Positions 1-64,000 of a stretch of DNA of 64,000 nt are shown here, in pieces. The translations under genes and the position numbers were made by a program. The stretch lies in the IMG/VR virus record IMGVR_UViG_3300035698_017111, positions 1-64,000 of that record; one strand, written 5' to 3'. The DNA is from a virus. How positions within the stretch are numbered: the first letter of the stretch is position 1; each line of letters starts with the position of its first letter. Under the pieces are notes generated by a model that had not been told where the DNA came from, made no database searches, and saw nothing but the letters and a program-made list of their open reading frames with translations.

Positions 1-321
1 TGAATGTGTTTTACTCACAATAGAGTGCATACGATCACGACATCTTTGAAGAGCGTCAATGACCTCATTGTAAAGCTCAATATCTGAATCTTCTTCAAGT
101 TCTACCGCAATACTTATATTCATTGCCTCAATTTCTTTTCGAAGAACGGAAATGTTGGCGAAATTCTGATTCTTAATTATCAACAATTTATCTTTAAACC
201 TATCCTTAAAAGCAGCAGAACTTGGCATATCCAAAAGTTCTGGAACAGTCATGTCTAAATAAAACTGATCTTTCTCTTTTGCAGTTGGTTTTACAGGTTT
301 TTTTTCATTTTCTTCTGTCAT
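1..321 (-). CDS. Hypothetical protein, runs off window start (MTEENEKKPVK...)
   Basis: ATG at 321 overlaps the TAA of the upstream ORF; frame open to position 1. Confidence 0.6.
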   Translation of the reverse strand, partial: MTEENEKKPVKPTAKEKDQFYLDMTVPELLDMPSSAAFKDRFKDKLLIIKNQNFANISVLRKEIEAMNISIAVELEEDSDIELYNEVIDALQRCRDRMHSIVSKTHS

Positions 322-707
322 TAGAATGCCACTTCTCCCTCGATACTATCTGGTATTGACATGTTACCCTCATGCTCTGCAACCATATCGTCAAACCCAT
401 CGATTTGAGATTCCAAATCTGGATTCGCTTCAATATCATCACCCAAGCCAAGAAGAGCTGAGTTCTTTTTGTCCTTAGCCAACTCCATTAAATTTCGAAT
501 ACCACGATCAATATCTTTTTCTGTCTCCAGTCGAACCTTTTCGCTAAGAACATTACATTTTTTATTAAACTCCTCCTCATCACCAACCTCAATTGGGAAC
601 GACATAAATGTTCCACATTCAATATTGTCATAACGAGAACTTACAGCTTTGAGATTAACCTTACGAGAATAACTCTTTGTAATCCTAATAGACTTTTTAT
701 GTCCCAT
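321..707 (-). CDS. Hypothetical protein with acidic C-terminus
   Basis: 128-aa ORF with GGAGG RBS, co-oriented with neighbours. Confidence 0.6.
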   Translation of the reverse strand: MGHKKSIRITKSYSRKVNLKAVSSRYDNIECGTFMSFPIEVGDEEEFNKKCNVLSEKVRLETEKDIDRGIRNLMELAKDKKNSALLGLGDDIEANPDLESQIDGFDDMVAEHEGNMSIPDSIEGEVAF

Positions 708-748
708 TTTACAGCCTCCAATACAGCAATTATAGATACGTTATACGA

Positions 749-1393
749 TTAAAACAATGAAGTCTTCTCAACTAATTTACCAGCAAAGGACACGGGCACG
801 TTCGTAGATTTGGTCGCCATTTTCTTAATTTGATCTATTCTGCGTATCTCCTCAAGAATCTTCTTGTCTGTACCAAACTCACGAAACACAGAGTTTTCCA
901 AAAGAATTTTTGTCGTCTTAGAATCAACAATAGACTTATTGACATTTATTAGAAAATCAACGATAGAAGATGTGGATTGAATCTTCATTAAATGATCAGA
1001 AGCTCTTTGCCCAACACCCTTAAGGCTTACAAATGGAGCCAAAACTTCCATATCACCATTTGGACAATACCACGTTTTACTTCTATTTATTTCAGGTGGT
1101 AGAATCTTCAACTCTGGATATTCTTCTTGGAAGTGATCAATACACTCCTGAAGCTTTTCTTCATTCTTCTGTGCAGCAGAAGTCAGTATCGCACAAATAA
1201 ATTCAGTAGTATAATACGTCTTCAGATATGCCGTTTGATATGTAATGTAACCATATGCAGTCGAGTTTTTCGATATTACATTCCTTCCAGAACCGTCATA
1301 GATTAGATAATTGTGTTGCTTAGATTTCATAGACACATTATATACTGTTTCTTTTCCCATCTTTCTACAAGATACAATTTTTGATTTTTTCAT
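749..1393 (-). CDS. dnaE: DNA polymerase III alpha fragment 4: split-intein C half (43 aa) fused to the C-terminal DnaE extein (fingers end and HhH)
   Basis: MKKSKIVS..ETVYNVS..HNYLI..VISKN then S-TAYGYITYQTAYLKTYYTTEF, ILPPEINRS, SLKGVG; no OB-fold or tau-binding domain. Confidence 0.9.
   Translation of the reverse strand: MKKSKIVSCRKMGKETVYNVSMKSKQHNYLIYDGSGRNVISKNSTAYGYITYQTAYLKTYYTTEFICAILTSAAQKNEEKLQECIDHFQEEYPELKILPPEINRSKTWYCPNGDMEVLAPFVSLKGVGQRASDHLMKIQSTSSIVDFLINVNKSIVDSKTTKILLENSVFREFGTDKKILEEIRRIDQIKKMATKSTNVPVSFAGKLVEKTSLF
1265..1393 (-). mobile_element. Split intein 2, C half (IntC2)
   Basis: Basic 43-aa peptide with block F (VYNVS..HNY) ending K-N, followed by Ser+1. Confidence 0.85.
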
Positions 1394-2510
1394 ATTTTCT
1401 CTCCAAATAAAAATTACCTTTGTTGAAATATATCCACCTATAGAATCTAATCATCTCTGCTCTACCACCCATTAACCTCAAATCATATATACCTGAGTGA
1501 TTGTTTTTTCTAAAATACCTCTTAAAATTAAAACAAGTATTTTTGTCTTCTTCTATTGACTTTGAAAATAACGGAGAGGCAGTCGCAATAGAAACCCAAG
1601 GATAACCAGATTTCTTTATCAAACCTATAGAACCATCTCCATCTATTATTCCCCTATAATATGAACTTAAATATTTCTTAGGCATATTCCAATCATATTC
1701 AAGGGTAAACGTTTTTCTTTTTGTTATACCATATTTTTTTAAATCTTGAGATATTTCTGGGCAATGACATGTGAATCTAGCCATTTTACATTTTCCACCA
1801 TTTCCAATTACCTCAATAACACTACAGGACTCTCCAATTTCTTTAGCTATTCTTTCCAAAATATATCTATCGCAAACTTGTAATTGAATAGCAACTCCTT
1901 CGTAATTTTTTAAAACATACCCATCCGTGGCAAACAACCCTACCATATAAGCTTTTTTATGAGAGTTTATGGTATTAAAATAATCAACATTATAATAGGT
2001 ATATTTTTTACAAGGTCTAACATTAACGCCTCTCCTGTGAAGAACATCCAATACCGTTTTCCGTGTTAAAAAACCATATTTATGAGAAATAAATTCTGCA
2101 GTATTATTATTATTATTATAATCAACAATCATCTTCTCTTCTATATCTTTTGTTATTTTTTTGTTATATGGATTCCCCCTAACGGTTTTTATTTTGTTTT
2201 CTCTTTTGAACTTCAACAAAGAGCTTAATCTTACTTTCCGTCTTAAAGAAATGTCTTTCAAACTTACCCTGTGTTTATGTGCCCAATGGCACAAAAACCT
2301 ATAATATCTATCTCTTTTATTGGCAAAATTGAACTCATCCCTAATTCTCTGCAAAATCCTCAAAGTCAATAATTCACGGTCTTCATCTTTAATCTTTAAC
2401 AAAATACTAGAAAGAGAACAATGCCTAAAATAAAGGTTTCTTATATATGTGTAATCTAATTTACTTATTTCTTTCTTGTTCCATGGAACACACTTTTCTT
2501 TTTTATTCAT
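1365..2510 (-). CDS. Free-standing LAGLIDADG homing endonuclease between the halves of split intein 2
   Basis: Two motifs, AYMVGLFATDG and SYYRGIIDGDGSI, with an N-terminal basic/HTH-like extension. Confidence 0.85.
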   Translation of the reverse strand: MNKKEKCVPWNKKEISKLDYTYIRNLYFRHCSLSSILLKIKDEDRELLTLRILQRIRDEFNFANKRDRYYRFLCHWAHKHRVSLKDISLRRKVRLSSLLKFKRENKIKTVRGNPYNKKITKDIEEKMIVDYNNNNNTAEFISHKYGFLTRKTVLDVLHRRGVNVRPCKKYTYYNVDYFNTINSHKKAYMVGLFATDGYVLKNYEGVAIQLQVCDRYILERIAKEIGESCSVIEVIGNGGKCKMARFTCHCPEISQDLKKYGITKRKTFTLEYDWNMPKKYLSSYYRGIIDGDGSIGLIKKSGYPWVSIATASPLFSKSIEEDKNTCFNFKRYFRKNNHSGIYDLRLMGGRAEMIRFYRWIYFNKGNFYLERKYEKIKNCIL

Positions 2511-2541
2511 TTCACACCTCCGAATACAGATATATTACAAT

Positions 2542-4425
2542 CTATACTTCGGACATTATTTCAAAATCCCCTTCTATAATCTCAGAAACCTTTCTAAAGG
2601 TATTGTCAGAACACAAAAATCTATGCTCCATCGTACATTTAAATGACATGGCATTGTTTAATGTTATTTCAAAAACTTCCTGTTCCCCAGAATCTATCAA
2701 CTCCATAACCTCATCCTCCAAAGTCTCCCCATCCGAATAAGAATCTAGAATATCACCTGGTTTCAAATCTATTATTTCCATATATTCTTTAGTTTTTTTA
2801 TTAAAAACAAAAGTATCTCCAGACAAACAATGAGATTTGTTGAAAGCATATTCGCCAAACTCCACACAAATCTGCCACATGTCATTAATCAAATTAATCT
2901 GTAATTGGCTCTTGGCACAACCCTCACGAAACAATGGCTCTATCTCGTCAAGAAGAGATCTCTTCTTTTTAGCACAAGCTTTCCTTAGTTTATCTGCCTG
3001 AGCAAATGTAAAGCCAGCCAAAAGCATTGCCATGGAAATCAACTGTTCCTGATAAATCAACTGTCCATATGATTCCTTTAAAACTGGCTCCAATTTTGGA
3101 TGATCATATTCAATATCGTCTGGAAACTTTTTACCCTCTGCGTATTTATTATGCATATCACACGACAAAGGACCAGGTCTACCAAGAGCATTTGCTGCAA
3201 CAATATCATTAAAATCAGCACAACCAATAATTTCCATAACACCAGGATAATGTCGTGTCCTGACCTTGCCAGTTTTTTTACTAAGAAGAGGTTGTCCCGT
3301 CTTTCTATCCTTCATTGGGAAATCACTACCCCTAAAAGATCTACCAGATATTTGGAACAAACCTTCCAATTTATTATCGTCTATTGTTTTAAAGACCTTC
3401 TCATCGTCAGTCTCCAAATTATCAAGATCAAAATCTATCTCTTTACCAGCATCTCGAATAAGTTGTTCGGTAAGGGTCATTTGCCTAAGGTTATTCAACT
3501 GTAAGAAGTCGAACTTAAGAAGACCAATGTCCTCAATGTCATCCATGTCGAATTGTGTCGTAAGCCAATTGCCAGAAACAACCTCATCCTCAAACGACAA
3601 ACCAGCATCTGCTTTATTTTCATTCTGAACTTTAGCGATATGTAATCCAATGTCTTCTGTAATGCTTCTAGACGAAACAACAACACCGGCCGCATGTGTA
3701 CCAAACGACTTAATAAGACCTTCCAACTTACACGCCGCTTCAAAGACCTTTGGATTATCTTCCACCTCTTGCTCTAATCTATCAATTGCTTCGCCTATCC
3801 TCTTATTTGGAGGTTTAAAACTTTCATCTTCACCCATCCATTGCTTCATCTTCATTGTTGGATGGTTAGGCATAATCTTAGATATTCTCTTGGCTTCCTG
3901 GTCATTCTCTGTAGAAAATCTCTTATCACCAGGGACATTGCTTCGAGTAATATCCAATGCCTTTGCCGCAAATTGAACAGCTGCTTTTGGTTTAAAACAA
4001 ATATCTGTTCCAATTAGAGCAATCTTCTCTTCACCATACAGATCACACATGTGTTGTAGAATTGATTCTCTATGCTCAAAATCGATATCAATATCAGGTG
4101 GACTAATTCGAGATGCTTCTTTATTTAACTCAAAACGAAAAGAGAATCCTTTGGAAATATCTGGTTTCTTTTTCGTGATACACAACAAATATAGCAAAAG
4201 AGAATTTGGCTTGTTGTCTTCACCACCAATCTTTTTCTTCTGGAGAAATTCTAAAACACACTCCATAAGAGTTTCTCTTTCGGACATAAAGTCAAATTCT
4301 TCTTTTAATCTATCCTTTTCATCCTGACCAAACCCAAGTTTCTCTCCACGTCCATCAAGGAACTTCTTAATAAGAGAAAGTAGTTTTGTTTTTAATTCTA
4401 GTTTTTTACTTGACACTTCAACCAC
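2542..4425 (-). CDS. dnaE: DNA polymerase III alpha fragment 3: catalytic core fused to a split-intein N half
   Basis: SPPDIDIDF, GTHAAGVVV, GLLKFDFL, ALGRPGP, LIYQEQ, ADKLRKA, EYAFNKSH then CLSGDT...CTMEHRF intein blocks A/B; GTG start overlaps the upstream TGA. Confidence 0.92.
   Translation of the reverse strand: MVEVSSKKLELKTKLLSLIKKFLDGRGEKLGFGQDEKDRLKEEFDFMSERETLMECVLEFLQKKKIGGEDNKPNSLLLYLLCITKKKPDISKGFSFRFELNKEASRISPPDIDIDFEHRESILQHMCDLYGEEKIALIGTDICFKPKAAVQFAAKALDITRSNVPGDKRFSTENDQEAKRISKIMPNHPTMKMKQWMGEDESFKPPNKRIGEAIDRLEQEVEDNPKVFEAACKLEGLIKSFGTHAAGVVVSSRSITEDIGLHIAKVQNENKADAGLSFEDEVVSGNWLTTQFDMDDIEDIGLLKFDFLQLNNLRQMTLTEQLIRDAGKEIDFDLDNLETDDEKVFKTIDDNKLEGLFQISGRSFRGSDFPMKDRKTGQPLLSKKTGKVRTRHYPGVMEIIGCADFNDIVAANALGRPGPLSCDMHNKYAEGKKFPDDIEYDHPKLEPVLKESYGQLIYQEQLISMAMLLAGFTFAQADKLRKACAKKKRSLLDEIEPLFREGCAKSQLQINLINDMWQICVEFGEYAFNKSHCLSGDTFVFNKKTKEYMEIIDLKPGDILDSYSDGETLEDEVMELIDSGEQEVFEITLNNAMSFKCTMEHRFLCSDNTFRKVSEIIEGDFEIMSEV
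2545..2829 (-). mobile_element. Split intein 2, N half (IntN2, 95 aa)
   Basis: Starts CLSGDT, contains block B TxxH (CTMEH), acidic, ends at stop. Confidence 0.88.
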
Positions 4426-4675
4426 CTACCTTTGCTTTGAAAACATCGTCGTCATAAAGCTTATAATCTGCATCTGCAAAGAGAAAACGATCCATGCTCA
4501 GATCATATTTAATGGGATCTATGTTCGTAATCCCAAGACAATAACACACGAGGCTTCCAACGGCTGAATTGTGAACAGACAAACCTTCTATATTGTATGT
4601 GTGGGTGTTTTCTACGGAAAGATCATAAACCTTCCCTGTATATTTTGTTTTTTTTATTTTTTTTATTTTAGCCAT
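4418..4675 (-). CDS. dnaE: DNA polymerase III alpha fragment 2: split-intein C half (36 aa) plus a 49-aa DnaE extein
   Basis: MAKIKKIKK..KVYDLSVENTHTY..VHN then SAVGSLVCYCLGITNIDPIKYDLSMDRFL; ATG at 4675 preferred over 4690. Confidence 0.9.
   Translation of the reverse strand: MAKIKKIKKTKYTGKVYDLSVENTHTYNIEGLSVHNSAVGSLVCYCLGITNIDPIKYDLSMDRFLFADADYKLYDDDVFKAKVGG
4568..4675 (-). mobile_element. Split intein 1, C half (IntC1)
   Basis: Lys-rich 36-aa peptide, VYDLSV block F, terminal HN followed by Ser+1. Confidence 0.9.
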
Positions 4676-4676
4676 T

Positions 4677-5696
4677 TTAAATTCTTCCACCAGACCATTT
4701 CTTTAATTTATGATACCAATTTCTAAAACAAGAATTATCATTAAAAGATATATCATAATTATTAAAAATTTTCGTATACTTCTCTTTTAAAAAACTATCT
4801 CTCCTAACAAAAAGACCTAAATTGTGCAAATCTTTTTGATACAACAAATCATAACCCAATCCTGTTTTCTCTATTGTTGCTTGTTTTTTTGCTTCTGCAT
4901 TCAAGGAATTCCTCCCCTTCACCTCAACTATCTTCACAATATCGTCAATATTCGTCACAATAAAATCTGGGTAATGTCGCCTATTTCGACCACCGTTATC
5001 TCTATATGTGATTGGAGAACCGTCATATCTTCTTATTTGACGTATATTTTCACTTTCAAAACAATACACCACATAAAACAACTCCCAACTGCTATCAAAA
5101 AAAATTCCATTTACCTTGCCTGACAGAAAACTTTTACTTCTCCTTTTTTCGCAATAAAACGGATCATTATACATCAGTCTTATCTGTGCCAATCTTTGTT
5201 TTTCCAATGTTTCTTCCCTGTTTTGAGATATTAATTGAGATTCAGAATTATGTTTTCTCCATTCACTAGAATTGGTTGCGAACTTAAGTGAACATTTCCT
5301 ACAAATTGGCTTAGTTCCAACTATTTTTCTTCTCTTCATAGAATTAAATTGCATTTTTTCCAAATTACCACATTCAGAACATTTGAATTCAATTTCTCTT
5401 TTTGTACTCAAAATGTCTATAAACGGAATAATTCTTTCATATGGCCAAATTGTTTTATCCAGTAAATCCCAAAGAGGTTGTGGGTAGTTTTCTTTCTTCA
5501 TGTGAACTGGATTTGGTATCATTTTTTTATAACATTTTTGACAAATAGACTGTTCGTTATAGTGTTTTCTTTTTTTAAACATTCCTTTGTCTATTCTGAA
5601 AAAACAACCACATTCCTGACAAAAAAAATCCAAACGAATAGGCATAATGATCTCCTTTATTGTTGCATTATATCTATTCTTCAAACTGCCAAACAA
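4677..5696 (-). CDS. Free-standing PD-(D/E)XK (TnsA-N-like) endonuclease with N-terminal zinc fingers, between the halves of split intein 1
   Basis: Four CxxC motifs (CQEC, CQKC, CSEC, CRKC); FDSSWE...HYPDF...IVEVKG. Confidence 0.75.
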   Translation of the reverse strand: MFGSLKNRYNATIKEIIMPIRLDFFCQECGCFFRIDKGMFKKRKHYNEQSICQKCYKKMIPNPVHMKKENYPQPLWDLLDKTIWPYERIIPFIDILSTKREIEFKCSECGNLEKMQFNSMKRRKIVGTKPICRKCSLKFATNSSEWRKHNSESQLISQNREETLEKQRLAQIRLMYNDPFYCEKRRSKSFLSGKVNGIFFDSSWELFYVVYCFESENIRQIRRYDGSPITYRDNGGRNRRHYPDFIVTNIDDIVKIVEVKGRNSLNAEAKKQATIEKTGLGYDLLYQKDLHNLGLFVRRDSFLKEKYTKIFNNYDISFNDNSCFRNWYHKLKKWSGGRI

Positions 5697-5722
5697 TACC
5701 TCTTCCTATACCGATTGTTATT

Positions 5723-7114
5723 CTATCGTCCAATCAAATCAACAATATCATCATTTTCCTTAAGGTCTTTTGCATGAACCCAGACTTCTTGATCATCTCT
5801 GTTGATTAATATTAAATGATCTTCCGTACAGGTAATTTTCCTTCCATCCTCGACTTCTATTGTAATTACAGTTTCATCCACATCATACTCATATGTATCT
5901 ATAACTCCATTAACCGACCCATCATGAGAAACAACAATTTCTCCAACTTTTACTTCTTCAATGTTCTTTAAACATCCACTATCTAGTAAAACTTTATTTC
6001 CTGGAAGAAAACAACCACGACCAGCACCAATCCTGATGTTGTTATCTCTGGCCCACTTAACGTATTCCCACGTAATTAGAAAGTATCTAACAAATCCAGT
6101 AAATCCAATCGTCTCAAGTTCATCGTAGAATCTTGCACGATACACTGGCTTATCCCACAAATCCTTTTCCCTCATACCTTGTTCGGACAGAAACAAAAGA
6201 AGAGCATCTTCGTCAGTCTTGCCCCATAAATTCTTTTTATATTCAAGAAAATTACTATCAGAAGGAATGTCAAAGTTAGGAAGATCACCAGTACCTAAAA
6301 CCAAATCATAATCACACTTCTCTTCTACCTCCATCGTATTGTGTAAGAACTTTTCGTTCTCACCCTTAAAGATGGCACTCATCTTATCATATGGTTTTAG
6401 GTAATATTCAGATGAAGGCACCTGATCCTCTGGCAACGGTGAGTTTCGAGATATTGAAATCTTTAACGGATGAAATCTTGCATCATCCTTAGTTGAATAA
6501 TGAACATCATTTGTCGCAACTACCTTGATGCCAGATTTCTTTGAGAAACAAATAGTCTCTTTCGCAACTTCTATTTGTGGCTTGTATCCAGTATACATTG
6601 TTTCAAGATAATAATCATCTCCCCAAACATCTCTATACTTTCTTGCAAGATCAAAAGCCTGTTCGGGATTCCCATCTATAATATAACGAGAAAATTGACT
6701 CGACGTACAACCAGAACAAACAACCAAACCCTCATGGTGATCTTTAAGAACATCAAAAGTCAACCGTGGGAAACCATAAGTCATGTTCTTATGGGACTCT
6801 GTTGTCAGCCTCAGTATGTTTCTATAACCCTCTTCGTTTTTACAAAGAAGAGTGAGATGATATCTCTTAGATTTCTTGTCTGCAAAATCCTCCACAACAT
6901 ATGCTTCAAGACCGTAAATTGGCTTTAAACCAACCTCTTTACACTTCTTGTGAAACTTTACAAAACCACCTACTTTACCGTGGTCTGTTAATGCAACTGC
7001 TTTAAAATTCAACTCCTTGGCACGATTAACTAAATCAGAAATTTTCTGAAACCCGTCATATAACGAGTAGTCTGTGTGACAATGAAGATGAACAAATGGT
7101 ACGTGTTCACTCAT
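5723..7114 (-). CDS. dnaE: DNA polymerase III alpha fragment 1: PHP domain to the GRG motif, fused to a split-intein N half
   Basis: FVHLHCHTDYSLYDG, ALTDHG, KPIYGLEAY, ATNDVHY, IGAGRG then CFLPG..CTEDH. Confidence 0.93.
   Translation of the reverse strand: MSEHVPFVHLHCHTDYSLYDGFQKISDLVNRAKELNFKAVALTDHGKVGGFVKFHKKCKEVGLKPIYGLEAYVVEDFADKKSKRYHLTLLCKNEEGYRNILRLTTESHKNMTYGFPRLTFDVLKDHHEGLVVCSGCTSSQFSRYIIDGNPEQAFDLARKYRDVWGDDYYLETMYTGYKPQIEVAKETICFSKKSGIKVVATNDVHYSTKDDARFHPLKISISRNSPLPEDQVPSSEYYLKPYDKMSAIFKGENEKFLHNTMEVEEKCDYDLVLGTGDLPNFDIPSDSNFLEYKKNLWGKTDEDALLLFLSEQGMREKDLWDKPVYRARFYDELETIGFTGFVRYFLITWEYVKWARDNNIRIGAGRGCFLPGNKVLLDSGCLKNIEEVKVGEIVVSHDGSVNGVIDTYEYDVDETVITIEVEDGRKITCTEDHLILINRDDQEVWVHAKDLKENDDIVDLIGR
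5726..6013 (-). mobile_element. Split intein 1, N half (IntN1, 96 aa)
   Basis: Starts CFLPGNKV, block B ITCTEDH, acidic, ends at stop. Confidence 0.9.
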
Positions 7115-7791
7115 TTTGCCCTCCTCTTCATTGGCTTGGGTCTTCTCTTTTGATGAAGTACCCTATCGATAATACCAAACGCTCTTGATTCTTTTACCGA
7201 CATCCATTTGTCTAGTTCCTCCGAAAGGAAAACCTCTTCTATTTCTTTCAAAGTCCTTCCGGTGTTTCTGGAGAATATTCCGTTGAACTTTTTAGCCAAC
7301 CGATCATACTCCCTTTTATAGTAAAGAATGTGTGATGGCTTTACCTCATCAACACTTCCAGAAATTTCATGATACATGAATTCTGCATTCTTACCACCAT
7401 ATCTTTTACCAGGAGCTCCATTAGACGCAATGAGACATGCTGCACTTGCTGCCCTGCCAAGAACAATTGTTCTTATGTCACATGAGCAAGAATCCATTGC
7501 GTCGATTAACGCAAGACAATCAGGAACATATCCACCATCACTGTTGATTACAAGATGAATATCCTCTCCTGGTTCACGATCCTCAAGAATATGTATCTGG
7601 CACACCACATTCAAAATACTCTCAGTACTCACATCACCAAACAAATAAATCTTTCTCTGCTCAAGTCTCTCCATAAAATCAAACATACCCATCATACTAA
7701 GGATATGATCTGGAGCTCCCTTGTTTTCGTTTTCGTTTTCTTCTTCCTCTCCATATCCCCTGATTAATCGTTCGATGATATTCTTACTCAT
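7111..7791 (-). CDS. clpP: ClpP-family serine protease subunit
   Basis: RKIYLFG, INSDGG, GRAASAA (Ser), FMYHE (His), DKWMS (Asp), AFGIID. Confidence 0.9.
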   Translation of the reverse strand: MSKNIIERLIRGYGEEEENENENKGAPDHILSMMGMFDFMERLEQRKIYLFGDVSTESILNVVCQIHILEDREPGEDIHLVINSDGGYVPDCLALIDAMDSCSCDIRTIVLGRAASAACLIASNGAPGKRYGGKNAEFMYHEISGSVDEVKPSHILYYKREYDRLAKKFNGIFSRNTGRTLKEIEEVFLSEELDKWMSVKESRAFGIIDRVLHQKRRPKPMKRRAK

Positions 7792-7799
7792 ATTCTCTC

Positions 7800-8312
7800 C
7801 TAGTATAGGAAATGGTGGTTGTCTATTTCCTTCTTAGTCATACCCTTTTCTTCTATAATTTTTTTTCTCATGAAGATGGGAAGCTCTATACTATGCATCA
7901 TACATACGACATCAGAGAAGTATATGTTGGTGCAAAAGAACTTGTTATCAAGTTCAGTAACCAGATAGGTAAAAAACGTTCCACCCTCTTCCTTGTCAAC
8001 AAAAGACAATATTATATTAACGCCATAAAAACTAGATAACACCGAAAACAAACCTTGGCTCGTTGGAATTGTCTTCGTATGGCCATCCATATAAACCTTA
8101 ACGTTAAGGAAGGATCTGGTGGAGAGTGGCACGTCAACAAAATACTCTGGATCCAAACATTCTACCAATGCCCCAAACCTAGTGCATGGTGTTCTTGGGT
8201 CATAACAATAAGCTCTAACACGTTTAACTCTAGTGAATTCACTAAAGAAATCATGAGATTTGGTATAGAAATTTAACAAACCACCAATTTTTTCAATTGC
8301 TATAGTGTTCAT
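7800..8312 (-). CDS. Divergent bifunctional-nuclease (DUF151/BFN)-like protein
   Basis: IPTSQGLF..GGTFFTYL..FSDVVCM..LPIFMRKKIIEE resembles the RPxTHDL..GTFYA.L..PSDAIAL..PIYV pattern. Confidence 0.5.
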   Translation of the reverse strand: MNTIAIEKIGGLLNFYTKSHDFFSEFTRVKRVRAYCYDPRTPCTRFGALVECLDPEYFVDVPLSTRSFLNVKVYMDGHTKTIPTSQGLFSVLSSFYGVNIILSFVDKEEGGTFFTYLVTELDNKFFCTNIYFSDVVCMMHSIELPIFMRKKIIEEKGMTKKEIDNHHFLY

Positions 8313-9529
8313 AGTTCTATTAGATTAATCCGTCCATGTAGGAAATGGTTTTCTTCAAATGGAGACTTCATCATTTCTTTTCTTATTTCTTTTGTGAAAT
8401 ATGGCTTAACAATATCAGCGTGTCTAAATGTCAACTTCCCATCAGATATGTTGCAAATGTCCACAGGACACTTAAACTTAGTTATTTTTATGTCATTATA
8501 AAGATTGCCAGAATAACGATACAATGATGCTTCTACACACAATTTCTCCAAAGCTAAAAAATCAGTCCTCAGAGTCATACACGAGCCAGAGAGACTCTTG
8601 TATTTTGTTGGGACTGCTTTTATTTTATAGAGATCATCTCTAGAAGATGAAGATGCTTCTCTCTCAATTATGAGATCATTACAATATAGCCATTCTTCTA
8701 TTGTACCAAAAGAAGAACCCTCTTTCTCGTATAATTCTTTTATTTTAGAAAGACAACTAATTCCAGACATCAAAACACAAGGAGCGTTTGTGTCTAAATT
8801 AATAGCAGTTAATAAAAATGTATTTGATGTTGGTTTGTCTAAAAGACACCCTAAACAAATAGCATCGCTACTTGATGAAGTAATTTTAGAAGAAACATCA
8901 TCCCATCCAGCATCTGTCATGGCCGCCATTTCCATAGAAAAGCTTCTGGTGTTTGCTTCAATACTCAATGCGATAGCTGGATCTATATTCTTAAAAACAG
9001 ACATTGGACAAAGAAAAGATCGATAAGCACCAGATGGTAAGGTATGACCACCCAACCTACCCGCATTATTACTCAGTGTTCCTGGTACAATCCGTCTTCC
9101 ATCCGACTTTCTAAAAGAACGCTTTAACATAAAATCATTAATATCATCTATCTTCAGCCAATGCATGTGGTACCTTTTTATATCACCAAAAAAATGCATT
9201 CTATACGAACCAGTTGGCGGGCCAAGTATCATATATGACAAAAGAGAGTTATTGGAACTCGACATCGATAGATTTATAAAATCATCCCTATAACCATCTT
9301 CTATGACAGTGGATTCTGGGACAACGGACAAAACAGAATCAGAATCAGAATCATCAGAACTATCGTAATCTTCATTTGGAACTTTTATAATATTATTTGA
9401 TTTGGTTAAAATAGCAGAGCCAGACCCCGTGTCACTAATAAAACAAATATTCTCATTGTCCTGATATATTGAAGAAAGAATCTTCTCTTCAGAATAAATG
9501 CCCTTCTTTCTCTGTAGATAATACCTCAT
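8309..9529 (-). CDS. Hypothetical protein ending GRINLIEL
   Basis: 406-aa ORF, AGGAGG RBS, ATGA coupling to the next gene. Confidence 0.7.
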   Translation of the reverse strand: MRYYLQRKKGIYSEEKILSSIYQDNENICFISDTGSGSAILTKSNNIIKVPNEDYDSSDDSDSDSVLSVVPESTVIEDGYRDDFINLSMSSSNNSLLSYMILGPPTGSYRMHFFGDIKRYHMHWLKIDDINDFMLKRSFRKSDGRRIVPGTLSNNAGRLGGHTLPSGAYRSFLCPMSVFKNIDPAIALSIEANTRSFSMEMAAMTDAGWDDVSSKITSSSSDAICLGCLLDKPTSNTFLLTAINLDTNAPCVLMSGISCLSKIKELYEKEGSSFGTIEEWLYCNDLIIEREASSSSRDDLYKIKAVPTKYKSLSGSCMTLRTDFLALEKLCVEASLYRYSGNLYNDIKITKFKCPVDICNISDGKLTFRHADIVKPYFTKEIRKEMMKSPFEENHFLHGRINLIEL

Positions 9530-9538
9530 GAGAGCCTC

Positions 9539-10381
9539 CTACCAAAGCCAATTAACGTCCTTCGATTCGTTCGACAACCTATCAATAGATGTGTTGCAAT
9601 TAACTTCCAATCTATCTATTCCAACATAATTTCTTCGTAATTTAGATGCAGCAACAAGAGTTGTCCCAGAACCAACAAATGGGTCAAGGACAACATCTCC
9701 TTCTTTAGAGAAAAGCTTTATAAAAAACTCAGGCAACTCTATTGGAAAAACAGCACTATGTGTCTTGTTGTGTGTCTCGGACGAAAGATGTAAAACATTC
9801 GATGGATACACCATGTCCCTGTCTACAAATTTTGACCTATCAACACCAAAACCACTTTTTGTTCTAGACTCATGACGAGAAAAATCATTCCCTTTCAAAC
9901 GGCCAAACCTTTCTTTGGTTGCTTCACCAACGGGGACCATCACCTCGTCTTGATACATATTGAAAAAATCACCCTTATTGAACTGCAAGACACGTTCCCA
10001 AGCATCTCTGAATCTATTTGGCCACTTCCCTGGGAAACAACTTTTCTTATGCCAACACCACTCTTCAGTCCACCACCAACCCATCTCGGTCAATGCTAAG
10101 ATTAATTTAAGAACATATGTGTGTCTCTGTTTTTTGACAACCTTCTCTTTAATGTTCAGTATAAAAGTACCATCATCAGACAGAACTCTTTTAAACTGTT
10201 CTGCCTTGGGGATAAACCAATCAACAAATTCATCGGGATGAATACCACCATAGGTTTTCTTCCGACTATCAGCATACGGTGGAGATGTTACAATAAGATC
10301 TATACAAGAATCTGGAAAAGACGAAAGAACGTCTTCGCAATCCCCAAGCAAAACCTTGTTTATTGGTCTATTTTCTTCCAT
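9539..10381 (-). CDS. DNA methyltransferase, beta class (N4-C/N6-A)
   Basis: VTSPPY precedes HSAVFP and VLDPFVGSGTT. Confidence 0.92.
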   Translation of the reverse strand: MEENRPINKVLLGDCEDVLSSFPDSCIDLIVTSPPYADSRKKTYGGIHPDEFVDWFIPKAEQFKRVLSDDGTFILNIKEKVVKKQRHTYVLKLILALTEMGWWWTEEWCWHKKSCFPGKWPNRFRDAWERVLQFNKGDFFNMYQDEVMVPVGEATKERFGRLKGNDFSRHESRTKSGFGVDRSKFVDRDMVYPSNVLHLSSETHNKTHSAVFPIELPEFFIKLFSKEGDVVLDPFVGSGTTLVAASKLRRNYVGIDRLEVNCNTSIDRLSNESKDVNWLW

Positions 10382-11478
10382 TATAGCTCCAAAAGATTAT
10401 ATCTGCCAAAAACCAAGTTCTTAATGTTTGAACTTGCTACTCTTTCAAGCTCCTCTAAACTCTGCCCTATCTCATTTTCAGATCGACATTCTCGATCCTT
10501 TTCCAAATCTACTTGCAGTTGATCTAAAACTTCCTCAATCTCCTGATCGTTATAGAAATTCAACGATCTCACCTTATCAATCATTGAAAGGAGTTTCTTG
10601 CCAGTTTTTTTAGAACACGCACTCTCTTCGTTGACCTCAATGCCCTTCTTTACTTCACCAACAATACGAAGGATCATTCCACGGATCTCACCAACCGTTG
10701 AAGAAATAAATCTATCAACATATTCCGTCTTGTTCTTTGCAATTTCTTCAATAACCCTCTTTTGAGTTTCGGCCTCAAAATCAACAACATCTCTTTTCTT
10801 AGATGCCTCATCTTTCAACAACAAGTCGTTCTCAACAACAGAAGGCAATGGAATAAAATAGAAAAAAGTATTATAATCAAAACTTCTACGAAACTCATCC
10901 GCAGATAAAATTCTTTGCCTCATCTGTTGAACCAAGTGTGCTTCGAACAACTCGTAGCTTTCATGCAATCCACCACCAGCGTCTTTGTCCCAAAGCATTT
11001 TAGCCAATCTCTTATACTCATCACATACCTCTTCAATTAATTGAGGATACTCCAACAAGACATTATCAGCCGTCTTAAAATATGTTGCTTTGATTTCTTC
11101 GTCTTTCTCTTTCCAGTCAGAAAAAACGGTACATGGTACGAATGTACCCCAGACAGTCTCCAATCCATATCTTTTGAGATTGCTTCTCGCAGAAGCTTCA
11201 ATCCTATTGAATAAATTTACTATTCTTTTTGGTAGAAGGTATTTGTTGCCAAGAACAAAATACTGACTCAAAAAATCTCTATAATCAGCCTGCTCACTTT
11301 CAAGTCCTATCTCTTCCTTCTGTATAGAACGAAGTCCACGCCAGCGTTTTACCTCTAACTTAACGATAACACCTCGTTTCATTAGAGGAATGGCCCAGTC
11401 TTCTATGTTGGTCCGTATTTCCTCAGAAGACATAGAAAGATCTTCTGCCAATTCCTTTACACTATCCTCAACAAGCAT
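10381..11478 (-). CDS. DUF3150-like protein ending GRYNLLEL
   Basis: V.LEVKRWRG..LGNKYLLP..FNRIEASARSNL.RYG..WGTFVP matches the recalled DUF3150 N-terminal pattern; helical C-terminus. Confidence 0.55.
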   Translation of the reverse strand: MLVEDSVKELAEDLSMSSEEIRTNIEDWAIPLMKRGVIVKLEVKRWRGLRSIQKEEIGLESEQADYRDFLSQYFVLGNKYLLPKRIVNLFNRIEASARSNLKRYGLETVWGTFVPCTVFSDWKEKDEEIKATYFKTADNVLLEYPQLIEEVCDEYKRLAKMLWDKDAGGGLHESYELFEAHLVQQMRQRILSADEFRRSFDYNTFFYFIPLPSVVENDLLLKDEASKKRDVVDFEAETQKRVIEEIAKNKTEYVDRFISSTVGEIRGMILRIVGEVKKGIEVNEESACSKKTGKKLLSMIDKVRSLNFYNDQEIEEVLDQLQVDLEKDRECRSENEIGQSLEELERVASSNIKNLVFGRYNLLEL

Positions 11479-11489
11479 TGCTCTCCTCC

Positions 11490-12044
11490 TTATGTCTGAC
11501 TTTCTATAAACTCTCTCAAAATATCTGTATAGAAATTAAGAGAAGAAACGTCTTTGTCGAACACAGATTTATCAACACCCTGTAGGTATGGTCTAATGCG
11601 AGACAATGAAAATTCCTTATCTTCTGATTTTTGAAGAAATTCTCGGACCATGAATGAAACCAAAAACAACTTCCACACCATAGATGGTGCTTTTTTTCGT
11701 TTAGAAACTGCGAAAAGATTCTTTTCTAAATCTTCTATGTTAAGTGTTTCAATGATATAAGCTTTGTCAAAATACTGCAAGGTTTTGTGCTTAGACCATT
11801 TTTCTATCTTCTGTACAAAGTCTACAACATCACCGGCCGCACCACAACCAAAACAATGAAATTTTTCAACTCCCTCAAACTCGCCAACAACCATAGACGG
11901 ATCAGCGTCATCATGAAAGGGACAAACACATCGCATTCTTGAATGCCCCAACCTTTTAAGAGATATGCCATGCTTCTCTATCTCATCTCGAAGAGAAGCT
12001 TTTGATCTAATCTCATCAAAGACTATTGTGCTGTTCTGTCTCAT
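11490..12044 (-). CDS. Stand-alone CHC2 zinc-finger (DnaG primase zinc-binding domain) protein
   Basis: CPFHDDADPS..FHCFGCGAAGDVVDF; no TOPRIM domain. Confidence 0.85.
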   Translation of the reverse strand: MRQNSTIVFDEIRSKASLRDEIEKHGISLKRLGHSRMRCVCPFHDDADPSMVVGEFEGVEKFHCFGCGAAGDVVDFVQKIEKWSKHKTLQYFDKAYIIETLNIEDLEKNLFAVSKRKKAPSMVWKLFLVSFMVREFLQKSEDKEFSLSRIRPYLQGVDKSVFDKDVSSLNFYTDILREFIESQT

Positions 12045-13762
12045 AAAAGTCCATCTATCTCATCATCTTTATCTATACCCAATACAGATCTCAAAGATGA
12101 ATCATCATCCTTGTTGTCCACAATAGAAATATCTTCTACCAAATCTTCAACCTCACTACCACTCAGCAATTCATCAACAAGATCACTGTGACTCTCCAAC
12201 GTCTCTTCAGTATCAACCTCATCAACAATAGACTCTACATCAACTCCAGTTTCTACTTTATCTGGTTCAAGCATGTCCATCTGACTTTCAAGTGACGAAC
12301 CCTCTGTTGATGGTGGTCCCTCATCGTCATCTAAAAGATCCTCATCGCTATACGTGGATTTAAATGCCTCGTAATCGTTTTCATCATAAATCCAACCAGT
12401 CTCTTTATTTACCTTAACAGCAATTGTACCAACAGCACCTTCTCTTTGTTTTGCAAACTTAATATAAAGAGTATTGTTTAATCCCTTGGTCGATGGTGGA
12501 CACATGACTGCAATAAAACCATCACAGTCCTGACCGACCTTGTTTGAATCTTCAATATTTTCAATATTAATATCTACCTTTCTTTCACCTGTTTTAGGAT
12601 CTCTTGAAATAGACTGTCTGTTTGCTTGAGCCACAAGAACAACTGGAAATGAATTTCGTCTTGCATGTGATCTAATGCTCTTACTCAAATCACCAAGGGC
12701 AACATCACGTCTTTTTGTACTCTTATCGTCCAATGCAATAAGACCAAGATAATCAATAAACACTATGTCGAAGTTGATTGTAGGAAACTGCTCATCTATT
12801 GCCTTTGTAATTTCTTCCCATGTAAACTTTCCGGCAGAGACTTCAAGCACACGATACGTTCCAGACTTGCCCTCCTCTATTCTACCACGTATTTTCTTTT
12901 CCATCTCACCAATCTCTTCATCAGAGAGTTGATCTTTGTCTCCCTTAACAATAGGGATATATGGTGTTTTTGTGTCAATACAATTAAACTTACGATACCA
13001 CTGAATACTCGGCATTTCCAAACTAACAATCAAAACATTTTTCTCTTGTTCCTGATAAATGTTTCTAGAAATATTCAATGCCAAAGTGGATTTATATGAG
13101 CCAGAGATACCACCAAGAATAGTCAACGTACCCTTTTCAAAACCAACATGCATTTTATCCAAACAAGGAATACCTATTTTTAATCCAGCATATTTTTCTT
13201 TGTTATTTCGTCTGTTGTGGATATCATCTATCTGTTCTTGAATAGTGCCAAGAAGACTCGTTGCTTTTATTTCAGCCTCTTCATCCTCTACGGTTCTGTG
13301 TAGTTCTTTAAACTTTGTAATAACAGAATCAATATAATCAAGACCACGATTATCATCAAGAAAAGCTTTATTTGGTCCAGTTAAAATATCTTTGATTTTT
13401 GGTGTAAGTTCAAAATCTATCCATGTTTTAAAAACACGAGAAAACTGTTCATCCTCAAAACCCCAACGAGATGCCTCATAATATGCAATACGTTGATTGG
13501 CTGCTTCTTCTTCCGTAACTACTTTGTTATCCAACCTCGCATCCAGAAGCAATTCAAACTCAGTCTCAACCAAAAGGTTTCCATACTCGTTGAAATATTC
13601 ATGAATAAGTTTTACTATTTGTTTGTGTGTATCAATTGAGAAAAACTCTTCAACATCAACTTTGTATTTAGAGAAAACTTCTTTAATAAACTTCGTGTTC
13701 TTTAAAAGAAAGTATATTACCTGGCTCTCTATTGACCGAAACTGCTCGTCATTAACTGCCAT
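12041..13762 (-). CDS. dnaB: DnaB-like replicative helicase with acidic tail
   Basis: GGISGSYKST, VSLEM, VFIDYLGL, VAQANR, DSNKVGQDCD, AKQREG. Confidence 0.88.
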   Translation of the reverse strand: MAVNDEQFRSIESQVIYFLLKNTKFIKEVFSKYKVDVEEFFSIDTHKQIVKLIHEYFNEYGNLLVETEFELLLDARLDNKVVTEEEAANQRIAYYEASRWGFEDEQFSRVFKTWIDFELTPKIKDILTGPNKAFLDDNRGLDYIDSVITKFKELHRTVEDEEAEIKATSLLGTIQEQIDDIHNRRNNKEKYAGLKIGIPCLDKMHVGFEKGTLTILGGISGSYKSTLALNISRNIYQEQEKNVLIVSLEMPSIQWYRKFNCIDTKTPYIPIVKGDKDQLSDEEIGEMEKKIRGRIEEGKSGTYRVLEVSAGKFTWEEITKAIDEQFPTINFDIVFIDYLGLIALDDKSTKRRDVALGDLSKSIRSHARRNSFPVVLVAQANRQSISRDPKTGERKVDINIENIEDSNKVGQDCDGFIAVMCPPSTKGLNNTLYIKFAKQREGAVGTIAVKVNKETGWIYDENDYEAFKSTYSDEDLLDDDEGPPSTEGSSLESQMDMLEPDKVETGVDVESIVDEVDTEETLESHSDLVDELLSGSEVEDLVEDISIVDNKDDDSSLRSVLGIDKDDEIDGLL

Positions 13763-14589
13763 TAGCGTCCTCCTTGAATTTGATATTTTTCTAGGATTCT
13801 AGCGACAGTGTTACCAGATACGCCCTTTGAATCATCCAATGCTTCTAAATCATTTATCATACCGCTAATATTATAATATCGATGTGAATCTAACAAGTGG
13901 ACAGATTTTGCACCTTTCTCTGATTCAATGTTTATTGGATTATAATACACCAACCTATTCCCAATCAAATCACTAGCACCAACACCACATGTAGACCGAA
14001 AGGACAAACTACCAAACGGAATTCTAGATGTGATAATTGTTGGTTTTTGAGCCAACTTACGCTTATTGAGAATGGCTTCGAGATAGTTGTAAAACTTGTT
14101 TTCTCTCTGTCTCTCGTTTACCTCATCAATGCACAGCATAAATGGATCGATAAGACGATACATCAAACTATCAGACTCTTCACTAAGATACCTTGTAGTA
14201 CCCTGTATAAAAAGATCTGAGAACGGAACAAACAAAACGGACTTGCGTAGCTTTTCTATTACAGCAACGAGAAGGAGAGCGGCAAGAACACTCTTACCAC
14301 TCCCCGTGTCACCGTAAATGAGAAGAGAACGACCAGCTTCTGTTAAAGCTGATAAATTGTCTCTATACTTCGTCACCTTATTGAAAGCATCGGCACGACT
14401 ACGAACAATCTGCTTATCTACAGGATTGCCCTTTTGTTTTTGTTGCTTGGGCCAGTTTTCGTAGTCGGACCATTTTGCTTCAATAAGATGCTTCGGTATC
14501 TCACTCTCTTCTCTGAAAAGATTTATCTCTTTTCTAATATCCGATTCGATTAACCGCCGCATTGCTTTGGTATAATCTTGACTTCCCAT
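13762..14589 (-). CDS. DnaC/IstB-like helicase loader ATPase
   Basis: GDTGSGKS, LCIDEV, KPTIITS; directly upstream of dnaB. Confidence 0.8.
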   Translation of the reverse strand: MGSQDYTKAMRRLIESDIRKEINLFREESEIPKHLIEAKWSDYENWPKQQKQKGNPVDKQIVRSRADAFNKVTKYRDNLSALTEAGRSLLIYGDTGSGKSVLAALLLVAVIEKLRKSVLFVPFSDLFIQGTTRYLSEESDSLMYRLIDPFMLCIDEVNERQRENKFYNYLEAILNKRKLAQKPTIITSRIPFGSLSFRSTCGVGASDLIGNRLVYYNPINIESEKGAKSVHLLDSHRYYNISGMINDLEALDDSKGVSGNTVARILEKYQIQGGR

Positions 14590-14599
14590 GTATCATTCC

Positions 14600-16360
14600 T
14601 TAAAGTTCCAAATCTTTTCCAGGGGCACTGGCATCAGTGATATAGGTGTCGATGTCTCTGATTTCTTCTGGCTGAAAATCTGATGCCAAAACAGCTCGTC
14701 CCTTTTGCCATTCTCTCATAGTTCCTATCTGTTCACGCATCGTGCAGGACATTGGGATTGTCTCTTTAATGGCTTTCAAAATGTCTTCAGTTGTCAAATC
14801 CCGTTTCCCGTCATTGAAACAAGATACGATACCTGTATTGACAGCAGCTTCGATTTCAGCACCAGAAAAGTTGTTAGAACACTCAGCCATAGCTGCATAA
14901 TCAAGAGTCTTAACCAACTCTACATTGCCTTGCTTCTGCAATCTCTTACGTGCGTGGATCTCGAAAATATCCTGTCTTTCCTCACCAACAGGGAGGTCAA
15001 CGATAAAAATCTCATCCAAACGACCCTTCCTGAAAAGCTTTGGAGGACGACCAGAAATTTCGTTGGCTGTGAAAATACAGAACACCATACCTTCATGCTC
15101 AGACATCCACGAAGAGATGATACCGATCACCCTACTTGAAGTTCCACCATCAGAAGAGGCAGAATCTCCACCAGCCAAAAGGTTTTCAACCTCATCAAAC
15201 CAAAGGACACATGGGGCAATGGCATCGGCCAACTTCAAAGTAGCCCTTGTTCTTTGCTCACTATCACCAACATACATATTGTAGAGTTTCGACGCATCTA
15301 CACGAATCCCTGGGAGTCCCCATTCGTTGATAATAGCTTTTGCTGCACTGGACTTACCAGATCCCCATGGACCGAGTAGAAGAACTCCGTTTGGCAAATC
15401 ACAACCGAAATTCAAAGCCTCTTCTGACATGACTTGCTCACGTGCTTGAAGCCATCTTTTAAGATTCTGCACACCACCGATATCGTCAAGCTTCTCGCTT
15501 GGCTCAACATAATCACACAAACCACTCTTTTGGATAATTTGTCTCTTCTCCAAAGAAATGGTCTTTGGGACCAATGTTTTGTGTTGGATTGCAGACTTGG
15601 TGGTGGCATTCTCGATCTGATAAACAGTCATCCCTTTACAGGCATTAACCAACTGTTGTATTTCAGAATCTGAAAAATCCATTTGTGGAATAGGGGGATT
15701 AGCAGCTGCGAACTTCTCATTCAAACTCGTAATGATATGTTCCCGTAACGTGAACTCAATATGAGTTGAATCAACATATGTCCATTCTGTAACATGAACA
15801 AGGTTTTCCAACTCCGGTGGAATAATCTTACCAGAATTAGGCATTCCATCGTTTTTAGTAGAAAGAAGAATCAAAAGCTTTCGATCAGTTGCCGTTGTGA
15901 TTTCAGAGAAAATACGAAGTCTTCTCTGAACACCAGGCTCCGAAAGATAGTGGTGAAACTCTGTCAACACATAGATTGCGTCTTCGTTTTTACCCTCATT
16001 GATGATATAATCGAGAGCAGAAATGGGATCTTTCGATTCTTGGCTGATAGTTTTGAATTCAACCTGATGTCCATTTACAACCTGACGAACGATACCTCTG
16101 GAGATATCCCAAATAAACAGGTCTTTCTTATACTTCTGTGCAGTCGTACCGTGTTTACAGATATCATAAAGGATCTGAACAATGTTTCTCTCCTTCTCGT
16201 CAGACATGATGTAAACAACGGGATACCTAGCACGGATAAGAATCTTCAACTCTTCCGTTGCCTTCTCAAAAAGACTCATCTTTTTCTCTTTTTTCTCTGG
16301 AGTCTTTTTTTGAACCTTCTTCGATTTAACTGCTTTGTCTTTTGTGGCCGTTTCGGGCAT
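14600..16360 (-). CDS. Ycf46-like AAA+ ATPase ending GKDLEL
   Basis: LIRARYPVVY N-domain, EKRQIIQKSG, DIGGVQNLKRWL, GPWGSGKS, LWFDEVE, RKGRLDEIF; start moved to ATG 16360 (AAGGAGG RBS). Confidence 0.85.
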   Translation of the reverse strand: MPETATKDKAVKSKKVQKKTPEKKEKKMSLFEKATEELKILIRARYPVVYIMSDEKERNIVQILYDICKHGTTAQKYKKDLFIWDISRGIVRQVVNGHQVEFKTISQESKDPISALDYIINEGKNEDAIYVLTEFHHYLSEPGVQRRLRIFSEITTATDRKLLILLSTKNDGMPNSGKIIPPELENLVHVTEWTYVDSTHIEFTLREHIITSLNEKFAAANPPIPQMDFSDSEIQQLVNACKGMTVYQIENATTKSAIQHKTLVPKTISLEKRQIIQKSGLCDYVEPSEKLDDIGGVQNLKRWLQAREQVMSEEALNFGCDLPNGVLLLGPWGSGKSSAAKAIINEWGLPGIRVDASKLYNMYVGDSEQRTRATLKLADAIAPCVLWFDEVENLLAGGDSASSDGGTSSRVIGIISSWMSEHEGMVFCIFTANEISGRPPKLFRKGRLDEIFIVDLPVGEERQDIFEIHARKRLQKQGNVELVKTLDYAAMAECSNNFSGAEIEAAVNTGIVSCFNDGKRDLTTEDILKAIKETIPMSCTMREQIGTMREWQKGRAVLASDFQPEEIRDIDTYITDASAPGKDLEL

Positions 16361-16393
16361 ATCTCTTTCCTCCTTGGGTATCGTACTGGCCAG

Positions 16394-16422
16394 AGGATAA
16401 CAAAAAAAAAGTCTCAAGTCAA
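16394..16422 (-). promoter_or_regulatory. Sigma70-type promoter for the AAA-loader-dnaB operon
   Basis: TTGACT-N17-TATCCT with TGn extension, 34 nt upstream of ATG 16360. Confidence 0.65.
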
Positions 16423-16423
16423 G

Positions 16424-17452
16424 TCAAGCCAGATTCTTGGCTCGCTTTTCTTTACTTTTGGCTAAGTTTCTTTTTTGTTGTGCTTCTTTTTGAAGGAATT
16501 TCTTTACGATAGGTAGGCATAGAAGGACTTGGTTTTGCTCTTTTGTTTGCCACCATTCCTCATGAACAAGGCCAAGCTTATTCCAAATCTTGTGAAAAAT
16601 AGATCTCCAATCCAAAACGAGGTCTGATTCTTTAAAAAGACCTTGTCTTGTCTCGTAATCCGTATACGGTCCCCACATCAAACTCGATTTAGCAATTTCA
16701 ACAAGAACTTTCTCGACAACTTGTCTGTTCCCATGGTGTTTGCGTATGAGCTTTTCTACTATAACGTCCCTAACCTTCTCCCCAGCATCATCAAAAGATA
16801 GTCTTTTCTTCTTTTGAATATACTTGTGGCAGATTGGAATTCCATAACAACTCAAAAGAGCTATTTCTTGATTTTGGAACTCATTAAAAATCTTAATAAA
16901 ATCATTAGGATCTTCTTTGTTTATGGGAATATGTTGAAGATGTATTAATTGTTCAAAATCATCACTTTCCCGAAGTGGTCGAACAACACTCTCGTCAAAC
17001 ATCCTCATTTTTTCTTGACAATAGTCTGATTTTAAAAAGTTCAACTCAAATCTTTTTTTACTTTTTGGATTGTTTAATTCAGAAAGTAGAAATTTCTTAA
17101 AGTCTCTCGCACTCCAAAAAAGTTCTCTAAAGGCAGTTTTGTATGCATATCTTGCAATAGTCTGAGTTTCTGCCTTATATGCTGGAAAACCTGGATAGTT
17201 ATCGAAATAAAATTGTTTATACTCGTATGCGTAGAAAAGATACCAATTGAATGCAAAATAACCAGATAGTGGAACCTGGTAATATTGTCTCTTTACCTTC
17301 TTGCCACGACCCTCTTCTTTCCACTTTGAGAAACTTAAATACCCATTGCCACTTTGGCTGTCAGGATGTTTCTGCAATGCTTCTTCGAGAATATCTGATC
17401 CACTCACCTGGAGTTTGTGTCGTGACATAGTATTGTCCTGTTTCTCCGTCAT
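16424..17452 (-). CDS. Hypothetical protein (basic, aromatic-rich)
   Basis: 342-aa ORF co-oriented with the replication genes. Confidence 0.65.
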   Translation of the reverse strand: MTEKQDNTMSRHKLQVSGSDILEEALQKHPDSQSGNGYLSFSKWKEEGRGKKVKRQYYQVPLSGYFAFNWYLFYAYEYKQFYFDNYPGFPAYKAETQTIARYAYKTAFRELFWSARDFKKFLLSELNNPKSKKRFELNFLKSDYCQEKMRMFDESVVRPLRESDDFEQLIHLQHIPINKEDPNDFIKIFNEFQNQEIALLSCYGIPICHKYIQKKKRLSFDDAGEKVRDVIVEKLIRKHHGNRQVVEKVLVEIAKSSLMWGPYTDYETRQGLFKESDLVLDWRSIFHKIWNKLGLVHEEWWQTKEQNQVLLCLPIVKKFLQKEAQQKRNLAKSKEKRAKNLA

Positions 17453-17493
17453 GCTCTACATTGAACTACCCCACCCACAAGAGGTGGGGATTC

Positions 17494-18654
17494 CTACTTC
17501 AACGAAGATAGCACTCCAGGAACAGTTACCTGTTCCAGAGAATGTCTAACATCTTCTCCATAGGCGTTACTTCGGGCAGTCCCTGCCCTAGCTAAAATAT
17601 TAATAGATGCATTTAAATCTCTGTCCATCTCCAAACCACATTCAGGACAAACATGCATTCTATCACCTAATGTTTTTGGAACCTTAATACCACACTGAGA
17701 GCAATTCTGAGATGTGTTTCTAGGATCAACCAATATGACTTTAGCACCAGCTTCTTCCGCTTTGTACTGAGTCATGAGTATTAGTCTATTCCAAGAAGCA
17801 TCTTGGATATGTTTCGCCAACTTGTGATTTCTAACCATTCCTTTTATATTAAGGTTTTCAAAAACTATTGTTCCATACTTATTGACTAAACTTGTTGATG
17901 TTTTGTGCAGAAAATCATTTCTCTTATTCTTAATTGTTCTATGTGCTTTTGCGACCAGAATCCTTTGTTTGTTTCTGTTCAGAGAACCCTTGGTCTTTTT
18001 ACACAATTTCCTCTGCTCTTTTGCCAACTTATCCTGACCGTTCAATAACGTTCTTGGATTATCTACAACAGAACCATCTGACATTGACATGAAGTTTGAT
18101 ATCCCAACATCAATACCAACGGGTGGTTTTTGTGATATTTCTTTACTGACTTTAGTCTCAGCCGTCATAACAACATACCAATGATCCACATCTCTTAGTA
18201 CAATACATGTTTTTGGATTAGATGGTAAATCTCTAGACCAAATTATTTTAACACACCCTATCTTTGATAACCTAATTCTCTTTTTATCTTTTGATACAGC
18301 AAATCCTGATTGTGGATAGCAGAAAGAATTGAATCTTGATTCTGGCTTGAATCTTGGAAAACCAGCCTTTTTTCCGTTCTTTACTCTTCTGAAGAAATTA
18401 CGATAAGACTTATCTAGTCTCCTTAGAGTATCTTGAAGAACCTGTGAATGTACTTTGGTTTGATACTCGTTCTTTGATTTCGCCATAGAATTTGCTTGTT
18501 GAACATATTTCAGAGTTTCTTTAGATTCTTTATATTTCTCGATACGTTCTGCAAGAGAATTATTATACAAGAACCTACATGTAGTAAGAGTTCCAACAAG
18601 GATCTTCTCTTGCTCTTTTGTTGGATAGATTCTATATTTGAACGATTTAATCAT
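17494..18654 (-). CDS. tnpB: TnpB RNA-guided endonuclease (IS605 OrfB)
   Basis: SFKYRIYPTKEQ, GFPRFK, GIDVG, VFENL, TSQNCSQC..CPEC, DRDLNAS; RuvC catalytic residues intact. Confidence 0.95.
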   Translation of the reverse strand: MIKSFKYRIYPTKEQEKILVGTLTTCRFLYNNSLAERIEKYKESKETLKYVQQANSMAKSKNEYQTKVHSQVLQDTLRRLDKSYRNFFRRVKNGKKAGFPRFKPESRFNSFCYPQSGFAVSKDKKRIRLSKIGCVKIIWSRDLPSNPKTCIVLRDVDHWYVVMTAETKVSKEISQKPPVGIDVGISNFMSMSDGSVVDNPRTLLNGQDKLAKEQRKLCKKTKGSLNRNKQRILVAKAHRTIKNKRNDFLHKTSTSLVNKYGTIVFENLNIKGMVRNHKLAKHIQDASWNRLILMTQYKAEEAGAKVILVDPRNTSQNCSQCGIKVPKTLGDRMHVCPECGLEMDRDLNASINILARAGTARSNAYGEDVRHSLEQVTVPGVLSSLK

Positions 18655-19052
18655 TTACTCTTCTGCTCTTTAATATATCTTTTAATTATCTCTTCCGAAA
18701 CAGCACCTGCTGAACCATAATATGTTCCATCAGAAAACAAACCAGATCCCCAGAAATACCTTCTTTTCAAATCACCAAATTGTTTGAAAATCTCAACAGT
18801 TAATATGCTTTTGATAGTTGAACCAATTGTCAATGGTGCCGTTTCGGGTTTTGCCGATACAAAGAAGTGAACGTGATCGGACATAACTTCTATGCTTATT
18901 AAATCCCAATCGTATCTTTTGCAGATACAAGATATTTGTTCTTTTACAAAACATTCAATGCTACCTTCCAAAACCTCGTGCCTGTACTTTACAACAAAAA
19001 CGATGTGATAATTAAGATTATATATACTATGAGATGTTTTTTTGATGGACAT
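18651..19052 (-). CDS. tnpA: IS200/IS605 Y1 HUH transposase
   Basis: YHIVFVVKYR, DHVH, IKRYIKEQ. Confidence 0.95.
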   Translation of the reverse strand: MSIKKTSHSIYNLNYHIVFVVKYRHEVLEGSIECFVKEQISCICKRYDWDLISIEVMSDHVHFFVSAKPETAPLTIGSTIKSILTVEIFKQFGDLKRRYFWGSGLFSDGTYYGSAGAVSEEIIKRYIKEQKSK

Positions 19053-19215
19053 CGTTTTCGCTCTTTGGAATAGGAAAGCAACTATAGATTGCTTCTCTAA
19101 CTAGATCTTGCCAAGAAATATCTTTATCCTGTTCTACTGCACGATATCTAGCCATTCGTTTGACATTTTGAACGATATCTTCATCTACCTTAAGTTGAAT
19201 GGGCACTGTAGCCAT
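19027..19215 (-). CDS. Small ribbon-helix-helix-like DNA-binding protein inside the IS
   Basis: VPIQLKV strand followed by two helices (..SWQDLVREAI); AAGGAGA RBS; overlaps the tnpA start. Confidence 0.55.
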   Translation of the reverse strand: MATVPIQLKVDEDIVQNVKRMARYRAVEQDKDISWQDLVREAIYSCFPIPKSENDVHQKNIS

Positions 19216-19249
19216 TTTATTTCTCCTTTACTTATACTATACTACTACT

Positions 19250-19275
19250 ATACGACAATACTTTCTACAATTCCT
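19250..19275 (-). promoter_or_regulatory. Putative SigH-like promoter inside the IS left end
   Basis: AGGAATT-N14-CGTAT upstream of the RHH-like gene. Confidence 0.5.
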
Positions 19276-19370
19276 TTGTTTTGGTAGATGTTTTTGTAGT
19301 ATTTTTACTCCTTGTGCGGGGGTCGATTCATCCCACACCCACAAGGGGTGGGGTTTTCTCGACCCGTTCT

Positions 19371-19715
19371 ATAAAAGTCAGCAATAATCTTTCCAGACTC
19401 TTCACCAACATCGCCTTCACTTAAGACTTTTTTCACCTCTGGCAAATCTTTATTTATCTCATCAAAAGACAAACCATGAGAATAACACCATTCAATAGCC
19501 TCTGTTAAAAAGTTTCTATTGTCTTTATTCCCACGACATGTCCATAAGATTATCTTGTGTCCTTCTTTTTTTCGATCCTTAACCCAATTGATATTCTCTT
19601 GTATTGGATCACCAATCTCTGGGAATGTAGAATAACAAAGAAACCCATCGAAGTCAACGGCAAAAATCAAAATGTCTTTCGTACCTTCAATTCCACAAAT
19701 ATCTAAAAGACCCAT
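19371..19715 (-). pseudogene. HAD-family phosphatase-like gene interrupted by the IS
   Basis: FAVDFDG, IILWTCR, KIIADFY, then the frame enters IS sequence exactly where the motif IV xDD is expected. Confidence 0.7.
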
Positions 19716-19767
19716 TTCCCATCCTCTTTTCAACAATTGTTTTAAATAATTGTTTTTTCAGAATATA

Positions 19768-19905
19768 TACTAGAGTCTAGTAATTACTAGACGCTAGTTA
19801 AACTAGGATATCAAAAACACTTAAACTCCGTTTAAGTCTTTTTAATATTTGTGCATACTCACTTCGTTCGTATACACAAGCTACCTACCCCCCTAGTCCC
19901 CCCAA
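19768..19905. repeat. Cluster of palindromes, CTAG repeats, hairpins and twin C6 tracts in the divergent intergenic region
   Basis: Perfect 18-bp palindrome GTCTAGTAATTACTAGAC (19775-19792); five CTAG in 19770-19806; ACTTAAAC-tcc-GTTTAAGT hairpin; C6-TAGT-C6 at 19888-19903. Confidence 0.8.
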
Positions 19906-19948
19906 AATTGGCCATAAACAAAATGACTTCTCAGAGGAACTCTTAAAA

Positions 19949-19974
19949 ATACGACAAAAAGAACATAAATCCCT
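19949..19974 (-). promoter_or_regulatory. Putative SigH-like promoter, leftward
   Basis: AGGGATT-N14-CGTAT. Confidence 0.5.
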
Positions 19975-20057
19975 ATTTATTTTTCAAAGGAACTTTAATT
20001 CAAACAAAGAAGTCGTATATGAAATCCAATACGACAGAACTCGATACGGAGAACTGA

Positions 20058-20381
20058 ATGTCAAAAAACAAACAAGATAAAAATAACATAGATAAAGTTT
20101 ATCCAGTGTGGATGCTTAGCAAAAAATGTGCGGGATGTGGTTCTGATGTCGCATCAATTAATTATTTCGAAATTGGCTTCCATACATCTGGAGACAAAAA
20201 AGGAATTCTATTCGTTCGGTATTTATGCCCAAACTGTAATGAAAGAGGTGTTTTAGAGTATGGCGACGAATATTATAGTCTAGAGCGTTTATGCACTCTA
20301 GTGATCGAACAATCAAATTTTCTAGAGAATTCACAAAAAATTATCTGGAAAAGGGAACACGACATACATAAGGGGTTGTAA
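20058..20381 (+). CDS. Zinc-ribbon protein
   Basis: CAGC...CPNC; GGAG RBS. Confidence 0.6.
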   Translation: MSKNKQDKNNIDKVYPVWMLSKKCAGCGSDVASINYFEIGFHTSGDKKGILFVRYLCPNCNERGVLEYGDEYYSLERLCTLVIEQSNFLENSQKIIWKREHDIHKGL

Positions 20382-20382
20382 A

Positions 20383-20571
20383 ATGTCAATAATCAAAAGA
20401 GCCACAACAATACAAACACCACAAGTCGTATTAGAGAAGAAAGGCAGCTTAGTCTGTCATGTTTGCGGTAAAGAAATCAACGATATAGAAAATTTTCAAT
20501 GCGATAAAGCAAATTGCCCAATGAGAAAGACTGGAAAACATGACCAGACCGACGATCACAATAGGGAATAG
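20383..20571 (+). CDS. Small Cys-rich protein
   Basis: CHVC...CDKANCP. Confidence 0.5.
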   Translation: MSIIKRATTIQTPQVVLEKKGSLVCHVCGKEINDIENFQCDKANCPMRKTGKHDQTDDHNRE

Positions 20572-23182
20572 ATGGTGTAGTGTAGAAAACCTACCTTTAG
20601 GTGCGAATATAGCCTTATACGAAAACATATCTTTTGAAGTTGCGGGTGCTCAGTGGATCCGAATGGATCGCAAAGGCTGGGACGGCAGGAAGCACTTATT
20701 CCATAAAACGAAGAAAAACCCAAAACAAGGTGATTTTCTTACGGGATTGCTTTCTACGGTAATCGAAATACTTTACAAAGAATATGACGTTATCCCAATT
20801 ATAAAAGACACTAGAAGGAAGCCAAAAAAAACATTGGATCTTAATTGGGATGAAAAAGATTACAAGCTTAGGGATTATCAAAAAGAAGTTGTGGCCAATA
20901 GTATTGATAAAGGCAGAGGTGTGTTGGAATGTGCTACAGGTTCTGGCAAGACGATTATTGTGGCTAAGATTATTCAAGAACTTGGGGTTAAGCCGTTTAT
21001 ATTCTACGTCCTCACTAAAGATTTAATGTATCAGGCTCAAGAAAGATTAGAAGCAACAATGCCAGGATTAGAAGTTGGTATTGTTGGTGATGGTGTTTGT
21101 AAAACAAAAGACATCACAATAATGACGGTTCAAACAGCAGTTAGAGCATTTGATTCAAAGTTGAATTTTAAAAAAGATATGAAGAAGATGCAAGATGTTG
21201 ATGATGCCGATGTCTCTTCTATTTCGGAAGAAGACATGTCTCATATTGAAACGAAAAAAGAAGAAATTCAATATATTATAGAAGAGTCTAAAGGAATATA
21301 TTTTGACGAATGTCTTGTTGGTGACACACAAATCATAGACTATAATGGAATGTTGATTCCCATAGAAAATATACAAAATGGAGACCAATTAAATGGTGGT
21401 TTTGTAAGTAATAAGTTTAAAAAAAATGTTAATAGTACCTTGAAAATAACACATCAATGTGGGTTTTTAGAAACAACAAAAACACACCCAAACATATCTA
21501 TAAGAAAAACCTCATTAAAAAAAAGTAAAAAGAGATTAACCTGGGGTGTTTATGAAGATTTATCTCAAGAAGATGTTGAAGTTATTCCATCTCAAGATAT
21601 TGAAATTGGAGATTTTCTTCTTATCCCAGAAAAAATACCACATAACCCACCCAAAAAAAATAAAATGTCGCCAAATCTGCTTAGATTAATTTCTACTATA
21701 TTGTGTGACGGACATGTAGAAAAAAAAGGTTATAGGATTAAAATAAATGTCACCAAAGATCAAGAATGGTTTTCTTCTGTTTTTGAAGAAGGACTTATAG
21801 ATTTTGGACATCAAGTTGGATATGTTATTGATTTTGTAAAACAAACAGATAATAGGGGAAACCTTCTATTATATACAAAAGATAGAAATTTTTACTCATT
21901 TATTGTTAATTATATAGGAATACCAGCCGGAAAAAAATCTAACGATATACGAATTTATAATGAATTGTGGAACAATAACCTTGAAGACTTATCGCATTTT
22001 ATTGATGGTTGTGTGTCGTGTGAGGGAGATGTGTCAACAAGGAGACTAACCATTTCTTCTTGTTCATATTCCTTTATTCAAGACATACAAACTTTACTTC
22101 TTAAATTTGGTATTATTTCTACAATTAGAGAAAAAAAAAGAAAGAACATTAAACATAATACACTTTTTTTACTCTCAATAACAGGTAAATATTTATCAAA
22201 ATTTAATTCTCGTTTTAATATTTCAATGCAAAGAAAAGCAGAATCAATTCAAAGAGAATCGTGTGGTGTTTTTAACAGAACAGTCGATCTTGATGGAGTA
22301 AGATATTTTCTTAGTAAAATCAAAAAAATTGAAATCAAAAACAAAATGTCTGTTGTATATGATTTCACCACAACCACACATAAATTCATAGCGAACAACA
22401 CACTTACACATAACTGCCATCATATTCCGGCCAAAACATGTCAAGAAGTTATTTTGAGATCTCCAAATGGCTACTATACGTTTGGTGGTTCAGCAACTCC
22501 AGTAAGAGAAGATAAATCAGAGATGTTGATCGAAGCATTGTTCGGAAGAAAAAGAGCACAAATTACTGCATCTTATTTAATTGAAAGAGGTTTCCTTGTT
22601 AGTCCAGAAATATATTTTATTAAATTAAAGTCTGAAGATAAAAGAGTATCTACTTACGCTGAAGATTATAAAAAACACATTGTTGAGTGTGATGAAAGAA
22701 ACGGACATGTTATTACAATTGCAAAGTCTTTAATAACCAAAGGTTTGCCAACAATGGTCTTGGTCCAGAGAATAGAACACGGCCAATTTATTGCTGATCA
22801 AATACCTGGAGCTGTTTTCGTTTCAGGTGAATCTAAGAAAAAAGAAAGACAACAGTTTATTAAAGACTTTAGTGCTGGAAAGATCTCTGTTCTTGTTGCA
22901 ACAACAATAGCAGATGAGGGATTGGATATTCCAATTCTATCTGCGTTAATTCTTGCTGGTGGTGGTAAATCAAAAACAAGATGCAAACAAAGAGTCGGAA
23001 GGGTTATTAGAAAAAACAAAGACAAAAAATGTGCTCTCGTATTTGACTTCATGGATATTGGTAGATGGACTAAAAAACATTCTAAGAGACGCAAAAAGAT
23101 ACTAAAAGAAGAGCCAGAATTTCAAATTAAAAACTTTAGTTCATTCGAGAAAAAATTCAAATTAACGACTGACTTATTCTAA
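20540..23182 (+). CDS. SF2 DExH helicase (UvsW/XPB-like) with an intein in motif II
   Basis: LRDYQ, ATGSGKT, FDE|intein|[24 protein letters not shown]. Confidence 0.9.
21311..22414 (+). mobile_element. Intein (368 aa) with LAGLIDADG domain
   Basis: [34 protein letters not shown] followed by Cys+1; removal restores DECHH. Confidence 0.9.
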
Positions 23183-24255
23183 TGGACACAGACCCATATA
23201 AAATTCTTGGTGTGAACAAAGACGCCAGTGATGATGATATTAAGAAAGCTTTTAGAAAGCTTGCTGTACAACATCATCCAGACAAGCCAACTGGCAATGA
23301 AGATAAGTTCAAAGAGGTTTCTCTTGCTTATGAAACACTGTCTGATCCGAACAAAAGAAGACAGTATGATGCGTTTCAAAATGGAGGTTATCATCAAGGT
23401 CAATTTAGAAACTCCTCCTCTGCTGGTAATTTTTCAGCAATATTTGAAACTCTTTTTGGTCAAGGCGGAGGCCCACAATTTACACAACAACGAAAACCAA
23501 ACTTAGATATATCTGCACAAATACCATTAACACTTGAAGAAATATTTTCTGGTGTAGAGAAAACGATAAAATATAAGAGACGTGCTATTTGTAATAAATG
23601 TAATGGAAGTGGTGCTAAAGACGCTAGTGATATTAAAACATGTTCAAGCTGTAATGGAACTGGTAAGACTTCACAAAGACCAACACCAGTATTTAATATT
23701 ATTACAGACTGTATGGAATGTTCTGGTACGGGCAAGATTACAGGTAATCCATGTGATTTATGTTCTGGTTCTGGATACATGCCACAGTCTGTTGAGTTGC
23801 CAATCAGAATACCTCGTGGGGTTCCACTAAACATTAGAGTTGTACAGTCGAAAATGGGACACCAAGATCCGGTTTATGGTTTTGGTGATATGTATATTTC
23901 ATTTTCAATGATTAGACATGAAATATATGAGAAACACAACGAGCATGTTTTGTGTAAAGTCCCAATTCCTATTCATCTTTGTATGATTGGTGGAGAGATT
24001 GAAGTTCCAACATTACACGGCACAAAAAAAATAACAATACCAATTGGAGCTAAGGACGGAACAAGAATAAGAGTAGCCGGATCCGGTTTACCAAGACCAA
24101 ATAATCCTGCAATTTTTGGAGATCATATTGTGGAATGTCGGGTAGAAAATATAAATAGGCTGCCAGATGGCTTGATGGAAGAACTTAGAAAGATTGAGAC
24201 TAACGAGGAATTATACCCAGAGTGTTCGAAATTCTTTACAAGAAGCCATAAGTAA
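23182..24255 (+). CDS. dnaJ: DnaJ chaperone
   Basis: J domain with HPD, four CxxCxGxG repeats, C-terminal VPTLHG. Confidence 0.93.
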
Positions 24256-24288
24256 TCGTATCTCTAATAATCTGAACAAAAGAGAGGT

Positions 24289-25710
24289 TTGTATATGTCG
24301 AAATCAAGATCGCCAAAAAGTAGACAGAAGAAAGGCAACAAGAAATGGTCAGTCGATGAAATGGTTGATCTCTTTCGAGCGGTGAGTGCAAATGGTAATA
24401 AATGGGTTGAGTATGCCGCCACATATGGTGTTACGCCAAATGCAGTCCACAATAAATATCGATACACAGATTGGGAGACATATTTCGAGAAAAACAATCT
24501 AGATATTGAAGACGTTCTTTGTTCAACGGCAAGCACAATGTTAGAAAGTGTTGAAGAAACAAAAGGTGTGGATTCTTCGGTCATATCAGAAGCGGAAGAG
24601 TTAATTGCAAAAAGAAAAGACAGGGTTCTTCATCTTCATGAATTGAAAAAACAAAACGAATACTTAAATAAAGTAGCCACAGAAGATGTTATTATGGACA
24701 AGATTACCAGTTCAATTGCATCTCTCACACCAATAGATCCTACAAAAATAAAATACCCAAAGGGCATGAAAGCAACTACCTCAAAACAAGAGGCTGTTTT
24801 GGTCTTATCGGATATTCACGTTGGACTCGCAGTAAAACCAGAAGAGGTCGGTGGTTTTTCAAGCTACACCATGTCTACTTTCGAGAAACGTCTTAGTGGT
24901 CTTGTTGATAAGGTTACCAAGATCACAGGGCATCATCGTAAATCTTACCCAATCAACAAACTAAATATTTTCAGCCTTGGTGATATTGTCCATGGTGGTA
25001 ATGATGCTGGACAATGGGGATTTTTACACACAGAATTAAATGTTATGGATCAGGTGTTTTTGGCTGTTAATAAAATTCTCGAATCTTTAATTAAACTCTC
25101 TAAAGTTTTTGAAACAATTGAATTCTATGGTGTTTATGGAAACCATGGTAGAGTCGCTAAGAGAGAGAAGGAAAAGAGATTTGTGAACTGGGATTATCTC
25201 GTTTACAAATTCCTCGAACAATCTTTGTCTGGTTATCCGAATATCACTATGCGTATTCCAAGATCTCCATTTCAGATTGCAGAGATCTTCGATAACAAGT
25301 TTTTACTTATTCATGGAGATCAAGTTCGTGGATGGAACGGAATCCCATTTTACGGTATGGTTCGTGCTGAGTCGAAATACAGAAGTTTGTTTGATGGCTC
25401 TAAGAAATTGGATAAAATGTGGGATGAAATTGAAAGACTTGGTATTAACCAAGACGATCCAAAAGAACTTTCGCAATTTGTCTTCAATTATGTTAGGTCG
25501 TTTGACTACCTGATAATGGGACACTTCCATCAAATGGGAGAGTTGGAATCTGCGTCTGGTGGTAGAATGATTATTAACTCATCTTTTATTGGTGGTGATG
25601 ACTATTCTATCAATAATCTATTGTCGGCCGGTACTGCCGCACAGAAGTTTTTTGGCGTTCATAAAGAAGGGAAATCGTGGTCGTATGATCTTGAATTGGA
25701 CAGAGAGTAA
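24289..25710 (+). CDS. Calcineurin-like metallophosphoesterase with N-terminal HTH-like region
   Basis: SDIH, GDIVHG, GNHG, HGD, GHFH. Confidence 0.85.
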   Translation: MYMSKSRSPKSRQKKGNKKWSVDEMVDLFRAVSANGNKWVEYAATYGVTPNAVHNKYRYTDWETYFEKNNLDIEDVLCSTASTMLESVEETKGVDSSVISEAEELIAKRKDRVLHLHELKKQNEYLNKVATEDVIMDKITSSIASLTPIDPTKIKYPKGMKATTSKQEAVLVLSDIHVGLAVKPEEVGGFSSYTMSTFEKRLSGLVDKVTKITGHHRKSYPINKLNIFSLGDIVHGGNDAGQWGFLHTELNVMDQVFLAVNKILESLIKLSKVFETIEFYGVYGNHGRVAKREKEKRFVNWDYLVYKFLEQSLSGYPNITMRIPRSPFQIAEIFDNKFLLIHGDQVRGWNGIPFYGMVRAESKYRSLFDGSKKLDKMWDEIERLGINQDDPKELSQFVFNYVRSFDYLIMGHFHQMGELESASGGRMIINSSFIGGDDYSINNLLSAGTAAQKFFGVHKEGKSWSYDLELDRE

Positions 25711-25747
25711 TAATATGTCAAATTGGACAGGGGGTAATAGTATGTCA
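25694..25747 (+). repeat. 27-bp imperfect tandem duplication of a stop-RBS-ATG junction
   Basis: AATTGGACAGAGAGTAATAATATGTCA / AATTGGACAGGGGGTAATAGTATGTCA, 24 of 27 identical. Confidence 0.8.
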
Positions 25748-26422
25748 AAGCGTAATCTTAGACAAAACTACAGATCAAAGAAAGAAACAAAAACAAACAT
25801 AAAGTCTGGTACGTTTCGAGAATTAGAATGGATCAAAATTTTTGTTGAAGATAAAAAAGAACGTATTGGACAAGAGGATCAATCTGGAGATTTTATTGAT
25901 GTTTCTTTTGAGAGAATAGGAAAGGTTAAAGAAGGCAAATTTGAAGAAGATGATGACAGAATTGCTTGTGAGCCAGATTATAGTGTTTCGGTAAATTGGA
26001 AAAATAAAGATACAGAAAAAACGATTTTTGAAGTGAAGTGTATGAAAGATAATAATAGGAAATTCACACTTAAATCACATCAAGTCAAACACTACATTGA
26101 AGAAAAGGCTAGTATTTTAATATCTTTATTTGATAGATACTACATACTGAAACCAGATGGTGTAAAGTGGATTGTAGATCACGTAGCAGAACAATCATGT
26201 CCTTGGATTGGTGATCGAGATGGGTATCCAGTTGATTTTCCAGGATACATACATTTGTTAGAGCATAAGGGTGAGGAATATGTCGAAGGCCCAATGTATT
26301 GGATGCCGATAGCAAAAGAAATAATTTCTGATAAAACAAAAAAACTAAAACGCCTTGAAAGAGAATGTAGCACTCCAGGTATTTCCAAAAGAGTTCGAGA
26401 GGCGAACAAACGGAGTAATTAA
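25742..26422 (+). CDS. Putative PD-(D/E)XK nuclease
   Basis: GTFRE..EPDY..FEVKC; start at ATG 25742 or 25715. Confidence 0.5.
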   Translation: MSKRNLRQNYRSKKETKTNIKSGTFRELEWIKIFVEDKKERIGQEDQSGDFIDVSFERIGKVKEGKFEEDDDRIACEPDYSVSVNWKNKDTEKTIFEVKCMKDNNRKFTLKSHQVKHYIEEKASILISLFDRYYILKPDGVKWIVDHVAEQSCPWIGDRDGYPVDFPGYIHLLEHKGEEYVEGPMYWMPIAKEIISDKTKKLKRLERECSTPGISKRVREANKRSN

Positions 26423-26423
26423 A

Positions 26424-26825
26424 ATGTCTAGATATGACTACGAGTGTAAAACGTGTAAAACAGAGTATGAGCTTTTTCAACTTATGGATGACGATAAGTT
26501 TACAAAACACGAATGTCCAAGCTGTAAAAGTATTCAGCCATGCATAAGATTAATCTCTGGTGGAACTGGAACTCATTTTGTTGGGTTAGACTTTCAAACA
26601 AACCATAAAGATAGAGGGTATCGTGGCAAGTATAAAGACAAACTCAGACCAGTTGGTTCACCCGTAGATGCTCCTGCCCAAAAGGGAGAAGCTGATATGC
26701 AGTTTCAAAGATGGGTAGACACTGGTGGTCTTGAGGGTATTGAGCCAACCGTAAATCTTGGTAAAGCGACACCACAAACGCCAGAACAGATGATTGATAA
26801 GGATTGGACACCAAGAGAGGAATAG
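26424..26825 (+). CDS. FmdB-family zinc-ribbon protein
   Basis: MSRYDYECKTC..FQLM..CPSC..RLISGG..F.G.DF. Confidence 0.8.
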   Translation: MSRYDYECKTCKTEYELFQLMDDDKFTKHECPSCKSIQPCIRLISGGTGTHFVGLDFQTNHKDRGYRGKYKDKLRPVGSPVDAPAQKGEADMQFQRWVDTGGLEGIEPTVNLGKATPQTPEQMIDKDWTPREE

Positions 26826-27535
26826 GTATTTGTTATATGAGAAAAATTAGTTTTACAAAAAATGGCCAGGAGTGTTGTGTTGTCATAAGAGAAAACGGAA
26901 TTTTAAAGATATGTGAAGATAGAGCAAAAAGGTTTTCTAAGAAATTAGAGTGGAAAGAAAGTAGATATAGAGAGGGTCTTTTGAACGAAGGTAGCAAACC
27001 ACATTTGGCAGAAATGATTGGTTCTGAGGGAGAAGAGTGTTTTGGTTATCTTTCCAGTCTACCAATAGATGAAGAGGTAAGTGACAAGGGCAATGCATAT
27101 GATTTTCAGATAGTATGTACCAACCCACAATCTAGATTTTACAAATGTAAAAGACAATACGTCAATATAGATGTCAAGAACTCAACAAAAGATCATAGGT
27201 TTTACCAAGAACTAATACCGGATTCTGATTTTTTCGAAGATGATGAACTTATCCACTTTATAAAGTATATAGATTCGTATAGAAATGGAAAGAGCGTAAA
27301 GAGCAAACTTATTCCAGATATATATGTCTTTTCCGAGACCATTAAAGATCAAGGAAATTTGTTGATTGTTAATTTCTATGGATATATAAAAAAGATGGAT
27401 TTGGTAAAAAACATTCACCAAAGAATAGGGAATGCCATTAGGGGAAATCACAAAAACATATATATAAAAAGATCAGAACTGCAACCAATGCAACGTCTTG
27501 TGGATAACATTAACGAAATGACTGGAAAAGTATAA
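26804..27535 (+). CDS. Putative PD-(D/E)XK nuclease
   Basis: GSEGE..AYDF..NIDVK..PDIYVF; likely start 26837. Confidence 0.5.
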   Translation: MDTKRGIGICYMRKISFTKNGQECCVVIRENGILKICEDRAKRFSKKLEWKESRYREGLLNEGSKPHLAEMIGSEGEECFGYLSSLPIDEEVSDKGNAYDFQIVCTNPQSRFYKCKRQYVNIDVKNSTKDHRFYQELIPDSDFFEDDELIHFIKYIDSYRNGKSVKSKLIPDIYVFSETIKDQGNLLIVNFYGYIKKMDLVKNIHQRIGNAIRGNHKNIYIKRSELQPMQRLVDNINEMTGKV

Positions 27536-28443
27536 TGTTTTTTAGATATCCTGGTGGAAAAAGAAAAGTCAAACAAGAAATTCTCCATGCTATTATGGAG
27601 AACTATCGAAATACGCAAAACAAAAAACACGAATATAGAGAACCGTTTTTTGGCGGTGGATCTATAGGTGTTAATTTATTGTCAAAACAAAATATAGATT
27701 CTTTTTGGTTTAACGATTATGATGTGTCTCTATCTTGTCTTTGGACATCTGTAATGCAATATCCCAAAGATCTTTGCGATAGGGTTAGGGCATTCGTGCC
27801 ATCAACGGATGAGTTTTATAAAATCAAGAAAAACCTTCTTAATCTTAGTAGAAAAGAAGCTTTGGATAAGATGTCAAAAGATCCAGTTGATCTTGGCTTT
27901 CAGAAACTAGCCATTCATCAAATATCATATTCTGGCCTTGGCACTAAATCTGGTGGACCTCTTGGTGGCGAAAAACAAAAATCAAAATATAATATTTCAT
28001 GTAGATGGAATCCAAAAAACATCACAAAAAAAATAATAGAATGTTCAGATCTCTTTGGTTTAAATACCATTAGAAACAATGGCTGTACTTCTGTAGATTT
28101 TTTAGATATGTTTGATGACGAAAGTCCTTGTTTTTTCTACTTGGATCCGCCATACTACGACAAGGGTACGGAGCTCTATCAGTTCTCTTTCACGACAAAT
28201 GATCATGAAAGGTTGAGAAATGCCCTTAAAGAGTGCCCAAACCCATGGTTATTGTCTTATGATGACTGTGATGAAATAAGAAAATTGTATGATTGGGCTG
28301 TTTGCCAAGAGATTGATATGACTTACACGATCAACACTTCCAGATCAAAGAAAGAACTCCTCATTGTCCCGAAAGAACACTCTTATCTCCTACAAACACA
28401 AACAAATATTAATACACCGCCAGAACTAAACAAACTGTTCTAA
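27535..28443 (+). CDS. Dam-like (alpha class, D12) adenine methyltransferase
   Basis: FRYPGGK, EPFFGGGS, YLDPPY, LSYD. Confidence 0.92.
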   Translation: MFFRYPGGKRKVKQEILHAIMENYRNTQNKKHEYREPFFGGGSIGVNLLSKQNIDSFWFNDYDVSLSCLWTSVMQYPKDLCDRVRAFVPSTDEFYKIKKNLLNLSRKEALDKMSKDPVDLGFQKLAIHQISYSGLGTKSGGPLGGEKQKSKYNISCRWNPKNITKKIIECSDLFGLNTIRNNGCTSVDFLDMFDDESPCFFYLDPPYYDKGTELYQFSFTTNDHERLRNALKECPNPWLLSYDDCDEIRKLYDWAVCQEIDMTYTINTSRSKKELLIVPKEHSYLLQTQTNINTPPELNKLF

Positions 28444-28476
28444 GTTCCATTGGTCTTCTCGTATAATGGATAAGAA

Positions 28477-29316
28477 TTGAGGATATTGACTATGAAACTC
28501 GTACATCCGCTTTACGGTATAGAGATCGACACAGAATCTGAAGAAATTAAAAAGAACATTAAGAAACTCAATGTTATTTATAACAAAATACAGAACACTG
28601 AGTGTATTCATTGTCCTGGCAAAGAAGAGGTAGAGGCAGATTGTTGTAAACACTACTCTCCCCCTATTCTTCTTATTGAGTTGATTAAAATGCTAAAAAT
28701 AATCGAAGAATGGCCTGTTAATAAAATTAATGATTTACTTTACGATTGTTTCGTTTCGTACCTAGAGCCTTCATATGTAAAGGGATGCACTCTTTTGCGA
28801 GATGACCTTTGTAGTATTTACGATGCCAGACCATTTCCTTGCCGACTTTATGGTCTATATCCAGACGAGGAGTGGGACGAACGTCTTAAGAACACTAGTG
28901 TAGAGTTAGGTATCGAAGCCAAAGATATGGAGATGGCTGAACAATGTCGTAATTTAAAAATTAAAGGAAAAAACAAATGTATTATCGTGTCGAGAGTTGT
29001 TTCTGATGATCTTTTTAGGAAGATTCACCATCTCGATATAAATCTTTTCCCAGAAAAAGAAATAGGAAGAGAAATTGTTCTATCCTCAAGAACATATATG
29101 CCATTCGATACTCACTTTTTGTTGATAAAAATGGGGCCAGATGCACTAGAGTCCCTCACCGATATGAAGATTCGTCGCAGAGGCTTCTTCAATCAATATA
29201 ATCGTGGTGAAATAACAAAGGACGTATTCGATAGAGAAGACGCCAAGGTTAGGGAATTTCTTTTACACATTAGGTCTCAAGTAAATAGTATGGGGACTGG
29301 AACACTTATAACGTAA
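28477..29316 (+). CDS. YkgJ-family cysteine-cluster protein
   Basis: CIHC..DCC..GCTLL..CSIYDARPFPCRLY; likely start 28492. Confidence 0.8.
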   Translation: MRILTMKLVHPLYGIEIDTESEEIKKNIKKLNVIYNKIQNTECIHCPGKEEVEADCCKHYSPPILLIELIKMLKIIEEWPVNKINDLLYDCFVSYLEPSYVKGCTLLRDDLCSIYDARPFPCRLYGLYPDEEWDERLKNTSVELGIEAKDMEMAEQCRNLKIKGKNKCIIVSRVVSDDLFRKIHHLDINLFPEKEIGREIVLSSRTYMPFDTHFLLIKMGPDALESLTDMKIRRRGFFNQYNRGEITKDVFDREDAKVREFLLHIRSQVNSMGTGTLIT

Positions 29317-29573
29317 TGAAATGTGAAATAATACTTGCTACAGTTGCAGATGATGCTAGTGGTATTCATTTGCGGGTTAGGACAGAAGAAGACAAGTTCT
29401 TTGTCTGCTTCACACCAACAGAAGTCTGGGGAAGAATCCCGACAGGGAAGAACCGTAAAGACGAACTTGAAAAGGTGGCTAGTTTATTGAATGGATATGA
29501 AAGGGACAGCCAAGGAAATGTTGTTCAGGTTCCTGGTTTTATTCCAAGAACAATTACCTTAACTAATGAATAA
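29316..29573 (+). CDS. Hypothetical protein
   Basis: 85-aa ORF coupled by TAATG overlap. Confidence 0.55.
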   Translation: MKCEIILATVADDASGIHLRVRTEEDKFFVCFTPTEVWGRIPTGKNRKDELEKVASLLNGYERDSQGNVVQVPGFIPRTITLTNE

Positions 29574-29585
29574 TGGAGAGATTAA

Positions 29586-32237
29586 ATGCCAGTAAAGATG
29601 CAAGAAAGAATTAGTAGGTTTTTTACAGACGGGAATTCACATCCATATGAAAATGTTACTTGGAAAAAGTTTCACTCAATAATTAAAAACAATAAAACTG
29701 GCAACATTAATTTTGAACAAAAGGATGTTGAGTTTCCATCCACATTTTCACAAAACGCCATTAATATCATTGCATCTAAATATTTCAAGGGTGTTATTGG
29801 TACTCCAAATAGAGAAACCAGCTATAAGCAATTGATCGACAGGGTCGTCAATACAAATGTGCTTTGGGGGGTTGATCAGGGATATTTCGAAACAGAAGAA
29901 GAGCAACAAATATTTGAGGAAGAATTGACGCATATCCTTCTTCACCAAATAGCCTATTTCAACTCACCAGTATGGTTCAACATGGGCTTTGATGGTCGTC
30001 CACAAACTGCATCAGCTTGCTTTATAAATTCTGTTGAAGATGATATGGAATCTATTCTCGATCTATTTAGGACAGAAGGTATTATTTTTAAAGCCGGTTC
30101 TGGTTCTGGTGTAAATATGTCGTCTCTTCGTAGTAAACATGAGGGTTTATCTACTGGTGGGTCGAGTTCTGGCGTACTATCGTTCATGAGGGTTGCAGAC
30201 GCTAACGCAGGTTCGATTAAATCTGGTGGAGCAACAAGACGAGCAGCTAAAATGGTGATCTTAAATGTTGATCATCCAGAGATTGTTGATTTCACATACT
30301 GCAAGGTTAGGGAAGAAGAGAAGGCTTTTGCTTTGATTAGAGAGGGTTATGACGACTCCTATAATGGAGAGGCATACTCTACTGTAAGTTTTCAAAATGC
30401 AAACAATTCAGTTCGAGTTACAGATGATTTTATGAACTCGGCAGAAGAGGATGGTGAGTATTGGACCAAAGCTGTCTCAACTGGCAAAAGATTTCAGAAA
30501 CATAAATCTCAAGTTATCCTCAAGGGTATCGCAGATGCAACGTGGAGATGTGGAGATCCTGGACTACAGTATCATGACACGATTAATAAGTGGAATACCT
30601 GTAAGTCAGATCCGTGTGTTGCTTCAAACCCATGTTCCGAATACGTTGCACAAAACGACACATCGTGCAATTTGGCTAGTTTAAATCTCATGTCATTCCT
30701 TGACTCAGAAAACAACTCGTTTGAGGTAGAAAAGTTTGTTCATGTGTGTCAGGTTGTTGGTGTGGCACAGGATATTTGGATTGAAAACGCTCAATATCCA
30801 ATTGATAAGATTTCTGAAGAAACCAAAAAGTACAGAACAATTGGTCTTGGTTATGCAAACTTAGGTGCTCTTCTTATGTGTCTAGGACATCCTTACGATA
30901 GTGATGACGCAAGAGGGATTGCCGCATCACTTACAAGTCTAATGACTGCCGTAGCATATGAGACTTCTGCAACAAACTCTGCTTCTCTTGGTTCGTTTCC
31001 AAAATGGGAGGAGAATAAAAAGTCTATGTTGGATGTTCTCTCCATGCACAAAAAATCTCATGGTGAGATTAGAAAAATATCATATGTTAAAGAAATCCTC
31101 AAAGAAGGAACGAAAAGATGGGACAATGCAATAAGTGTTGGTTCTGAACATGGTTTTCGAAACTCTTATGTTTCTAATTTGGCTCCAACTGGCACTATTG
31201 GTATCGCTATGGACTGTGATACAACTGGCTGTGAACCAGAAGTTGCACTCGTCACATACAAATTATTGGCTGGTAGTGATGTTACGATGGAAATTGTAAA
31301 CAATACAGTTGGTAGAGCATTGGGCAATCTTGGCTACAGTAAAAATGATATTATTACCATTAACGAACATATCTTGGCAAACAACTCTGTTGTCGGGTGT
31401 GACAAGATTCAAGAGAAACATATTCCAATTTTCGATACTGCATTGGGCAAAGAGAGAAGCATCAGGCCAGAGGGACATTTGAAAATGTTGTCGGCAATTC
31501 AACCATTTTTAAGTGGTGGGATAAGTAAGACAATCAATGTCCCAGAAGAGACAACTGCTGACGAAATATGTCAAATGTATATTGATGCATGGAAGATGGG
31601 AATCAAATGTGTTGCCATCTATAGGGACAACTCTAAGGGAAGTCAACCCCTTAGTGTGGTTAAGCAAGAAAGAGCTCGTGCCACAAGGATTAGGTTACCA
31701 GATGATGTGGAAACGAAACGTCACAAAGCTGTTATTGATGATCACGATATCATGTTCCATTTCGGCAGATATCCAGACGGAAGCCTTGGTGAAGTGTTTA
31801 TCACAATGTCTAAACAAGGTAGTACTATGAGGGGATTGATGGATACGTTTGCAATTTCCATGTCTCTTGGGCTCCAGTATGGCATTCCGGTTAAGATTTT
31901 CGTACAGAAAATGCTTCATTCAAAATTCGACCCACAAGGGTGGACTGGGAACAAGCAAATACCGTTTGCACAGAGTATTATTGATTACATGATGAAGTAC
32001 ATCGCTTTCAACTTTATGGATGATGCTGAAAGAAAATCGATGGGTATTTCAAGTCCGATACCATATGTAAAGGAATCTAAGGTTAAAAAACAGAAGAAAT
32101 TAACAGATACTAAGGTAGGTAGGGGAAGAAAGAAGTCTAGTGCATCACTTGCGTGTCCAAGTTGTGGCTCTTTAATGGAGACCAATGGTAGTTGCAAACA
32201 CTGCAAAAACTGTGGACACACCACAGGTTGCTCGTAA
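29586..32237 (+). CDS. nrdJ: Class II (B12-dependent) ribonucleotide reductase
   Basis: FNSPVWFN, SACFI, TRRAAKM, SNPCSEY, CNLAS, APTGT, ISKTIN; C-terminal TSCPD-like and zinc-ribbon domains. Confidence 0.93.
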   Translation: MPVKMQERISRFFTDGNSHPYENVTWKKFHSIIKNNKTGNINFEQKDVEFPSTFSQNAINIIASKYFKGVIGTPNRETSYKQLIDRVVNTNVLWGVDQGYFETEEEQQIFEEELTHILLHQIAYFNSPVWFNMGFDGRPQTASACFINSVEDDMESILDLFRTEGIIFKAGSGSGVNMSSLRSKHEGLSTGGSSSGVLSFMRVADANAGSIKSGGATRRAAKMVILNVDHPEIVDFTYCKVREEEKAFALIREGYDDSYNGEAYSTVSFQNANNSVRVTDDFMNSAEEDGEYWTKAVSTGKRFQKHKSQVILKGIADATWRCGDPGLQYHDTINKWNTCKSDPCVASNPCSEYVAQNDTSCNLASLNLMSFLDSENNSFEVEKFVHVCQVVGVAQDIWIENAQYPIDKISEETKKYRTIGLGYANLGALLMCLGHPYDSDDARGIAASLTSLMTAVAYETSATNSASLGSFPKWEENKKSMLDVLSMHKKSHGEIRKISYVKEILKEGTKRWDNAISVGSEHGFRNSYVSNLAPTGTIGIAMDCDTTGCEPEVALVTYKLLAGSDVTMEIVNNTVGRALGNLGYSKNDIITINEHILANNSVVGCDKIQEKHIPIFDTALGKERSIRPEGHLKMLSAIQPFLSGGISKTINVPEETTADEICQMYIDAWKMGIKCVAIYRDNSKGSQPLSVVKQERARATRIRLPDDVETKRHKAVIDDHDIMFHFGRYPDGSLGEVFITMSKQGSTMRGLMDTFAISMSLGLQYGIPVKIFVQKMLHSKFDPQGWTGNKQIPFAQSIIDYMMKYIAFNFMDDAERKSMGISSPIPYVKESKVKKQKKLTDTKVGRGRKKSSASLACPSCGSLMETNGSCKHCKNCGHTTGCS

Positions 32238-32271
32238 AGCAACAATACTTGACACTTAAGGAAACAAATAT

Positions 32272-33129
32272 ATGGGATGCATATATAGGATAATAAATAA
32301 CATAAACGGCAAATCATATATTGGGCAAACTGTTCAAGATATAAATAAAAGGAATTCGGGTAACAACTTTTGTCGATACAAAGAATGTACAGCCCTATAT
32401 CGAGCTGTACAAAAATATGGTTCAGAAAACTTTACAACAAATATTATTTGTGAATCTGATTCTACAGAAGAATTGAATACGCTTGAAAAAAAATATATAG
32501 TTCAATTCAAAACAAACACAAAACAGCACGGTTACAACATAAGACTAGGTGGTGATGGTGGTGGAAACCTTTCAAAAGAAATGAAAGAAAAGATAGGTAA
32601 GAAATCAAAAAAATATTGGTCAAAAGACATAAACAGAGAGTCTCAAAGAGAACGATCAATACAGCAATTTTCAGATCCAAAACAAAGACAAATTCAAAGA
32701 GATCTAAAGATTGAATACTTCAAAGACGAACAGAACAAAATAAAAATTAGCAGATCCAAGGGCATGAAGCCGTTTTATGCCTTTAAAGACACGGAACAAA
32801 AACCTATTATTTTCGAATCTTTAGGGCAAGCATCAGTAAGGTTGGGTTTGTCAAGATCTCATATATCGTCAGTGTTACATGATAAAAGAAAAACATGTGG
32901 AGGATGGTATTTCTCTTTTGATAAACCAAAAGACCATAAAAATAAATGGACATTTTATGCACATAAGGATGGAGATCTTTTGCAATTTGACAGCCAATCA
33001 GAAGCAGCCAGACAATTGCACTGTAACTCTTCTATGATATCTTCAATTCTTTTGAAAAAACCACATAGGATATCGTGTAATGGATGGAAATTCTCTTACG
33101 ATAAATTAGATTTGATTGGATTACAATAA
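32272..33129 (+). CDS. GIY-YIG homing endonuclease with NUMOD-like repeats
   Basis: GCIYRIINNINGKSYIGQT, GYN; repeated F.S..A..L..S.ISS.L..K..CxGW.F.Y/F. Confidence 0.88.
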   Translation: MGCIYRIINNINGKSYIGQTVQDINKRNSGNNFCRYKECTALYRAVQKYGSENFTTNIICESDSTEELNTLEKKYIVQFKTNTKQHGYNIRLGGDGGGNLSKEMKEKIGKKSKKYWSKDINRESQRERSIQQFSDPKQRQIQRDLKIEYFKDEQNKIKISRSKGMKPFYAFKDTEQKPIIFESLGQASVRLGLSRSHISSVLHDKRKTCGGWYFSFDKPKDHKNKWTFYAHKDGDLLQFDSQSEAARQLHCNSSMISSILLKKPHRISCNGWKFSYDKLDLIGLQ

Positions 33130-33130
33130 T

Positions 33131-33670
33131 ATGCGTATCGTCGTTTTTGGTGCAGAAAACTGTAAATTCTGCAAGTATCAATTAAAATATCTATCCAATA
33201 CCTTTTCGAAGGGTGATTGGCTGTATCTTGACGTTTTGAACAATAAAGAAGCGTTAGACATAGCTGTCGATGTCAACGTTGATGATTTACCCGCTGTTCT
33301 TATCCTTAACAATCGAATGCAGAAGATACATCAGAAAGCTGGTACAATGCCTTCTGATCAGATTTTTTGTAAGTTGGTTGGTTCTGACTCGCTTATTCCA
33401 TTTTCTTCCCAAGAAAAAAAAGAAATTGAAAGTGGTGAGAGAGATTCCATCCTTTTAAGCTTTAAGCCATCAACCAGTTCTAACAAGAAGACGTTAGCGT
33501 ACACATACTCTCGTAAGAGTATTTGTTCAATCCAAATCACATCTATGAAAAAGATGAAACTTGAAACTGCTCACAAGAAATTTGGCAAGAAAGAAGTAGA
33601 TCAATATACTTCTAAAAATGGTGAAACCTCTTTTGTTTATCACATCAAATTCCAAAGGGAAGAGAAGTAA
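33131..33670 (+). CDS. Thioredoxin-like protein with C-terminal extension
   Basis: VVFGAENCKFC, DLPAVL; downstream of nrdJ. Confidence 0.7.
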   Translation: MRIVVFGAENCKFCKYQLKYLSNTFSKGDWLYLDVLNNKEALDIAVDVNVDDLPAVLILNNRMQKIHQKAGTMPSDQIFCKLVGSDSLIPFSSQEKKEIESGERDSILLSFKPSTSSNKKTLAYTYSRKSICSIQITSMKKMKLETAHKKFGKKEVDQYTSKNGETSFVYHIKFQREEK

Positions 33671-33672
33671 AC

Positions 33673-36054
33673 ATGAATTTCGAAGACATCCTTAGCCCAA
33701 AACTGAAAATGATCTTGCGTGACAAAGCTTTTGTTTCGGCAATTAAACTTGGTCACAATGGGGTTTGGCCACAAGATCTTATCCTTTGTATTCTTGGAGA
33801 GGCAGAAAGTCTTTCTGATAATATTTTAGGACTATTGAATGTTGATGTACCCGAATTGTACAACGGCATATCAAATGTATCTGTGCTAAAAGACGAAGAC
33901 AAAATAGACGAAACAAAAATTCACGATAGCACAAAAGAGATTCTCCGTCTTTCTAAAGAAGAATCTATTAATTTGGGGCATCCATACATTGGTACCGAAC
34001 ACGTTATTCTATCGTTCCTTTCCTATGGTGGCAATGTCGCACACATTAGAGAGATTAAATCTCTTTTAGAAAAATATGGAATCACTAAGAGAGATTTCAA
34101 AATGGGGATTATTGCTGCAATGAGTAGTAGCAATGTCGGCCGGAAGAAAAAAACCTCTGAAGAAAAGGAGAAAGCTATCGCTGAAGACGGATCAAGTGGT
34201 AGTGGTAGAAGGACAAGAAAAGAAAAACAAACAACACTTGAACAGACATTGAAGAAGGAATCATACATAGAGAATGTAAATGAAAAGGTTGCCAAAAGAA
34301 AAGAATCTTTCATTGGTCGAACCAAAGAAATAGAAAGATGCATTCAGGTTCTTTGTCGTAAAAAGAAAAGAAATCCAATCGTTGTTGGTGAATCTGGTGT
34401 TGGTAAAACCGCACTGATCGAGGGTCTGGCACAAAGAATTAACTCTGGCGATGTTCCAGGTAAAATAAAGGGAGCTCAGATTTACTCTGTTAATCTTGGG
34501 AATGTTGTTGCTGGTACAAAATATAGAGGACAGTTTGAAGAAAGAATGAAGTCTATTATCTCGTTCTTTGAAATTAAGAAAAAGAATCCTCAAATCATTT
34601 TTATTGACGAGATACACACCCTTATCAACGCTGGAAATGCAGAAGGTGCATTGGATGCTAGTTCTATACTCAAACCAAAATTATCTTCTGATGTATTTCA
34701 ATGTATCGGTACGACGACATACGAAGACTATAGAAAGTATATTCAAAGAGATGAAACTCTTTCTCGTAGATTTACTTCTGTGTTTTTGGAAGAACCGTCC
34801 ACCGAAGACACTGTCAAGATTCTTCGTGGCATTAAATCAGAATATGAAAACTACCACGGGATTAATATCGATGATAACTCCATTAAGACAATAACCGATC
34901 TTTGTGATAAATATATTAAAAACAGATTCTTCCCAGACAAAGCCATTGATATTCTTGATGAGTCTTGTGTTAAATCAGTTTTGGAGACACACAATAAGAG
35001 TAAGACTGGGGTAAAGAATCTTCTGTTGGAAGAGACAATCCTTGAGGTTATTTCAGATTCTACTGGTATTCCTGTTGCGACAATGTCTCAGGACGAAAAA
35101 AAGACACTTGGGAACATTAAAAAAGAGATGTCTAAGGTTGTCATTGGCCAGACAAAAGCAATAGATGTTGTTTGTGATGCACTTCAGAGATCACGCATTG
35201 GGTTTAAGGATGCCAATAGGACAATGGGGGTGTTTTTGTTCTTGGGTCCAACAGGTACTGGTAAGACTCTTTTGGCTCAAAGTATTTCTCAAAAATTATT
35301 TGGATCGAATAAGATAGTTCGACTCGATATGTCGGAATATATGGAAAAACATTCTATATCTAAGATTATTGGAAGCCCACCCGGATATATTGGTCATGAT
35401 GATGGTGGACAGCTTACCGAACAGATACGGAAAAAACCATACTCTGTAATTCTCCTTGATGAAATAGAAAAGGCTCATCGAGATGTTCTAAACATCTTCC
35501 TTCAGATATTTGATGAGGGTAGGCTTACAGATTCGCAAGGTAGACTGGCTGACTTTAGCAACTCTATTATCATAGCCACGTCTAATATTGCAGCAGCACA
35601 GATTGGCAAGAAAGCAAAGGGTATTTGCTTTCGTGTTCCAGACCATGTGCGACAACAGGATGACGTTGAGAAGTTTCTATTAGACGAAGTCCAGAATCAC
35701 TTTTCTCCTGAGTTTATTAACAGAATAGACGAAACACTTGTGTTTAACACATTCACCAAAAAAAATGTCAGGAAAATTATGGAGATAGAACTTGGCAAGG
35801 TGAAAGATAGGATTAAAAAAGCTGGCTACAATATTAGGGTGTCTCCGTCAGCCAAAACCTTTCTTTGTGAAAATGGATACTCAGAAGAATATGGTGCTAG
35901 ACCTATGGTTCGTGTTTTGAAGAAACACATTGAGAATCCGTTGGCTAATCAAATATTTGCAGACAAAATAGATAGCAATGCTATCGTATATATTAACTAC
36001 AGTAAGCCGAATACAGAGCTTACGTTAAGCCAAAAACAAGACGGAGGAAAATAA
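33673..36054 (+). CDS. ClpA/ClpC-type Hsp100 ATPase
   Basis: Clp-N (IGTEH), GESGVGKT, FIDEIH, GPTGTGKT, DMSEYMEKH, LLDEIEKAH, YGARP; short middle region; GICF variant of the IGF loop. Confidence 0.93.
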   Translation: MNFEDILSPKLKMILRDKAFVSAIKLGHNGVWPQDLILCILGEAESLSDNILGLLNVDVPELYNGISNVSVLKDEDKIDETKIHDSTKEILRLSKEESINLGHPYIGTEHVILSFLSYGGNVAHIREIKSLLEKYGITKRDFKMGIIAAMSSSNVGRKKKTSEEKEKAIAEDGSSGSGRRTRKEKQTTLEQTLKKESYIENVNEKVAKRKESFIGRTKEIERCIQVLCRKKKRNPIVVGESGVGKTALIEGLAQRINSGDVPGKIKGAQIYSVNLGNVVAGTKYRGQFEERMKSIISFFEIKKKNPQIIFIDEIHTLINAGNAEGALDASSILKPKLSSDVFQCIGTTTYEDYRKYIQRDETLSRRFTSVFLEEPSTEDTVKILRGIKSEYENYHGINIDDNSIKTITDLCDKYIKNRFFPDKAIDILDESCVKSVLETHNKSKTGVKNLLLEETILEVISDSTGIPVATMSQDEKKTLGNIKKEMSKVVIGQTKAIDVVCDALQRSRIGFKDANRTMGVFLFLGPTGTGKTLLAQSISQKLFGSNKIVRLDMSEYMEKHSISKIIGSPPGYIGHDDGGQLTEQIRKKPYSVILLDEIEKAHRDVLNIFLQIFDEGRLTDSQGRLADFSNSIIIATSNIAAAQIGKKAKGICFRVPDHVRQQDDVEKFLLDEVQNHFSPEFINRIDETLVFNTFTKKNVRKIMEIELGKVKDRIKKAGYNIRVSPSAKTFLCENGYSEEYGARPMVRVLKKHIENPLANQIFADKIDSNAIVYINYSKPNTELTLSQKQDGGK

Positions 36055-36057
36055 CAA

Positions 36058-36528
36058 ATGGCACCGATTTACGAACCAGCAGAGGATATTCAGAAGATGG
36101 TTCATCTTCTGATTGAAAAGAGACCAGATCTTTTTGGAGGAATTGATCCAGATATGATTACCTGTGGTCTGAGGGTTGACAAACCAGCACCAGCAAGTCA
36201 GAAGTGTGTTTTGAAGATTGAAGGTATTCGTGGTTCTAAAACGCTTCTTACTGCCAAGAAATATCTCATCCACGGATACGCCTCTATGTGGGGTCGTTTG
36301 TGTGGAGAGAAGAAGGTTGCCCATGTTGCAAATATGTTGAAGAGAATTGAGATTCCGACAGAAGAAGAGTTGATGAAACTCAACGACAAGGGTCAAGATT
36401 ATGAGTGGGGCAAACTTCAAAAACCAGATGTTTCAGATTGGCGAAGCTTTATTGAAGAACTTGGTGTTGGTTGGGCAGACGAAGATAGTACTATCCCCAA
36501 CATTGCCGACACTAAAGTGCAAGTTTAA
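36058..36528 (+). CDS. Degenerate phage-metallopeptidase-like protein
   Basis: YEPA..LI..W..L..K.A pattern, but HELxH and HDVEEF positions read NMLKR and PDVSDW. Confidence 0.4.
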   Translation: MAPIYEPAEDIQKMVHLLIEKRPDLFGGIDPDMITCGLRVDKPAPASQKCVLKIEGIRGSKTLLTAKKYLIHGYASMWGRLCGEKKVAHVANMLKRIEIPTEEELMKLNDKGQDYEWGKLQKPDVSDWRSFIEELGVGWADEDSTIPNIADTKVQV

Positions 36529-36548
36529 CGCCAGGACGGAATATTAAA

Positions 36549-37229
36549 ATGCCTAAGAAAAAGAGTGGTCTGTTTGTGACTGTAGAGGGTCCAGATGGAT
36601 CTGGAAAAACAACGTTAATAAAAGAAATCGCAAAGTGGCTGGATAATGTAGTCAAAAAGACATATGTTCTTACTAAAGAACCTGGCAGTCCACATTGTGC
36701 TGTTTGTACAGATCTTAGGGAATTTATTCTTTCTCCAAAGAATGACATTGACCCTGAAGCAGAGGTCTTCCTGTATATTGCGGACAGATGTCAACATGTC
36801 CAGAAAATCATCAAGCCAGCTCTTGATGAGGGAAAATTGGTTCTTTGTGACAGATACATAGACTCTACATATGCCTACCAAGGATGGGGGCGAAGATACG
36901 GTAAAGAAGAAGCACTTGAGCATATCGAATACTTAAATAAAAAGTCTACAGGAGGACTTGTTCCAGATCTAACAATTCTTCTCATGGTCGATCCAGAAGT
37001 TGGTATGATGCGAATCTCCAAAGACAAAGATCGAGATGGGGAAGATAGGATCGAGAGAGAAAAGATGGCTTTCAAGACTAGAGTGTGGGAAGGGTATAAA
37101 TCTCTCTTTGAAAAAGAAAAAAAGAACAGGAATTTCCTTCTAATCAATACAGACGATAAAAGCCCAGAGCAATGCGTGACCGAGGTGATTGAACAGCTTG
37201 GTCTATTTATAGATTCAAAACTGGCTTAA
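36549..37229 (+). CDS. tmk: Thymidylate kinase
   Basis: VEGPDGSGKTT, KEPG, ADRCQH, CDRYIDSTYAYQG, PDLT, DRIE. Confidence 0.95.
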   Translation: MPKKKSGLFVTVEGPDGSGKTTLIKEIAKWLDNVVKKTYVLTKEPGSPHCAVCTDLREFILSPKNDIDPEAEVFLYIADRCQHVQKIIKPALDEGKLVLCDRYIDSTYAYQGWGRRYGKEEALEHIEYLNKKSTGGLVPDLTILLMVDPEVGMMRISKDKDRDGEDRIEREKMAFKTRVWEGYKSLFEKEKKNRNFLLINTDDKSPEQCVTEVIEQLGLFIDSKLA

Positions 37230-37241
37230 TTGGAGAAAAAA

Positions 37242-37898
37242 ATGCTCATTGGTCTATGTAGCCTGGTTCCCCAGGTAGGTAAATCTACTATCTCGAAACA
37301 CCTGAAGAGAGAACATAACTTTCTAACTGGAGAGCTCAGTGAACCAATTATGGTTTTAGCCGAGAAGTACTTTGGCTACAATGGAGAAAAGTCTGATCCT
37401 AAACAAAGACGAATTCTTCAAGAACTTGGGTTGATGTCAAAAAATCTATATCCAACAATGTGGGTTTATCATTGCTTGGGTCTAATGAGAAGGAAACTGT
37501 GGGGTTTGCCATTGGGCATTAACCCCACGTTTCTTTTCTATTATCAATATGAAGAGGTGATGGGTCAAGTTAAAGAAAAAGGTGTGTTTGATTTCTTAGA
37601 AGGACACGATGCTGTTCTTTCTGGTATTAGAAGTCCAGAAGAAGCTGACGAGATCAAGGCACTTGGTGGAAAAGTTGTTTTAATCAGAAACGATAGATTA
37701 CAAGCAGCAGAGAATGTTCATGCCGTTGAAAATGCACTGTCAGACTACGAGTTCGACTATGTTATAAAAAACAATTTCGACCTTATCGTATCAAACAATA
37801 AGTCTTTTGAAGATCTTTATGAAATAGTTGATAAATTGATGCAAGAAATTAATGGAGAGCAAAATGGAAGAGAAAAAGGTTCTGTATCGAAAGTATAG
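37242..37898 (+). CDS. Deoxynucleoside monophosphate kinase-like protein
   Basis: QVGKST, RRILQELG, SGIRSPEE, HAVE. Confidence 0.75.
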   Translation: MLIGLCSLVPQVGKSTISKHLKREHNFLTGELSEPIMVLAEKYFGYNGEKSDPKQRRILQELGLMSKNLYPTMWVYHCLGLMRRKLWGLPLGINPTFLFYYQYEEVMGQVKEKGVFDFLEGHDAVLSGIRSPEEADEIKALGGKVVLIRNDRLQAAENVHAVENALSDYEFDYVIKNNFDLIVSNNKSFEDLYEIVDKLMQEINGEQNGREKGSVSKV

Positions 37899-38967
37899 AC
37901 CACAGAAACTATCCGAAGTAGTTAGCCAAGACCATGTTAAACAAACACTGACAAAAGCAGTAAAGCAAAACAGACTATCCCACGCATATCTATTTACTGG
38001 TATTCGTGGCACTGGTAAAACCACAATTGCTAGAATCCTATCACAAATAGTCAATTGTGATAATGGTCCTAGTGTTGAGTATGATGTTAATAGTAAGATT
38101 TGCAAATCCATCATTGCTGGATCGTGTCCTGATGTACATGAATTAGATGCCGCAACACATTCGTCTAAAGACGACATTCGTGATATAAAGAAAATGGCTT
38201 ACAATAACCCAATTATGGCTAGAAAGAGATTCTTTATTGTGGATGAGGTACATTGTCTGAGGGGTCCTGCTGCATCTGCTTTACTTAAAATTCTTGAAGA
38301 ACCACCACCCACAGCAATGTTTGCTCTTTGTACAACAGAATCACATAAAATTCTTCCTACAATTCAATCTAGATGTCAGAGATTTGATTTGATTAAAATC
38401 TCTATCAGTCAAATAACAGAACATCTTCAAGGGATTTGTGAAAAAGAAAAAAGAAAAATAACAAAAAGTGCCTTGACTCTTATTGCCAAAGCAGCACAGG
38501 GTAGCGTTAGGGATGCTTTGAGTATGCTTGATTCTGTGTTTGGTAGGTTTGAAGAAGGTGAAGATGTAAAAGATAGTGATGTCTCCAGCATTATAGGCAA
38601 ATCGAACTTCACGTTTTGCATGAATCTTTTCAAGTATATAAGAACAAATGATTATAGAGGGTCTATTAGTCTTGTTAAGGGAGCAACAAATTCTGGCGTT
38701 GATCCTCAAAAGATATTTTTAGATCTATTGGAATACGTTCACGATCTTCTTATTGGAAAGTTCATGGACACTGACAGTCACATCCATGAAGAGGATAGTG
38801 TCAAGAACAAGTGGATTGAAGAAAGAGATCAGGTTTCCGAAAAAACACTTTTGTATTGTACTAACGTTTTGAATAAGTATATTACAGATATCAACACAAT
38901 GCCCAAGATAGATTTGATGTTGGACGTGTGTATTATTCACATGATGCAGGGACCAAAAAATAAGTAA
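37864..38967 (+). CDS. dnaX: DNA polymerase III gamma/tau clamp-loader subunit (gamma length)
   Basis: LYRKYRPQ, GIRGTGKTT, ELDAA, DEVH, LKILEEPP, TIQSRC, GSVRDALS. Confidence 0.95.
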   Translation: MEEKKVLYRKYRPQKLSEVVSQDHVKQTLTKAVKQNRLSHAYLFTGIRGTGKTTIARILSQIVNCDNGPSVEYDVNSKICKSIIAGSCPDVHELDAATHSSKDDIRDIKKMAYNNPIMARKRFFIVDEVHCLRGPAASALLKILEEPPPTAMFALCTTESHKILPTIQSRCQRFDLIKISISQITEHLQGICEKEKRKITKSALTLIAKAAQGSVRDALSMLDSVFGRFEEGEDVKDSDVSSIIGKSNFTFCMNLFKYIRTNDYRGSISLVKGATNSGVDPQKIFLDLLEYVHDLLIGKFMDTDSHIHEEDSVKNKWIEERDQVSEKTLLYCTNVLNKYITDINTMPKIDLMLDVCIIHMMQGPKNK

Positions 38968-39009
38968 AACACAGCCAAAGTTGACAAATTAGCCATTTTG
39001 TATCATATA

Positions 39010-39036
39010 CCCTTGTAGACAGTAGTCCTACAGGGG
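39010..39036 (+). promoter_or_regulatory. Hairpin pairing over the G-rich RBS of the sigma gene
   Basis: CCCTTGTA-GAC-agta-GTC-c-TACAGGGG ends 6 nt before ATG 39043; TTGACA at 38981. Confidence 0.55.
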
Positions 39037-39042
39037 GTTTGT

Positions 39043-39810
39043 ATGTACGGGGAAAAGAAATATAATAAAGATGTAGTGTACTTTGTAGACTTGTATCCTG
39101 GCATCAAATATAAGAAATTAGAGAAAGAAGAACTTCATGATAAAATAGAAAAAGCAAAAAATGGCGACAATTATGCATTTGAAGATATTCTTCGACATAT
39201 GCACAACTACCTTTGTTATCTAACTAAGTTTTTCTTCATACAGGGTGCTGAGGCACAAGACGTATATCAAGAAGGAATGATTAAACTTCTTAATGTTATT
39301 CAGAAATATGACAAAAATAAAGGAAGTTTTATTTCATTCGCACAATCCTCTATTCGAAAACACATCATTACATCTATCAATAAAGAACAGGCAAAAAAAA
39401 GAAAGGTTTTGAATCAATCTTTGAGTTTGAATTGCGAAACCAAAAATCAAGATGGTGAAATTGTTACATTTGCAGACACGATAACAGATGAGGGGCAGGA
39501 AACAAAAACCCCAACACCACTAGACCTCGTTCAAAAAGATCACGAAGAATATATTATTGAGAAAATTTCAGAAGTTCTTTCTGAAATGGAACAAAAAATA
39601 TTTGTTCTGAGATTCATAGAAAGTATGAGTTACAGGGATATAGCCAAAGAGCTCGGTCTAAAAAAGAGAAATAAAAAGACTGGCCGGATTATGTGGGATC
39701 AAAAATCTGTCGATAATGCAATTTGGCGTTCTAGGCCAAAGATTAAAAAAGCAATGGAACGTCTCAGGATTGATCCAAAAGCCTTAAACATTAAGCCAAA
39801 AAAGAAATAG
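39043..39810 (+). CDS. Sigma-70-family RNA polymerase sigma factor, SigH-like
   Basis: FFIQGAEAQDVYQEGMI.L..YD.NKGSF.SFA..I..K.K.LNQSLSL; region 4 LSEME..MSYRDIA..KSVDNAI.R. Confidence 0.88.
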   Translation: MYGEKKYNKDVVYFVDLYPGIKYKKLEKEELHDKIEKAKNGDNYAFEDILRHMHNYLCYLTKFFFIQGAEAQDVYQEGMIKLLNVIQKYDKNKGSFISFAQSSIRKHIITSINKEQAKKRKVLNQSLSLNCETKNQDGEIVTFADTITDEGQETKTPTPLDLVQKDHEEYIIEKISEVLSEMEQKIFVLRFIESMSYRDIAKELGLKKRNKKTGRIMWDQKSVDNAIWRSRPKIKKAMERLRIDPKALNIKPKKK

Positions 39811-39873
39811 ACAAACGTTAATCTAAACCCTCTTTCCAATAACAGTATCGTATTACACAGAAGATACTATGGA

Positions 39874-40341
39874 ATGGAGGGTTTCCTTATGATTATAAAA
39901 AAGTATAAGATAACATCTGAACGGCCAGAAGAAACTGAATTCGAAGTGGTTGTTGTTAGGAACACAACAAGCACAATGAAAAAGACTTCTGTCGTTGATG
40001 AGAATGGTATTGTGATTTCCGCAAGACGAGCACCAGATGTAACAACAGATACAGACGTTAAAGAAGGTATCTCTGCAGTTTCTATTCCAAGCAGAACACC
40101 AGCCATCGTGGAGATACTTGAGAAGGGTGACCAGTTTGGCCCCACAGTAACAGTACAGTCTGAGCCAGAGCCGGATCGAGTTCGGGCAGAACCTAAAAAC
40201 TTAACAAAAGTTATGAATAACGAGCTTGGCCCAGACGGCAGACCAGCTTCTATTGATCTAAATGCTCTCATGCATGAGGATGGAGCAAAACCACAACAAT
40301 TGCCCAATCCTGGGGATATTGTCTGGGCAGACGAGGACTAA
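39874..40341 (+). CDS. Hypothetical protein
   Basis: 155-aa ORF on the coding strand; GGAGG RBS before ATG ~39889. Confidence 0.55.
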   Translation: MEGFLMIIKKYKITSERPEETEFEVVVVRNTTSTMKKTSVVDENGIVISARRAPDVTTDTDVKEGISAVSIPSRTPAIVEILEKGDQFGPTVTVQSEPEPDRVRAEPKNLTKVMNNELGPDGRPASIDLNALMHEDGAKPQQLPNPGDIVWADED

Positions 40342-40342
40342 T

Positions 40343-42355
40343 ATGATCCATCAACTTACAGCTCCAATTGAAGAAATAAAAGAATCTATGATTATTCATG
40401 GTGATTCTTTAGATATGATGAAGATGCTTCCGAGCAATTCTGTGCATTTGGTGTTCACATCACCACCATATGCTGGTTTGCTTAGGAAATATATCGAAGA
40501 TCCAAGAGATTTGGGTCAACTCCCTGTAGATAAGTTTGTAGATACGTTTATGGACTATGTTCATGAAATTACCAGAGTTTTAAGACACGAAGAGGGATGT
40601 GTTTTTATCCTAAACCTTGGTGAGAAATATGAAAATGGATTTGCCAGTTGTTATCCAGAAAAGATAATGCTTCGAACAGAGGCAGAAACCCCTCTTAGAG
40701 TGATTGATAAAGTACCGTGGTGCCTGTCTAATGATACAATGCTGTATGTCCGTTCTAAAAAGGGAGACATGCCAATGTCAATGCGTGATCTCTCTAGGCT
40801 AAAACCAGAAACAATTAAATTGTGGAATGGTGAAAATTGGACAAAGATAAAATCAATTTGGAAAAATAAAAATCCAGAAAAAATACTAAAAATAAAATTT
40901 AGAAATGGAGAAATGGTTTACTGCACAGATAACCATGGATGGCCAATACTAAATTCAACCAAATGTTCTTATAGTATTGTGAAGGCATCCGATTTATCTG
41001 TTGGTAATATTGTGTCCTCATGCAAATTACCAGAACCAAAAAATCCAAACACACCAGAGTTGATACCAGATGACTTGGGTTGGCTGGTTGGTTTGTATTT
41101 AGCGGAAGGCAGCAAAATGAAGGGTAAGAAAGCTATTCGGATTTCTGGACATTGTGACGAAAAAGATAGGCATGAAAAAACCATGCGTCTTGCCAAAAGA
41201 TATGGTGCGACTTGTAATATCTATTATCCAGAAGGAACTAAATCTGCAGAAATTCACATATATTCAAGATTTGTAGAATCATTAATAGATGAATATGTGT
41301 CTGGGAATAGTGCTTTAAACAAAAGACTCACTAATAAGTGTTGGAGTAGGAGCGATGTGTTTTTAAAAAACATCATTAAAGGCTATCTTGTCGGTGATGG
41401 ACATTGGGATTGTCCAAATGAAAGATGGAAACTCGGATTTTGCAGAAACAAGAATATTGCAGACAACATTAGAACAATTTGTTCTAGAATAGGTGCTTCA
41501 TGTAGAATAAGACCAGGTATCGTTTCTTTAAATGGTAAAAAATTCAAAAAATATTCTGGAGAAATACGATTTTCAACAAGAGATAACGACAAAAGTGATT
41601 ATGAAATTGTAGAGATCAAAGAGACGAAAAAAGCAACATCTTTTTGGGACCTTGAAGTTGAAGATGATCCGCATTTGTTCTCTCTTAATTCAGGGGTATT
41701 GACACATAACTGCAAACCGGATCCGATGCCTGGTAAAAAATCAAGACATGGAACTATTGCATGGGAACATGTTATTATCTTTGGAAGTCAATCTGATAAA
41801 ATAAATCAAAACAGAGATTTTATGTTAAGACCATATAAATCATCGACTAAAACAATCTCCACCAAAAAGAATAAAAAAGAAATCAGGAAACAAACTGGAC
41901 ATCCAATGAATGCGGCAAAGTGTTTTAAAAACATTGGTGCCGAGCCTTTTAACTACCTTGATACAGACACATTTCCAGAAGGTCCGATAGAAGATGTTTT
42001 TAATCGTATTGAATGCACTACACAGACCGTTAAGGGAAGTAATCATAAAGCACAAATGCCAGAAAAACTTGCCAGATACTTTGTTGGTGGATATTCACAA
42101 AGACAGCAATTCGTACTTGATCCATTTGGTGGTGGTGGGACAACCGCAGCTGTTGCATGGGGTCTTGACAGACAATTCGTCCACATTGATTTAGTGGCAG
42201 AAAACTGTGTAATTTCAGAAGAAAGAATTAAGAAAATACCACAAAAAAGAGATGTCTTTAATTTTCATGGCTTGTCGAAAGAATTGCCAAAGGAAAGAAT
42301 GGAAGACGTTAGTAGGCGTGTCTTGCAAGACGGAGAGAAACAAGACATCTTCTAG
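40343..42355 (+). CDS. Beta-class DNA methyltransferase containing an intein
   Basis: FTSPPY, KVPW|intein|CKPDPMP, HKAQMP, VLDPFGGGGTT. Confidence 0.88.
   Translation: MIHQLTAPIEEIKESMIIHGDSLDMMKMLPSNSVHLVFTSPPYAGLLRKYIEDPRDLGQLPVDKFVDTFMDYVHEITRVLRHEEGCVFILNLGEKYENGFASCYPEKIMLRTEAETPLRVIDKVPWCLSNDTMLYVRSKKGDMPMSMRDLSRLKPETIKLWNGENWTKIKSIWKNKNPEKILKIKFRNGEMVYCTDNHGWPILNSTKCSYSIVKASDLSVGNIVSSCKLPEPKNPNTPELIPDDLGWLVGLYLAEGSKMKGKKAIRISGHCDEKDRHEKTMRLAKRYGATCNIYYPEGTKSAEIHIYSRFVESLIDEYVSGNSALNKRLTNKCWSRSDVFLKNIIKGYLVGDGHWDCPNERWKLGFCRNKNIADNIRTICSRIGASCRIRPGIVSLNGKKFKKYSGEIRFSTRDNDKSDYEIVEIKETKKATSFWDLEVEDDPHLFSLNSGVLTHNCKPDPMPGKKSRHGTIAWEHVIIFGSQSDKINQNRDFMLRPYKSSTKTISTKKNKKEIRKQTGHPMNAAKCFKNIGAEPFNYLDTDTFPEGPIEDVFNRIECTTQTVKGSNHKAQMPEKLARYFVGGYSQRQQFVLDPFGGGGTTAAVAWGLDRQFVHIDLVAENCVISEERIKKIPQKRDVFNFHGLSKELPKERMEDVSRRVLQDGEKQDIF
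40721..41710 (+). mobile_element. Intein (330 aa) with LAGLIDADG domain
   Basis: CLSNDT..CTDNH..LVGLYLAEG..IKGYLVGDG..FWDLEV..THN followed by Cys+1. Confidence 0.9.
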
Positions 42356-42408
42356 AGAGTATGGTCGCACTCTATGTGTGTGCGTGAATTGAAATTAGGG
42401 GATAAATA

Positions 42409-43071
42409 ATGAAAACTCCAACAAGAATCCTCGTGGACTGGAGTGGCACAATCATCAGAGACTCTTCTATATTTCAGCAAATGGCAGAAGCGTCTGGATC
42501 ACCACATGCCATGTATTGTGGGCCACAATCATGGGATAACGTTAAATCAATAGGCCATTTTAATGCGTTTGATGAAATGACTAGTGGCAATCCATCACAG
42601 TTCTTTCTTTTGGGTGAAGAGTATTCAGACGCAGTAAAAACAATAAACTCTTACTGTGGATCCATGGGTATGGCATCCAAAACAGAAGTTCATGTCGTGT
42701 ATGACAACAAACCATCAATAGGAACCAAGACAGATGTTCTTACTGGTATGTTGGCAAAAGACTTTCAGGAAAGAGGTGGTAAGGCTAATGGTTTTTATGT
42801 AGACCCCAACAAACAGGGATTGGCAAAACGTCTACAAATAAAAATAGCAGTAGAAGATGATCCAAGAATTGCTCTATCTTTGGCTAGTCTTGGAATAAGG
42901 GTAGTTCTTATTTTGCGAAAATGGAATAGACTTTTTAATAAGGAAACTCTCCGGCTTATTGTACCGGAGCAAAAAACGATTCCTCTCATCGAAAACATCG
43001 TCTTGGTTGAAGATTGGATTGAGGCACGAGAGGTAATCGACAAACTCATAGAGGAGGTAGGATCAGAATGA
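42409..43071 (+). CDS. HAD-superfamily nucleotidase-like protein (degenerate motif I)
   Basis: ILVDWSGTI, K..AVEDDP, KWNR, VEDWIE. Confidence 0.55.
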   Translation: MKTPTRILVDWSGTIIRDSSIFQQMAEASGSPHAMYCGPQSWDNVKSIGHFNAFDEMTSGNPSQFFLLGEEYSDAVKTINSYCGSMGMASKTEVHVVYDNKPSIGTKTDVLTGMLAKDFQERGGKANGFYVDPNKQGLAKRLQIKIAVEDDPRIALSLASLGIRVVLILRKWNRLFNKETLRLIVPEQKTIPLIENIVLVEDWIEAREVIDKLIEEVGSE

Positions 43072-43286
43072 AGAAGGGTACTTTTTGGACAGAGGCAAGA
43101 GTTAAGAGATTGACGAATTACATGGAACAGTATAGTAGTCACTCGAACAAGTACAATAGGATTTCTAAACGATTTCGCTCAGCAGTTTCGCCAAACGCCG
43201 TCTACAAGAAGCTTGGTCGAATGGGTCTTCTTAAGGCCAATTGGTGTAAGTCGATTAAAAATACTAGAAAACGTTCACTTCGATAA
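43068..43286 (+). CDS. Small HTH-like protein
   Basis: WTEARVKRL..SPNAVYKKL.RMGL. Confidence 0.5.
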   Translation: MKKGTFWTEARVKRLTNYMEQYSSHSNKYNRISKRFRSAVSPNAVYKKLGRMGLLKANWCKSIKNTRKRSLR

Positions 43287-43304
43287 GGATCGTTTGGGAG
43301 AACT

Positions 43305-43339
43305 ACAAGCTAGTTCGACTAATCATTGGACTAGCTTGT
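43305..43339 (+). terminator. Intergenic stem-loop (possible terminator or processing site)
   Basis: ACAAGCTAGT...ACTAGCTTGT inverted repeat. Confidence 0.45.
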
Positions 43340-43348
43340 TCCTTTACC

Positions 43349-44212
43349 ATGTATAATCATAAACTAATCATCGGTGACTCTCGTAGAATGGACAATCTAG
43401 AAGATCAGTCTGTTCATTTGGTAGTTACGTCTCCACCATATTGGAAAATTAAAGATTATGGCGGGGATAATCAAATTGGCTATGGGTCTAATTACGAGAA
43501 GTATGTAGAAGACCTTAATTGTGTTTGGGATGGTTGTTATAGAGTATTGCACGATGGTTGTAAATTGTGCGTTAACATAGGTGATCAATTCTGCAGAGCC
43601 GTAAATTACGGCCGATACAAAGTAATACCTATTCGCAGTGAGATAATTCGATATTGTGAATATCGTGGTTTTGATTACATGGGTGCTATTATTTGGCAAA
43701 AGGTTACCAACTGCAACACGACAGGTGGTGCTCGTATTATGGGAAGTTATCCATACCCAAGGAATGGTATCGTGAAGATAGATTATGAATTTATTCTTAT
43801 CTTTAAGAAACCTGGAATATGCCAGCCAGCTAGTAAGGAAATAAAGGAAAAATCTAAATTAACAAAAGACGAATGGAATTCTTACTTCTCTGGACACTGG
43901 AATTTCAGTGGCAAGAGAAGAACTGAAGAACACATAGCTCCATTCCCAGTAGAACTACCACGAAGACTAATAAAGATGTTTAGTTTTGTTGGAGAAACCG
44001 TTTTAGACCCATTTTCAGGGAGTGGAACAACAGCAGCTGCAGCTTTGCGGCTTGATAGAGAATCTATTTCGTATGACACTCAAGATAAATATGTTTATGG
44101 ATCTGCAAATCGGTTGTTAAAAGATGTCGGTATCTTTGCTGACAAATACAATGTATCTTTGGAGAAACAATGCCAGGAACAAAGCCCACTAGTGTCATCG
44201 TACCTGTCTTGA
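43349..44212 (+). CDS. Beta-class DNA methyltransferase
   Basis: VTSPPYW, IIWQK, MGSYPYP, HIAPFP, VLDPFSGSGTT. Confidence 0.92.
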   Translation: MYNHKLIIGDSRRMDNLEDQSVHLVVTSPPYWKIKDYGGDNQIGYGSNYEKYVEDLNCVWDGCYRVLHDGCKLCVNIGDQFCRAVNYGRYKVIPIRSEIIRYCEYRGFDYMGAIIWQKVTNCNTTGGARIMGSYPYPRNGIVKIDYEFILIFKKPGICQPASKEIKEKSKLTKDEWNSYFSGHWNFSGKRRTEEHIAPFPVELPRRLIKMFSFVGETVLDPFSGSGTTAAAALRLDRESISYDTQDKYVYGSANRLLKDVGIFADKYNVSLEKQCQEQSPLVSSYLS

Positions 44213-44925
44213 ATGAAATTGAGACAACAAAATTATTTGTCGAAAGTTTCATGAGACATGTGCCATTGCCATATGAACTGATTTTCATAGACAACAACTC
44301 AACAGATGGTACTCCAGAGTATCTGGACTCACTGCAAAGCGGAAACCCGTTTATTCGTGTGGTGACAAACGAAAAAAACATTGGAGTTGCTGCATCTTGG
44401 AATCAGGGAATTGGATTGGCCGAGCATGAGTATATTTGCATATCCAATAATGATGTGGAATTTATGTGGACTAACCCATTTGCTGAGATGCAAAAGGTGT
44501 TGGATAGAAACGAAAAAATTTCATGGACAAGCCCACGGACATGCTACAATAAAAACTTAAAGAAGATGTCTTACAAGCCATATCATTACGAGCAATTAAG
44601 ATACAATGCAAGCAACACAACATATGTTGTGGCTTGTTGTTTTATGTGTCCAAGAACTACGTTTGATGAAATTGGATTGTTTGATGAGGGTTTTGATGTT
44701 AAGTATTATGAAGACTTGGATTACTTGAATAGGATTTTAGAAAGTGGCAAAACGATATCTATGTGTGAATCTGCACTAGTGTATCATGCTGTTGGTAAAA
44801 CAAGTAGAATAACACCTGGTGGCGGTAACAATGAATCGTATTATAATGAGAAATGGCTTGGTACTAACTTTGACATATTGGCTAAACAAGGGCCAAGAAT
44901 TAAAGCTGCAAAACACTTTGAATGA
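44170..44925 (+). CDS. GT2-family glycosyltransferase
   Basis: SVIVPVLN, IDNNSTDGT, NIGVAASWNQG, NNDV, FDEGF..YYEDLD. Confidence 0.9.
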   Translation: MPGTKPTSVIVPVLNEIETTKLFVESFMRHVPLPYELIFIDNNSTDGTPEYLDSLQSGNPFIRVVTNEKNIGVAASWNQGIGLAEHEYICISNNDVEFMWTNPFAEMQKVLDRNEKISWTSPRTCYNKNLKKMSYKPYHYEQLRYNASNTTYVVACCFMCPRTTFDEIGLFDEGFDVKYYEDLDYLNRILESGKTISMCESALVYHAVGKTSRITPGGGNNESYYNEKWLGTNFDILAKQGPRIKAAKHFE

Positions 44926-44946
44926 AATTAAAGGGAGAGTAGATAA

Positions 44947-46257
44947 ATGAGATTTACCGTCAGAAAACACGAATTAGACAAGGCAGTTTCTGTTATTAGG
45001 GGCTCTAATGCTCTTGGTAGGAAAGAAGATGAGATGCTTTGTCTCCTCTCAATTGAAGCAACCAATACGGATGGGAAAAACAAAGTAGAATTGTTAGCTA
45101 CAAACATTGGCGTTTGGGCTAGTGCCTGTGTTACCGATGAGGATTTTTCTGATCTTGGCGAAGAGGCGTCCAAGAACTTTTCTGTTGAAAAGCCTGGTAG
45201 AGTTCTTGTTGATGGACATTCGTTCCTCAATAGAATTGTCACCTATCCGCAAAACTCAATCATTCATTTCACACTCGAAAGCAAGAGCTCTAAAGGTAGT
45301 GAAAAATCTGAGTTCCTTCAAGCCAAATACGAAGTTAAAAACGCACAAAAAACAAAATGGAAGACATGTGGGTTCCTTCTAAAGAATTCCGATATATTTG
45401 AAACAATGCCTCCAGACGAGGAGAGGAAAGAAGCTTCTGTCCCAGCTAGCCATCTTTACGAAGCTGTAAATTCTGTATCGTTTGCTGCTGGCTCTGATGA
45501 AACAGATCATTATCTTTGGGGTTGTCAGGTTCAGGTTTACGGTAATGAGGTTTCTGCATTCTCTTCAGACAGATCTAGATTGTGTTGGTTTGATGAGAAG
45601 GGTAGAGATAGAGAGGGTGAACCAGAACTCGTCTTTGTTCCAGTAAAGGAAAGTTTTTTGTCTGCATTGAAAAATATGGAGATGACAGAACAAATTGACA
45701 TTGAAGCTGGAGAGAGATACACCATCATTAAGCAGAGAAATCAATGGCATGCTGTTCCTAATGTTATGAATCCAGAAGAACTCCCAGACTGGAGAGAAAT
45801 TGCACAGAAGTTAAAGAAGACTGCTGTGTCTACTGTTCGAGTCCCAAAGAAAAGTATTCTTGATTTTATCAAGTCGGCACTCACTGAATCAACAGCTCAA
45901 TTTGGTATTGGCTTGTCGTTTGATTCTGAAAACAAAACAGTATCCTTCTCTATAGATAGGATTGAAGTCGGCAATGTTCTTTATTCGTATATTGATGAAG
46001 GTGAGTCTCTGGACGATGCAGATTTTACTGGAGATATTGATTCAAAAGTTATTCTTACAATTGAAAATGTTAGAGATATTATATCGAGATACTCTGACGA
46101 GATGGTTATATTTAGGGTAACCAATGGAACGTCTCCTGTTGAGATAATGAGTAATGGAGATACTATAGAATACATTAGCAGTACTGTACGTTCGTTGTCT
46201 GAAGAACACCCAAGTGAAGAATCGAAAGAAGAACCGAATGAAGAAACAGAAGAGTAG
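44947..46257 (+). CDS. dnaN: Divergent DNA polymerase III beta sliding clamp
   Basis: MRFTV, L.ATN, VEKPGRVLV, VSFAAG.DE..YL.G, SSDRSRL, PDWREI. Confidence 0.75.
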   Translation: MRFTVRKHELDKAVSVIRGSNALGRKEDEMLCLLSIEATNTDGKNKVELLATNIGVWASACVTDEDFSDLGEEASKNFSVEKPGRVLVDGHSFLNRIVTYPQNSIIHFTLESKSSKGSEKSEFLQAKYEVKNAQKTKWKTCGFLLKNSDIFETMPPDEERKEASVPASHLYEAVNSVSFAAGSDETDHYLWGCQVQVYGNEVSAFSSDRSRLCWFDEKGRDREGEPELVFVPVKESFLSALKNMEMTEQIDIEAGERYTIIKQRNQWHAVPNVMNPEELPDWREIAQKLKKTAVSTVRVPKKSILDFIKSALTESTAQFGIGLSFDSENKTVSFSIDRIEVGNVLYSYIDEGESLDDADFTGDIDSKVILTIENVRDIISRYSDEMVIFRVTNGTSPVEIMSNGDTIEYISSTVRSLSEEHPSEESKEEPNEETEE

Positions 46258-47248
46258 TATAAGCTTCTATTGGTTGATCGGGGATCGTTTTCTTTGTATT
46301 GAGAGAAAAAAAGACATAATAGAAAGTATCTCAGGTAAAAAGAAACATACTGTTAAATATATCAAATCAACCGATTCTGCAGATGATTTCTGCAGTAAAA
46401 TGAGCGTTAGAGATCTTTTTGGGTCTTCGAAAACCATCTATGTGTACGATGGTCAGATACCAGAACCAGCTAAGACAATTGGATTCATACAATGTCTTGA
46501 AAGCGATTCTGTGCTTGTCGTTGTTACGGACAAGGTTGATAAGAGAAGCAAGATATACAAAGACCTCAAGAACCATGTTGAAGAATTTCCAACGGTTATG
46601 AGTGGTCCGTATCCAGATAGGTCTAAGATTAAGGTTGTTGAAAGGATTATAAAAAAAATGGTAAGGTGGGATGGTGATGATGGGGTTTTTGATTTCATCT
46701 TCCAAACATGTGGATATGACGCTGGTAAGACTGTAAATGAAATTAAGAAGATATGTATCTATAATGACGGTTCATGTCCACAAGAGTTCGCAGATATCAT
46801 TGGAATAATGTCAGATAGAGATGATCCAGATATAACTAAATTTGTTATGTCTTTGTCTGATGGTGACTCAGAATCTGCTATTAGTTTGTGTGATAAGATT
46901 ACAAGTTCTGGTAATTTTGAACAGATAAAGATGCCTGTATTTGGTGCAATTCTAGAACAGGCATTCTTCACATTGTATTGTGTTATGGCAGAGAAATCTG
47001 GTGCTGAAAATGCTGATCAAGTTGGAAAGTTTATTTCTGAAACATGGCAAAAAAAGGGTAAAAATGTCAGTGCAGTTTCAATGTCAAGGAGATACTCATA
47101 TTCCAGAGATCAATTAGATGGATTGAGTGTTAAAAGAGCAAGCCAAAGAGTAGAACATATTTACAAGGCTATGAAGAAATGTTTGTTGAATGTGGGAACG
47201 CCTAAACACGTCTTTCACGAACTTGTCCTTTCGTATAAATACATATAA
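46238..47248 (+). CDS. holA: DNA polymerase III delta (HolA)-like clamp-loader subunit
   Basis: FYWLIGD, DLFGS, DKRSKIYK.L, G.D...NEIKKI..Y; follows dnaN. Confidence 0.7.
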   Translation: MKKQKSSISFYWLIGDRFLCIERKKDIIESISGKKKHTVKYIKSTDSADDFCSKMSVRDLFGSSKTIYVYDGQIPEPAKTIGFIQCLESDSVLVVVTDKVDKRSKIYKDLKNHVEEFPTVMSGPYPDRSKIKVVERIIKKMVRWDGDDGVFDFIFQTCGYDAGKTVNEIKKICIYNDGSCPQEFADIIGIMSDRDDPDITKFVMSLSDGDSESAISLCDKITSSGNFEQIKMPVFGAILEQAFFTLYCVMAEKSGAENADQVGKFISETWQKKGKNVSAVSMSRRYSYSRDQLDGLSVKRASQRVEHIYKAMKKCLLNVGTPKHVFHELVLSYKYI

Positions 47249-47253
47249 AATGG

Positions 47254-47279
47254 AGGGATTTCCACGGTAAAATTGGAAT
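47254..47279 (+). promoter_or_regulatory. Putative SigH-like promoter upstream of ruvC
   Basis: AGGGATT-N14-GGAAT. Confidence 0.55.
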
Positions 47280-47306
47280 AATAAGCCAAAACCAAGGAGA
47301 TCCCAC

Positions 47307-47810
47307 ATGTCTATTATTCTGTCCCTAGATCCTGCAAGTTTAAAGAATCTGGGGCTTTGTGTTGCTAAATTTATGAAAAAGGAAATGAGGATAATTGATA
47401 GTTTTACAAACGTTTTTGATGTTGATCTTGAAAACAAAGACAAAAGACTTGTTGAGACGAAGATTCTAATAGAGGCTCTTATTGACAAGCACAAAGTAGA
47501 TACGGTTGTTTTTGAAAGATCAATGGGGTTTGGTAAGGCTTTTGTTCGTAATCAACTCAGCGAACAAACAGGTATTGTTAAACTTGTTGCTTACGAAAAA
47601 GGCGTTCCGGTAGTCGAAATATCTCCCAAGACAGCGAAGAAGAGGATTACTGGTAGCGGAAATGCTACCAAGAGAGAGGTGATTAACGCTGTTTTAGAGA
47701 CATTTAGCATGAATAAAAAAGACCTATCCTCTGAGCATGAGGCAGATGCCATTGCGATGGCCTATACCCACTTTAAGATGGTAAGAGAAGATGAGTGTAA
47801 TAAAAAATGA
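47307..47810 (+). CDS. ruvC: RuvC Holliday junction resolvase
   Basis: ILSLDP, VVFE, KK.ITGSGNATK, HEADAIAMA. Confidence 0.9.
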   Translation: MSIILSLDPASLKNLGLCVAKFMKKEMRIIDSFTNVFDVDLENKDKRLVETKILIEALIDKHKVDTVVFERSMGFGKAFVRNQLSEQTGIVKLVAYEKGVPVVEISPKTAKKRITGSGNATKREVINAVLETFSMNKKDLSSEHEADAIAMAYTHFKMVREDECNKK

Positions 47811-49308
47811 AAAGGCTGTAAGTATAATGGCGATTAAAGCATTAGAAGAATTTTTGCTATTGGCAGAAGTTATATTTATTTGTTTAGACAAGGATGCAAC
47901 TATTACTGCAATCAATGGTCATGGTGTTGACATCTTGGAATGTGATGACGAGTCTGACGTTATTGGTCTTAATTGGATAGAAGATTTTATTCCAGAGTAT
48001 TTCAAAGACAATATAAGAAAACTTTTTTTATCAAATATTAAAAACCCAGATACGGTGTCTGTCTACCATCAGAATCCAATATTGACTAAAAAAGGAAATG
48101 TAAAATGGATTTCCTGGACCAATGCAATTAGAGAAAGTGGTGATGGAGAATATGTTTCTGTAAGTTGTGGTGTTGATATCACCCAATGGAAACATCTTGA
48201 GGTAAGGATAGGTGAGGGTCTTGATAAACAAAGAAAAAGTGAAGAGACATTAAAATCCATTACTGAATCAACACAAGATTTCATTATTCTTAAAGACACA
48301 AGTTCTAGGTATTTGTATGTTAACAAATCTACTACAGATGCTTTTAACATACCTTATGAAGAATGGGTTGGAAGAACTAGGGAAGAAATATTTAGACCTA
48401 ATACAAAAGATAAAGATAAGTCAACACAAAGAACAGTTGAAAGTCTTGAAAAAAAAATAATTGAAACTGGTGAAACTGTTACGCATGAACTCGAAATGCT
48501 TGGAAAACAATTTCATGTTGTTTACTCTCCTGTAAAAAACGAAAATGGTAAAGTTGAGATGATTTCTGTTATATTTAGGGATATTTCTAAATTAAAAGAA
48601 GCAGAAGAAGAGTTAAAGAAACGAAATCAAAACTTAGAAGATTTTACCGATGTTGTTTCGCACGATCTTCAAGAACCATTGAGAAAAATAACCTCATATG
48701 TTGAAAGAATAAAAAAAGAAACTCCAATGAAGGATCGCAGGAAGTCTTCACAGCATATGGGTAAGATAATTGATGCATCTCAAAGAATGCAAAAATTGAT
48801 TGATGATCTTTTAGAATTCTCAAGAATAAACCTTGAAGAAGATTGTAACTTTTTCCAAAAGGTTAACGTAGAGGATGTGATAAACGAAGTGATGTCAGAT
48901 CTTGAAATAAGGATAGAGTCGTCTAAAGCTAAAATATCTGTTGAAAACATGCCAACAATAGAAGCAGATCGAACTCAAATGAGACAGCTTTTCCAAAATC
49001 TAATTAGTAATTCTATTAAGTTTAAAAAGGAAAATGTCGCTCCAATTATTAATATATCTTGTGAGATGGTCAATGACATGGCCATCATTTTTGTAACTGA
49101 CAATGGAATAGGATTTGATGAAAAGTACAAAAATAAAATCTTCTTGCCCTTTAGAAGACTTTATAGACATACGAAGTACCCCGGATCTGGCATCGGATTA
49201 GCCATTTGTAAGAAGATAGTCAATGCACACTGTGGATGTATTGGTGTCAAAAGCAAAATCGGAGAGGGATGTTCTTTTGTCATTAGTCTACCTATGAAGC
49301 AGGATTAA
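47791..49308 (+). CDS. Cytoplasmic PAS-PAS sensor histidine kinase
   Basis: Two PAS/PAC regions; SHDLQEPL, QLFQNLISNSIKF, DNGIG, GSGIGLAI; no TM helix. Confidence 0.93.
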   Translation: MSVIKNEKAVSIMAIKALEEFLLLAEVIFICLDKDATITAINGHGVDILECDDESDVIGLNWIEDFIPEYFKDNIRKLFLSNIKNPDTVSVYHQNPILTKKGNVKWISWTNAIRESGDGEYVSVSCGVDITQWKHLEVRIGEGLDKQRKSEETLKSITESTQDFIILKDTSSRYLYVNKSTTDAFNIPYEEWVGRTREEIFRPNTKDKDKSTQRTVESLEKKIIETGETVTHELEMLGKQFHVVYSPVKNENGKVEMISVIFRDISKLKEAEEELKKRNQNLEDFTDVVSHDLQEPLRKITSYVERIKKETPMKDRRKSSQHMGKIIDASQRMQKLIDDLLEFSRINLEEDCNFFQKVNVEDVINEVMSDLEIRIESSKAKISVENMPTIEADRTQMRQLFQNLISNSIKFKKENVAPIINISCEMVNDMAIIFVTDNGIGFDEKYKNKIFLPFRRLYRHTKYPGSGIGLAICKKIVNAHCGCIGVKSKIGEGCSFVISLPMKQD

Positions 49309-49323
49309 TAAAGGATATGACGC

Positions 49324-49791
49324 ATGGTGAATGAGAATAAATTATCTAGTAAACACTTAATAGTATTACTTGTTGACGATGACGAAGAAGACCGTGGTAT
49401 TGTCCATGATGCTATTTCTGAATTGTTTGATGGTGTTCGAATCATTCAGATGGATGATGGTGAGGATTTAAGTAATTATCTAAATAGCGAAGAAGATTTC
49501 GCAGAGAGACCACCAGTTAATGGATCTCTACTGATAATTCTTGATTTACGGATGCACAGGAAGTCTGGATTTGAGGTTTTGAAGGAAATTAAAGAAAATA
49601 AAAAAACACAATCCATTCCTGTTATTATATATAGTGGCTCTAGCTCACAGAAAGACATAAATACAAGTTATAAACTCGGAGCAAACAGCTACATTACGAA
49701 ATCATACAGTTTAGATGAAGTAAATCAGACATTGGGTAATGCTCTCAATTTTTGGTTATCAACATCTGGGTTGCCAAACGTTTCCATCTGA
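49324..49791 (+). CDS. Single-domain response regulator (Rcp1-like)
   Basis: LLVDDD, ILDLRM..KSG.EVL, IPVII, SYKLGANSYITK. Confidence 0.9.
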   Translation: MVNENKLSSKHLIVLLVDDDEEDRGIVHDAISELFDGVRIIQMDDGEDLSNYLNSEEDFAERPPVNGSLLIILDLRMHRKSGFEVLKEIKENKKTQSIPVIIYSGSSSQKDINTSYKLGANSYITKSYSLDEVNQTLGNALNFWLSTSGLPNVSI

Positions 49792-49808
49792 GCTAAAGGA
49801 GAGGGTCC

Positions 49809-50750
49809 ATGGGCAATAACGATATCCTCAGAGTATTATTAATAGAGGATGACGAAGAAGATTATGAACTCACGAAAGATCTTGTAAATGAAATTAAAAG
49901 AACAAAAATAGAATTAGATTTTTGTGAGACGTATGATGAGGGTCTTGAAAAAATAAAAAGTGGTGAATACGATGCATATCTTGTTGATTGCAAATTGGGT
50001 TTAGATGACGGACTTGACTTGATTGACGAAGCTAAACTCCACGAATGTAGATCTCCAATAATAATACTCACCGGACAAAGAAATGGCAATATTGATATAA
50101 AGGCACTTAACAGAGGGGCAGATGATTATCTGTCTAAAAGGAATACCGATGCTTCTCTTTTGGAAAAAAGCATTCTGTATTCTATTGAGAAAAAGAAACT
50201 TGAAAGAAAACTAAAAGATAGTCAAACTCTTCTATCGTCCATATTAGACACGACAAAAGTTGGTATGTGTCTTATTGATAAAAATAACAATATTGTAAAA
50301 ACAAATCCAGCATTGTTGTCAATGTTTAATTTAGAAGATGTTTCTATTAATGTCTTTGAAAGTACATTTTTGTTATCAGAACACAACTCTTCACCATTTC
50401 GTAACAAATCTTTGCAAAAAGAACTTCCAGTTGGAAACCCTATAGACCTATCACTATTACATAACGATGGAGAATATGTTGTAAAATGTCTCCTAAATAG
50501 TATTGTAAAAGACTGCACCATTACAATAAGTGATCTTTCTTATGTTAACGGTAGTGTTCAAGAATTTATTCTAATTAATTTTATAGACATTACCAAACAG
50601 AAAAAAACAGAAAAAAGTCTAGTTGATACACAAATAAAACTACAAAGATCTATTGAAAAACATGGCATTAAAACAGAAGATCCAAATGTTATGATGGATT
50701 TGATTGACTTGGAAATCTGTAGGATGCGAGGAGAGTCAAGCTGTGTTTGA
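49809..50750 (+). CDS. Response regulator REC plus PAS, no output domain
   Basis: LLIEDD, LVDCKLG..DG, ILTG, GADDYLSK; PAS-like region ending DITKQK. Confidence 0.85.
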   Translation: MGNNDILRVLLIEDDEEDYELTKDLVNEIKRTKIELDFCETYDEGLEKIKSGEYDAYLVDCKLGLDDGLDLIDEAKLHECRSPIIILTGQRNGNIDIKALNRGADDYLSKRNTDASLLEKSILYSIEKKKLERKLKDSQTLLSSILDTTKVGMCLIDKNNNIVKTNPALLSMFNLEDVSINVFESTFLLSEHNSSPFRNKSLQKELPVGNPIDLSLLHNDGEYVVKCLLNSIVKDCTITISDLSYVNGSVQEFILINFIDITKQKKTEKSLVDTQIKLQRSIEKHGIKTEDPNVMMDLIDLEICRMRGESSCV

Positions 50751-51267
50751 AGAGATCATTACAGTTCTGATTGCTAGTCCACAGGGTGGCGTTGTTATCG
50801 TCTGCCTCATACTAGTCATATCTCTTATAGTGTGGCTTTTCCTTAATTTTATTTTCAAAATCTTTAAATGGGTCTATGAAAAGGACCAGGAAAAAAAACA
50901 GTTTGCGAAGATACAAAAAGATCTAGAAAAACAATTCGGCGACAAATTCAAAGACCTAAAAGAAGACGTAAATAATGATTTTAAAGATCAAGAAGAGAGG
51001 CAAAAGAATAGAATCTCTGATGGAACTGTGTCTAAGGGAGAACTTTTTAATAAATTAGATACATTTAATAAAGAATTGGGGAATATCCGACAAGAATATA
51101 GTGCCAATATGGTTCCTAGAAAAGAATGTCGAGAAGAACAAAAAACAATTAGAGAAGACATTAGAGATGTTGAGAAAACACACAAAACAGACATTGAGAG
51201 ACTCCGAGAAGAAATGGGAGACGTGAAAGCCAGAGTTGGGTCTATGGAAGGTAAAATAGACAACTAA
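50743..51267 (+). CDS. Membrane-anchored coiled-coil protein
   Basis: Hydrophobic VVIVCLILVISLIVWLFLNFIF then a charged helical region; GTG start after GAGGAG. Confidence 0.65.
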   Translation: MFEEIITVLIASPQGGVVIVCLILVISLIVWLFLNFIFKIFKWVYEKDQEKKQFAKIQKDLEKQFGDKFKDLKEDVNNDFKDQEERQKNRISDGTVSKGELFNKLDTFNKELGNIRQEYSANMVPRKECREEQKTIREDIRDVEKTHKTDIERLREEMGDVKARVGSMEGKIDN

Positions 51268-51926
51268 TGAGAACATATACCATACAAGAAGCTGTGCCAC
51301 CCAAGTGGGCTGCTATTAATGATTTGGTCCTCCAGGCAAAAATTGGAGGGAAGGAAGAAGTAAATAACCTATGGAAAATCTATAAATTCGTTTTTGACGA
51401 AATATTTGCTGGTTTTCTTGTAGTATATGAGTTTTTTGGCACTGAGAGAATAGAAATCTATTATCATTTTCGAATGTGGTTTTTAGATTTCGTTACAAGA
51501 TATGATTTTGAAGGGAAGTATGGTTTTGGATACTATCTCAAAAAAGAGATAATTAAAGAAACAAAAGAACATCTTCGTGAACGATATATGCTTTCTGACG
51601 AAATGTTGATCAGAGATGAGATTATAACAGAAACAATTCGTTCTGATACGCCGAACAAAGAGAGGACAGAAGAAAAAAGAGAAATACAAAATGCCCTTAG
51701 GATAATGACTCCAAAGACTAGACAAGCAACTTATTGGCACATTTACAAGGGTTTTAGGTTAAAAGACTGTGCAGAAATAGCAGGAACCAGAGAAGATACT
51801 TTGTCAAGAAAAATTATGGCGGCACGAAAGAAAGTCTTACAGAGTCTGTACGGGATAGAAACAAAAGCAAAGAAACAGAAGAGACGGGAAAAAATATATA
51901 GAATTCCATATACCGCACCCTCCTAA
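51267..51926 (+). CDS. Divergent sigma-70/ECF-like sigma factor
   Basis: Region-2-like FLDFVTRYD..FGYYL; region-4-like AL..MTPK.RQ..KGF.L.D.AE..G....T.S......ARKK. Confidence 0.65.
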   Translation: MRTYTIQEAVPPKWAAINDLVLQAKIGGKEEVNNLWKIYKFVFDEIFAGFLVVYEFFGTERIEIYYHFRMWFLDFVTRYDFEGKYGFGYYLKKEIIKETKEHLRERYMLSDEMLIRDEIITETIRSDTPNKERTEEKREIQNALRIMTPKTRQATYWHIYKGFRLKDCAEIAGTREDTLSRKIMAARKKVLQSLYGIETKAKKQKRREKIYRIPYTAPS

Positions 51927-52162
51927 TGGAGATAAAGATGAGAACAGAAAAGAAAGAGATGCACCCACCCAAACATTTCACACTAGATCCAGATCATCCA
52001 CAAGTTGGTGATAAGGATTGGTTGGGTAAATTCGCTGAATCTATGCTGAAAAAAGCTGCTACTGCCCCATATGGTGTTTACCCACTGGGGGGATTGGACC
52101 CAAACGAAGAGAAAGACTTAAGATGCAGAGATATAAGACAGAAACGTATAATGATCAATTAG
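51926..52162 (+). CDS. Hypothetical protein
   Basis: 78-aa ORF coupled to neighbours. Confidence 0.5.
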   Translation: MEIKMRTEKKEMHPPKHFTLDPDHPQVGDKDWLGKFAESMLKKAATAPYGVYPLGGLDPNEEKDLRCRDIRQKRIMIN

Positions 52163-53193
52163 TCTATTACAAAGAAGGCTATAGATTAGATGCTATGGCA
52201 GAAGCTGGTGATACTGCTGCTATGGGAGAAATAGAAAGACGTAATCAACAAGTTCAACCACAACCAACCGTTAAAACTGCTCCTGTAGAAGAACCAGTTG
52301 CAGAACCAGTTCAAGAACCAGTTCAAGAACCAGTTCAAGAACCAGTTCAAGAAGTAGCACCTACTCCCGAACCAAAAGTCGAAAGTCTGTTTCAGGTCTT
52401 CCAAGGTATTTTGCAAGGAGATCTTCCAAATCTACAGACCGCTATTAATGATTTTTCTAGAGACTACGGTAAAGAGAACAAACAAGTCGTTGATGTATTA
52501 AATGTAGTAATAAGACAACTTACAACAGATCTAAAAGATGTGATTGGCTTTACTGGATTTCGACCTAAAGCAGAAATGACAACCATCAAAGTAGAAGCTG
52601 CTGGTTGGATGGATAATGTTGGAAGATATTTCCGTGGGAAGGGAATTGATAAAAGCCTTGAAGAGCAACAACAAGAGGCCGTGAGTGAACAACAAGAAGC
52701 TGCAGACTACAATGAAATAAATAAACAGCTTTTAAATTTGAGACAGAAAATTGGAGAATATACTGGTCAAGGAAACCCAAGACAGAAGGTAGTTATCCAA
52801 AATTCTATCGATATGCTTGATAGTATTATTCAACAACCAGCACAACCACAACCTCAACAGGGAGTTGCACCAGGGCAACCTATGCAGGGACAACCTGCTC
52901 CGACTCAACCTGCTGAACAAACAGTGGCTCCAGTGGCACAACCAGGTCAAATTGCGGTTCCAGATGCTATTCAAACACTTAGACAATACATGGAACAGAT
53001 AGGTCCTGAGAAAGCAAAACAATATGAAGGTGTTTTTAGTAGAATACAAAAAGATTTCGAAGACATGCAACAAGGCAGGAAACCAGCCGGACCTCCAGTG
53101 TCTGGAAAAGATACATTACAAGAAAACACTCAGTTAGAACCAGTTTTACAAACAGACATAGATACGAAACCGGAATTTTTTTCCGTTAAATAA
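52123..53193 (+). CDS. Pro/Gln-rich hypothetical protein, possibly virion-associated
   Basis: EPVQ repeats, PQ-rich linkers, IKVEA motif. Confidence 0.65.
   Translation: MQRYKTETYNDQLVYYKEGYRLDAMAEAGDTAAMGEIERRNQQVQPQPTVKTAPVEEPVAEPVQEPVQEPVQEPVQEVAPTPEPKVESLFQVFQGILQGDLPNLQTAINDFSRDYGKENKQVVDVLNVVIRQLTTDLKDVIGFTGFRPKAEMTTIKVEAAGWMDNVGRYFRGKGIDKSLEEQQQEAVSEQQEAADYNEINKQLLNLRQKIGEYTGQGNPRQKVVIQNSIDMLDSIIQQPAQPQPQQGVAPGQPMQGQPAPTQPAEQTVAPVAQPGQIAVPDAIQTLRQYMEQIGPEKAKQYEGVFSRIQKDFEDMQQGRKPAGPPVSGKDTLQENTQLEPVLQTDIDTKPEFFSVK
52291..52350 (+). repeat. 12-bp coding tandem repeat (EPVA, then EPVQ x4)
   Basis: GAACCAGTTGCA followed by GAACCAGTTCAA x4. Confidence 0.9.
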
Positions 53194-53204
53194 AGGAGAT
53201 AGAA

Positions 53205-53816
53205 ATGGACATCTACGAAAGCCTTCAAGGTACTGAAAAGATCAAGGTTGAAGCAGAAATAAAACAATTTAAAGCAGCAGCTGCCGATTATGCCGAACAG
53301 GGTTTTGACGCAGATCTAGTAGCCGAACTTCTTGGCATAGACGGATGTTCCAAAGAAGCCGCTGTGGCTCTATCTACTGAATCTGAACAAGATCTTCCGG
53401 CCGGGTATTCTGATGGGTATCCCCCAAAGTCATACAATGACATTAAAGATAAAGTAGAAGTAACCATTAAGGAAGCAAGTATCGATAAATTAAGAGATTA
53501 TTTCGAAAAACTTGCAGATAAAAAGAATCCAAATATTGTAAATCGTATATTAATAGCAAGGGATAATCCTACAAGCTTAATCTTTGGAGAGATTCATAAA
53601 GAAATAGAACCAATCCTTGATGATGTCATCGTTAACAATAGAGCTTGTGTCGCAGCCTTAGAAGTAGAAACCGGAGAGAAAGAAAAGGCTGAAAAGGATC
53701 TTTTTGGTATTTGGCCACCACATCTTCTTGGAGCATATGCTCAAAAAGAGAAAGCTGAGAAGGATTTGTTGGAAAGGTCTAAACCCAAGGAGAAACATGT
53801 CCCATTCTTTCAGTAA
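53205..53816 (+). CDS. Hypothetical protein with N-terminal IKVEA motif
   Basis: 203-aa ORF, AAGGAG RBS. Confidence 0.65.
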   Translation: MDIYESLQGTEKIKVEAEIKQFKAAAADYAEQGFDADLVAELLGIDGCSKEAAVALSTESEQDLPAGYSDGYPPKSYNDIKDKVEVTIKEASIDKLRDYFEKLADKKNPNIVNRILIARDNPTSLIFGEIHKEIEPILDDVIVNNRACVAALEVETGEKEKAEKDLFGIWPPHLLGAYAQKEKAEKDLLERSKPKEKHVPFFQ

Positions 53817-53827
53817 AGGACTAAGTT

Positions 53828-54526
53828 ATGACTGATAATGAAGGGACGACAAAGAAAGAAATAAAAGAGGTTCAAAACGCACTAGAAAAAAGAGATGATG
53901 ATAACAATCAACCGTCAATAGCAATTGATGGAGCTTGTGCCACATGTCCTGTCTGTAAACATCCAGCCTCAAAAAAAGCAAACGAAATCTACTTTGATAA
54001 CAATAAGAACTGGGAATCTGTTTCTTTGTGGTTCAACAATAAGTATAAGAAGACATTTGCTTCTGGAACAATGCAAAAGCATTTCAAGGAGCATGTGGAT
54101 CCTTTTGTTGGACAGTTTATGGTGATGAAAGAAAAGACACTTAAGGAACTTGAGAAAAGAATTGCCAATACAAGTAAGAGTTCCAATAAGATTGCCATGG
54201 TCAAAGAGATGCTCTTTGATATGATTACAGACGTTTACGCATTTAAAACAAAACAACTTTCCACAAAGGAAGATCGGGTAAATTATCAAAGGGATGCTAA
54301 GATGATTACTGATCTTGCTAAGTCGTTTAGAGAATACAATCAAATGGAGTTTGATCTATTGGGATTGGGTAAGACAGAAGAAGAGCAAAAGAATATGATG
54401 AAGAATTATGTTGCTGGTATGTTGAAACAAATTGTTTCTGCATTTGATGATATGCCAGATGCACAAAAGAGATTGTCTGATTTAATGAAGCTCACAAGTA
54501 GAGAGACGGCACCTGGAGAGGAGTAG
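53828..54526 (+). CDS. Putative terminase small subunit
   Basis: CPVC..HF..H N-terminus, helical C-terminus, immediately upstream of the large subunit. Confidence 0.55.
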   Translation: MTDNEGTTKKEIKEVQNALEKRDDDNNQPSIAIDGACATCPVCKHPASKKANEIYFDNNKNWESVSLWFNNKYKKTFASGTMQKHFKEHVDPFVGQFMVMKEKTLKELEKRIANTSKSSNKIAMVKEMLFDMITDVYAFKTKQLSTKEDRVNYQRDAKMITDLAKSFREYNQMEFDLLGLGKTEEEQKNMMKNYVAGMLKQIVSAFDDMPDAQKRLSDLMKLTSRETAPGEE

Positions 54527-54527
54527 G

Positions 54528-56273
54528 ATGGCACGTAAAACAAAAGAGCCTGTGTTTGATCTTGACGACATCTTTCAAGATGCTGTCAAGACAGTAAAGG
54601 GAGACATTGCCCTCAAGACAGGCAAACCGATGGATATTATCACGTTTGCCACCGATATGTTAAAGCAAACGTTGTATCCCACACAGAAAGTAATGCTTAA
54701 GTGTTTTTACGCCGGTACCAGATTTCATGAAGATGTTTATATTACAGAAGAGGAATGGGATTTAATTAAATCTTGGGAAATTCCACAAAGCTGGATATTT
54801 AATGGAGAGAACAGTAAACAAAAAGTACTCGATAGACATAGGGATAGTGAAAATCCCGAAGATTACTTTAGGGATCTTGTTCTTATTCTTGGACGACGTA
54901 GTGGTAAATCTTACCTAAGTGCCTTGATTGCTGTCTATGAGGCATATAAACTTCTTACATTCCCACATCCACAAGATTTCTATAAAATTGACTCTGACAT
55001 ATACATAGTCAACACTGCTATTACTGGCGATCAGGCAGAAACTATTATTTTCCAGACAATTCGTGGATTCATATACAAAGCTCCATGTTTCGAAGGTAGA
55101 ATCAAAGAAGCTAAAGAATATGGTGTCCCAACAATTAGACTAAGTTCCGACTATGACCTAGAACTTAAACAAAAAGTAAAAGAAGAATCTGGTAAAGATC
55201 TTGCGGGATCTATTGTTCTTCGTAGTGGTAACTCCAACTCCCCCGCACTTCGTGGTAAAGCAGCAGTTATGGTCATTTATGATGAGATGGCTCACTATGT
55301 CGATACTGCTGGTAAATCATCTGCTGATGAAGTATATGCAGCCCTTTCTCCATCAACCCTAACGTTTAGAGACAAGGGTGACGGTAGGAATGTTGTTATT
55401 TCATCTCCATTTATGCCACATGGATTTTTCTATAGACACTATATGAGTGCAAAAACAGTTAATAGTATGTTGATTTTTCAGGTACCAACATGGGATGCCA
55501 ATCCAAAACACCCTAAAAGAATGATTGAAGATGATTTAAAGAAAGATTTTGAAAAGGCAAATGCTGAGTATGGTGCCAGGTTTCGTCGTACTGCTTCTAA
55601 TGTATATTTTCCACCAGCCAAAGTAGAAGAAGCTATGATAAGAAGGGAAAATTGGTTTAGAAAAGACACAGGATGGCCTGGATATGAGTATTACATGCAT
55701 ATCGACCCAGCTAAAAACTCAGATAATTGGGCCATAATGATAGGACATCCCGAATACAGGTTTGACCAGACTTCTGGCCAGAAACTACTATACATAGTTG
55801 AAGATTATTCTTATTTCTTTGTTCCTCCACCTGGTGATTTCCTTGATCCAGACGAGATAATGGATGATTTTATTCTTCCTCTTTTTGATAAGTTTAATAT
55901 TGTCTCGTGTACATCTGATCAGATGTTTAGTCTTGAGCAAAGAAAGAAACTAAAGAAAAAAAGTATATATTTTAGAGAGATACCATATAACGGAAGCAAA
56001 AAAAACGAAATATATGATACCACAAGGGATTTCTTTATCAACGGTAGAATAGAATTGTGTAACGATGATGCAGAGCTAGCGGGAGAATTAAAGAATATTA
56101 CGGTGGATTATACAAGAACTCCACCGAGAATAAAGAAGAATTCAGAGAGTGACGAATTCTCCAACGATGACATGGTGGATTGTTTAGGTGGTATTATAAT
56201 TTCCATCATGTCGGGAGCTACTGGAAGAACAAGATTGCCAAGGATAGTAACTGTCCATACTGGAAGACGCTAA
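54528..56273 (+). CDS. terL: Terminase large subunit
   Basis: LYPTQ, LGRRSGKS, LRGK..YDEMAH, ISSP, PTWDANP, EYGARF, HIDPA, NDDMVD. Confidence 0.88.
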   Translation: MARKTKEPVFDLDDIFQDAVKTVKGDIALKTGKPMDIITFATDMLKQTLYPTQKVMLKCFYAGTRFHEDVYITEEEWDLIKSWEIPQSWIFNGENSKQKVLDRHRDSENPEDYFRDLVLILGRRSGKSYLSALIAVYEAYKLLTFPHPQDFYKIDSDIYIVNTAITGDQAETIIFQTIRGFIYKAPCFEGRIKEAKEYGVPTIRLSSDYDLELKQKVKEESGKDLAGSIVLRSGNSNSPALRGKAAVMVIYDEMAHYVDTAGKSSADEVYAALSPSTLTFRDKGDGRNVVISSPFMPHGFFYRHYMSAKTVNSMLIFQVPTWDANPKHPKRMIEDDLKKDFEKANAEYGARFRRTASNVYFPPAKVEEAMIRRENWFRKDTGWPGYEYYMHIDPAKNSDNWAIMIGHPEYRFDQTSGQKLLYIVEDYSYFFVPPPGDFLDPDEIMDDFILPLFDKFNIVSCTSDQMFSLEQRKKLKKKSIYFREIPYNGSKKNEIYDTTRDFFINGRIELCNDDAELAGELKNITVDYTRTPPRIKKNSESDEFSNDDMVDCLGGIIISIMSGATGRTRLPRIVTVHTGRR

Positions 56274-56289
56274 CCCTCAGGAGAACAAA

Positions 56290-56712
56290 ATGAAATTTAA
56301 TGACAACACAATCAATATTAAGATATCATCAACCGAAGAGTCTGTCTCTAAGACGATAGAAGAGCTTCTTGAATTGAACACTAAAATCCCGCAGAGACAG
56401 GATGAGGTTCAGCGTATTACAGAAAGCCAATTTGAAAAGGAGGACTATGAAAATAAGGACTCCAGAGGTGAAGTTGAAGAGGTTACCGAAAAACAATTTG
56501 GCGATAGAAAAGAGTCGTCTAGCGATATCTTGGAGATCAAATTGGAAAATACAGATGCTACTAAAGGTGGACATAATCCAGAGGCATGGGATAAGGATGA
56601 TCAGGAAGTTAGAGGGCATAAAAACGTAGCCCCAATTTGGCATGAAGTATACAAGAAAGAAGATGATAGGAAAAAATTAGACAAAGGTCAATTAGATAGG
56701 AAAAAACAATAA
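56290..56712 (+). CDS. Hypothetical charged protein
   Basis: 140-aa ORF with AGGAG RBS; internal ITESQF/VTEKQF repeats. Confidence 0.55.
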   Translation: MKFNDNTINIKISSTEESVSKTIEELLELNTKIPQRQDEVQRITESQFEKEDYENKDSRGEVEEVTEKQFGDRKESSSDILEIKLENTDATKGGHNPEAWDKDDQEVRGHKNVAPIWHEVYKKEDDRKKLDKGQLDRKKQ

Positions 56713-56716
56713 CAAT

Positions 56717-56929
56717 ATGATCACAATAAAAGAACCATTTCTTAGCGATTGGGATAACTTCAAACTAGCTGAGGTTCAGAATGGCGAGAGATGTGTTACC
56801 TGTGATGAGGGCATGTACGATTTGCCAGTATTTGGTCGCCCAACAGAATGCTACAATTGTAGAATCGACAATCTCGAAAAAAAGGTTAAGAAAGACATAG
56901 ATAGGAAAAAATGGTTAAAAAAGAGATAG
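56717..56929 (+). CDS. Small zinc-finger protein
   Basis: CVTC...CYNC. Confidence 0.5.
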   Translation: MITIKEPFLSDWDNFKLAEVQNGERCVTCDEGMYDLPVFGRPTECYNCRIDNLEKKVKKDIDRKKWLKKR

Positions 56930-56942
56930 AGAGGAAAAAATA

Positions 56943-57446
56943 ATGATTAAAAAAACAATTTTACTATCAGTATTACTTGTAACCATGCTTTTTGCTGGAT
57001 CATGCAGTATGATCGGAGATACTTTAACGAATTTCGAACTTGTCGTTCCAAGTGAGGACTATCAGACAAAAGTTAGACCACTTGTTGACATTCTTGTTGT
57101 TGTGTATGGTGAAGAGTTGACGGCAGAGCAAAAGGGAGTGTTGGGTAAGTTTATTGCAGAACTCGACAAACAGGCATTGGAAAACGACGAAGTTGACGTT
57201 CTATACGCTCTTTTAGCCCTCGCATCGCCAATTCTACTCGATAAAGAATTTGATGAGATCATAGATCCGTCAGAGGCTCGAATCGGTTTGATTGGATTAG
57301 ACCTCTTGGATAGCTCGTTTAGTTCGAATGATAATCCATATGTCGCATTGATTCTATCCAACGTTCGACTATTACTGGAAAAAGCTGGTCAGATTGAAGC
57401 TCCGGCCGAACCTGCAGGAACGTTCCAGATTCTCTTGTACGAATAG
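56943..57446 (+). CDS. Putative lipoprotein
   Basis: MIKK, hydrophobic stretch, FAGSC lipobox-like Cys. Confidence 0.65.
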   Translation: MIKKTILLSVLLVTMLFAGSCSMIGDTLTNFELVVPSEDYQTKVRPLVDILVVVYGEELTAEQKGVLGKFIAELDKQALENDEVDVLYALLALASPILLDKEFDEIIDPSEARIGLIGLDLLDSSFSSNDNPYVALILSNVRLLLEKAGQIEAPAEPAGTFQILLYE

Positions 57447-57463
57447 TTGAATAGGAGTAGAGG

Positions 57464-58543
57464 ATGTCTTGGAAATACCGCAAAGCCTCACCATTTGGAA
57501 GAGATCCATTTGGAGAAGGAGAACTCTCGGACAAGGTTCGAGTAGACCCATTCGGCAATTCAGGTGGTGAAGTTCATCATGGTCTTTTTGAACCAAGTTC
57601 TGGTGCACATCATCCAAACGATCCATTTAGTGAAGACGATAAGGTACCGACTGTTGAAGAACGTCTTAAGAATAAGAAGAATAAGAAAAAAAGGAGACAT
57701 GTGTCTCCACGTATAAAACGAGACAAATTTCGTGTTAGTTCGTTTGGTAAAAAGTATGCACAGTGGGGAGAAGTTGGTCCTAAGATGCCCATATGGGAAC
57801 GAAGTAATTGGGTCTCAGACACATACAAAGATATTGTTAATCAAGAAAAATCATCTGCACCTGCTGCACCCGCTGCACCAACAGAACAAGAACAACCCGC
57901 TCCCAATGAACAACCAGAAGCAAACCCGGTAAACACCGTTCTGGATGCCACTGTGACCATCCAATCAGTATTGGGAGAAGTCTCTGAAATTGGGAGCGGT
58001 TTTTTCATTGCTGAAAATATTGTTTTAACATGTGCCCATGTGGCTCTTCCTGGTGGACAGGAAGGACAGACACCGCAGATCAGTGTTAAGCACGGAGAAA
58101 AAGACTATACGGGATCTTTGTGGGCTTATGATATGTCCATAGATGCTGCAATTTTAGTAGTAGATGATCCTAGTTTCCAATCCAGTAATTTCCTGTCTCT
58201 TGGTAACTCCAGTGAAACTCAAATAGGTGAAGAGATCATTGTTATTGGAACTCCACTTGGGTTTGAGAATGTTGTTGGTAAGGGTATTGTATCAAGTGCT
58301 CCTATAAATTACACAGAAGGACAGGACGATAAGTCTTATATTTTTATATCATCCAGTATTTCACCAGGGAATAGTGGTGGTCCAGTAGCAAGAACAGCAG
58401 ATTCAGCAATTATCGGAATTGCAGCAGCAGTAATCAGTGATGCGGACTCTGGCGGAGCTGGTGGTTTAAATGCTGCAGTCCCAATCGATAAGGTTAAGCC
58501 ATTTTTAGAACAAAATGGTGTAAAATTCGGATTTAAACAGTAG
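57464..58543 (+). CDS. Trypsin-like (S1/HtrA-type) serine protease with long N-terminal extension, no PDZ
   Basis: GSGFF, LTCAHV, DAAIL, IGTPLG, ISPGNSGGP. Confidence 0.9.
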   Translation: MSWKYRKASPFGRDPFGEGELSDKVRVDPFGNSGGEVHHGLFEPSSGAHHPNDPFSEDDKVPTVEERLKNKKNKKKRRHVSPRIKRDKFRVSSFGKKYAQWGEVGPKMPIWERSNWVSDTYKDIVNQEKSSAPAAPAAPTEQEQPAPNEQPEANPVNTVLDATVTIQSVLGEVSEIGSGFFIAENIVLTCAHVALPGGQEGQTPQISVKHGEKDYTGSLWAYDMSIDAAILVVDDPSFQSSNFLSLGNSSETQIGEEIIVIGTPLGFENVVGKGIVSSAPINYTEGQDDKSYIFISSSISPGNSGGPVARTADSAIIGIAAAVISDADSGGAGGLNAAVPIDKVKPFLEQNGVKFGFKQ

Positions 58544-58551
58544 GCAACAAT

Positions 58552-59358
58552 ATGTTGTACGATCTTCTTAAAAAAGCTTTCTTTCTGTCCAGAGAACAAA
58601 AGAACTATCTCTCAGATAATTGGGATGGTATCGTTGCTATTTTGAAAGAAGACAATGAGGTTCAGGCAAGAAGAATACGTAGAACTCGTCCTCGCAAAAA
58701 GATAAAAGAAAATCCTGAAGAAAAAAACATGGAAGCAGATACGAAATGTGACCCAGATTCTGATTGGTACGAACCATACAAAGACAGAGCATACCAAACA
58801 GATCCATTCAATCACACATCGTTTGGCGGATCAGAAGATAGAGTTGTGTTGGCTGGTAAGCTGTACGATCCAGAAACACCAGAACAGATGTTAGAGGTTC
58901 TTGGCCTTATGGAGAAGTTTCTTGGAGAAGAGGGTGAGCTTTGTTATGATAGTCTTTCTTTGTTTCTCCATCCACTTCAGAGAGGATCTAAAAAACTTGT
59001 TCTTCGGCCACATAAATTAGTTGGACTTACCAGAAGATTAGAAAATCTATGCCGAAAATACTCTAGGAACAAATCAATGTTAGAACCATTGTGCGATCCA
59101 GATGAAATTAAACAAAGTTTCAGAGATAACGTGTCCACCATTAAAGAACGTCTAGTTGGGCAAAAGGTAGAAGGAAGTTCGGCCAAAATAAAAGTTGAGG
59201 CTCAAATAGACAATCCAGACGTAATTCAAAATGTTTCTCGTTTACTTGGCCAGGGTTGGTCTGAGGAAAGTGTCAGGGGGACTCTGTTGAGTGCTGGTTT
59301 TGGATATTCTGAAGAAGAAATTGATCATTTACTGAAAATGGCTGCAGCTTTAGCTTGA
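58552..59358 (+). CDS. Hypothetical protein with IKVEA motif near the C-terminus
   Basis: 268-aa ORF in operon. Confidence 0.6.
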   Translation: MLYDLLKKAFFLSREQKNYLSDNWDGIVAILKEDNEVQARRIRRTRPRKKIKENPEEKNMEADTKCDPDSDWYEPYKDRAYQTDPFNHTSFGGSEDRVVLAGKLYDPETPEQMLEVLGLMEKFLGEEGELCYDSLSLFLHPLQRGSKKLVLRPHKLVGLTRRLENLCRKYSRNKSMLEPLCDPDEIKQSFRDNVSTIKERLVGQKVEGSSAKIKVEAQIDNPDVIQNVSRLLGQGWSEESVRGTLLSAGFGYSEEEIDHLLKMAAALA

Positions 59359-59362
59359 GAGC

Positions 59363-59390
59363 TTGACAAACTGTTTTGAATATAGATAAT
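59363..59390 (+). promoter_or_regulatory. Sigma70-type promoter
   Basis: TTGACA-N16-GATAAT upstream of the HEXXH-DUF1257-DUF2997 genes. Confidence 0.55.
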
Positions 59391-59393
59391 GGA

Positions 59394-59420
59394 GAGGTAA
59401 CCCTTGGGTCGCCTCTTTTT
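59394..59420 (+). terminator. Intrinsic-terminator-like hairpin
   Basis: GAGGTAACCC-tt-GGGTCGCCTC followed by TTTTT. Confidence 0.55.
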
Positions 59421-59437
59421 ATTTTGGTGATCTAAGA

Positions 59438-60301
59438 ATGAGAGGAAGTCATATGAGTCGAACGTATTGGACAATGAGAAACGAAAAGGCATCTGCAGGA
59501 CAACGGTTGGCTACAGAACTACACACTAGGCAGATTGAATATCTAAAGAAACATCCAGATACAAAAGATGTTACAAAAGAAAATCAAGATGTGATAGATT
59601 ACGTTGGTAATGATACGGATTGTGATACCGTGAGGGCTTCCTCGATCCTAAGTACCACAAATAGGGCAATGGACAGTGCCGTGAAGCATGTTCGAAAAGA
59701 GATAATGAATAGCTTCAAAACAGATACGGCATCAGAAGACCAGTCAGATACCCTTCTTGGACTTGATCAACAAGCTTCAGAAATAAAGTGTGCAGCTGCT
59801 TTCTTTTCTATCCCCACTAAAGAGATTTTCCTAATCCGCAACATTCATCTTAGGAAAGATCCAAGAGATAAGGGTAAAAAGAAATCAAAGAAAAAAACAA
59901 GGCCAGATAGATTTAAACTTGCAGAATGGCTGAATATAAAACACAAATCTGCTATAGCCCACGAGCTGTATCACATGCAAATGGACATGAAGTGTCATGC
60001 AGAAAATCCAATGTTGCACGAAGAGTATGCGTATGGTAACATGGTTGGATGGTGTCAGGCCAATGGTTTGACTGATGATGAAATAGCTGAGTTTATCATT
60101 TTATCATTTGGACGTATGGTTGCCATGTCGAAATATCCTTCACTTCTCGTATTAAAAGACTGGAAGACGTTGGAGAAGAGGTCCATAGAAGAGGCACATA
60201 ATGTAATAGAACAATTTGTAAATCAGAACCAAAGCATACGGGATAATGAAGATGTAAAAGAGGTACAAATCGCAGATAGGCGTTTTGATCTTGAACTATA
60301 G
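59438..60301 (+). CDS. Putative zincin metallopeptidase ending RRFDLEL
   Basis: AAAFF..IAHELYH..EEYAY. Confidence 0.65.
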   Translation: MRGSHMSRTYWTMRNEKASAGQRLATELHTRQIEYLKKHPDTKDVTKENQDVIDYVGNDTDCDTVRASSILSTTNRAMDSAVKHVRKEIMNSFKTDTASEDQSDTLLGLDQQASEIKCAAAFFSIPTKEIFLIRNIHLRKDPRDKGKKKSKKKTRPDRFKLAEWLNIKHKSAIAHELYHMQMDMKCHAENPMLHEEYAYGNMVGWCQANGLTDDEIAEFIILSFGRMVAMSKYPSLLVLKDWKTLEKRSIEEAHNVIEQFVNQNQSIRDNEDVKEVQIADRRFDLEL

Positions 60302-60312
60302 GAGAGAAAACA

Positions 60313-60666
60313 ATGAGTGAGATTCGAAGAGTTAAAGTAACAATTAAGGAGAAGGAAGTCGCTTTATCAGCTTGCAAGCAGGCTGGTCTTACGGTTGAGC
60401 AGAAGACCAAGGGTCGTATCCTTGTGAAAAATCACGGTATTAGAACGTGGGGAAGTACTCAGATCTATCTTGTTCAGAAGGCAAATGGAACTTTTGAGCT
60501 CGAAGGTGATTGTTCCAAGTCTGAGTTAGACAAGCTGGCTGGCAAGCTCAAATCTTTTGCTAGTGTTGAAATCATTACAAGAGAAGCTACAAAACTTGGC
60601 TACACTGTCGGTGCACAGGTTAGGGAAAAAGGCAAAATCAAACTTAAGCTCAGAGCTTATGCATAG
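60313..60666 (+). CDS. DUF1257 (Ycf35)-like protein
   Basis: MSEI..VKV.I.....L.AC...G..NGTFELEGD..EA.KLGY.V....G.IKL.L pattern. Confidence 0.7.
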   Translation: MSEIRRVKVTIKEKEVALSACKQAGLTVEQKTKGRILVKNHGIRTWGSTQIYLVQKANGTFELEGDCSKSELDKLAGKLKSFASVEIITREATKLGYTVGAQVREKGKIKLKLRAYA

Positions 60667-60676
60667 GAGATGAATC

Positions 60677-60889
60677 ATGCGGGAAATCGAAATCGAAATT
60701 GACGAGCTAACTGGCGAAATCGACATGGAAACACTGGGCTTCAAGGGAAAAGAATGCGAAGACGTTCTTGACAAGCTACAAGCAGCTCTTCGTGCCGAAA
60801 AGTTGAAGCAAACCAGTAAACCAGAAAGACAAATGCAGGTTCTCAATGTCCAAGCAAACAAACATAAACAACAAATCAAAAACAGATAA
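60677..60889 (+). CDS. DUF2997-like protein
   Basis: IEIEI...GEI.MET.GFKGKEC..L..L..AL....KPE. Confidence 0.75.
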   Translation: MREIEIEIDELTGEIDMETLGFKGKECEDVLDKLQAALRAEKLKQTSKPERQMQVLNVQANKHKQQIKNR

Positions 60890-60896
60890 GGTTGAG

Positions 60897-61079
60897 ATGG
60901 AGCTAGATATCGTGATTTGTGAAGAGACTGGAGAAGTCCAGCTCAACAGAGATCATGCTGTGCTTATTGATATAGTAAAAGCTCTTAACTCGCCAGACTC
61001 AGAAGATTACGAAGATTTTTTCAAACAAAAAAATCCAGATGTTTGTGGTAAAAGAAACTATCGAACATTCTGTGGATAA
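60897..61079 (+). CDS. Small hypothetical protein ending FCG
   Basis: ATG 60897 in frame, one nt before the helicase start. Confidence 0.5.
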   Translation: MELDIVICEETGEVQLNRDHAVLIDIVKALNSPDSEDYEDFFKQKNPDVCGKRNYRTFCG

Positions 61080-63209
61080 ATGGAGAGTCGAGTGCCTAAA
61101 GTATACCCAACGGAAGTGGTACAACCTCTAGGTGGGCATAACCCAGAGACAGCATGTGTGCAGACAATGCATCTGGAGAAGTATCTAGAGTCAGAATACA
61201 AATACCTAAATCCTCTTCAAAGCGAATTTGTTACACACCTAGAAGATGACGATTGTAACATTGTTATAGCTGCTGAGACATCGAGTGGTAAGACTCTTTG
61301 TGCTGAATACTTTGCTGCTCGTGCAATCTCTCTTGGCAAAACAGTCCTGTACATTGCACCAATGAAAGCTCTTGCTGACGAGAAGTACAATGAATGGTCT
61401 GATCTTTCTCATACTCTTTCGAAACACACAATACAGATTCAGACTGGTGATTTTGAACTAACAGAAAGCAAGAAGAGGAATCTAAATGCTGCAGACATTA
61501 TCATTCTAACTCCAGAGATGTTTAACTCCAAATGCCGACTCTATGACAGCCATGAATGGTTGAAAAATACAGTCTTTATTGGAGATGAGATTCATATTGT
61601 TGGCATGGAAGGTAGAGGAGATTCTCTTGAGGTTGGATTGATTCAGTATTACGAAAATGATCCCACATCCAGAGCATTGTTTCTTAGTGCCACAATTCCT
61701 AATGTTATGGATTTTGGAAATTGGCTAGAGCATCTTACAGATAGAAAAACAATCAATATAACTAGTGGTTATCGCCCATGTAAATTAAATAAAAGAATTG
61801 TTGGTTTTCAAGACAGTGCAATGGGCAGAAAAATGAGTTATTATCAGATTGAATCAGAAAGACTTGATAAGGCTGTTCAACTCATACAGGAACACATGAA
61901 AGATCCAATCCTTCTGTTTGTTGGATCTAAAGATTTTGGCAATAAGCTTTCAAGAAAACTTTCTACTTTAAAAATTGACCATAATTTTCATAATGCAGAT
62001 CTTGAAAGATCTAAAAGAACAGCAATTGAACAGGGATTCAGGAATCTTGACTTCAAGGTTTTGATATCAACAACGACAACTGCATGGGGATGTAACACAC
62101 CAGCCAGATATGTGATCCTGTGTCACACTGCATTTGGATACACTCCAATGCATCCAGCAAATATCCTTCAGGCAATCGGTCGAGCTGGAAGAGCTGGTTA
62201 TGCTGATGAGGGTGATGCTCTGATTCTTGTACCGCAACATAAGGTCGAAGAAGAGAGAAGGAGAATATTTAGTGATTATAGAGTCAATTCAATTTTGAAT
62301 GACATTAACACTCTTATGTTCCACATTCTTTCATATATTGCTCATGGTAAAATAACAAATGCCGATGAGCTATACGATTGGTACAACAAGTCTCTTGCTT
62401 CTGTTCAAAAAAACAGTCTCACTAAAGCTTCATCACAAAGAATCCTAGACAATCTAGCCGCAAGAGGAATGATCAAGGGTGTTGGAGATGGTAAGTATGA
62501 AGCAACTAAGGTTGGAGAGATTACTGCAAGATTCTATATGAGTCCATTAGATGTCTCGGATTGGTTTAAGAACTTCTCTAAGTTGGGGAACATTAACCCA
62601 CAGCCACATGGCTCTGAATATGATAAAAAAGAAGTGAACCTATCGGTAGCTCGTGCTCTTTCAGAATGTTATTCTTGGGGGAAAACGTGGGCTGGTGAAG
62701 AACAAAGATCGAATCCAAAATGTTACGTGTCCAACAGAGAGAAGGCATGCAATAGTGTCAAGACAGTGTCTAAGATGCTCTATCAGGATCCAAAATACGA
62801 TCCACAGGTGAAGTTTACGGCAATCTTCTACAGTCTTCTTTCTGGATGGGATGTTGAATTACCGTTACGTTCTCATTACATGGGGGTCTATAGGGATATT
62901 GAAAGAATCATTCAAACACTTAAGCAAACAGATCAATTATTTGGTAAGTTTCTTAAATCACAGAAAAAATGTGTTGGATATGGTTGGGAAAATGAATGGG
63001 ATAGTTTGGCTCTGAGGTTGAAGTACGGTGTTGAGATAGATCTTCTCGAACTTGTAAAGATTCCAGGGATTGGTAAAACATTTGCAGTAAACCTTCACCA
63101 AGAAGGTATTTCATCACGAAAAGCACTAATGAACCCTTCAAATGAGGTAATTGTGAAGAAAGTCCTTGGTCCAAAAAGATACGAAAAGATACTAGAAGAA
63201 ACAGAATAA
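61080..63209 (+). CDS. Ski2-like SF2 helicase (Hel308/Hjm-type)
   Basis: LNPLQ, AETSSGKT, YIAPMKALA.EK, TPE, DEIH..RG..LE, LSAT, FHNA.L, T.AWG.N.PA, QAIGRAGR; C-terminal LVKIPGIG HhH. Confidence 0.88.
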   Translation: MESRVPKVYPTEVVQPLGGHNPETACVQTMHLEKYLESEYKYLNPLQSEFVTHLEDDDCNIVIAAETSSGKTLCAEYFAARAISLGKTVLYIAPMKALADEKYNEWSDLSHTLSKHTIQIQTGDFELTESKKRNLNAADIIILTPEMFNSKCRLYDSHEWLKNTVFIGDEIHIVGMEGRGDSLEVGLIQYYENDPTSRALFLSATIPNVMDFGNWLEHLTDRKTINITSGYRPCKLNKRIVGFQDSAMGRKMSYYQIESERLDKAVQLIQEHMKDPILLFVGSKDFGNKLSRKLSTLKIDHNFHNADLERSKRTAIEQGFRNLDFKVLISTTTTAWGCNTPARYVILCHTAFGYTPMHPANILQAIGRAGRAGYADEGDALILVPQHKVEEERRRIFSDYRVNSILNDINTLMFHILSYIAHGKITNADELYDWYNKSLASVQKNSLTKASSQRILDNLAARGMIKGVGDGKYEATKVGEITARFYMSPLDVSDWFKNFSKLGNINPQPHGSEYDKKEVNLSVARALSECYSWGKTWAGEEQRSNPKCYVSNREKACNSVKTVSKMLYQDPKYDPQVKFTAIFYSLLSGWDVELPLRSHYMGVYRDIERIIQTLKQTDQLFGKFLKSQKKCVGYGWENEWDSLALRLKYGVEIDLLELVKIPGIGKTFAVNLHQEGISSRKALMNPSNEVIVKKVLGPKRYEKILEETE

Positions 63210-63232
63210 AACCATATACATCTGAAATTATT

Positions 63233-63263
63233 AAAGTTAGCCATCCTTTGGGTGGCTAATTTT
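63233..63263 (+). terminator. Intrinsic terminator
   Basis: AAAGTTAGCCATCC-ttt-GGGTGGCTAATTTT. Confidence 0.75.
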
Positions 63264-63288
63264 GTTGCTGGTATCTTCTCTATATTAG

Positions 63289-63314
63289 AGGGATTCGGAA
63301 TGCCCCTGCGGAAT
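63289..63314 (+). promoter_or_regulatory. Putative SigH-like promoter
   Basis: AGGGATT-N14-GGAAT, after the terminator and 31 nt before ATG 63345. Confidence 0.55.
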
Positions 63315-63344
63315 ATAAAAGAGTAAGTTGAAAAAGGTCTTATT

Positions 63345-64000
63345 ATGGATATGGACGGTAAAGAATACGTGGAATTGGATAAGAACCTGTGTGGTTCTCC
63401 CAGTGGCTCTATGGCTGCTTTTTTTGATATAAAAAAGAGAGATGGTAAGTTGTGGCTACCAAAAAATAAAGAAAAAGACTACAAGGATACCTGTGATGGA
63501 ATAGAAAAAGATCTTAAAGAAAGCACATCGTGTAATTGGTATCGTACTGCTAGTGAATTTGTTGGTTCAGATGCCAATTTTCCCAACAGTGGACACGTTT
63601 ACGATGCGAAAGGTCTTAATCAAGGACAACCATTAAGTCCCACAATGACAAGTCTTAGTTTGCCAGATATGGCTGAAGTCCCAAATAAAGAGAACAAATA
63701 TAGTGATGTTCCTAACTTTTGTCCATCTTGCAAATCGCCAATTGAAGATTTTGAAGTTCAAAAAGGCAGAAGAGATGATGATGGTAATCTTGTCTATAGG
63801 TGCAATAACTGTGGACATACTAATGATCAATATCATAGAACTGTAGAGAGAAGTAAATCAAGATCTCCAAAATCTAGAGTTAGAAAAAGAAGAAAAATAG
63901 CCTCTGTTAAAAGTGTTATTCATGAAGCTGCCACTCCAGCAACTCCTCAGCCTGGTGGTGGTTATGGTAACAATCCAGCAAACACTCCATATGGCCGTGT
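63345..64000 (+). CDS. Hypothetical zinc-ribbon protein, runs off window end
   Basis: MDMDGKEY..NWYRTASE..CPSC..CNNC; open to 64000; absent from the ORF track because it has no stop. Confidence 0.65.
   Translation, partial: MDMDGKEYVELDKNLCGSPSGSMAAFFDIKKRDGKLWLPKNKEKDYKDTCDGIEKDLKESTSCNWYRTASEFVGSDANFPNSGHVYDAKGLNQGQPLSPTMTSLSLPDMAEVPNKENKYSDVPNFCPSCKSPIEDFEVQKGRRDDDGNLVYRCNNCGHTNDQYHRTVERSKSRSPKSRVRKRRKIASVKSVIHEAATPATPQPGGGYGNNPANTPYGR

Follow-up and report, generated by a model that had tools for sequence, protein, structure and literature searches.

Organization of the dnaE locus

How could a phage assemble its replicative DNA polymerase when the sole gene for that enzyme, dnaE, is laid out in four coding pieces with two nuclease genes between them? 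This is the arrangement in an uncultured phage whose genome is a metagenome-assembled contig (record of 146,772 bp, ~147 kb), the first 64,000 nucleotides of which form the window analysed here. The locus comprises six ORFs, all on the minus strand (as are all features located below) and spread over three reading frames (2/1/2/0/1/2 for ORFs A–F). ORF A (5723–7114) encodes a 367-aa PHP/N-palm extein ending in GAGRG, followed by the 96-aa N-terminal half of a first intein (IntN1). ORF B (4677–5645 from an ATG preceded by the Shine–Dalgarno sequence AAAGGAGA; extending to 5696 if read from a TTG) encodes a zinc-ribbon PD-(D/E)XK nuclease, and ORF C (4418–4675 from an ATG, with a GTG start at 4690 also possible; 85–90 aa) the 36-aa IntC1 and a 49-aa extein. 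ORF D (2542–4425) carries the polymerase core as a 532-aa extein ending in AFNKSH, then the 95-aa IntN2; ORF E (1365–2510) contains two LAGLIDADG motifs; and ORF F (749–1393) runs from the 43-aa IntC2, ending in VISKN, into a 171-aa C-terminal extein that starts with STAY. A preliminary description of this DNA had proposed this six-piece order, with a different free-standing nuclease gene inside each of two split inteins (B in intein 1, E in intein 2), and the ORFs, the junction motifs and a Pfam search all bear it out (PHP, DNA_pol3_alpha, finger domain and HHH_6 for the polymerase; Intein_splicing/Hint on A, C and D; LAGLIDADG_3 on E).

No reassignment of a single stop codon (TAG, TGA or TAA read as sense) joins any of the six ORFs, and the two nuclease genes contain 23–42 stops in their other frames. 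GC content dips at both (B ~0.31, E ~0.30) relative to the 0.36–0.40 of most exteins. The six ORFs probably share a transcript: a Shine–Dalgarno-like sequence precedes each of them, and the intervals between them yielded no terminator-like site.

The extein pieces are each intact and together span the whole DnaE family profile. Extein 1 (6014–7114) contains PHP plus the beginning of the palm (Pfam PHP, 2.3e-45, and DNA_pol3_alpha) and aligns over its full length with uninterrupted relatives. Extein 2a (49 aa plus TGA, 4418–4567; SAVGSLV...DRFLF and a short tail) matches positions 65–96 of DNA_pol3_alpha and would form the end of an N-terminal subunit, whereas extein 2b (2830–4425) would start a C-terminal one, with a clade-specific insertion, the PDIDIDF palm motif and the fingers (DNA_pol3_alpha 69–259 plus finger domain; identity 52–56% to two related loci, L010 and L025). 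Extein 3 (171 aa plus TAA, 749–1264; STAYGYITYQ...) contributes the HhH domain (HHH_6), and exteins 2b and 3 are contiguous in uninterrupted relatives. Both junctions restore invariant DnaE motifs, GRG/S and FNKSH/S (the slash marks the insertion point), such that the predicted splice products GAGRG/SAVGS and AFNKSH/STAY, as first proposed, match uninterrupted relatives or the consensus. Of 90 comparable viral loci, nearly all show a gap of zero at each of the two sites, which marks the interruptions here as true insertions.

A TnsA-like nuclease gene divides intein 1

IntN1 (96 aa plus TAG, 5723–6013) begins at Cys1 (CFLPGN, the Cys codon starting at 6013), has TEDH as its block B, and is matched by the Pfam profiles Intein_splicing, Hint and Hom_end_hint. 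IntC1 (4568–4675) carries blocks F and G (VYDLSVE..HTY..SVHN), matching Intein_splicing positions 118–155; its ATG lies 1 nt past the TAA of ORF B and is preceded by GGTGGAAG. Homologs of IntN1 occur on many PHP pieces and also within a contiguous mini-intein (P0003), while IntC1 homologs are found in that mini-intein and in L063 and L223–L225. The nearest solved relative of IntN1 is the gp41-1 split intein (PDB 6riz, 6qaz), a weak match (E 3e-4 over ~55 residues); this intein likewise derives from a fractured phage gene, with a different host protein and endonuclease.

Fractured genes, in which a split intein breaks a host gene and a free-standing homing endonuclease gene lies between the halves on one strand, have been described previously, DnaE-1 to DnaE-3 among them (Dassa, London, Stoddard, Schueler-Furman & Pietrokovski, 2009; PMC2677866), in keeping with the expectation that single cases of this kind were already known. 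The first fracture has the full set of features that defines such genes: an IntN, an IntC followed by Ser+1, a nuclease ORF between the two, a common strand and a restored motif. The same break, with a nuclease of this family in it, is seen again in four further viral contigs (L063, L223, L224 and L225), whereas site 1 is empty in L010, L025 and P0005 and holds the contiguous mini-intein in P0003.

Nuclease B (4677–5645) combines two CxxC...CxxC zinc ribbons with a core whose residues E205, D244, E258 and K260 are invariant across 19 sequences of the family. Its AlphaFold2 model (pLDDT 86) retrieves TnsA of Tn7 as the top Foldseek matches (9bw1_M, 1f1z and 1t0f, probability 1.00; ~40 of at least 500 matches listed), with the E...D...ExK arrangement in common; we thus assign B, by motif and predicted fold, as a TnsA-like PD-(D/E)XK nuclease. 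The likeness is distant at the level of sequence (identity 13–14%; 24.8 bits against the Pfam TnsA-like N profile, below its cut-off of 26.5 bits), and B differs from TnsA in having two N-terminal zinc ribbons, in lacking a TnsB/TnsC context and in sitting inside an intein. Assignment to the Vsr-like/EDxHD homing endonucleases (Dassa et al, 2009; I-Bth0305I) was considered and rejected: comparison of the homologs revealed no invariant His, there was no Vsr Pfam match, and neither a Vsr nor an I-Bth0305I entry was present among the ~40 of at least 500 Foldseek matches listed. The contigs of three B homologs (P0126, P0128 and P0131) match in length those that bear PHP–IntN pieces (P0030, P0027 and P0024).

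Intein 2 is divided by a LAGLIDADG gene

The second fracture shows the same defining features, with ORF E between the intein halves. IntN2 (95 aa plus TAG, 2542–2829) starts at Cys1 (CLSGDT) and has TMEH as block B; IntC2 (1265–1393; TVYNVSM..QHNY..VISKN) has its ATG within the last 29 nt of ORF E, preceded by GGAGAG. Nuclease E itself (381 aa, 1365–2510, Shine–Dalgarno GGAGGTG) has an N-terminal extension of ~180 aa and two motifs with acidic residues in one chain (GLFATDGYV and GIIDGDGSI), as expected of a LAGLIDADG homing endonuclease, which we take it to be on these motifs; it matches the endonuclease family PHROG 4645 (3.6e-34) and is 44% and 37% identical to the ORFs in the same position in L010 and L042, respectively. 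Site 2 is empty in L025, occupied by a mini-intein in P0259 and similar sequences, and fractured with a homologous LAGLIDADG gene in L010; in L042 an equivalent fracture lies two residues upstream of site 2. Uninterrupted alleles, which the preliminary description had suggested seeking in related phages, thus exist for both sites (L025, for instance, is empty at both). IntN2 homologs at site 2 are found in L010 and in the contiguous mini-inteins P0192, P0259 and P0238.

Both inteins retain their catalytic residues (Cys1, TxxH, the terminal Asn and Ser+1), and the two most likely stitch the pieces into two subunits. It is improbable, in our estimate, that one or both are splicing-dead and serve only as non-covalent clasps, which would leave a polymerase of three or four chains. 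What speaks for dead inteins is IntC2, where the Asp of block F and the penultimate His usual in textbook inteins are replaced by Asn and Lys, respectively. The same residues (TYN in block F and the terminal SKN) are, however, kept in contiguous mini-inteins at site 2 (P0192, P0259, P0238, P0257 and P0203), which must splice in cis because the polymerase otherwise would not work, and the IntC halves of the cyanobacterial DnaE inteins likewise lack this His, with Ser before the terminal Asn.

Relationship of intein 2 to the cyanobacterial DnaE inteins

The cyanobacterial split DnaE inteins (Ssp, Npu; PDB 4lx3, 4kl5, 1zd7, 7qil) share host protein and target motif with intein 2. Among solved structures, a phmmer search with IntN2 places 7qil first (1.3e-8), with Npu at ~2e-5 and the next intein type, DnaB, at ~0.01; cyanobacterial IntN representatives match at 3e-8 to 4e-7. 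The top PDB match of IntC2 is the Npu DnaE IntC, with a weak score (E 0.43). Intein 2 thus belongs with the cyanobacterial split DnaE inteins by homology of the splicing domain.

It is not an allele of the cyanobacterial site. That site, N/CFNKSHSTAY, was checked against genomes and holds in at least 120 loci, and the junction was read in eight loci, confirming the initial proposal that the cyanobacterial intein, at EY/CFNKSH, sits six residues upstream of site 2. Intein 2 is inserted at FNKSH/S and followed by Ser rather than Cys at +1. Its halves are neighbors, 1.2 kb apart and separated by the LAGLIDADG gene, whereas those of the cyanobacterial inteins lie at distant loci; in the tree, moreover, the latter make up a clade of their own (95% SH-aLRT). 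A tentative reading, which we hold to be possible yet rather doubtful, is that intein 2 is part of a very large family of inteins, both split and mini, that are borne by phages and crowd the FNKSH motif, with homologous members at three neighboring sites (EY/C, FNx/S and FNxSH/S), and that the cyanobacterial intein is one branch of it, derived from a fractured gene of phage type through loss of the endonuclease. Were this so, homologous inteins could drift between adjacent insertion sites. The locus itself ties the split DnaE intein of cyanobacteria, on which protein engineering relies heavily, to a large phage family a few residues away.

A third break would yield two subunits

The preliminary description had the gene fractured twice, which understates its state: a third break, this one without an intein, lies at 4418–4425, where the GTG start of ORF D overlaps the TGA of ORF C by 8 nt in another frame. 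The N-terminal pieces of relatives (P0004–P0021, 415–479 aa) end at exactly this point, and D-like pieces of ~520–575 aa (more than 20 representative clusters) start there and finish with an IntN. The N and C parts of dnaE are separated by three unrelated ORFs in L025; L225 has the same IntC piece (83 aa) and other genes in the gap. Not every member of the clade has the two-subunit state: in L010 a single ORF of 1068 aa runs straight across the C/D point. Similar intein-less divisions are known from Aeromonas phage Aeh1 (nrdA-a/mobE/nrdA-b; PMC3045599) and an SbcD-like locus (Dassa et al, 2009), and here too the two polypeptides on either side of the break would have to assemble without ligation; the C/D break differs from Aeh1-type pieces in that no endonuclease gene remains and the ORFs overlap by 8 nt.

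This break bears directly on what splicing would produce. The suggestion of a three-piece ligation, with a middle fragment carrying both IntC1 and IntN2, fails here: IntC1 is on ORF C and IntN2 on ORF D, in different frames, and since the division between them is kept in relatives, some with unrelated genes in the gap, no polypeptide carries both. Each splice would instead build a different subunit. Tandem trans-splicing of three polypeptides into one full-length DnaE would require either a frameshift across the C/D break or a sequencing error that only mimics this break; the continuous ORF of L010 lends this some credit, but we judge it unlikely. The frames of ORFs C and D are offset by +1, a shift would have to occur within the 5 nt GTGGT, and GGU-UGA-A there offers no cognate +1 re-pairing; moreover, ORF D has its own GTG start with AAGGTAGGTGG directly upstream, and the conserved N-piece ends and the intervening genes of L025 and L225 also weigh against a single chain.

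Proposed assembly and origin

We therefore favor, at a probability of roughly 0.8, the reading that a single dnaE gene consists of four coding pieces and two selfish cassettes, and that two trans-splices generate two subunits that associate non-covalently. Acidic IntN1, on piece A, would pair with basic IntC1, on the small piece C, and join Gly367 to Ser (GAGRG-SAVGS), giving a 416-aa N subunit with PHP and the first palm segment. In a second, independent splice, IntN2 (on D) would pair with IntC2 (on F), joining His532 to Ser (FNKSH-STAY) to give a 703-aa C subunit with palm, fingers and HhH domain. Assembly of the two subunits would follow non-covalently, the only route open to relatives that encode them in two ordinary genes. 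That the locus is instead a decaying pseudogene or an assembly chimera, with replication by another polymerase, is very improbable: the contig is metagenomic and 77% complete by CheckV, but this is the only locus in the 146,772-bp record with a DNA_pol3_alpha match, every extein piece is intact with the whole family profile covered, the same arrangements occur in independent metagenomes (L010, L042, L063, L223–L225), and L010 and L025 preserve the synteny with a ClpP-like gene and the genes downstream.

The TnsA-like and LAGLIDADG enzymes would both be homing endonucleases, each having invaded and split a pre-existing mini-intein and now carrying its cassette into dnaE alleles that lack it in co-infecting relatives. 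Dassa et al (2009) proposed just such invasion of a mini-intein, and the empty, mini-intein and fractured alleles at both sites are as their model predicts. The locus is a denser version of the layout known since 2009: dnaE is again the host and the insertion sites are again other than the cyanobacterial one, whereas two such cassettes and an intein-less split now share one gene, and the nucleases are of types unlike those of the earlier layout. A literature search found no published description of two split inteins in one gene.

The two inteins come from distinct families, which are split by a branch with 99% SH-aLRT. Charge steering cannot keep the pairs apart, because both share the same polarity (IntN1 and IntN2, −14 and −15; the IntC halves, +4 and +8). 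Orthogonality is nevertheless plausible, since cross-splicing would give two useless chimeras, and if the phage-family reading above is true, the window's two pairs would constitute a naturally co-evolved orthogonal set. As in engineered tandem trans-splicing with orthogonal split inteins (Pinto et al, 2020; PMC7090010), two different pairs would act in one cell on parts of one enzyme; the window differs from such designs in having no fragment with both an IntC and an IntN, the arrangement being two parallel two-piece ligations. Pinto et al report 15 split inteins, established as a mutually orthogonal library, and use five orthogonal inteins in a one-pot assembly. Many such sets already exist; the window's pairs could be tried as another, at modest biotechnological value.

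For the biology of these phages, the locus and its relatives provide the full gene-breaking series of 2009 for two sites (empty, mini-intein, and split intein with endonuclease gene), and the fractured-gene layout gains two predicted endonuclease types, one TnsA-like, of the PD-(D/E)XK kind and bearing zinc ribbons, the other a LAGLIDADG enzyme encoded on its own. In one gene, two rounds of protein trans-splicing would be combined with a single non-covalent association, an illustration of the degree to which selfish elements can fragment an essential replication enzyme that is nonetheless rebuilt.

Anatomy of the fractured dnaE locus

The dnaE feature is real and lies on the minus strand at 749-7114, the sole match to DNA_pol3_alpha in the 146,772-bp IMG/VR virus record (77% complete by CheckV estimate) of which the window forms the first 64 kb. 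Six ORFs, A-F, make up the locus, all on the same strand and all of their parts supported by Pfam matches. ORF A (5723-7114) encodes a 367-aa PHP/N-palm extein ending in GAGRG and followed by the N-terminal intein half IntN1 (96 aa); B (4677-5645) encodes a nuclease, and C (4418-4675) the cognate C-terminal half IntC1 (36 aa, SVHN at its end) with a 49-aa extein starting from SAVGS. The second fracture is built likewise, with D (2542-4425) supplying a 532-aa extein ending in AFNKSH and then IntN2 (95 aa), E (1365-2510) a LAGLIDADG protein with a double motif, and F (749-1393) IntC2 (43 aa, VISKN at its end) and a 171-aa extein from STAY. This ORF map, together with the Pfam matches and frames, agrees exactly with the order of parts given in the preliminary description.

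The six ORFs occupy three reading frames, and the alternative frames of the two nuclease genes hold 23-42 stops. Stop-codon reassignment was considered as a means of joining ORFs and rejected (no single reassignment merges any two of the six). Each ORF has a Shine-Dalgarno-like sequence, and no terminator-like sites were found across window positions 600-7900. GC content is ~0.30 in both nuclease genes versus 0.36-0.40 in most exteins.

A megablast against GenBank phages returned no match, and tblastn yielded only relatives with <60% identity. For 90 viral loci holding relatives of this DnaE, the dnaE pieces were aligned by tblastn. In nearly all of these loci the gap is 0 between extein 1 (on A) and extein 2a (on C), and again between extein 2b (on D) and extein 3 (on F); the junctions at site 1 (GRG|S) and site 2 (FNKSH|S) therefore restore invariant host motifs, as had been claimed. 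A ClpP-like protease gene sits directly 5' of dnaE in the window (7111-7791) and, with synteny kept, in three of the relatives (L010:5983-6675, L025:9308-9967, L026:9372-9986).

A third break without an intein

Between C and D lies a further, intein-less break (4418-4425), at which the GTG start of D, preceded by AAGGTAGGTGG, overlaps the TGA stop of C by 8 nt in a different frame. A +1 frameshift here was rejected, as only a 5-nt interval is available, without cognate re-pairing.

The break recurs among relatives. In 18 clusters (P0004-P0021; 46-56% identical) the N-terminal DnaE piece is 415-479 aa long, is free of inteins and spans no more than about four-fifths of ORF A; five of these were read in sequence, and they have their C-terminal end just past DRFL(F/Y)...DFF. 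More than 20 representative clusters hold D-like pieces of ~520-575 aa running from the C/D point to a terminal IntN. In locus L025 three unrelated ORFs separate the N gene (454 aa) from the C gene (715 aa), and in L225 an 83-aa ORF with the IntC-extein content of C is followed by several kb of unrelated genes; L010 is the exception, with a single 1068-aa ORF running across the point. Because the break is kept among relatives, their sequences suggest that a two-subunit DnaE is normally the state of this clade.

The preliminary description had envisaged a three-piece ligation, and this is not supported: IntC1 and IntN2 share no polypeptide in the window, being carried by C and D as separate ORFs in different frames, at a break that relatives keep. 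Instead, the first splice would yield a 416-aa N subunit and the second a 703-aa C subunit, such that two parallel two-piece ligations would be followed by non-covalent assembly of the subunits.

The start of D (window 4066-4425) degenerately repeats a GSLV..ITxxDP..RF segment from the end of the N subunit (window 4421-4567). The corresponding Pfam profile positions overlap (65-96 and 69 onward), and in tblastn both parts match a single stretch in the uninterrupted relatives. A BLASTP comparison of the segments with each other was not significant, leaving the Pfam and tblastn coordinates as the whole basis of this apparent duplication. In several relatives (P0007, P0009, P0014) the N-subunit pieces have acidic C-terminal tails with a common (D/E)xEGFKY end motif, possibly a docking peptide, that is absent from the window's piece C.

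Two distinct intein pairs

Intein 1 has Cys1, a block B TEDH, a block F VYD...HTY and an HN|S end. Intein 2 has Cys1 and TMEH, with TYN replacing the block-F Asp of IntC2 and an SKN|S end. Both the TYN and SKN residues are kept in contiguous mini-inteins at site 2 (P0192, P0259, P0238, P0257, P0203), which must splice in cis, else their polymerases would fail; cyanobacterial DnaE IntC halves, read from genomes, have Ser and not His before the terminal Asn. From these residues we infer that both inteins are active in splicing.

The two pairs belong to different families. IntN1 and IntN2 have 24 of 86 aligned residues in common; the closest solved relative of IntN1 is gp41-1 (E 3e-4), and among solved structures IntN2 comes nearest to the DnaE inteins of cyanobacteria (7qil, 1.3e-8; Npu, ~2e-5), the next intein type being DnaB (~0.01). 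The site-1 and FNKSH families lie on opposite sides of one branch (99% SH-aLRT) in a phylogeny of 72 IntN segments. This tree resolves poorly overall, leaving 43 of its 69 branches open, and it shows neither the direction of transfer nor how often the site was switched. Charge polarity is alike in the two pairs, each IntN being strongly acidic (-14 and -15) and each IntC basic (+4 and +8); any selectivity must therefore lie in the specific interface rather than in charge. Orthogonality of the two pairs is plausible.

The same phage holds three more intein matches, each within one open frame. Two are in the window (20540-23182 and 40262-42355), where an SF2 helicase (with a LAGLIDADG domain) and a DNA methylase carry them, and the third is beyond it, at 72315-73382 of the phage genome.

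The nucleases and known fractured genes

Nuclease B carries two CxxC...CxxC ribbons and invariant E205, D244, E258 and K260; its AlphaFold2 model (mean pLDDT 86) finds its best fold matches in TnsA of Tn7. Since neither Vsr nor I-Bth0305I has an entry among the ~40 fold matches listed of at least 500, the model indicates that B is not of the Vsr-like family of Dassa et al. 2009. Its 16 close homologs are all unnamed. Nuclease E matches LAGLIDADG_3 (Pfam) and PHROG 4645.

That fractured genes of this type had been described before is borne out by Dassa et al. 2009 (PMC2677866), who include three dnaE loci at non-cyanobacterial sites; the endonucleases reported in that paper are GIY-YIG and Vsr-like, whereas those of the window are TnsA-like (B) and LAGLIDADG (E). 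No title or abstract in the literature searched described a gene with two natural split inteins, which is weak evidence of absence.

Alleles at site 2 and neighboring positions

Site 2 is empty in L025, holds a mini-intein in P0259 and similar proteins, and is fractured with a homologous LAGLIDADG gene in L010. Locus L042 (9989-14632) is arranged as L010 is, but with the homologous intein two residues upstream, at FN(M)|SHS. Between FNx|SHS (L042 and P0137) and FNKSH|S (L010 and the window, at 2829 and 1264), the split inteins are homologous and so are their LAGLIDADG genes. The SHS motif supplies Ser+1 at either of the two positions, and the intein tree, which resolves poorly, intermingles rows of both site types.

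We took a census of junctions in the best 150 representative DnaE cores of a profile search (the profile contained the whole of P0137, so matches were ranked by extein). An FNx|C intein is present in 73 of the 150; among those included in the tree, the majority stop ~90-135 residues past the Cys, and so are split. The window's own site, as FNxSH|C, accounts for nine and the cyanobacterial EY|C type for four. The cyanobacterial junction, read directly from genomes as N|CFNKSHSTAY, confirms the six-residue offset from site 2 that had been proposed.

In the dnaE of locus L021 (4953-9950), a split intein lies at RFLSIER|S..PDIDIDF, where the window has its C/D break, and its halves are not separated by a nuclease gene. 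An HNH-bearing contiguous intein also interrupts this dnaE at AFNK|SHS, and the ORF upstream joins a B-like Zn-ribbon PD-(D/E)XK domain to a second domain that, by its motifs, looks dCMP deaminase-like.

An allelic series at site 1

Uninterrupted alleles of site 1 exist in related phages (L010, L025, P0005), and P0003, a near relative of P0005, carries a contiguous mini-intein with homology to both IntN1 and IntC1. Further contiguous inteins are found in L026 (473 aa) and in P0034/P0035, the latter probably with an endonuclease of LAGLIDADG type, judging from a match to Hom_end_hint in Pfam (P0034) and a LAGLIDADG-like motif. The site is fractured with a nuclease B homolog in L063, L223, L224 and L225, and there are many PHP-IntN pieces (P0001, P0002, P0022-P0032), three of them on contigs equal in size to contigs bearing a B homolog.

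In L063 (9989-16183), fracture 1 (IntN, B homolog, IntC) is accompanied by a second break, ...GFASYA / MFNASHS, where a free-standing LAGLIDADG gene occupies the gap and neither flanking piece showed an intein half. The dnaE of L225 (8415-20238) is in at least five pieces over ~12 kb, between which many unrelated ORFs lie, and it combines fracture 1 and a small IntC-extein ORF like C with a contiguous mini-intein at FNK|SH.

Locus L030 (6591-14972) has a single 2793-aa dnaE ORF with five contiguous inteins. Inside the coding region of its GRG|S intein a nuclease B homolog (ORF 7969-8913) lies in another frame, and the intein frame continues without a stop for 314 codons. Shuffling the codons gave 20 stops on average and never fewer than 9 in 5000 shuffles, and the same frame has 42 stops in the window and 49 in L063. 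The arrangement resembles overprinting of a homing endonuclease gene on an intein linker. As read from their sequences, L063, L225 and L030 show multiply interrupted dnaE genes to be common in large uncultured phages.

Follow-up and report, generated by a model that had tools for sequence, protein, structure and literature searches.

A two-piece DNA polymerase III alpha in a lineage of large phages: a conserved gene break, a duplicated palm segment and a probable shared active site

Organization of the dnaE locus

The locus lies in a stretch of 64,000 nucleotides (the window; positions 1 to 64,000 of IMG/VR record IMGVR_UViG_3300035698_017111). The uncultured phage record as a whole is 146,772 bp (~147 kb) and is 77% complete by CheckV. 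Its dnaE ORFs and the endonuclease genes interleaved with them are all on the minus strand (Table 1). Replicative Pol III alpha is the textbook case of a single-chain catalytic subunit, and to our knowledge the only natural splits of cellular Pol III alpha are those rejoined by inteins. Here the gene is broken at three places, and one of them, at 4418-4425, is not of that kind.

The other two breaks each separate the halves of a split intein. Both inteins are expected from their sequence to trans-splice in this dnaE, so that four ORFs would give two mature chains, predicted at 416 aa (the PHP chain, chain 1) and 703 aa (the core chain, chain 2). The domains are recognized by Pfam in ORF A (PF02811, E 2.3e-45; PF07733, profile 20-65), in ORF D (PF17657, the fingers, E 3.9e-36) and in the 749-1393 ORF (the HhH domain PF14579, E 4.8e-09), and neither chain has a Pfam match to an OB-fold or tau-binding C-terminus. 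The endonuclease between the halves of intein 1 matches PF08722 under the curated cut-off (E 3.2e-05); it is part of a fractured-gene arrangement (as in Dassa et al., 2009) and is unconnected to the third break. Searches of the 146,772-bp record turned up no family A or B polymerase (PF00136 included) and no PF07733 match beyond these. The two-piece DnaE is then the only recognisable DNA polymerase of the phage record, which could hold another in its missing part because it is incomplete.

Table 1. Coordinates of the dnaE features in the window
Feature	Coordinates	Strand	Description
PHP-chain N-extein	6014..7114	-	ORF A residues 1-367; PHP exonuclease domain and palm N-subdomain up to GAGRG
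Split-intein N-half 1	5726..6013	-	Cys first, directly after GRG; Pfam Intein_splicing and Hint, ORF A residues 366-458
Free-standing endonuclease gene	4677..5696	-	Between halves of intein 1; TnsA-like PD-(D/E)XK N-domain
Split-intein C-half 1	4568..4690	-	ORF C residues 1-41, HN at end; Pfam Intein_splicing profile 118-155 at residues 4-41
PHP-chain C-extein, 49 aa	4421..4567	-	Copy 1, canonical; Ser of GRG/S, GS helix, DRFL (4481-4492), family-specific 20-aa tail
Intein-less break	4418..4425	-	TGA 4418-4420 (PHP chain) overlaps GTG 4423-4425 (core chain); read from sequence
Core-chain N-domain	4111..4425	-	ORF D residues 1-105; copy 2, degenerate palm N-subdomain duplicate; NKPNS at 4201-4215
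RISPPDIDIDF	4078..4110	-	ORF D residues 106-116; canonical strand; catalytic aspartates D111, D113, D115; family-invariant
Core-chain first extein	2830..4425	-	ORF D residues 1-532; N-domain, Mg-binding palm part, thumb, fingers, to FNKSH
Split-intein N-half 2	2545..2829	-	Pfam Intein_splicing at ORF D residues 565-621
Free-standing LAGLIDADG endonuclease gene	1365..2510	-	Between halves of intein 2; Pfam PF14528
Split-intein C-half 2 and last core-chain extein	752..1393	-	C-half 1265-1393; extein with HhH domain 752-1264

A conserved break and a duplicated palm segment

The sequence-only reading of this DNA had proposed that the PHP chain stops soon after DRFL, that the next ORF opens at a GTG overlapping the stop codon, and that this third break involves no intein. 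All three statements hold. ORF C (4418-4690) ends 20 residues past DRFL, and ORF D (2542-4425) begins with the GTG at 4425-4423, giving a stop/start overlap of 8 nt (GTGGTTGA). In L011, a distant relative, the equivalent junction reads ATGGTTGA, which supports the GTG as the start of ORF D. The break has no flanking intein halves and no intervening endonuclease gene, its flanks are DnaE-like, and Pfam detects neither a Hint domain nor an intein in the tail of the C-extein or in residues 1-110 of ORF D. The stretch 4418-4425 shows no promoter, no terminator and no RNA structure of significance, and the RNA fold downstream of the junction is no better than that of shuffled sequence (z 0.87). In terms of the Taq enzyme the break falls between residues ~455 and 457, past the GS helix and the FERFL helix and ahead of the DxD strand. 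The GRGS..FERFLNPER..PDxDxD stretch, contiguous in canonical single-chain DnaE, is interrupted here by the stop and start codons and by a ~105-aa segment, referred to as copy 2.

Copy 2 occupies ORF D residues 1-105. It lacks GRGS, as had been noticed, and carries NKPNS at the place of the canonical GRGS..GS. RISPPDIDIDF comes next and pairs with the Taq strand RVSMPDIDTDF in a phmmer alignment. The start of ORF D had also been said to echo the end of the PHP chain, and this is borne out in several ways. Positions of the PF07733 profile are covered twice, 65-96 by the C-extein in ORF C and 69-259 by ORF D. A family profile of ORF D residues 1-110 aligns with that of the PHP chain by hhalign (30-88 on 319-386; probability 89.5%, E 2e-6, 24% identity), and tblastn alignments to intact phage DnaE start at ORF D residue 30-38.

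The AF2 model of the core chain (pLDDT 79) fits the DnaE structures of Taq, E. coli and M. tuberculosis no earlier than residue ~99-100, the counterpart of chain residues 392-412 (Z 15-21); in the VIA alignment with Taq 3e0d_A (Z 20.7), model residues 99..538 lie on chain residues 396..824. The N-domain is not placed at the canonical palm position in the VIA alignment of the whole core chain, in which most rows begin at ~99-100. A model of one chain by itself may position such a domain arbitrarily, and the N-domain was therefore folded and searched alone. The model of ORF D residues 1-110 (AF2, pLDDT 81) was compared with 48,161 PDB representative chains, and the top seven are all C-family polymerases (Z 5.5-8.7), followed by an unrelated chain at Z 4.8. 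Examples are 9qpc_A (Z 8.7), 5lew_A (Z 8.5, rmsd 4.3 over 100 residues) and 5fku_A (Z 7.4, rmsd 3.6 over 99). The matches align from E. coli residue ~283 or M. tuberculosis residue ~312. The echo is therefore real, but it is not confined to the three short motifs first seen: copy 2 spans the whole palm N-subdomain, approximately E. coli 283-395.

Nine residues of this N-domain are invariant across 21 sequences. Its mean pairwise identity is 0.37, against 0.55-0.59 elsewhere in the core chain, and a stretch with the pattern F.F.F, modelled by AF2 without a helix, stands in for the FERFL helix. Copy 2 is a diverged but conserved duplicate of the palm segment that ends the PHP chain.

The break is not peculiar to this locus. 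About 30 intein-free relatives keep two genes, cut at the identical residue. PHP-less core chains form ~21 clusters (620-715 aa, 45-65% identity) with the N-domain common to them, and PHP chains form ~28 clusters (415-479 aa) terminating at the identical residue, an ending in which A..Y and FF are invariant. The FADADY of the tail was considered as a relic of PDIDIDF and the idea was dropped, only the Ala and Tyr being invariant while the Asp positions vary among relatives. The PHP and core genes adjoin in L001, L003, L004, L005, L011 and L012, and the junctions found in relatives are at +2 nt, +17 nt, -8 nt and -1 nt, or have two intervening genes. Altogether the same break recurs in dozens of assemblies that are independent of one another, with identity as low as ~33%. 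This gene boundary is genuine and conserved, and it is neither an error nor a frameshift nor a concealed intein.

Nor is the split universal. About 14 relatives are natural single-chain fusions holding both copies. One of these, P0245, is an intact table-11 ORF of 1143 aa with equal synteny; further fused forms are P0246, P0247, P0243, P0244, P0385-P0388, P0005, P0013 and P0019 and, more distantly, P0028 and P0030. The phmmer alignment of P0245 to Taq breaks at one place (332-402 on 387-457; 533-796 on 457-672), which makes copy 2 a ~130-aa insert between FERFLNPE and RVSMPD. The natural fusions indicate that the PHP and core parts function together, which lends indirect support to a heterodimer. 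The fused forms make up a single clade (SH-aLRT 100). Its apparent placement within the split forms depends on a short branch, supported at 82 in a quickly built tree. The nearest relative of the present phage, P0001 (SH-aLRT 99), is likewise split. The tree requires at least two changes between the fused and split states. A blastn search of positions 2000-8000 against GenBank phages gave no match, and tblastn of either chain against phage records found only unsplit DnaE at no more than 38% identity and no cultured relative of the family. The split is a lineage-wide trait of related large phages.

A probable shared active site

How are the functional motifs divided between the two chains? Copy 1, in the PHP chain, has RGS, G.L, DP and MDRFL invariant. 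The core chain has no GS, and its invariant residues are G68, N71, N74, S75, T84, R106, S108, P110 and D111/D113/D115. The elements of a Pol-beta-type palm are thus present across the two chains, GRG/S in ORF A and ORF C and the three aspartates plus a third acidic residue, D293, in ORF D, and with them the DnaE-type features, namely a PHP domain with its metal site, fingers and an HhH domain. In the family alignment H46, E71, H87, C137, D204 and H206 of the PHP metal site are invariant and H12, H14 and D21 nearly so. Over 94% of its length the PHP chain shares 38-41% identity with cellular DnaE, and its tblastn matches to cultured-phage DnaE end at DRFL. Inteins usually sit at functionally constrained sites, and intein 1 sits at the GRG/S of copy 1 in this phage and in P0019, P0243 and P0244.

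The pairing of the chains was modelled on an intein-free pair from L001 (4751-5998 and 6001-8079) with custom alignments. The complex has ipSAE values of 0.86, 0.86 and 0.85, against 0.00 for the best of three controls; the ipSAE mark is reached by 58 of 80 solved complexes and by two of 110 mismatched pairs. Contacts agree between runs by at least 94%, with partner pLDDT of at least 89. The large modelled interface comprises residues 338-412 of chain 1 (the GRGS loop and tail) and residues 43-127 and the finger motifs 456-475 and 526-539 of chain 2, and so includes both copies. This score may be a memory of solved single-chain DnaE because the chains are halves of one fold. Which copy adjoins the aspartates is judged from contact lists and alignments, and these would place copy 1 there.

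It had been proposed from the letters that four ORFs yield a two-polypeptide enzyme with a shared active site, in which the duplicated helices might form a pseudo-symmetric or domain-swapped interface. The gene boundary, the two predicted chains and the modelled pairing all speak for the first part. For the second, we infer a shared site because copy 1 keeps RGS and MDRFL without variation whereas copy 2 has lost GS, because copy 2 aligns as an insert, and because the superposition on known DnaE starts at residue ~100. It is fairly likely that the C-family polymerase of this phage consists of two polypeptides docking into one enzyme, with GS on chain 1 and the aspartates on chain 2. Such an enzyme would probably be a heterodimer. 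In outline, the PHP and core genes would be co-transcribed and translationally coupled through the overlap. ORF A and ORF C would trans-splice to give chain 1, with the PHP exonuclease domain and its complete metal site, the NTP-binding palm half (helix, strand, GRGS, helix, DRFL helix) and the short conserved tail. ORF D and the 749-1393 ORF would give chain 2, which would open with the ~105-aa degenerate palm-half copy and its invariant G..N..NS loop in place of GS and continue with the Mg-binding strand PDIDIDF, the third acidic residue, thumb, fingers and HhH domain. Docking over a large interface would then rebuild the single-chain DnaE architecture, with chain 1 contributing the triphosphate-binding GS motif and chain 2 the catalytic aspartates. 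Copy 2 would be an extra domain touching chain 1, most likely a docking or bracing module. It looks like a remnant either of an internal tandem duplication or of a fission in which the gene was duplicated and each copy then lost a complementary part. There is perhaps an even chance that a stronger version is right, in which the active site is assembled across the two chains, the degenerate duplicate is an obligatory docking domain, there were at least two switches between split and fused states, and the fission arose by duplication and complementary degeneration.

What if the core chain is self-sufficient? In this scenario it would use its own copy 2, with N for S, and the PHP chain would be a separable proofreading subunit, a counterpart of epsilon, whose palm-like end is a docking handle. 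The intact PHP metal site fits. Copy 2 could indeed be the core chain's own NTP-binding half, because it resembles the canonical palm N-subdomain in fold (Z 7.2-8.7 against DnaE and PolC chains), is modelled confidently alone and has invariant polar residues, the G..N..NS, at GS-region positions. However, a docking handle is not expected to hold R-G-S and MDRFL invariant or to retain its level of identity to cellular DnaE. Moreover, copy 2 is the faster-evolving segment, is off the canonical position in the core-alone model and has F.F.F without a helix where FERFL should be. GS is also a near-universal hallmark of the Pol-beta-type nucleotidyltransferase fold, which counts against a core that lacks it. 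A self-sufficient core is unlikely.

Other scenarios would join the chains or do away with the break. A programmed +1 frameshift at GGT-TGA-A (4423-4417) would fuse ORF C to ORF D into a single chain, joining the frames at the stop after the Shine-Dalgarno-like AGGTAGGTGG much as in prfB, and the product would match the fused forms of relatives. Yet that purine-rich stretch is equally good as a ribosome-binding site for ORF D, Gly-tRNA re-pairing on GTT would be expected to be poor, and the downstream RNA fold offers no stimulator. The junctions of relatives differ in frame and distance, with up to two whole genes between, so no single recoding rule fits them all. This candidate was rejected because the relatives have no conserved shift site or stimulatory element in common, and it is very improbable. 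A ligation of the chains by a cryptic split intein was also considered. Atypical split inteins have halves on the scale of roughly ~20 aa and ~105 aa, near the sizes of the tail, as a short N-half, and the ORF D N-domain, as a long C-half. However, the tail has no starting Cys or Ser, the N-domain has no final HN and nucleophile, and neither end has a Hint or intein match in Pfam. Both profile and fold mark the N-domain as a homologue of the DnaE palm, the R.SPPD that follows it pairs with the canonical R.SMPD by phmmer, and fused relatives retain both the tail and N-domain segments in the mature protein. The Pfam results and motifs rule this candidate out for practical purposes. The record being a metagenome-derived virus sequence leaves room for the suggestion that assembly or sequencing introduced the break by mistake, or that a once-fused gene was recently inactivated by mutation. 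Both ORFs are full length with conserved termini, though, and the identical break residue in so many independent assemblies, together with the split in the nearest relative, makes this scarcely credible.

If the two-chain reading is correct, this lineage keeps its Pol III alpha either as two proteins, divided only a few residues ahead of the catalytic aspartates, or fused with a 130-aa internal duplicate. It would be a natural test of how far a Pol-beta-type active site tolerates division, a worked example of fission with retained overlap and later re-fusion, and a natural record of fission by duplication and complementary degeneration within an essential active site. Enzymology would gain a ready two-piece DnaE scaffold, with proofreading and dNTP binding on one chain and catalysis and DNA binding on the other. 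For annotation, a ~690-aa PHP-less "DnaE" and a ~415-aa "partial DnaE" in metagenomic phage records would be partners and not fragments or pseudogenes.

Comparison with known systems

A search of the literature for PHP-bearing phage DnaE split by means other than an intein yielded only the precedents cited here. The other two breaks of the present dnaE are exactly of the kind described for fractured genes, in which split inteins are combined with a free-standing endonuclease, three DnaE loci included (Dassa et al., 2009, PMC2677866). In contrast, the break at 4418-4425 has neither intein halves nor an endonuclease.

Splits without inteins are known in T4-related phages. The family B polymerase gp43 of Aeromonas phages 25 and 44RR is described as encoded by two cistrons, 43A and 43B, with no intein; the two products purify together and have activity (Petrov et al., 2010, as cited in PMC2988022). 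As far as that account goes, the likeness is of a replicative polymerase in two cistrons with no intein. The differences are the polymerase family and the origin, given there as an inserted untranslated sequence or a seg endonuclease, with no duplicated overlap reported in it. Another essential enzyme split near its active site is NrdA-a/NrdA-b of Aeromonas phage Aeh1, in which new C- and N-terminal tails are needed for functional assembly (Crona et al., 2011, PMC3045599). This is the role proposed here for the PHP-chain tail and the core N-domain. However, that enzyme is a ribonucleotide reductase and its tails originated in the mobE insertion and not in a duplicated host gene.

In group 2.2 jumbo phages a minimal Pol III alpha has a predicted division into two proteins, of which the N-terminal one binds NTP and the C-terminal one binds Mg and DNA (Iyer, Anantharaman, Krishnan, Burroughs and Aravind, 2021, Viruses 13:63, PMC7824862). 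Set side by side by description, the cut is at the same subdomain boundary as here. However, that version is a minimal module with no PHP or other domains, its genes are distant from each other, and it accompanies a family B polymerase. The present enzyme comes close to a full-size DnaE, with PHP, palm, thumb, fingers and HhH, and is encoded by adjacent, overlapping genes. Its record (77% complete) gave no match to a family A or B polymerase, and the second chain keeps a duplicate of the palm half of the first.

Canonical DnaE (Taq 2hpi/3e0d, E. coli 2hnh/5fku and M. tuberculosis 5lew) has the same domains and motifs as the two chains together, which cover Taq residues 5-457 and 457-957. The difference is copy 2, the insert that this family carries between FERFLNPE and R.S.PD and at which most of its members are cut. 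Split polymerases are therefore already known, and what is added here is a full-size, PHP-bearing DnaE divided between adjacent genes with a retained duplicate of its palm half.

Layout of the dnaE locus

All genes of the dnaE locus lie on the minus strand. Two of its breaks are intein breaks of the known "fractured gene" type, of which DnaE cases have been described (Dassa, 2009). Splicing would be predicted to yield a PHP chain of 416 aa (exteins of ORFs A and C) and a core chain of 703 aa (exteins of ORF D and the 749-1393 ORF). From the Ser of GRGS at its start, the ORF C extein continues through the GS helix to DRFL and on for another 20 residues, here called the tail. The first intein sits between GRG and S (window 6011-6016 and 4565-4567), and the Ser of the GS motif therefore itself serves as the +1 nucleophile. 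In the single-chain relatives P0019, P0243 and P0244 an intein fills this site too.

Features of the dnaE locus and its neighbours
Feature	Coordinates	Strand	Content
ORF A	5723-7114	-	PHP domain and start of the DnaE palm up to GAGRG, then intein N-half
ORF B	4677-5696	-	TnsA-like endonuclease gene
ORF C	4418-4690	-	intein C-half, then 49-aa extein
ORF D	2542-4425	-	GTG start overlapping TGA by 8 nt; second intein N-half after FNKSH
LAGLIDADG endonuclease gene	1365-2510	-	downstream of ORF D
Last dnaE ORF	749-1393	-	intein C-half and HhH-bearing C-terminus
ClpP gene	7111-7791		directly before the PHP-chain gene, with an ATGA overlap
Small downstream ORF	321-707		no Pfam match
Small downstream ORF	1-321		no Pfam match

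The pairing of ClpP and dnaE is kept in split and fused relatives alike (loci L001, L003, L004 and L006), and dnaE in relatives is likewise followed by genes of similar size to the small downstream ORFs (96 to 131 aa). Core chains stop shortly past the HhH domain with a conserved terminal ..L-F; Pfam detects no OB-fold or tau-binding C-terminal region after it in the 749-1393 ORF or in relatives.

A duplicate of the NTP-binding half of the palm

The sequence-only reading had noted that the start of ORF D echoes a region of ORF C. The echo is real by Pfam, hhalign, tblastn and fold comparison. Positions 65-96 of the Pfam DNA_pol3_alpha profile are matched by ORF C and positions 69-259 again by ORF D. 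Alignment of ORF D residues 1-110 with the PHP chain was run profile against profile, and the ORF D profile (built from 21 family members) aligned with the PHP-chain family at 319-386 (probability 89.5%, E 2e-6; 24% identity over 59 columns). Alignments of ORF D to intact phage DnaE by tblastn start at residue 30-38. A model of residues 1-110 by themselves (pLDDT 81) has three helices, then a loop and another, short helix. Compared exhaustively with 48,161 PDB representatives, it finds only C-family polymerases among its seven top-ranking chains, and these align with it from where the palm begins. Matches include 9qpc_A (Z 8.7), 5lew_A (Z 8.5), 5fku_A (Z 7.4; from E. coli residue 283, with an rmsd of 3.6 across 99 residues) and 2hpi_A (Z 5.5), before the first unrelated chain at Z 4.8. 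The segment resembles DnaE in both profile and modelled fold. Because the fold, Pfam, profile and tblastn evidence combine, this degenerate duplicate (copy 2, the first ~105 aa of ORF D) spans the whole NTP-binding half of the palm, the canonical version of which (copy 1) ends the PHP chain.

Copy 2 is conserved, with nine invariant residues that include G68, N71, N74 and S75. It is also faster-evolving, with a mean identity of 0.37 versus 0.55-0.59 for the rest of the core chain, and its FERFL helix is replaced by an F.F.F-patterned stretch that is modelled without a helix.

Single-chain members of this DnaE family that hold both copies (fused forms) emerged from a search of 1.8 billion cluster representatives and another limited to longer proteins. 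P0245 is an uninterrupted table-11 ORF of 1143 aa with the same synteny, carrying GRGS at 368, DRFL at 396, NKPNS at 499 and PDIDIDF at 538. By phmmer, its residues 332-402 align with Taq 387-457 and 533-796 with 457-672, so that the tail, a linker and copy 2 make up 130 aa inserted precisely between FERFLNPE and RVSMPD. P0019 corresponds to ORFs C and D joined: a single chain runs from an intein C-half through extein, tail and linker to the core. The more distant fused P0028 and P0030 have the same insert, and P0026 (NPDRISPPD) is an unduplicated relative. A quick maximum-likelihood tree of the sequence that follows the DxD strand groups the 12 near fused forms into a single clade (SH-aLRT 100) and makes the P0028/P0030 pair sister to the split P0029 (SH-aLRT 100). 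This tree requires that the family switched between the fused and split states two or more times, in either direction.

The third break as a gene boundary

The third break, at 4418-4425, is a real gene boundary that relatives keep at the same place. Protein searches found ~21 clusters of PHP-less core chains opening with the same N-domain (45-65% identity) and ~28 clusters of PHP chains of 415-479 aa ending at the same place. Relatives that lack inteins carry the two genes as neighbours within a conserved replication module; ClpP lies immediately upstream, RecA and Toprim genes follow downstream, and L001 and L003/L004 add a PD-(D/E)XK gene. The IMG/VR virus record of 146,772 bp that contains the window has neither a further PF07733 match nor a polymerase of family A or B.

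Could the break be an error, a pseudogene, a recoding site or a site of cryptic splicing? The gap between the genes measures 2 nt in L001 and 17 nt in L003 and L004, and in L005 it holds two other genes; the genes overlap by 8 nt in L011 and by 1 nt in L012, both with core chains only ~33% identical to the window's. Such varied junctions fit no single frameshift rule, and shuffled sequences fold as well as the RNA that follows the junction (z 0.87). As the sequence-only reading held, no intein signature flanks the break, which also speaks against cryptic splicing. All four causes are therefore unlikely. The 8-nt stop/start overlap, RTGGTTGA, is common to the window and L011 (6001-6008), and closer relatives differ at the junction.

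Other modules occur at this place. P0248 has a Macro domain fused to the core-chain N-terminus, and in L005 (1711-2441) a Macro-domain gene and an 82-aa gene lie between the two chain genes, making the break a recurrent landing place for a Macro module (ADP-ribose-binding or -hydrolase type). In the PHP-chain alignment (A3, columns 490-520), P0124, P0126, P0128, P0132 and P0135 have, past the conserved tail, a short Cys-rich end (CxC..CxxC type), a possible zinc knuckle that the window's PHP chain lacks.

A probable two-chain enzyme and its precedents

Each chain has its own share of the canonical residues. The PHP chain, at 38-41% identity to cellular DnaE, has a complete PHP metal site and invariant R-G-S, GS helix, DP and MDRFL. 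The core chain lacks GS, and its R.SPPDIDIDF and other palm and finger motifs are invariant. In a model of the core chain alone, only the part beyond residue ~99-100 can be superposed on solved DnaE (beginning at Taq 396 and E. coli 392; Z 15-21).

A two-chain model was made with the intein-free PHP and core chains of L001. It scored high (ipSAE 0.86, 0.86 and 0.85 versus 0.00 for the best of 3 controls), a mark that 58 of 80 solved complexes attain, as do 2 of 110 mismatched pairs, although these counts hold only roughly here because the alignments were our own. Contact agreement between runs was at least 94% and partner pLDDT at least 89. The modelled interface includes the GRGS loop and tail (338-412) of the PHP chain and the N-domain, DxD strand and finger motifs of the core chain. 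The two chains are the parts of a single-chain fold with many solved structures, and the score may reflect what the predictor has learned from these; it speaks for likeness to DnaE, not for binding.

The break with its duplicated segment is confirmed, and comparative evidence supports the two-chain reading well. From the motif division, the traits of copy 2, the core-alone superposition and the complex model taken together, we infer an active site shared across two chains. The enzyme would be a heterodimer in which the proofreading (PHP) chain supplies the GS motif and the core chain the aspartates, with copy 2 as an additional domain for docking or bracing. In the main alternative, the core chain would be self-sufficient and use copy 2, leaving the PHP chain as an epsilon-like accessory. 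We consider this less probable than the heterodimer.

In the literature searched there is no account of a near full-size DnaE with a PHP domain that is split other than by an intein, nor of the duplicated overlap or fused/split polymorphism, and GenBank phages include no close relative. Precedents for split enzymes are known. T4-related phages 25 and 44RR encode a family B polymerase in two cistrons, and its parts are active and co-purify. In phage Aeh1, NrdA is split and has new tails, which are essential. For group 2.2 jumbo phages, Iyer et al. (2021) predicted the split of a minimal Pol III alpha into NTP-binding and Mg/DNA-binding proteins, but that version lacks the PHP domain, is encoded by distant genes and occurs alongside a family B polymerase.

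Follow-up and report, generated by a model that had tools for sequence, protein, structure and literature searches.

Proteasome activators dock by their C-terminal tails, namely the HbYX motif of PAN, Rpt, and archaeal Cdc48, and the GQYL sequence that is common to mycobacterial Mpa and Bpa. Other peptides that address AAA+ proteins are the C-terminal XB peptide of SspB, which acts on the N-domain of ClpX, the ssrA tag, and the self-degradation signal of ClpA. The C-terminal tail of p97/Cdc48 is bound by PUB and PUL domains, and p97 cofactors contain VIM, VBM, and SHP motifs. C-terminal clamp motifs common to unrelated proteins are well established for the partners of T4 gp45 and for the bacterial QL[SD]LF motif, and T7 gp2.5 and gp4 possess acidic tails. 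The cyanobacterial gene slr0374 (ycf46) is part of a stress-responsive operon. A duf2997-ycf35-fed7 cluster is listed in PMC4284462. The three families Ycf46, Ycf35 (DUF1257), and DUF2997 of cyanobacteria and plastids are also encoded by the phage analyzed here, but its genes are 45 kb apart and a C-terminal tail is extended to other proteins. A literature search revealed no paper describing such a tail system, and no function or tail motif for Ycf46, Ycf35, or DUF2997; the view of an earlier note on this DNA that the system is undescribed was thus borne out in the literature searched.

The genome of this uncultured phage comprises 146,772 bp (~147 kb) with 173 ORFs by a crude call, and the window, i.e., the whole stretch of DNA to which coordinates refer unless stated otherwise, comprises 64,000 nucleotides. 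Four proteins in the window end with GRINLIEL, GRYNLLEL, GKDLEL, and RRFDLEL, exactly as they had been read in the earlier note. The GKDLEL end belongs to a Ycf46-type, Cdc48/p97-like AAA+ ATPase (14600..16417, minus strand; 605 aa from a TTG start), whose K-D-L-E-L is encoded at 14603-14617 and which is recognized by Pfam as AAA (PF00004, 2.5e-24) plus AAA_lid_3. Its true start may be a Met downstream of the TTG. GRYNLLEL (10384-10407) is the tail of a DUF3150 protein (10381..11478, minus strand; 365 aa) that passes the gathering cut-off of PF11348 (45.5 bits versus 24.9, E 7.6e-12). A 406-aa protein of no known family (8309..9529, minus strand), for which neither a Pfam or NCBIfam match nor a homologue in a search of 5.8 billion proteins was obtained, has the tail GRINLIEL (8312-8335). 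The fourth bearer is a 287-aa HEXXH protein (H-E-L-Y-H; 59438..60301, plus strand) with the tail RRFDLEL (60278-60298), encoded by the first gene of the DUF1257-DUF2997 cluster. Three tag bearers are located in the replication operon. As claimed before, the bearers are otherwise dissimilar: BLASTP detected no similarity between the 406-aa and DUF3150 proteins, and Pfam assigned two of the four, to DUF3150 and AAA, with no assignment for the other two.

Outside the window, a 118-aa ORF (genome positions 118795-119151) ends with KKKEIEL. A metallophosphoesterase (24289..25710, plus strand; 473 aa; Pfam Metallophos, 7e-8) ends with Y-D-L-E-L-D-R-E and is kept only as a candidate sixth bearer, since the tag sits three residues from the end; in other lineages, 1-5 residues sometimes trail the ATPase tail. 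The full form of the tail appears to be R-h-[DEN]-h-h-[DE]-L (h, hydrophobic); the short forms KDLEL of the ATPase and KEIEL of the 118-aa ORF have only 3-5 residues in common with the 8-mer form. A description that would cover the variants is a basic residue, a hydrophobic residue or [DEN], and then [LI]-[LIV]-[DE]-[LIF] at the free C-terminus. The shape proposed earlier, [LI]-E-L after a basic residue, is supported.

In the whole genome, 5 of the 173 ORFs end with [LI]EL where the internal frequency predicts 0.13 (binomial P 3e-7), and the window alone contains 4 among 71 ORFs (P 3e-7). As a post-hoc control, the smallest P obtained with any exact C-terminal tripeptide was compared with 2000 draws of internal tripeptides. 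The observed lowest P was matched by 21 of the 2000 draws, so that the excess over background, at a corrected level of about 1 in 100, is only a moderate signal inside this single genome. This modest corrected value, and a Shine-Dalgarno-like GGAG or a TATAAT that overlaps the last codons in two of the five genes, could speak for a tail without function that arose by chance, by hidden paralogy, or from a nucleotide signal (RBS, promoter, or terminator) encoding E-L before the stop. We regard this explanation as hardly credible, as the tail is borne by unrelated bodies, including the two dissimilar 8-mer bearers and the 28 families of a related genome described below, as it is enriched across the ATPase family (P 1e-14), and as the peptide is kept by orthologues with different codons and stop codons.

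This conservation at the peptide level, claimed in the earlier note, extends to orthologues of all four proteins, which keep the tail despite synonymous codon changes and body identities of 23-59%. Within the phage, the codons at position -3 of the five [LI]EL genes are ATA, TTG, TTG, CTT, and ATT. Homologues of the DUF3150 protein with 40-50% identity end with GRINLVEI, GRFNLLEL, and GRISLLEF. The tail is retained in P0001-P0004, L006, and L007, and the L006 gene differs from that of the window at all three Leu codons and the stop codon of the tail. For the 406-aa protein, the syntenic L007 orthologue (23% identity, E 1e-16) has the end NTDFLEI, and an intein-containing AAA+ orthologue (56% identity) has the end MSNLEL. 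In the case of the HEXXH protein, the homologue P0007 (44% identity) ends with ARWDLEF after a hydrophilic linker that cannot be aligned, and a 263-aa homologue encoded near the AAA+ gene in the viral genomes G006 and G007, similar across the HExxH region (E 3e-6), ends with D-R-F-D-I-L-D-L.

The tail is a signature of the ATPase family. Among the 150 best AAA+ family representatives (E 1e-218 to 1e-75, spanning ATPase residues ~50-580), 22 end with h-[DE]-h, compared to an expectation of 1.6% (P 1e-14), and 51 have h-[DE]-h inside the last 8 residues. The similarity to Ycf46-type members is full-length, including the non-catalytic N-terminal half, and the bacterial loci include cyanobacterial ycf46-type genes. 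ATPase copies of archaea and of bacteria of many phyla end with RRKIEF, ERELEL, or QIDIEI, and Corndog gp96 ends with VRVLDL. KDLDL is the ATPase end in related viral contigs, where R-F-[ED]-I-L-D-L is found on 30-35 unrelated small proteins per genome. In G006, R-x-x-[IM]-L-D-[LI] ends 35 of 514 ORFs with bodies of 28 unrelated families and with varying codons and stop codons, and only 2 internal copies exist in the 514 proteins. In G007, LDL ends 30 ORFs, and h-[DE]-h ends 40 versus 8.1 expected (P 4e-16). The tagged share of the proteome thereby reaches up to 7% in jumbo relatives.

The tags follow the ATPase. The 296-kb relative G001 contains DUF3150, a Clp ATPase, DnaJ, and ClpP, and lacks the AAA+ protein and DUF2997; its DUF3150 protein is untagged, and its C-termini show no enrichment (8 versus 4.8 expected, P 0.11). 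The DUF3150 homologues of phages without the AAA+ protein end with NFVDIE or DIIDIN, and those encoded beside it have tails spelled like the AAA+ tail of their own lineage (five lineages). When the last five residues were compared in eight lineages, the ATPase tail was closer to the tails of clients from the same genome than to those from other lineages, with only 16 of 5000 permutations reaching the score. The ATPase and the HEXXH/DUF1257/DUF2997 cluster, about 50 kb apart, are thus joined by a tail that is a family signature, co-varies with the clients, and is gone where the AAA+ protein and DUF2997 are absent, in agreement with the earlier proposal of one system. On these grounds, we assign a probability of roughly 0.75 to the reading that the tail has a function, as a docking tag linked with the AAA+/DUF1257/DUF2997 module.

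Two members of this module are untagged. The 117-aa product of 60313..60666 (plus strand) had no match in a Pfam search at E 0.01. It was, however, the sole match in the proteome (9.8e-11) of an HMM built from 35 neighbors of DUF2997/AAA+ genes without the query, and 30 of the 36 members of its alignment match PF06868; it is therefore best read as a divergent DUF1257/Ycf35 member. Its AlphaFold2 model has a pLDDT of 81, and the best folds, KA1-type domains with a Z of 8.5, are within background. The following gene (60677..60889, plus strand) encodes a 70-aa DUF2997 protein that passes the gathering cut-off of PF11211 (33.8 bits versus 24.1). None of the 42 DUF1257 homologues carries the tag, and a tag-like end occurs in 1 of 27 DUF2997 homologues.

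DUF2997 was found once each in all six viral genomes with the AAA+ protein and in none of the three without it, a count over nine records of which some are non-independent or incomplete and of which the AAA+-bearing ones were found via the AAA+ gene. In cellular loci, where operons are ordered AAA+-DUF1257-DUF2997, the ATPase tail is positively associated with an adjacent DUF1257 or DUF2997 gene (12/17 versus 4/27, P 3e-4, phylogeny ignored). Viral loci point in the opposite direction (2/19 versus 13/31), which is probably due to spellings outside the motif definition (RRRIMS, acidic DEDDL) and to the dispersal of genes in large phages. Archaeal loci contain DUF1257, DUF2997, and AAA+ genes in a consecutive row with a tagged ATPase, which points to the module itself, and not to a factor of bacterial hosts, as the source of the receptor. 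The DUF1257-like protein is our tentative candidate for the receptor, together with DUF2997 as receptor or partner, an assignment that we hold to be somewhat short of an even chance.

The tag might instead be read outside the module, by a host protein, at the membrane, or on the capsid under assembly, and would then serve the ATPase and its clients as a localization or packaging signal. The ~30-35 bearers of G006 and G007 are small uncharacterized proteins, as would be expected for early, host-directed, or packaged proteins, and a hydrophobic, membrane-like segment at the start of some DUF1257 homologues could be taken in the same sense. We nevertheless consider an outside receptor quite improbable. 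The ATPase has the same tail in archaea and across many bacterial phyla, which makes a lineage-specific host receptor unlikely, and the spelling of the tag co-varies with the ATPase tail within each genome.

The ATPase contains a single Walker A motif (GPWGSGKS at residue 349), the invariant pair D408-E409, and a Y-V-G pore loop; it consists of a degenerate D1-like domain without Walker A plus one active AAA domain. The AlphaFold2 model of the monomer has a pLDDT of 90; the final four residues are below 50, the kind of disorder that a linear motif should show. Over its whole length, the model matches p97/Cdc48 D1-D2 (TMq ~0.6), with a D1-like N-terminal half, and it has neither an N-terminal substrate-binding domain nor a ClpX-type N-domain. 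Like p97, the phage protein would thus be a Cdc48-type ring with partners chosen by short linear motifs. Unlike p97, its D1-like domain lacks Walker A, an N-domain is missing, and the motif has an unrelated sequence; PUB or PUL domains were not found among the window proteins in a general domain scan. As with HbYX and GQYL, the C-terminal residues of an AAA+ ring would serve as a plug, and unrelated proteins with the same tail would use the same pockets. In contrast to HbYX, however, the tails end with L-E-L or L-D-L without a penultimate Tyr pattern, and up to ~35 small bearers per genome far exceed a set of alternative caps. An HbYX proteasome-docking tail was rejected, as these ends contain no Tyr, and no proteasome-family match was found among the window proteins scanned with Pfam and NCBIfam.

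Within the general docking-tag claim, the ring itself may read the tail, and only the choice of the receptor is then at stake. The tag would in this variant be a C-terminal degron or handle by which a Cdc48-like ring threads its clients tail-first, so that they are unfolded or stripped from DNA, and the ATPase's own tail would be an autoregulatory pseudo-substrate, similar to the self-degradation signal of ClpA. Several observations are in line with this: the tag is strictly at the free end, as the two internal copies among 514 proteins indicate; the ring has one active AAA domain with a canonical pore loop; the tag is seen only where the ATPase is present; and the clients of this phage are in the replication operon, with DUF3150 and HEXXH proteins recurring as clients. 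Yet the most constant tail bearer is the ATPase itself, even in cellular operons without visible clients, a pattern more in keeping with a docking tail than with a degron. The residues that trail the motif in some lineages and the missing substrate-binding domain also disfavor reading by the ring, and we therefore regard both the ring as reader and the degron as possible but rather unlikely.

The earlier note had also suggested, as an alternative, that tagged proteins are destined for the phage Clp protease. ClpP (7111-7791) is indeed encoded two genes from the 406-aa client, a ClpA/B-like ATPase with a Clp_N domain (33673-36054) and an HtrA-like protease are present, and h-x-h at a C-terminus is formally compatible with a class II PDZ ligand, which would bring the HtrA-like protein into play. 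The tag resembles SspB XB, ssrA, and the ClpA signal in that a short C-terminal peptide addresses an AAA+ machine and that the ATPase may itself carry one, but in this case one motif is common to the ATPase and its clients, and ClpP does not track it. The tag-bearing genomes G006, G007, G009 (100% complete), and G010 (complete) have no phage ClpP, whereas the tag-less G001 has ClpP, the Clp ATPase, and DnaJ, a double dissociation on which a degron for the phage Clp fails. An ssrA-like degron was rejected, as the motif is unlike an L-A-A end. In the HtrA-like protein, Pfam found a Trypsin_2 protease domain only, and a search with PDZ_2 (PF13180) found none in the five tag-bearing genomes G000, G006, G007, G009, and G010. 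Marking for the phage Clp or HtrA is accordingly very improbable, although a host ClpP might still play a part; the peptide-level motif and the link into one system stand from the earlier interpretation, and the Clp marking does not.

Equally remote is a motif for the phage beta sliding clamp (DnaN, 44947-46257), even though three bearers are in the replication operon and DnaN as well as gamma/tau-like and delta-like subunits are phage-encoded. Like clamp tails and those of T7 gp2.5 and gp4, the tag is a C-terminal peptide shared by unrelated proteins that would dock on one hub, but it is a different motif. Canonical-looking clamp ends exist separately, T-S-L-F on the last DnaE piece and T-D-L-F on a UvsW-like helicase, and the tag is acidic at the position of the Leu that a clamp motif requires. 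A Q-L-[SD]-L-F or Q-L-x-L-x-L motif was rejected, the tag having a penultimate [DE] and no Gln. Moreover, the tag follows the AAA+ and DUF2997 genes and not the replication genes, and it is also found on archaeal homologues and on dozens of small uncharacterized G006 proteins.

For the preferred docking tag, we envisage the following course. The ATPase would be the original tail bearer, since [RK]-x-h-[DE]-h is a frequent end among its copies in bacteria, archaea, and phages, and phages would copy the tail onto other proteins, each lineage with its own spelling; in this phage, these would be the DUF3150 protein, the 406-aa replication-operon protein, and the HEXXH protein. As the clients share the ATPase tail, the bearers would either be rivals for a single receptor site or assemble there. 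The untagged DUF1257-DUF2997 pair could be a multivalent receptor that holds the ATPase and the clients by their tails, and the Cdc48-like ring with its Y-V-G pore loop might then remodel or unfold the clients held there.

We tentatively propose, at less than even odds, that the tail of a Cdc48-like ATPase is a portable label, with 5-8 residues turning any protein into a client of one ATP-driven remodeling machine. If this is true, it would amount to a ubiquitin-free, tag-directed extraction, unfolding, or timed removal of chosen phage proteins, with replication-module proteins as clients in this phage and ~7% of the proteome in jumbo relatives. By the same token, this would account for the role of the Ycf46, Ycf35, and DUF2997 genes in cyanobacteria and plastids.

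The viral contig is a single sequence of 146,772 bp with 38% G+C, and the window covers its first 64 kb. A replication operon runs on the minus strand from 19.7 kb down to 0.3 kb in the order TnpB, a 342-aa ORF, the Ycf46-type AAA+ ATPase, an IstB-like ATPase, DnaB, a primase zinc ribbon, DUF3150, an N6/N4 methylase, a 406-aa ORF, a BFN-domain nuclease, ClpP, and a split DnaE. The TnpB/IS605 OrfB-type gene (17494-18654, minus strand), which has OrfB_IS605, Cas12f1-like TNB, and HTH domains, adjoins the AAA+ operon upstream. The plus strand encodes a UvsW-like helicase with an intein, DnaJ, a phosphoesterase, ribonucleotide reductase, a ClpA/B-like ATPase, a clamp-loader gamma/tau-like and a delta-like subunit, DnaN, a sigma factor, a histidine kinase, and a response regulator, followed by terminase, an HtrA-like protease, the HEXXH protein, a DUF1257-like protein, DUF2997, and a DEAD-box helicase. 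A phage-encoded two-component pair consists of a PAS histidine kinase (47791-49308, plus strand) and a response regulator with a PAS domain (49809-50750, plus strand). The proteostasis set is large for one phage: ClpP (7111-7791, minus strand) and, on the plus strand, a full DnaJ (23182-24255), a ClpA/B-like double AAA+ protein with a Clp_N domain (33673-36054), a phage metallopeptidase (36058-36528), and an HtrA-like protease that lacks a PDZ domain (57464-58543). In jumbo relatives (L001, L002), a conserved gene row comprises DUF3150, a small ORF, the Clp ATPase, and DnaJ.

No close relatives of this phage were found in the GenBank phage set, nor in IMG/VR, whether the query was a single protein or the HEXXH alignment, and a metagenome scan yielded only three short contigs. 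Intein sites are not the same between close relatives, as LAGLIDADG inteins split the AAA+ and primase zinc-ribbon genes of the nearest relative (L008:589-4563 and L008:7156-8889), whereas those in the window split the helicase (20540-23182) and a DNA methylase (40262-42355) instead.

The earlier note had linked four otherwise dissimilar proteins by a shared C-terminal tail, and the sequence reads exactly as given there: GRINLIEL in the 406-aa protein, GRYNLLEL in the DUF3150 protein, GKDLEL in the ATPase, and RRFDLEL in the HEXXH protein. With crude ORF calling (longest non-overlapping ORF), [LI]EL ends 5 of 173 ORFs genome-wide against 0.13 expected (P = 3e-7); after correction for the post-hoc choice of the motif, about 1 in 100 random draws equals this enrichment. 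The tails of orthologues are the stronger evidence, as homologues of all four bearers keep similar ends. DUF3150 homologues of 40-50% identity end in GRINLVEI, GRFNLLEL, and GRISLLEF, and on contig L007 an orthologue of the 406-aa protein (23% identity, E = 1e-16), which follows the DUF3150 gene, ends in DFLEI. The intein-bearing AAA+ orthologue of L008, with the same IstB-like, DnaB, and primase genes downstream, ends in SNLEL, and an HEXXH protein homologue ends in RWDLEF after a linker that cannot be aligned. Pfam, NCBIfam, and ESM Atlas gave nothing usable on what the 406-aa and HEXXH proteins do.

Outside the window, a 118-aa ORF without a Pfam match (genome 118795-119151, plus strand) ends in K-K-K-E-I-E-L and is a possible fifth bearer of the short tag form. 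Also outside the window lies a counter-defence gene, an Apyc1 (anti-Pycsar) homologue (genome 133377-134153, plus strand; PF23023, 7e-28). This protein and its homologues in two large phage contigs, G006 and G007, have h-[DE]-h ends (VVDL, VFEF, and IFEI; h, hydrophobic) that lack Arg and might reflect the protein family instead of the tag.

The tail extends well beyond this phage. An exhaustive profile search returned 37,280 ATPase relatives, and among the best 150 representatives an exact h-[DE]-h end was present in 22 (1.6% expected, P = 1e-14) and h-[DE]-h within the last eight residues in 51, usually preceded by Arg or Lys. Bacterial and archaeal members end in RRKIEF, ERELEL, RQMEL, and QIDIEI, and Corndog gp96 of the same family ends in VRVLDL. 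Judged by these ends, the tail is a signature of the ATPase family. Two further classes of ATPase tails, one a stretch of acidic residues closed by Leu (DEDDL, EDEEL) and the other a basic R-R-R-[IV]-M-[SN] end, fall outside the motif definition used here and may be other spellings of one docking tail; the loci concerned are L013, L014, L018, L024, L035, L021, L028, and L051 (AAA+ genes), as well as L022, L025, L026, L070, and L089. A family of about 265 aa encoded directly downstream of AAA+ in actinophage-like loci, including Corndog gp95, also has h-[DE]-h near the C-terminus, but was set aside, as it lacks HExxH and has no relative in this phage.

In the neighbourhoods of viral ATPase homologues (80 loci), the tail was common to many of the surrounding proteins. 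Two whole contigs were read for its spread, G006 (351 kb) and G007 (298 kb). In G006, where the ATPase ends in AKDLDL, R-[F]-[ED]-I-L-D-[LI] ends 35 of the 514 ORFs and occurs only twice at internal sites. These tagged ORFs fall into 28 unrelated families once the last 12 residues are removed, with almost no Pfam matches. In G007, LDL ends 30 ORFs and h-[DE]-h ends 40, against 8.1 expected (P = 4e-16). The 8-mers of the window match the logo of these tags position by position, with Arg at -7, a hydrophobic residue at -6, D/E/N at -5, and likewise further on. RRFDLEL lacks one residue of this length, and KDLEL corresponds to the ATPase form, as in G006. In both contigs, a tagged homologue of the HEXXH protein lies close to the ATPase. 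As far as sequences can tell, phages are copying the ATPase tail onto other proteins.

A common origin of the two proteins with the 8-mer, the 406-aa and DUF3150 proteins, would also account for a shared end, but no BLASTP match exists between them. Alternatively, the selected element could be a ribosome-binding site, a promoter, or another signal in the DNA, and Shine-Dalgarno-like or TATAAT strings do overlap two of five tails. This explanation was discarded, as codons and stops vary among orthologues (the window and L006 use different codons for each of the three Leu residues of the DUF3150 tail, and different stops), and the Arg, Leu, and stop codons likewise vary among the 35 tags of G006.

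The relatives G001 (296 kb) and G002, in which DUF3150 adjoins a Clp ATPase and DnaJ, lack both AAA+ and DUF2997. Their DUF3150 proteins end in NFVDIE, and no C-terminus is over-represented in G001 (8 vs. 4.8, P = 0.11). DUF2997 occurs in the AAA+-bearing genomes G000 and G006-G010 (6/6) and in none of G001, G002, and G005 (0/3), which are without AAA+; several of the viral records analysed are incomplete. Across eight lineages, the ATPase tail resembles tails of clients encoded in the same genome more than tails from other lineages (16 of 5000 permutations reached the observed score), and DUF3150 homologues that adjoin the ATPase adopt the local spelling (ATPase SRAATLDL with client SRASMLEL; ATPase KRRIQR with client KRRIVR). 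The association of the tail with adjoining DUF1257/DUF2997 in viral loci was uninformative or contrary.

As to the reader of the tag, the earlier suggestion that it marks proteins for the phage Clp protease did not hold, since the distribution of the tag speaks against phage Clp as reader. No PDZ_2 domain was found in five tag-bearing genomes, and sequence and distribution alike speak against a clamp motif. Two other free C-termini do look like the canonical beta-clamp-binding pentapeptide, K-T-S-L-F of the last DnaE piece (749-1393, minus strand) and T-T-D-L-F of the intein-bearing UvsW-like helicase (20540-23182, plus strand). The phage has its own clamp (DnaN, 44947-46257) and clamp-loader genes (37852-38967 and 46214-47248), and these clamp-like ends seem to form a second C-terminal code beside the tag.

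We favour a tag receptor inside the module, because DUF1257 and DUF2997 are its constant and untagged members, because cellular and archaeal genomes encode them in one operon with a tagged ATPase, and because phage ClpP, clamp, and PDZ do not fit. The predicted ATPase structure (pLDDT 90) aligns with p97/Cdc48 D1-D2 and has no separate N-domain, one Walker A, and a Y-V-G pore loop. Docking of its own tail in cis was rejected, as residues 602-605 are disordered in the monomer model (<50 pLDDT). We infer that DUF1257/DUF2997 are slightly ahead of the ATPase ring as candidate receptor. For the DUF1257 fold, Foldseek gave no match below E = 0.001, and the best VIA-align match, a KA1 domain (Z = 8.5), lies inside the tool's stated background. 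Some DUF1257 homologues, from Planctomycetota- and Verrucomicrobiota-type loci and one phage, start with a hydrophobic, membrane-like segment (L185:9505-10038, L127:9736-10194, L151:9555-10019, and L075:11609-12163), which hints at possible membrane anchoring of the module.

Shared C-terminal docking tails are a well-known principle. The motif strings were not found in the literature, nor was any description of such a tail on Ycf46, DUF1257, DUF2997, or DUF3150, or of the function of the Ycf46/Ycf35/DUF2997 module, which is very widespread, with members in cyanobacteria and plastids, many bacteria, archaea, and phages. Should the tail be a genuine address label, the client list of this functionally blank AAA+ module could be read straight from sequence, dozens of unknown ORFs per phage genome would be placed in one testable pathway, and a compact, transferable peptide tag for controlled protein remodelling or removal would be at hand. 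The link to DUF3150, to the HEXXH protein, and to the replication operon hints at a segregase-like function at the phage replisome, which would be a concrete hypothesis for proteins without known function.
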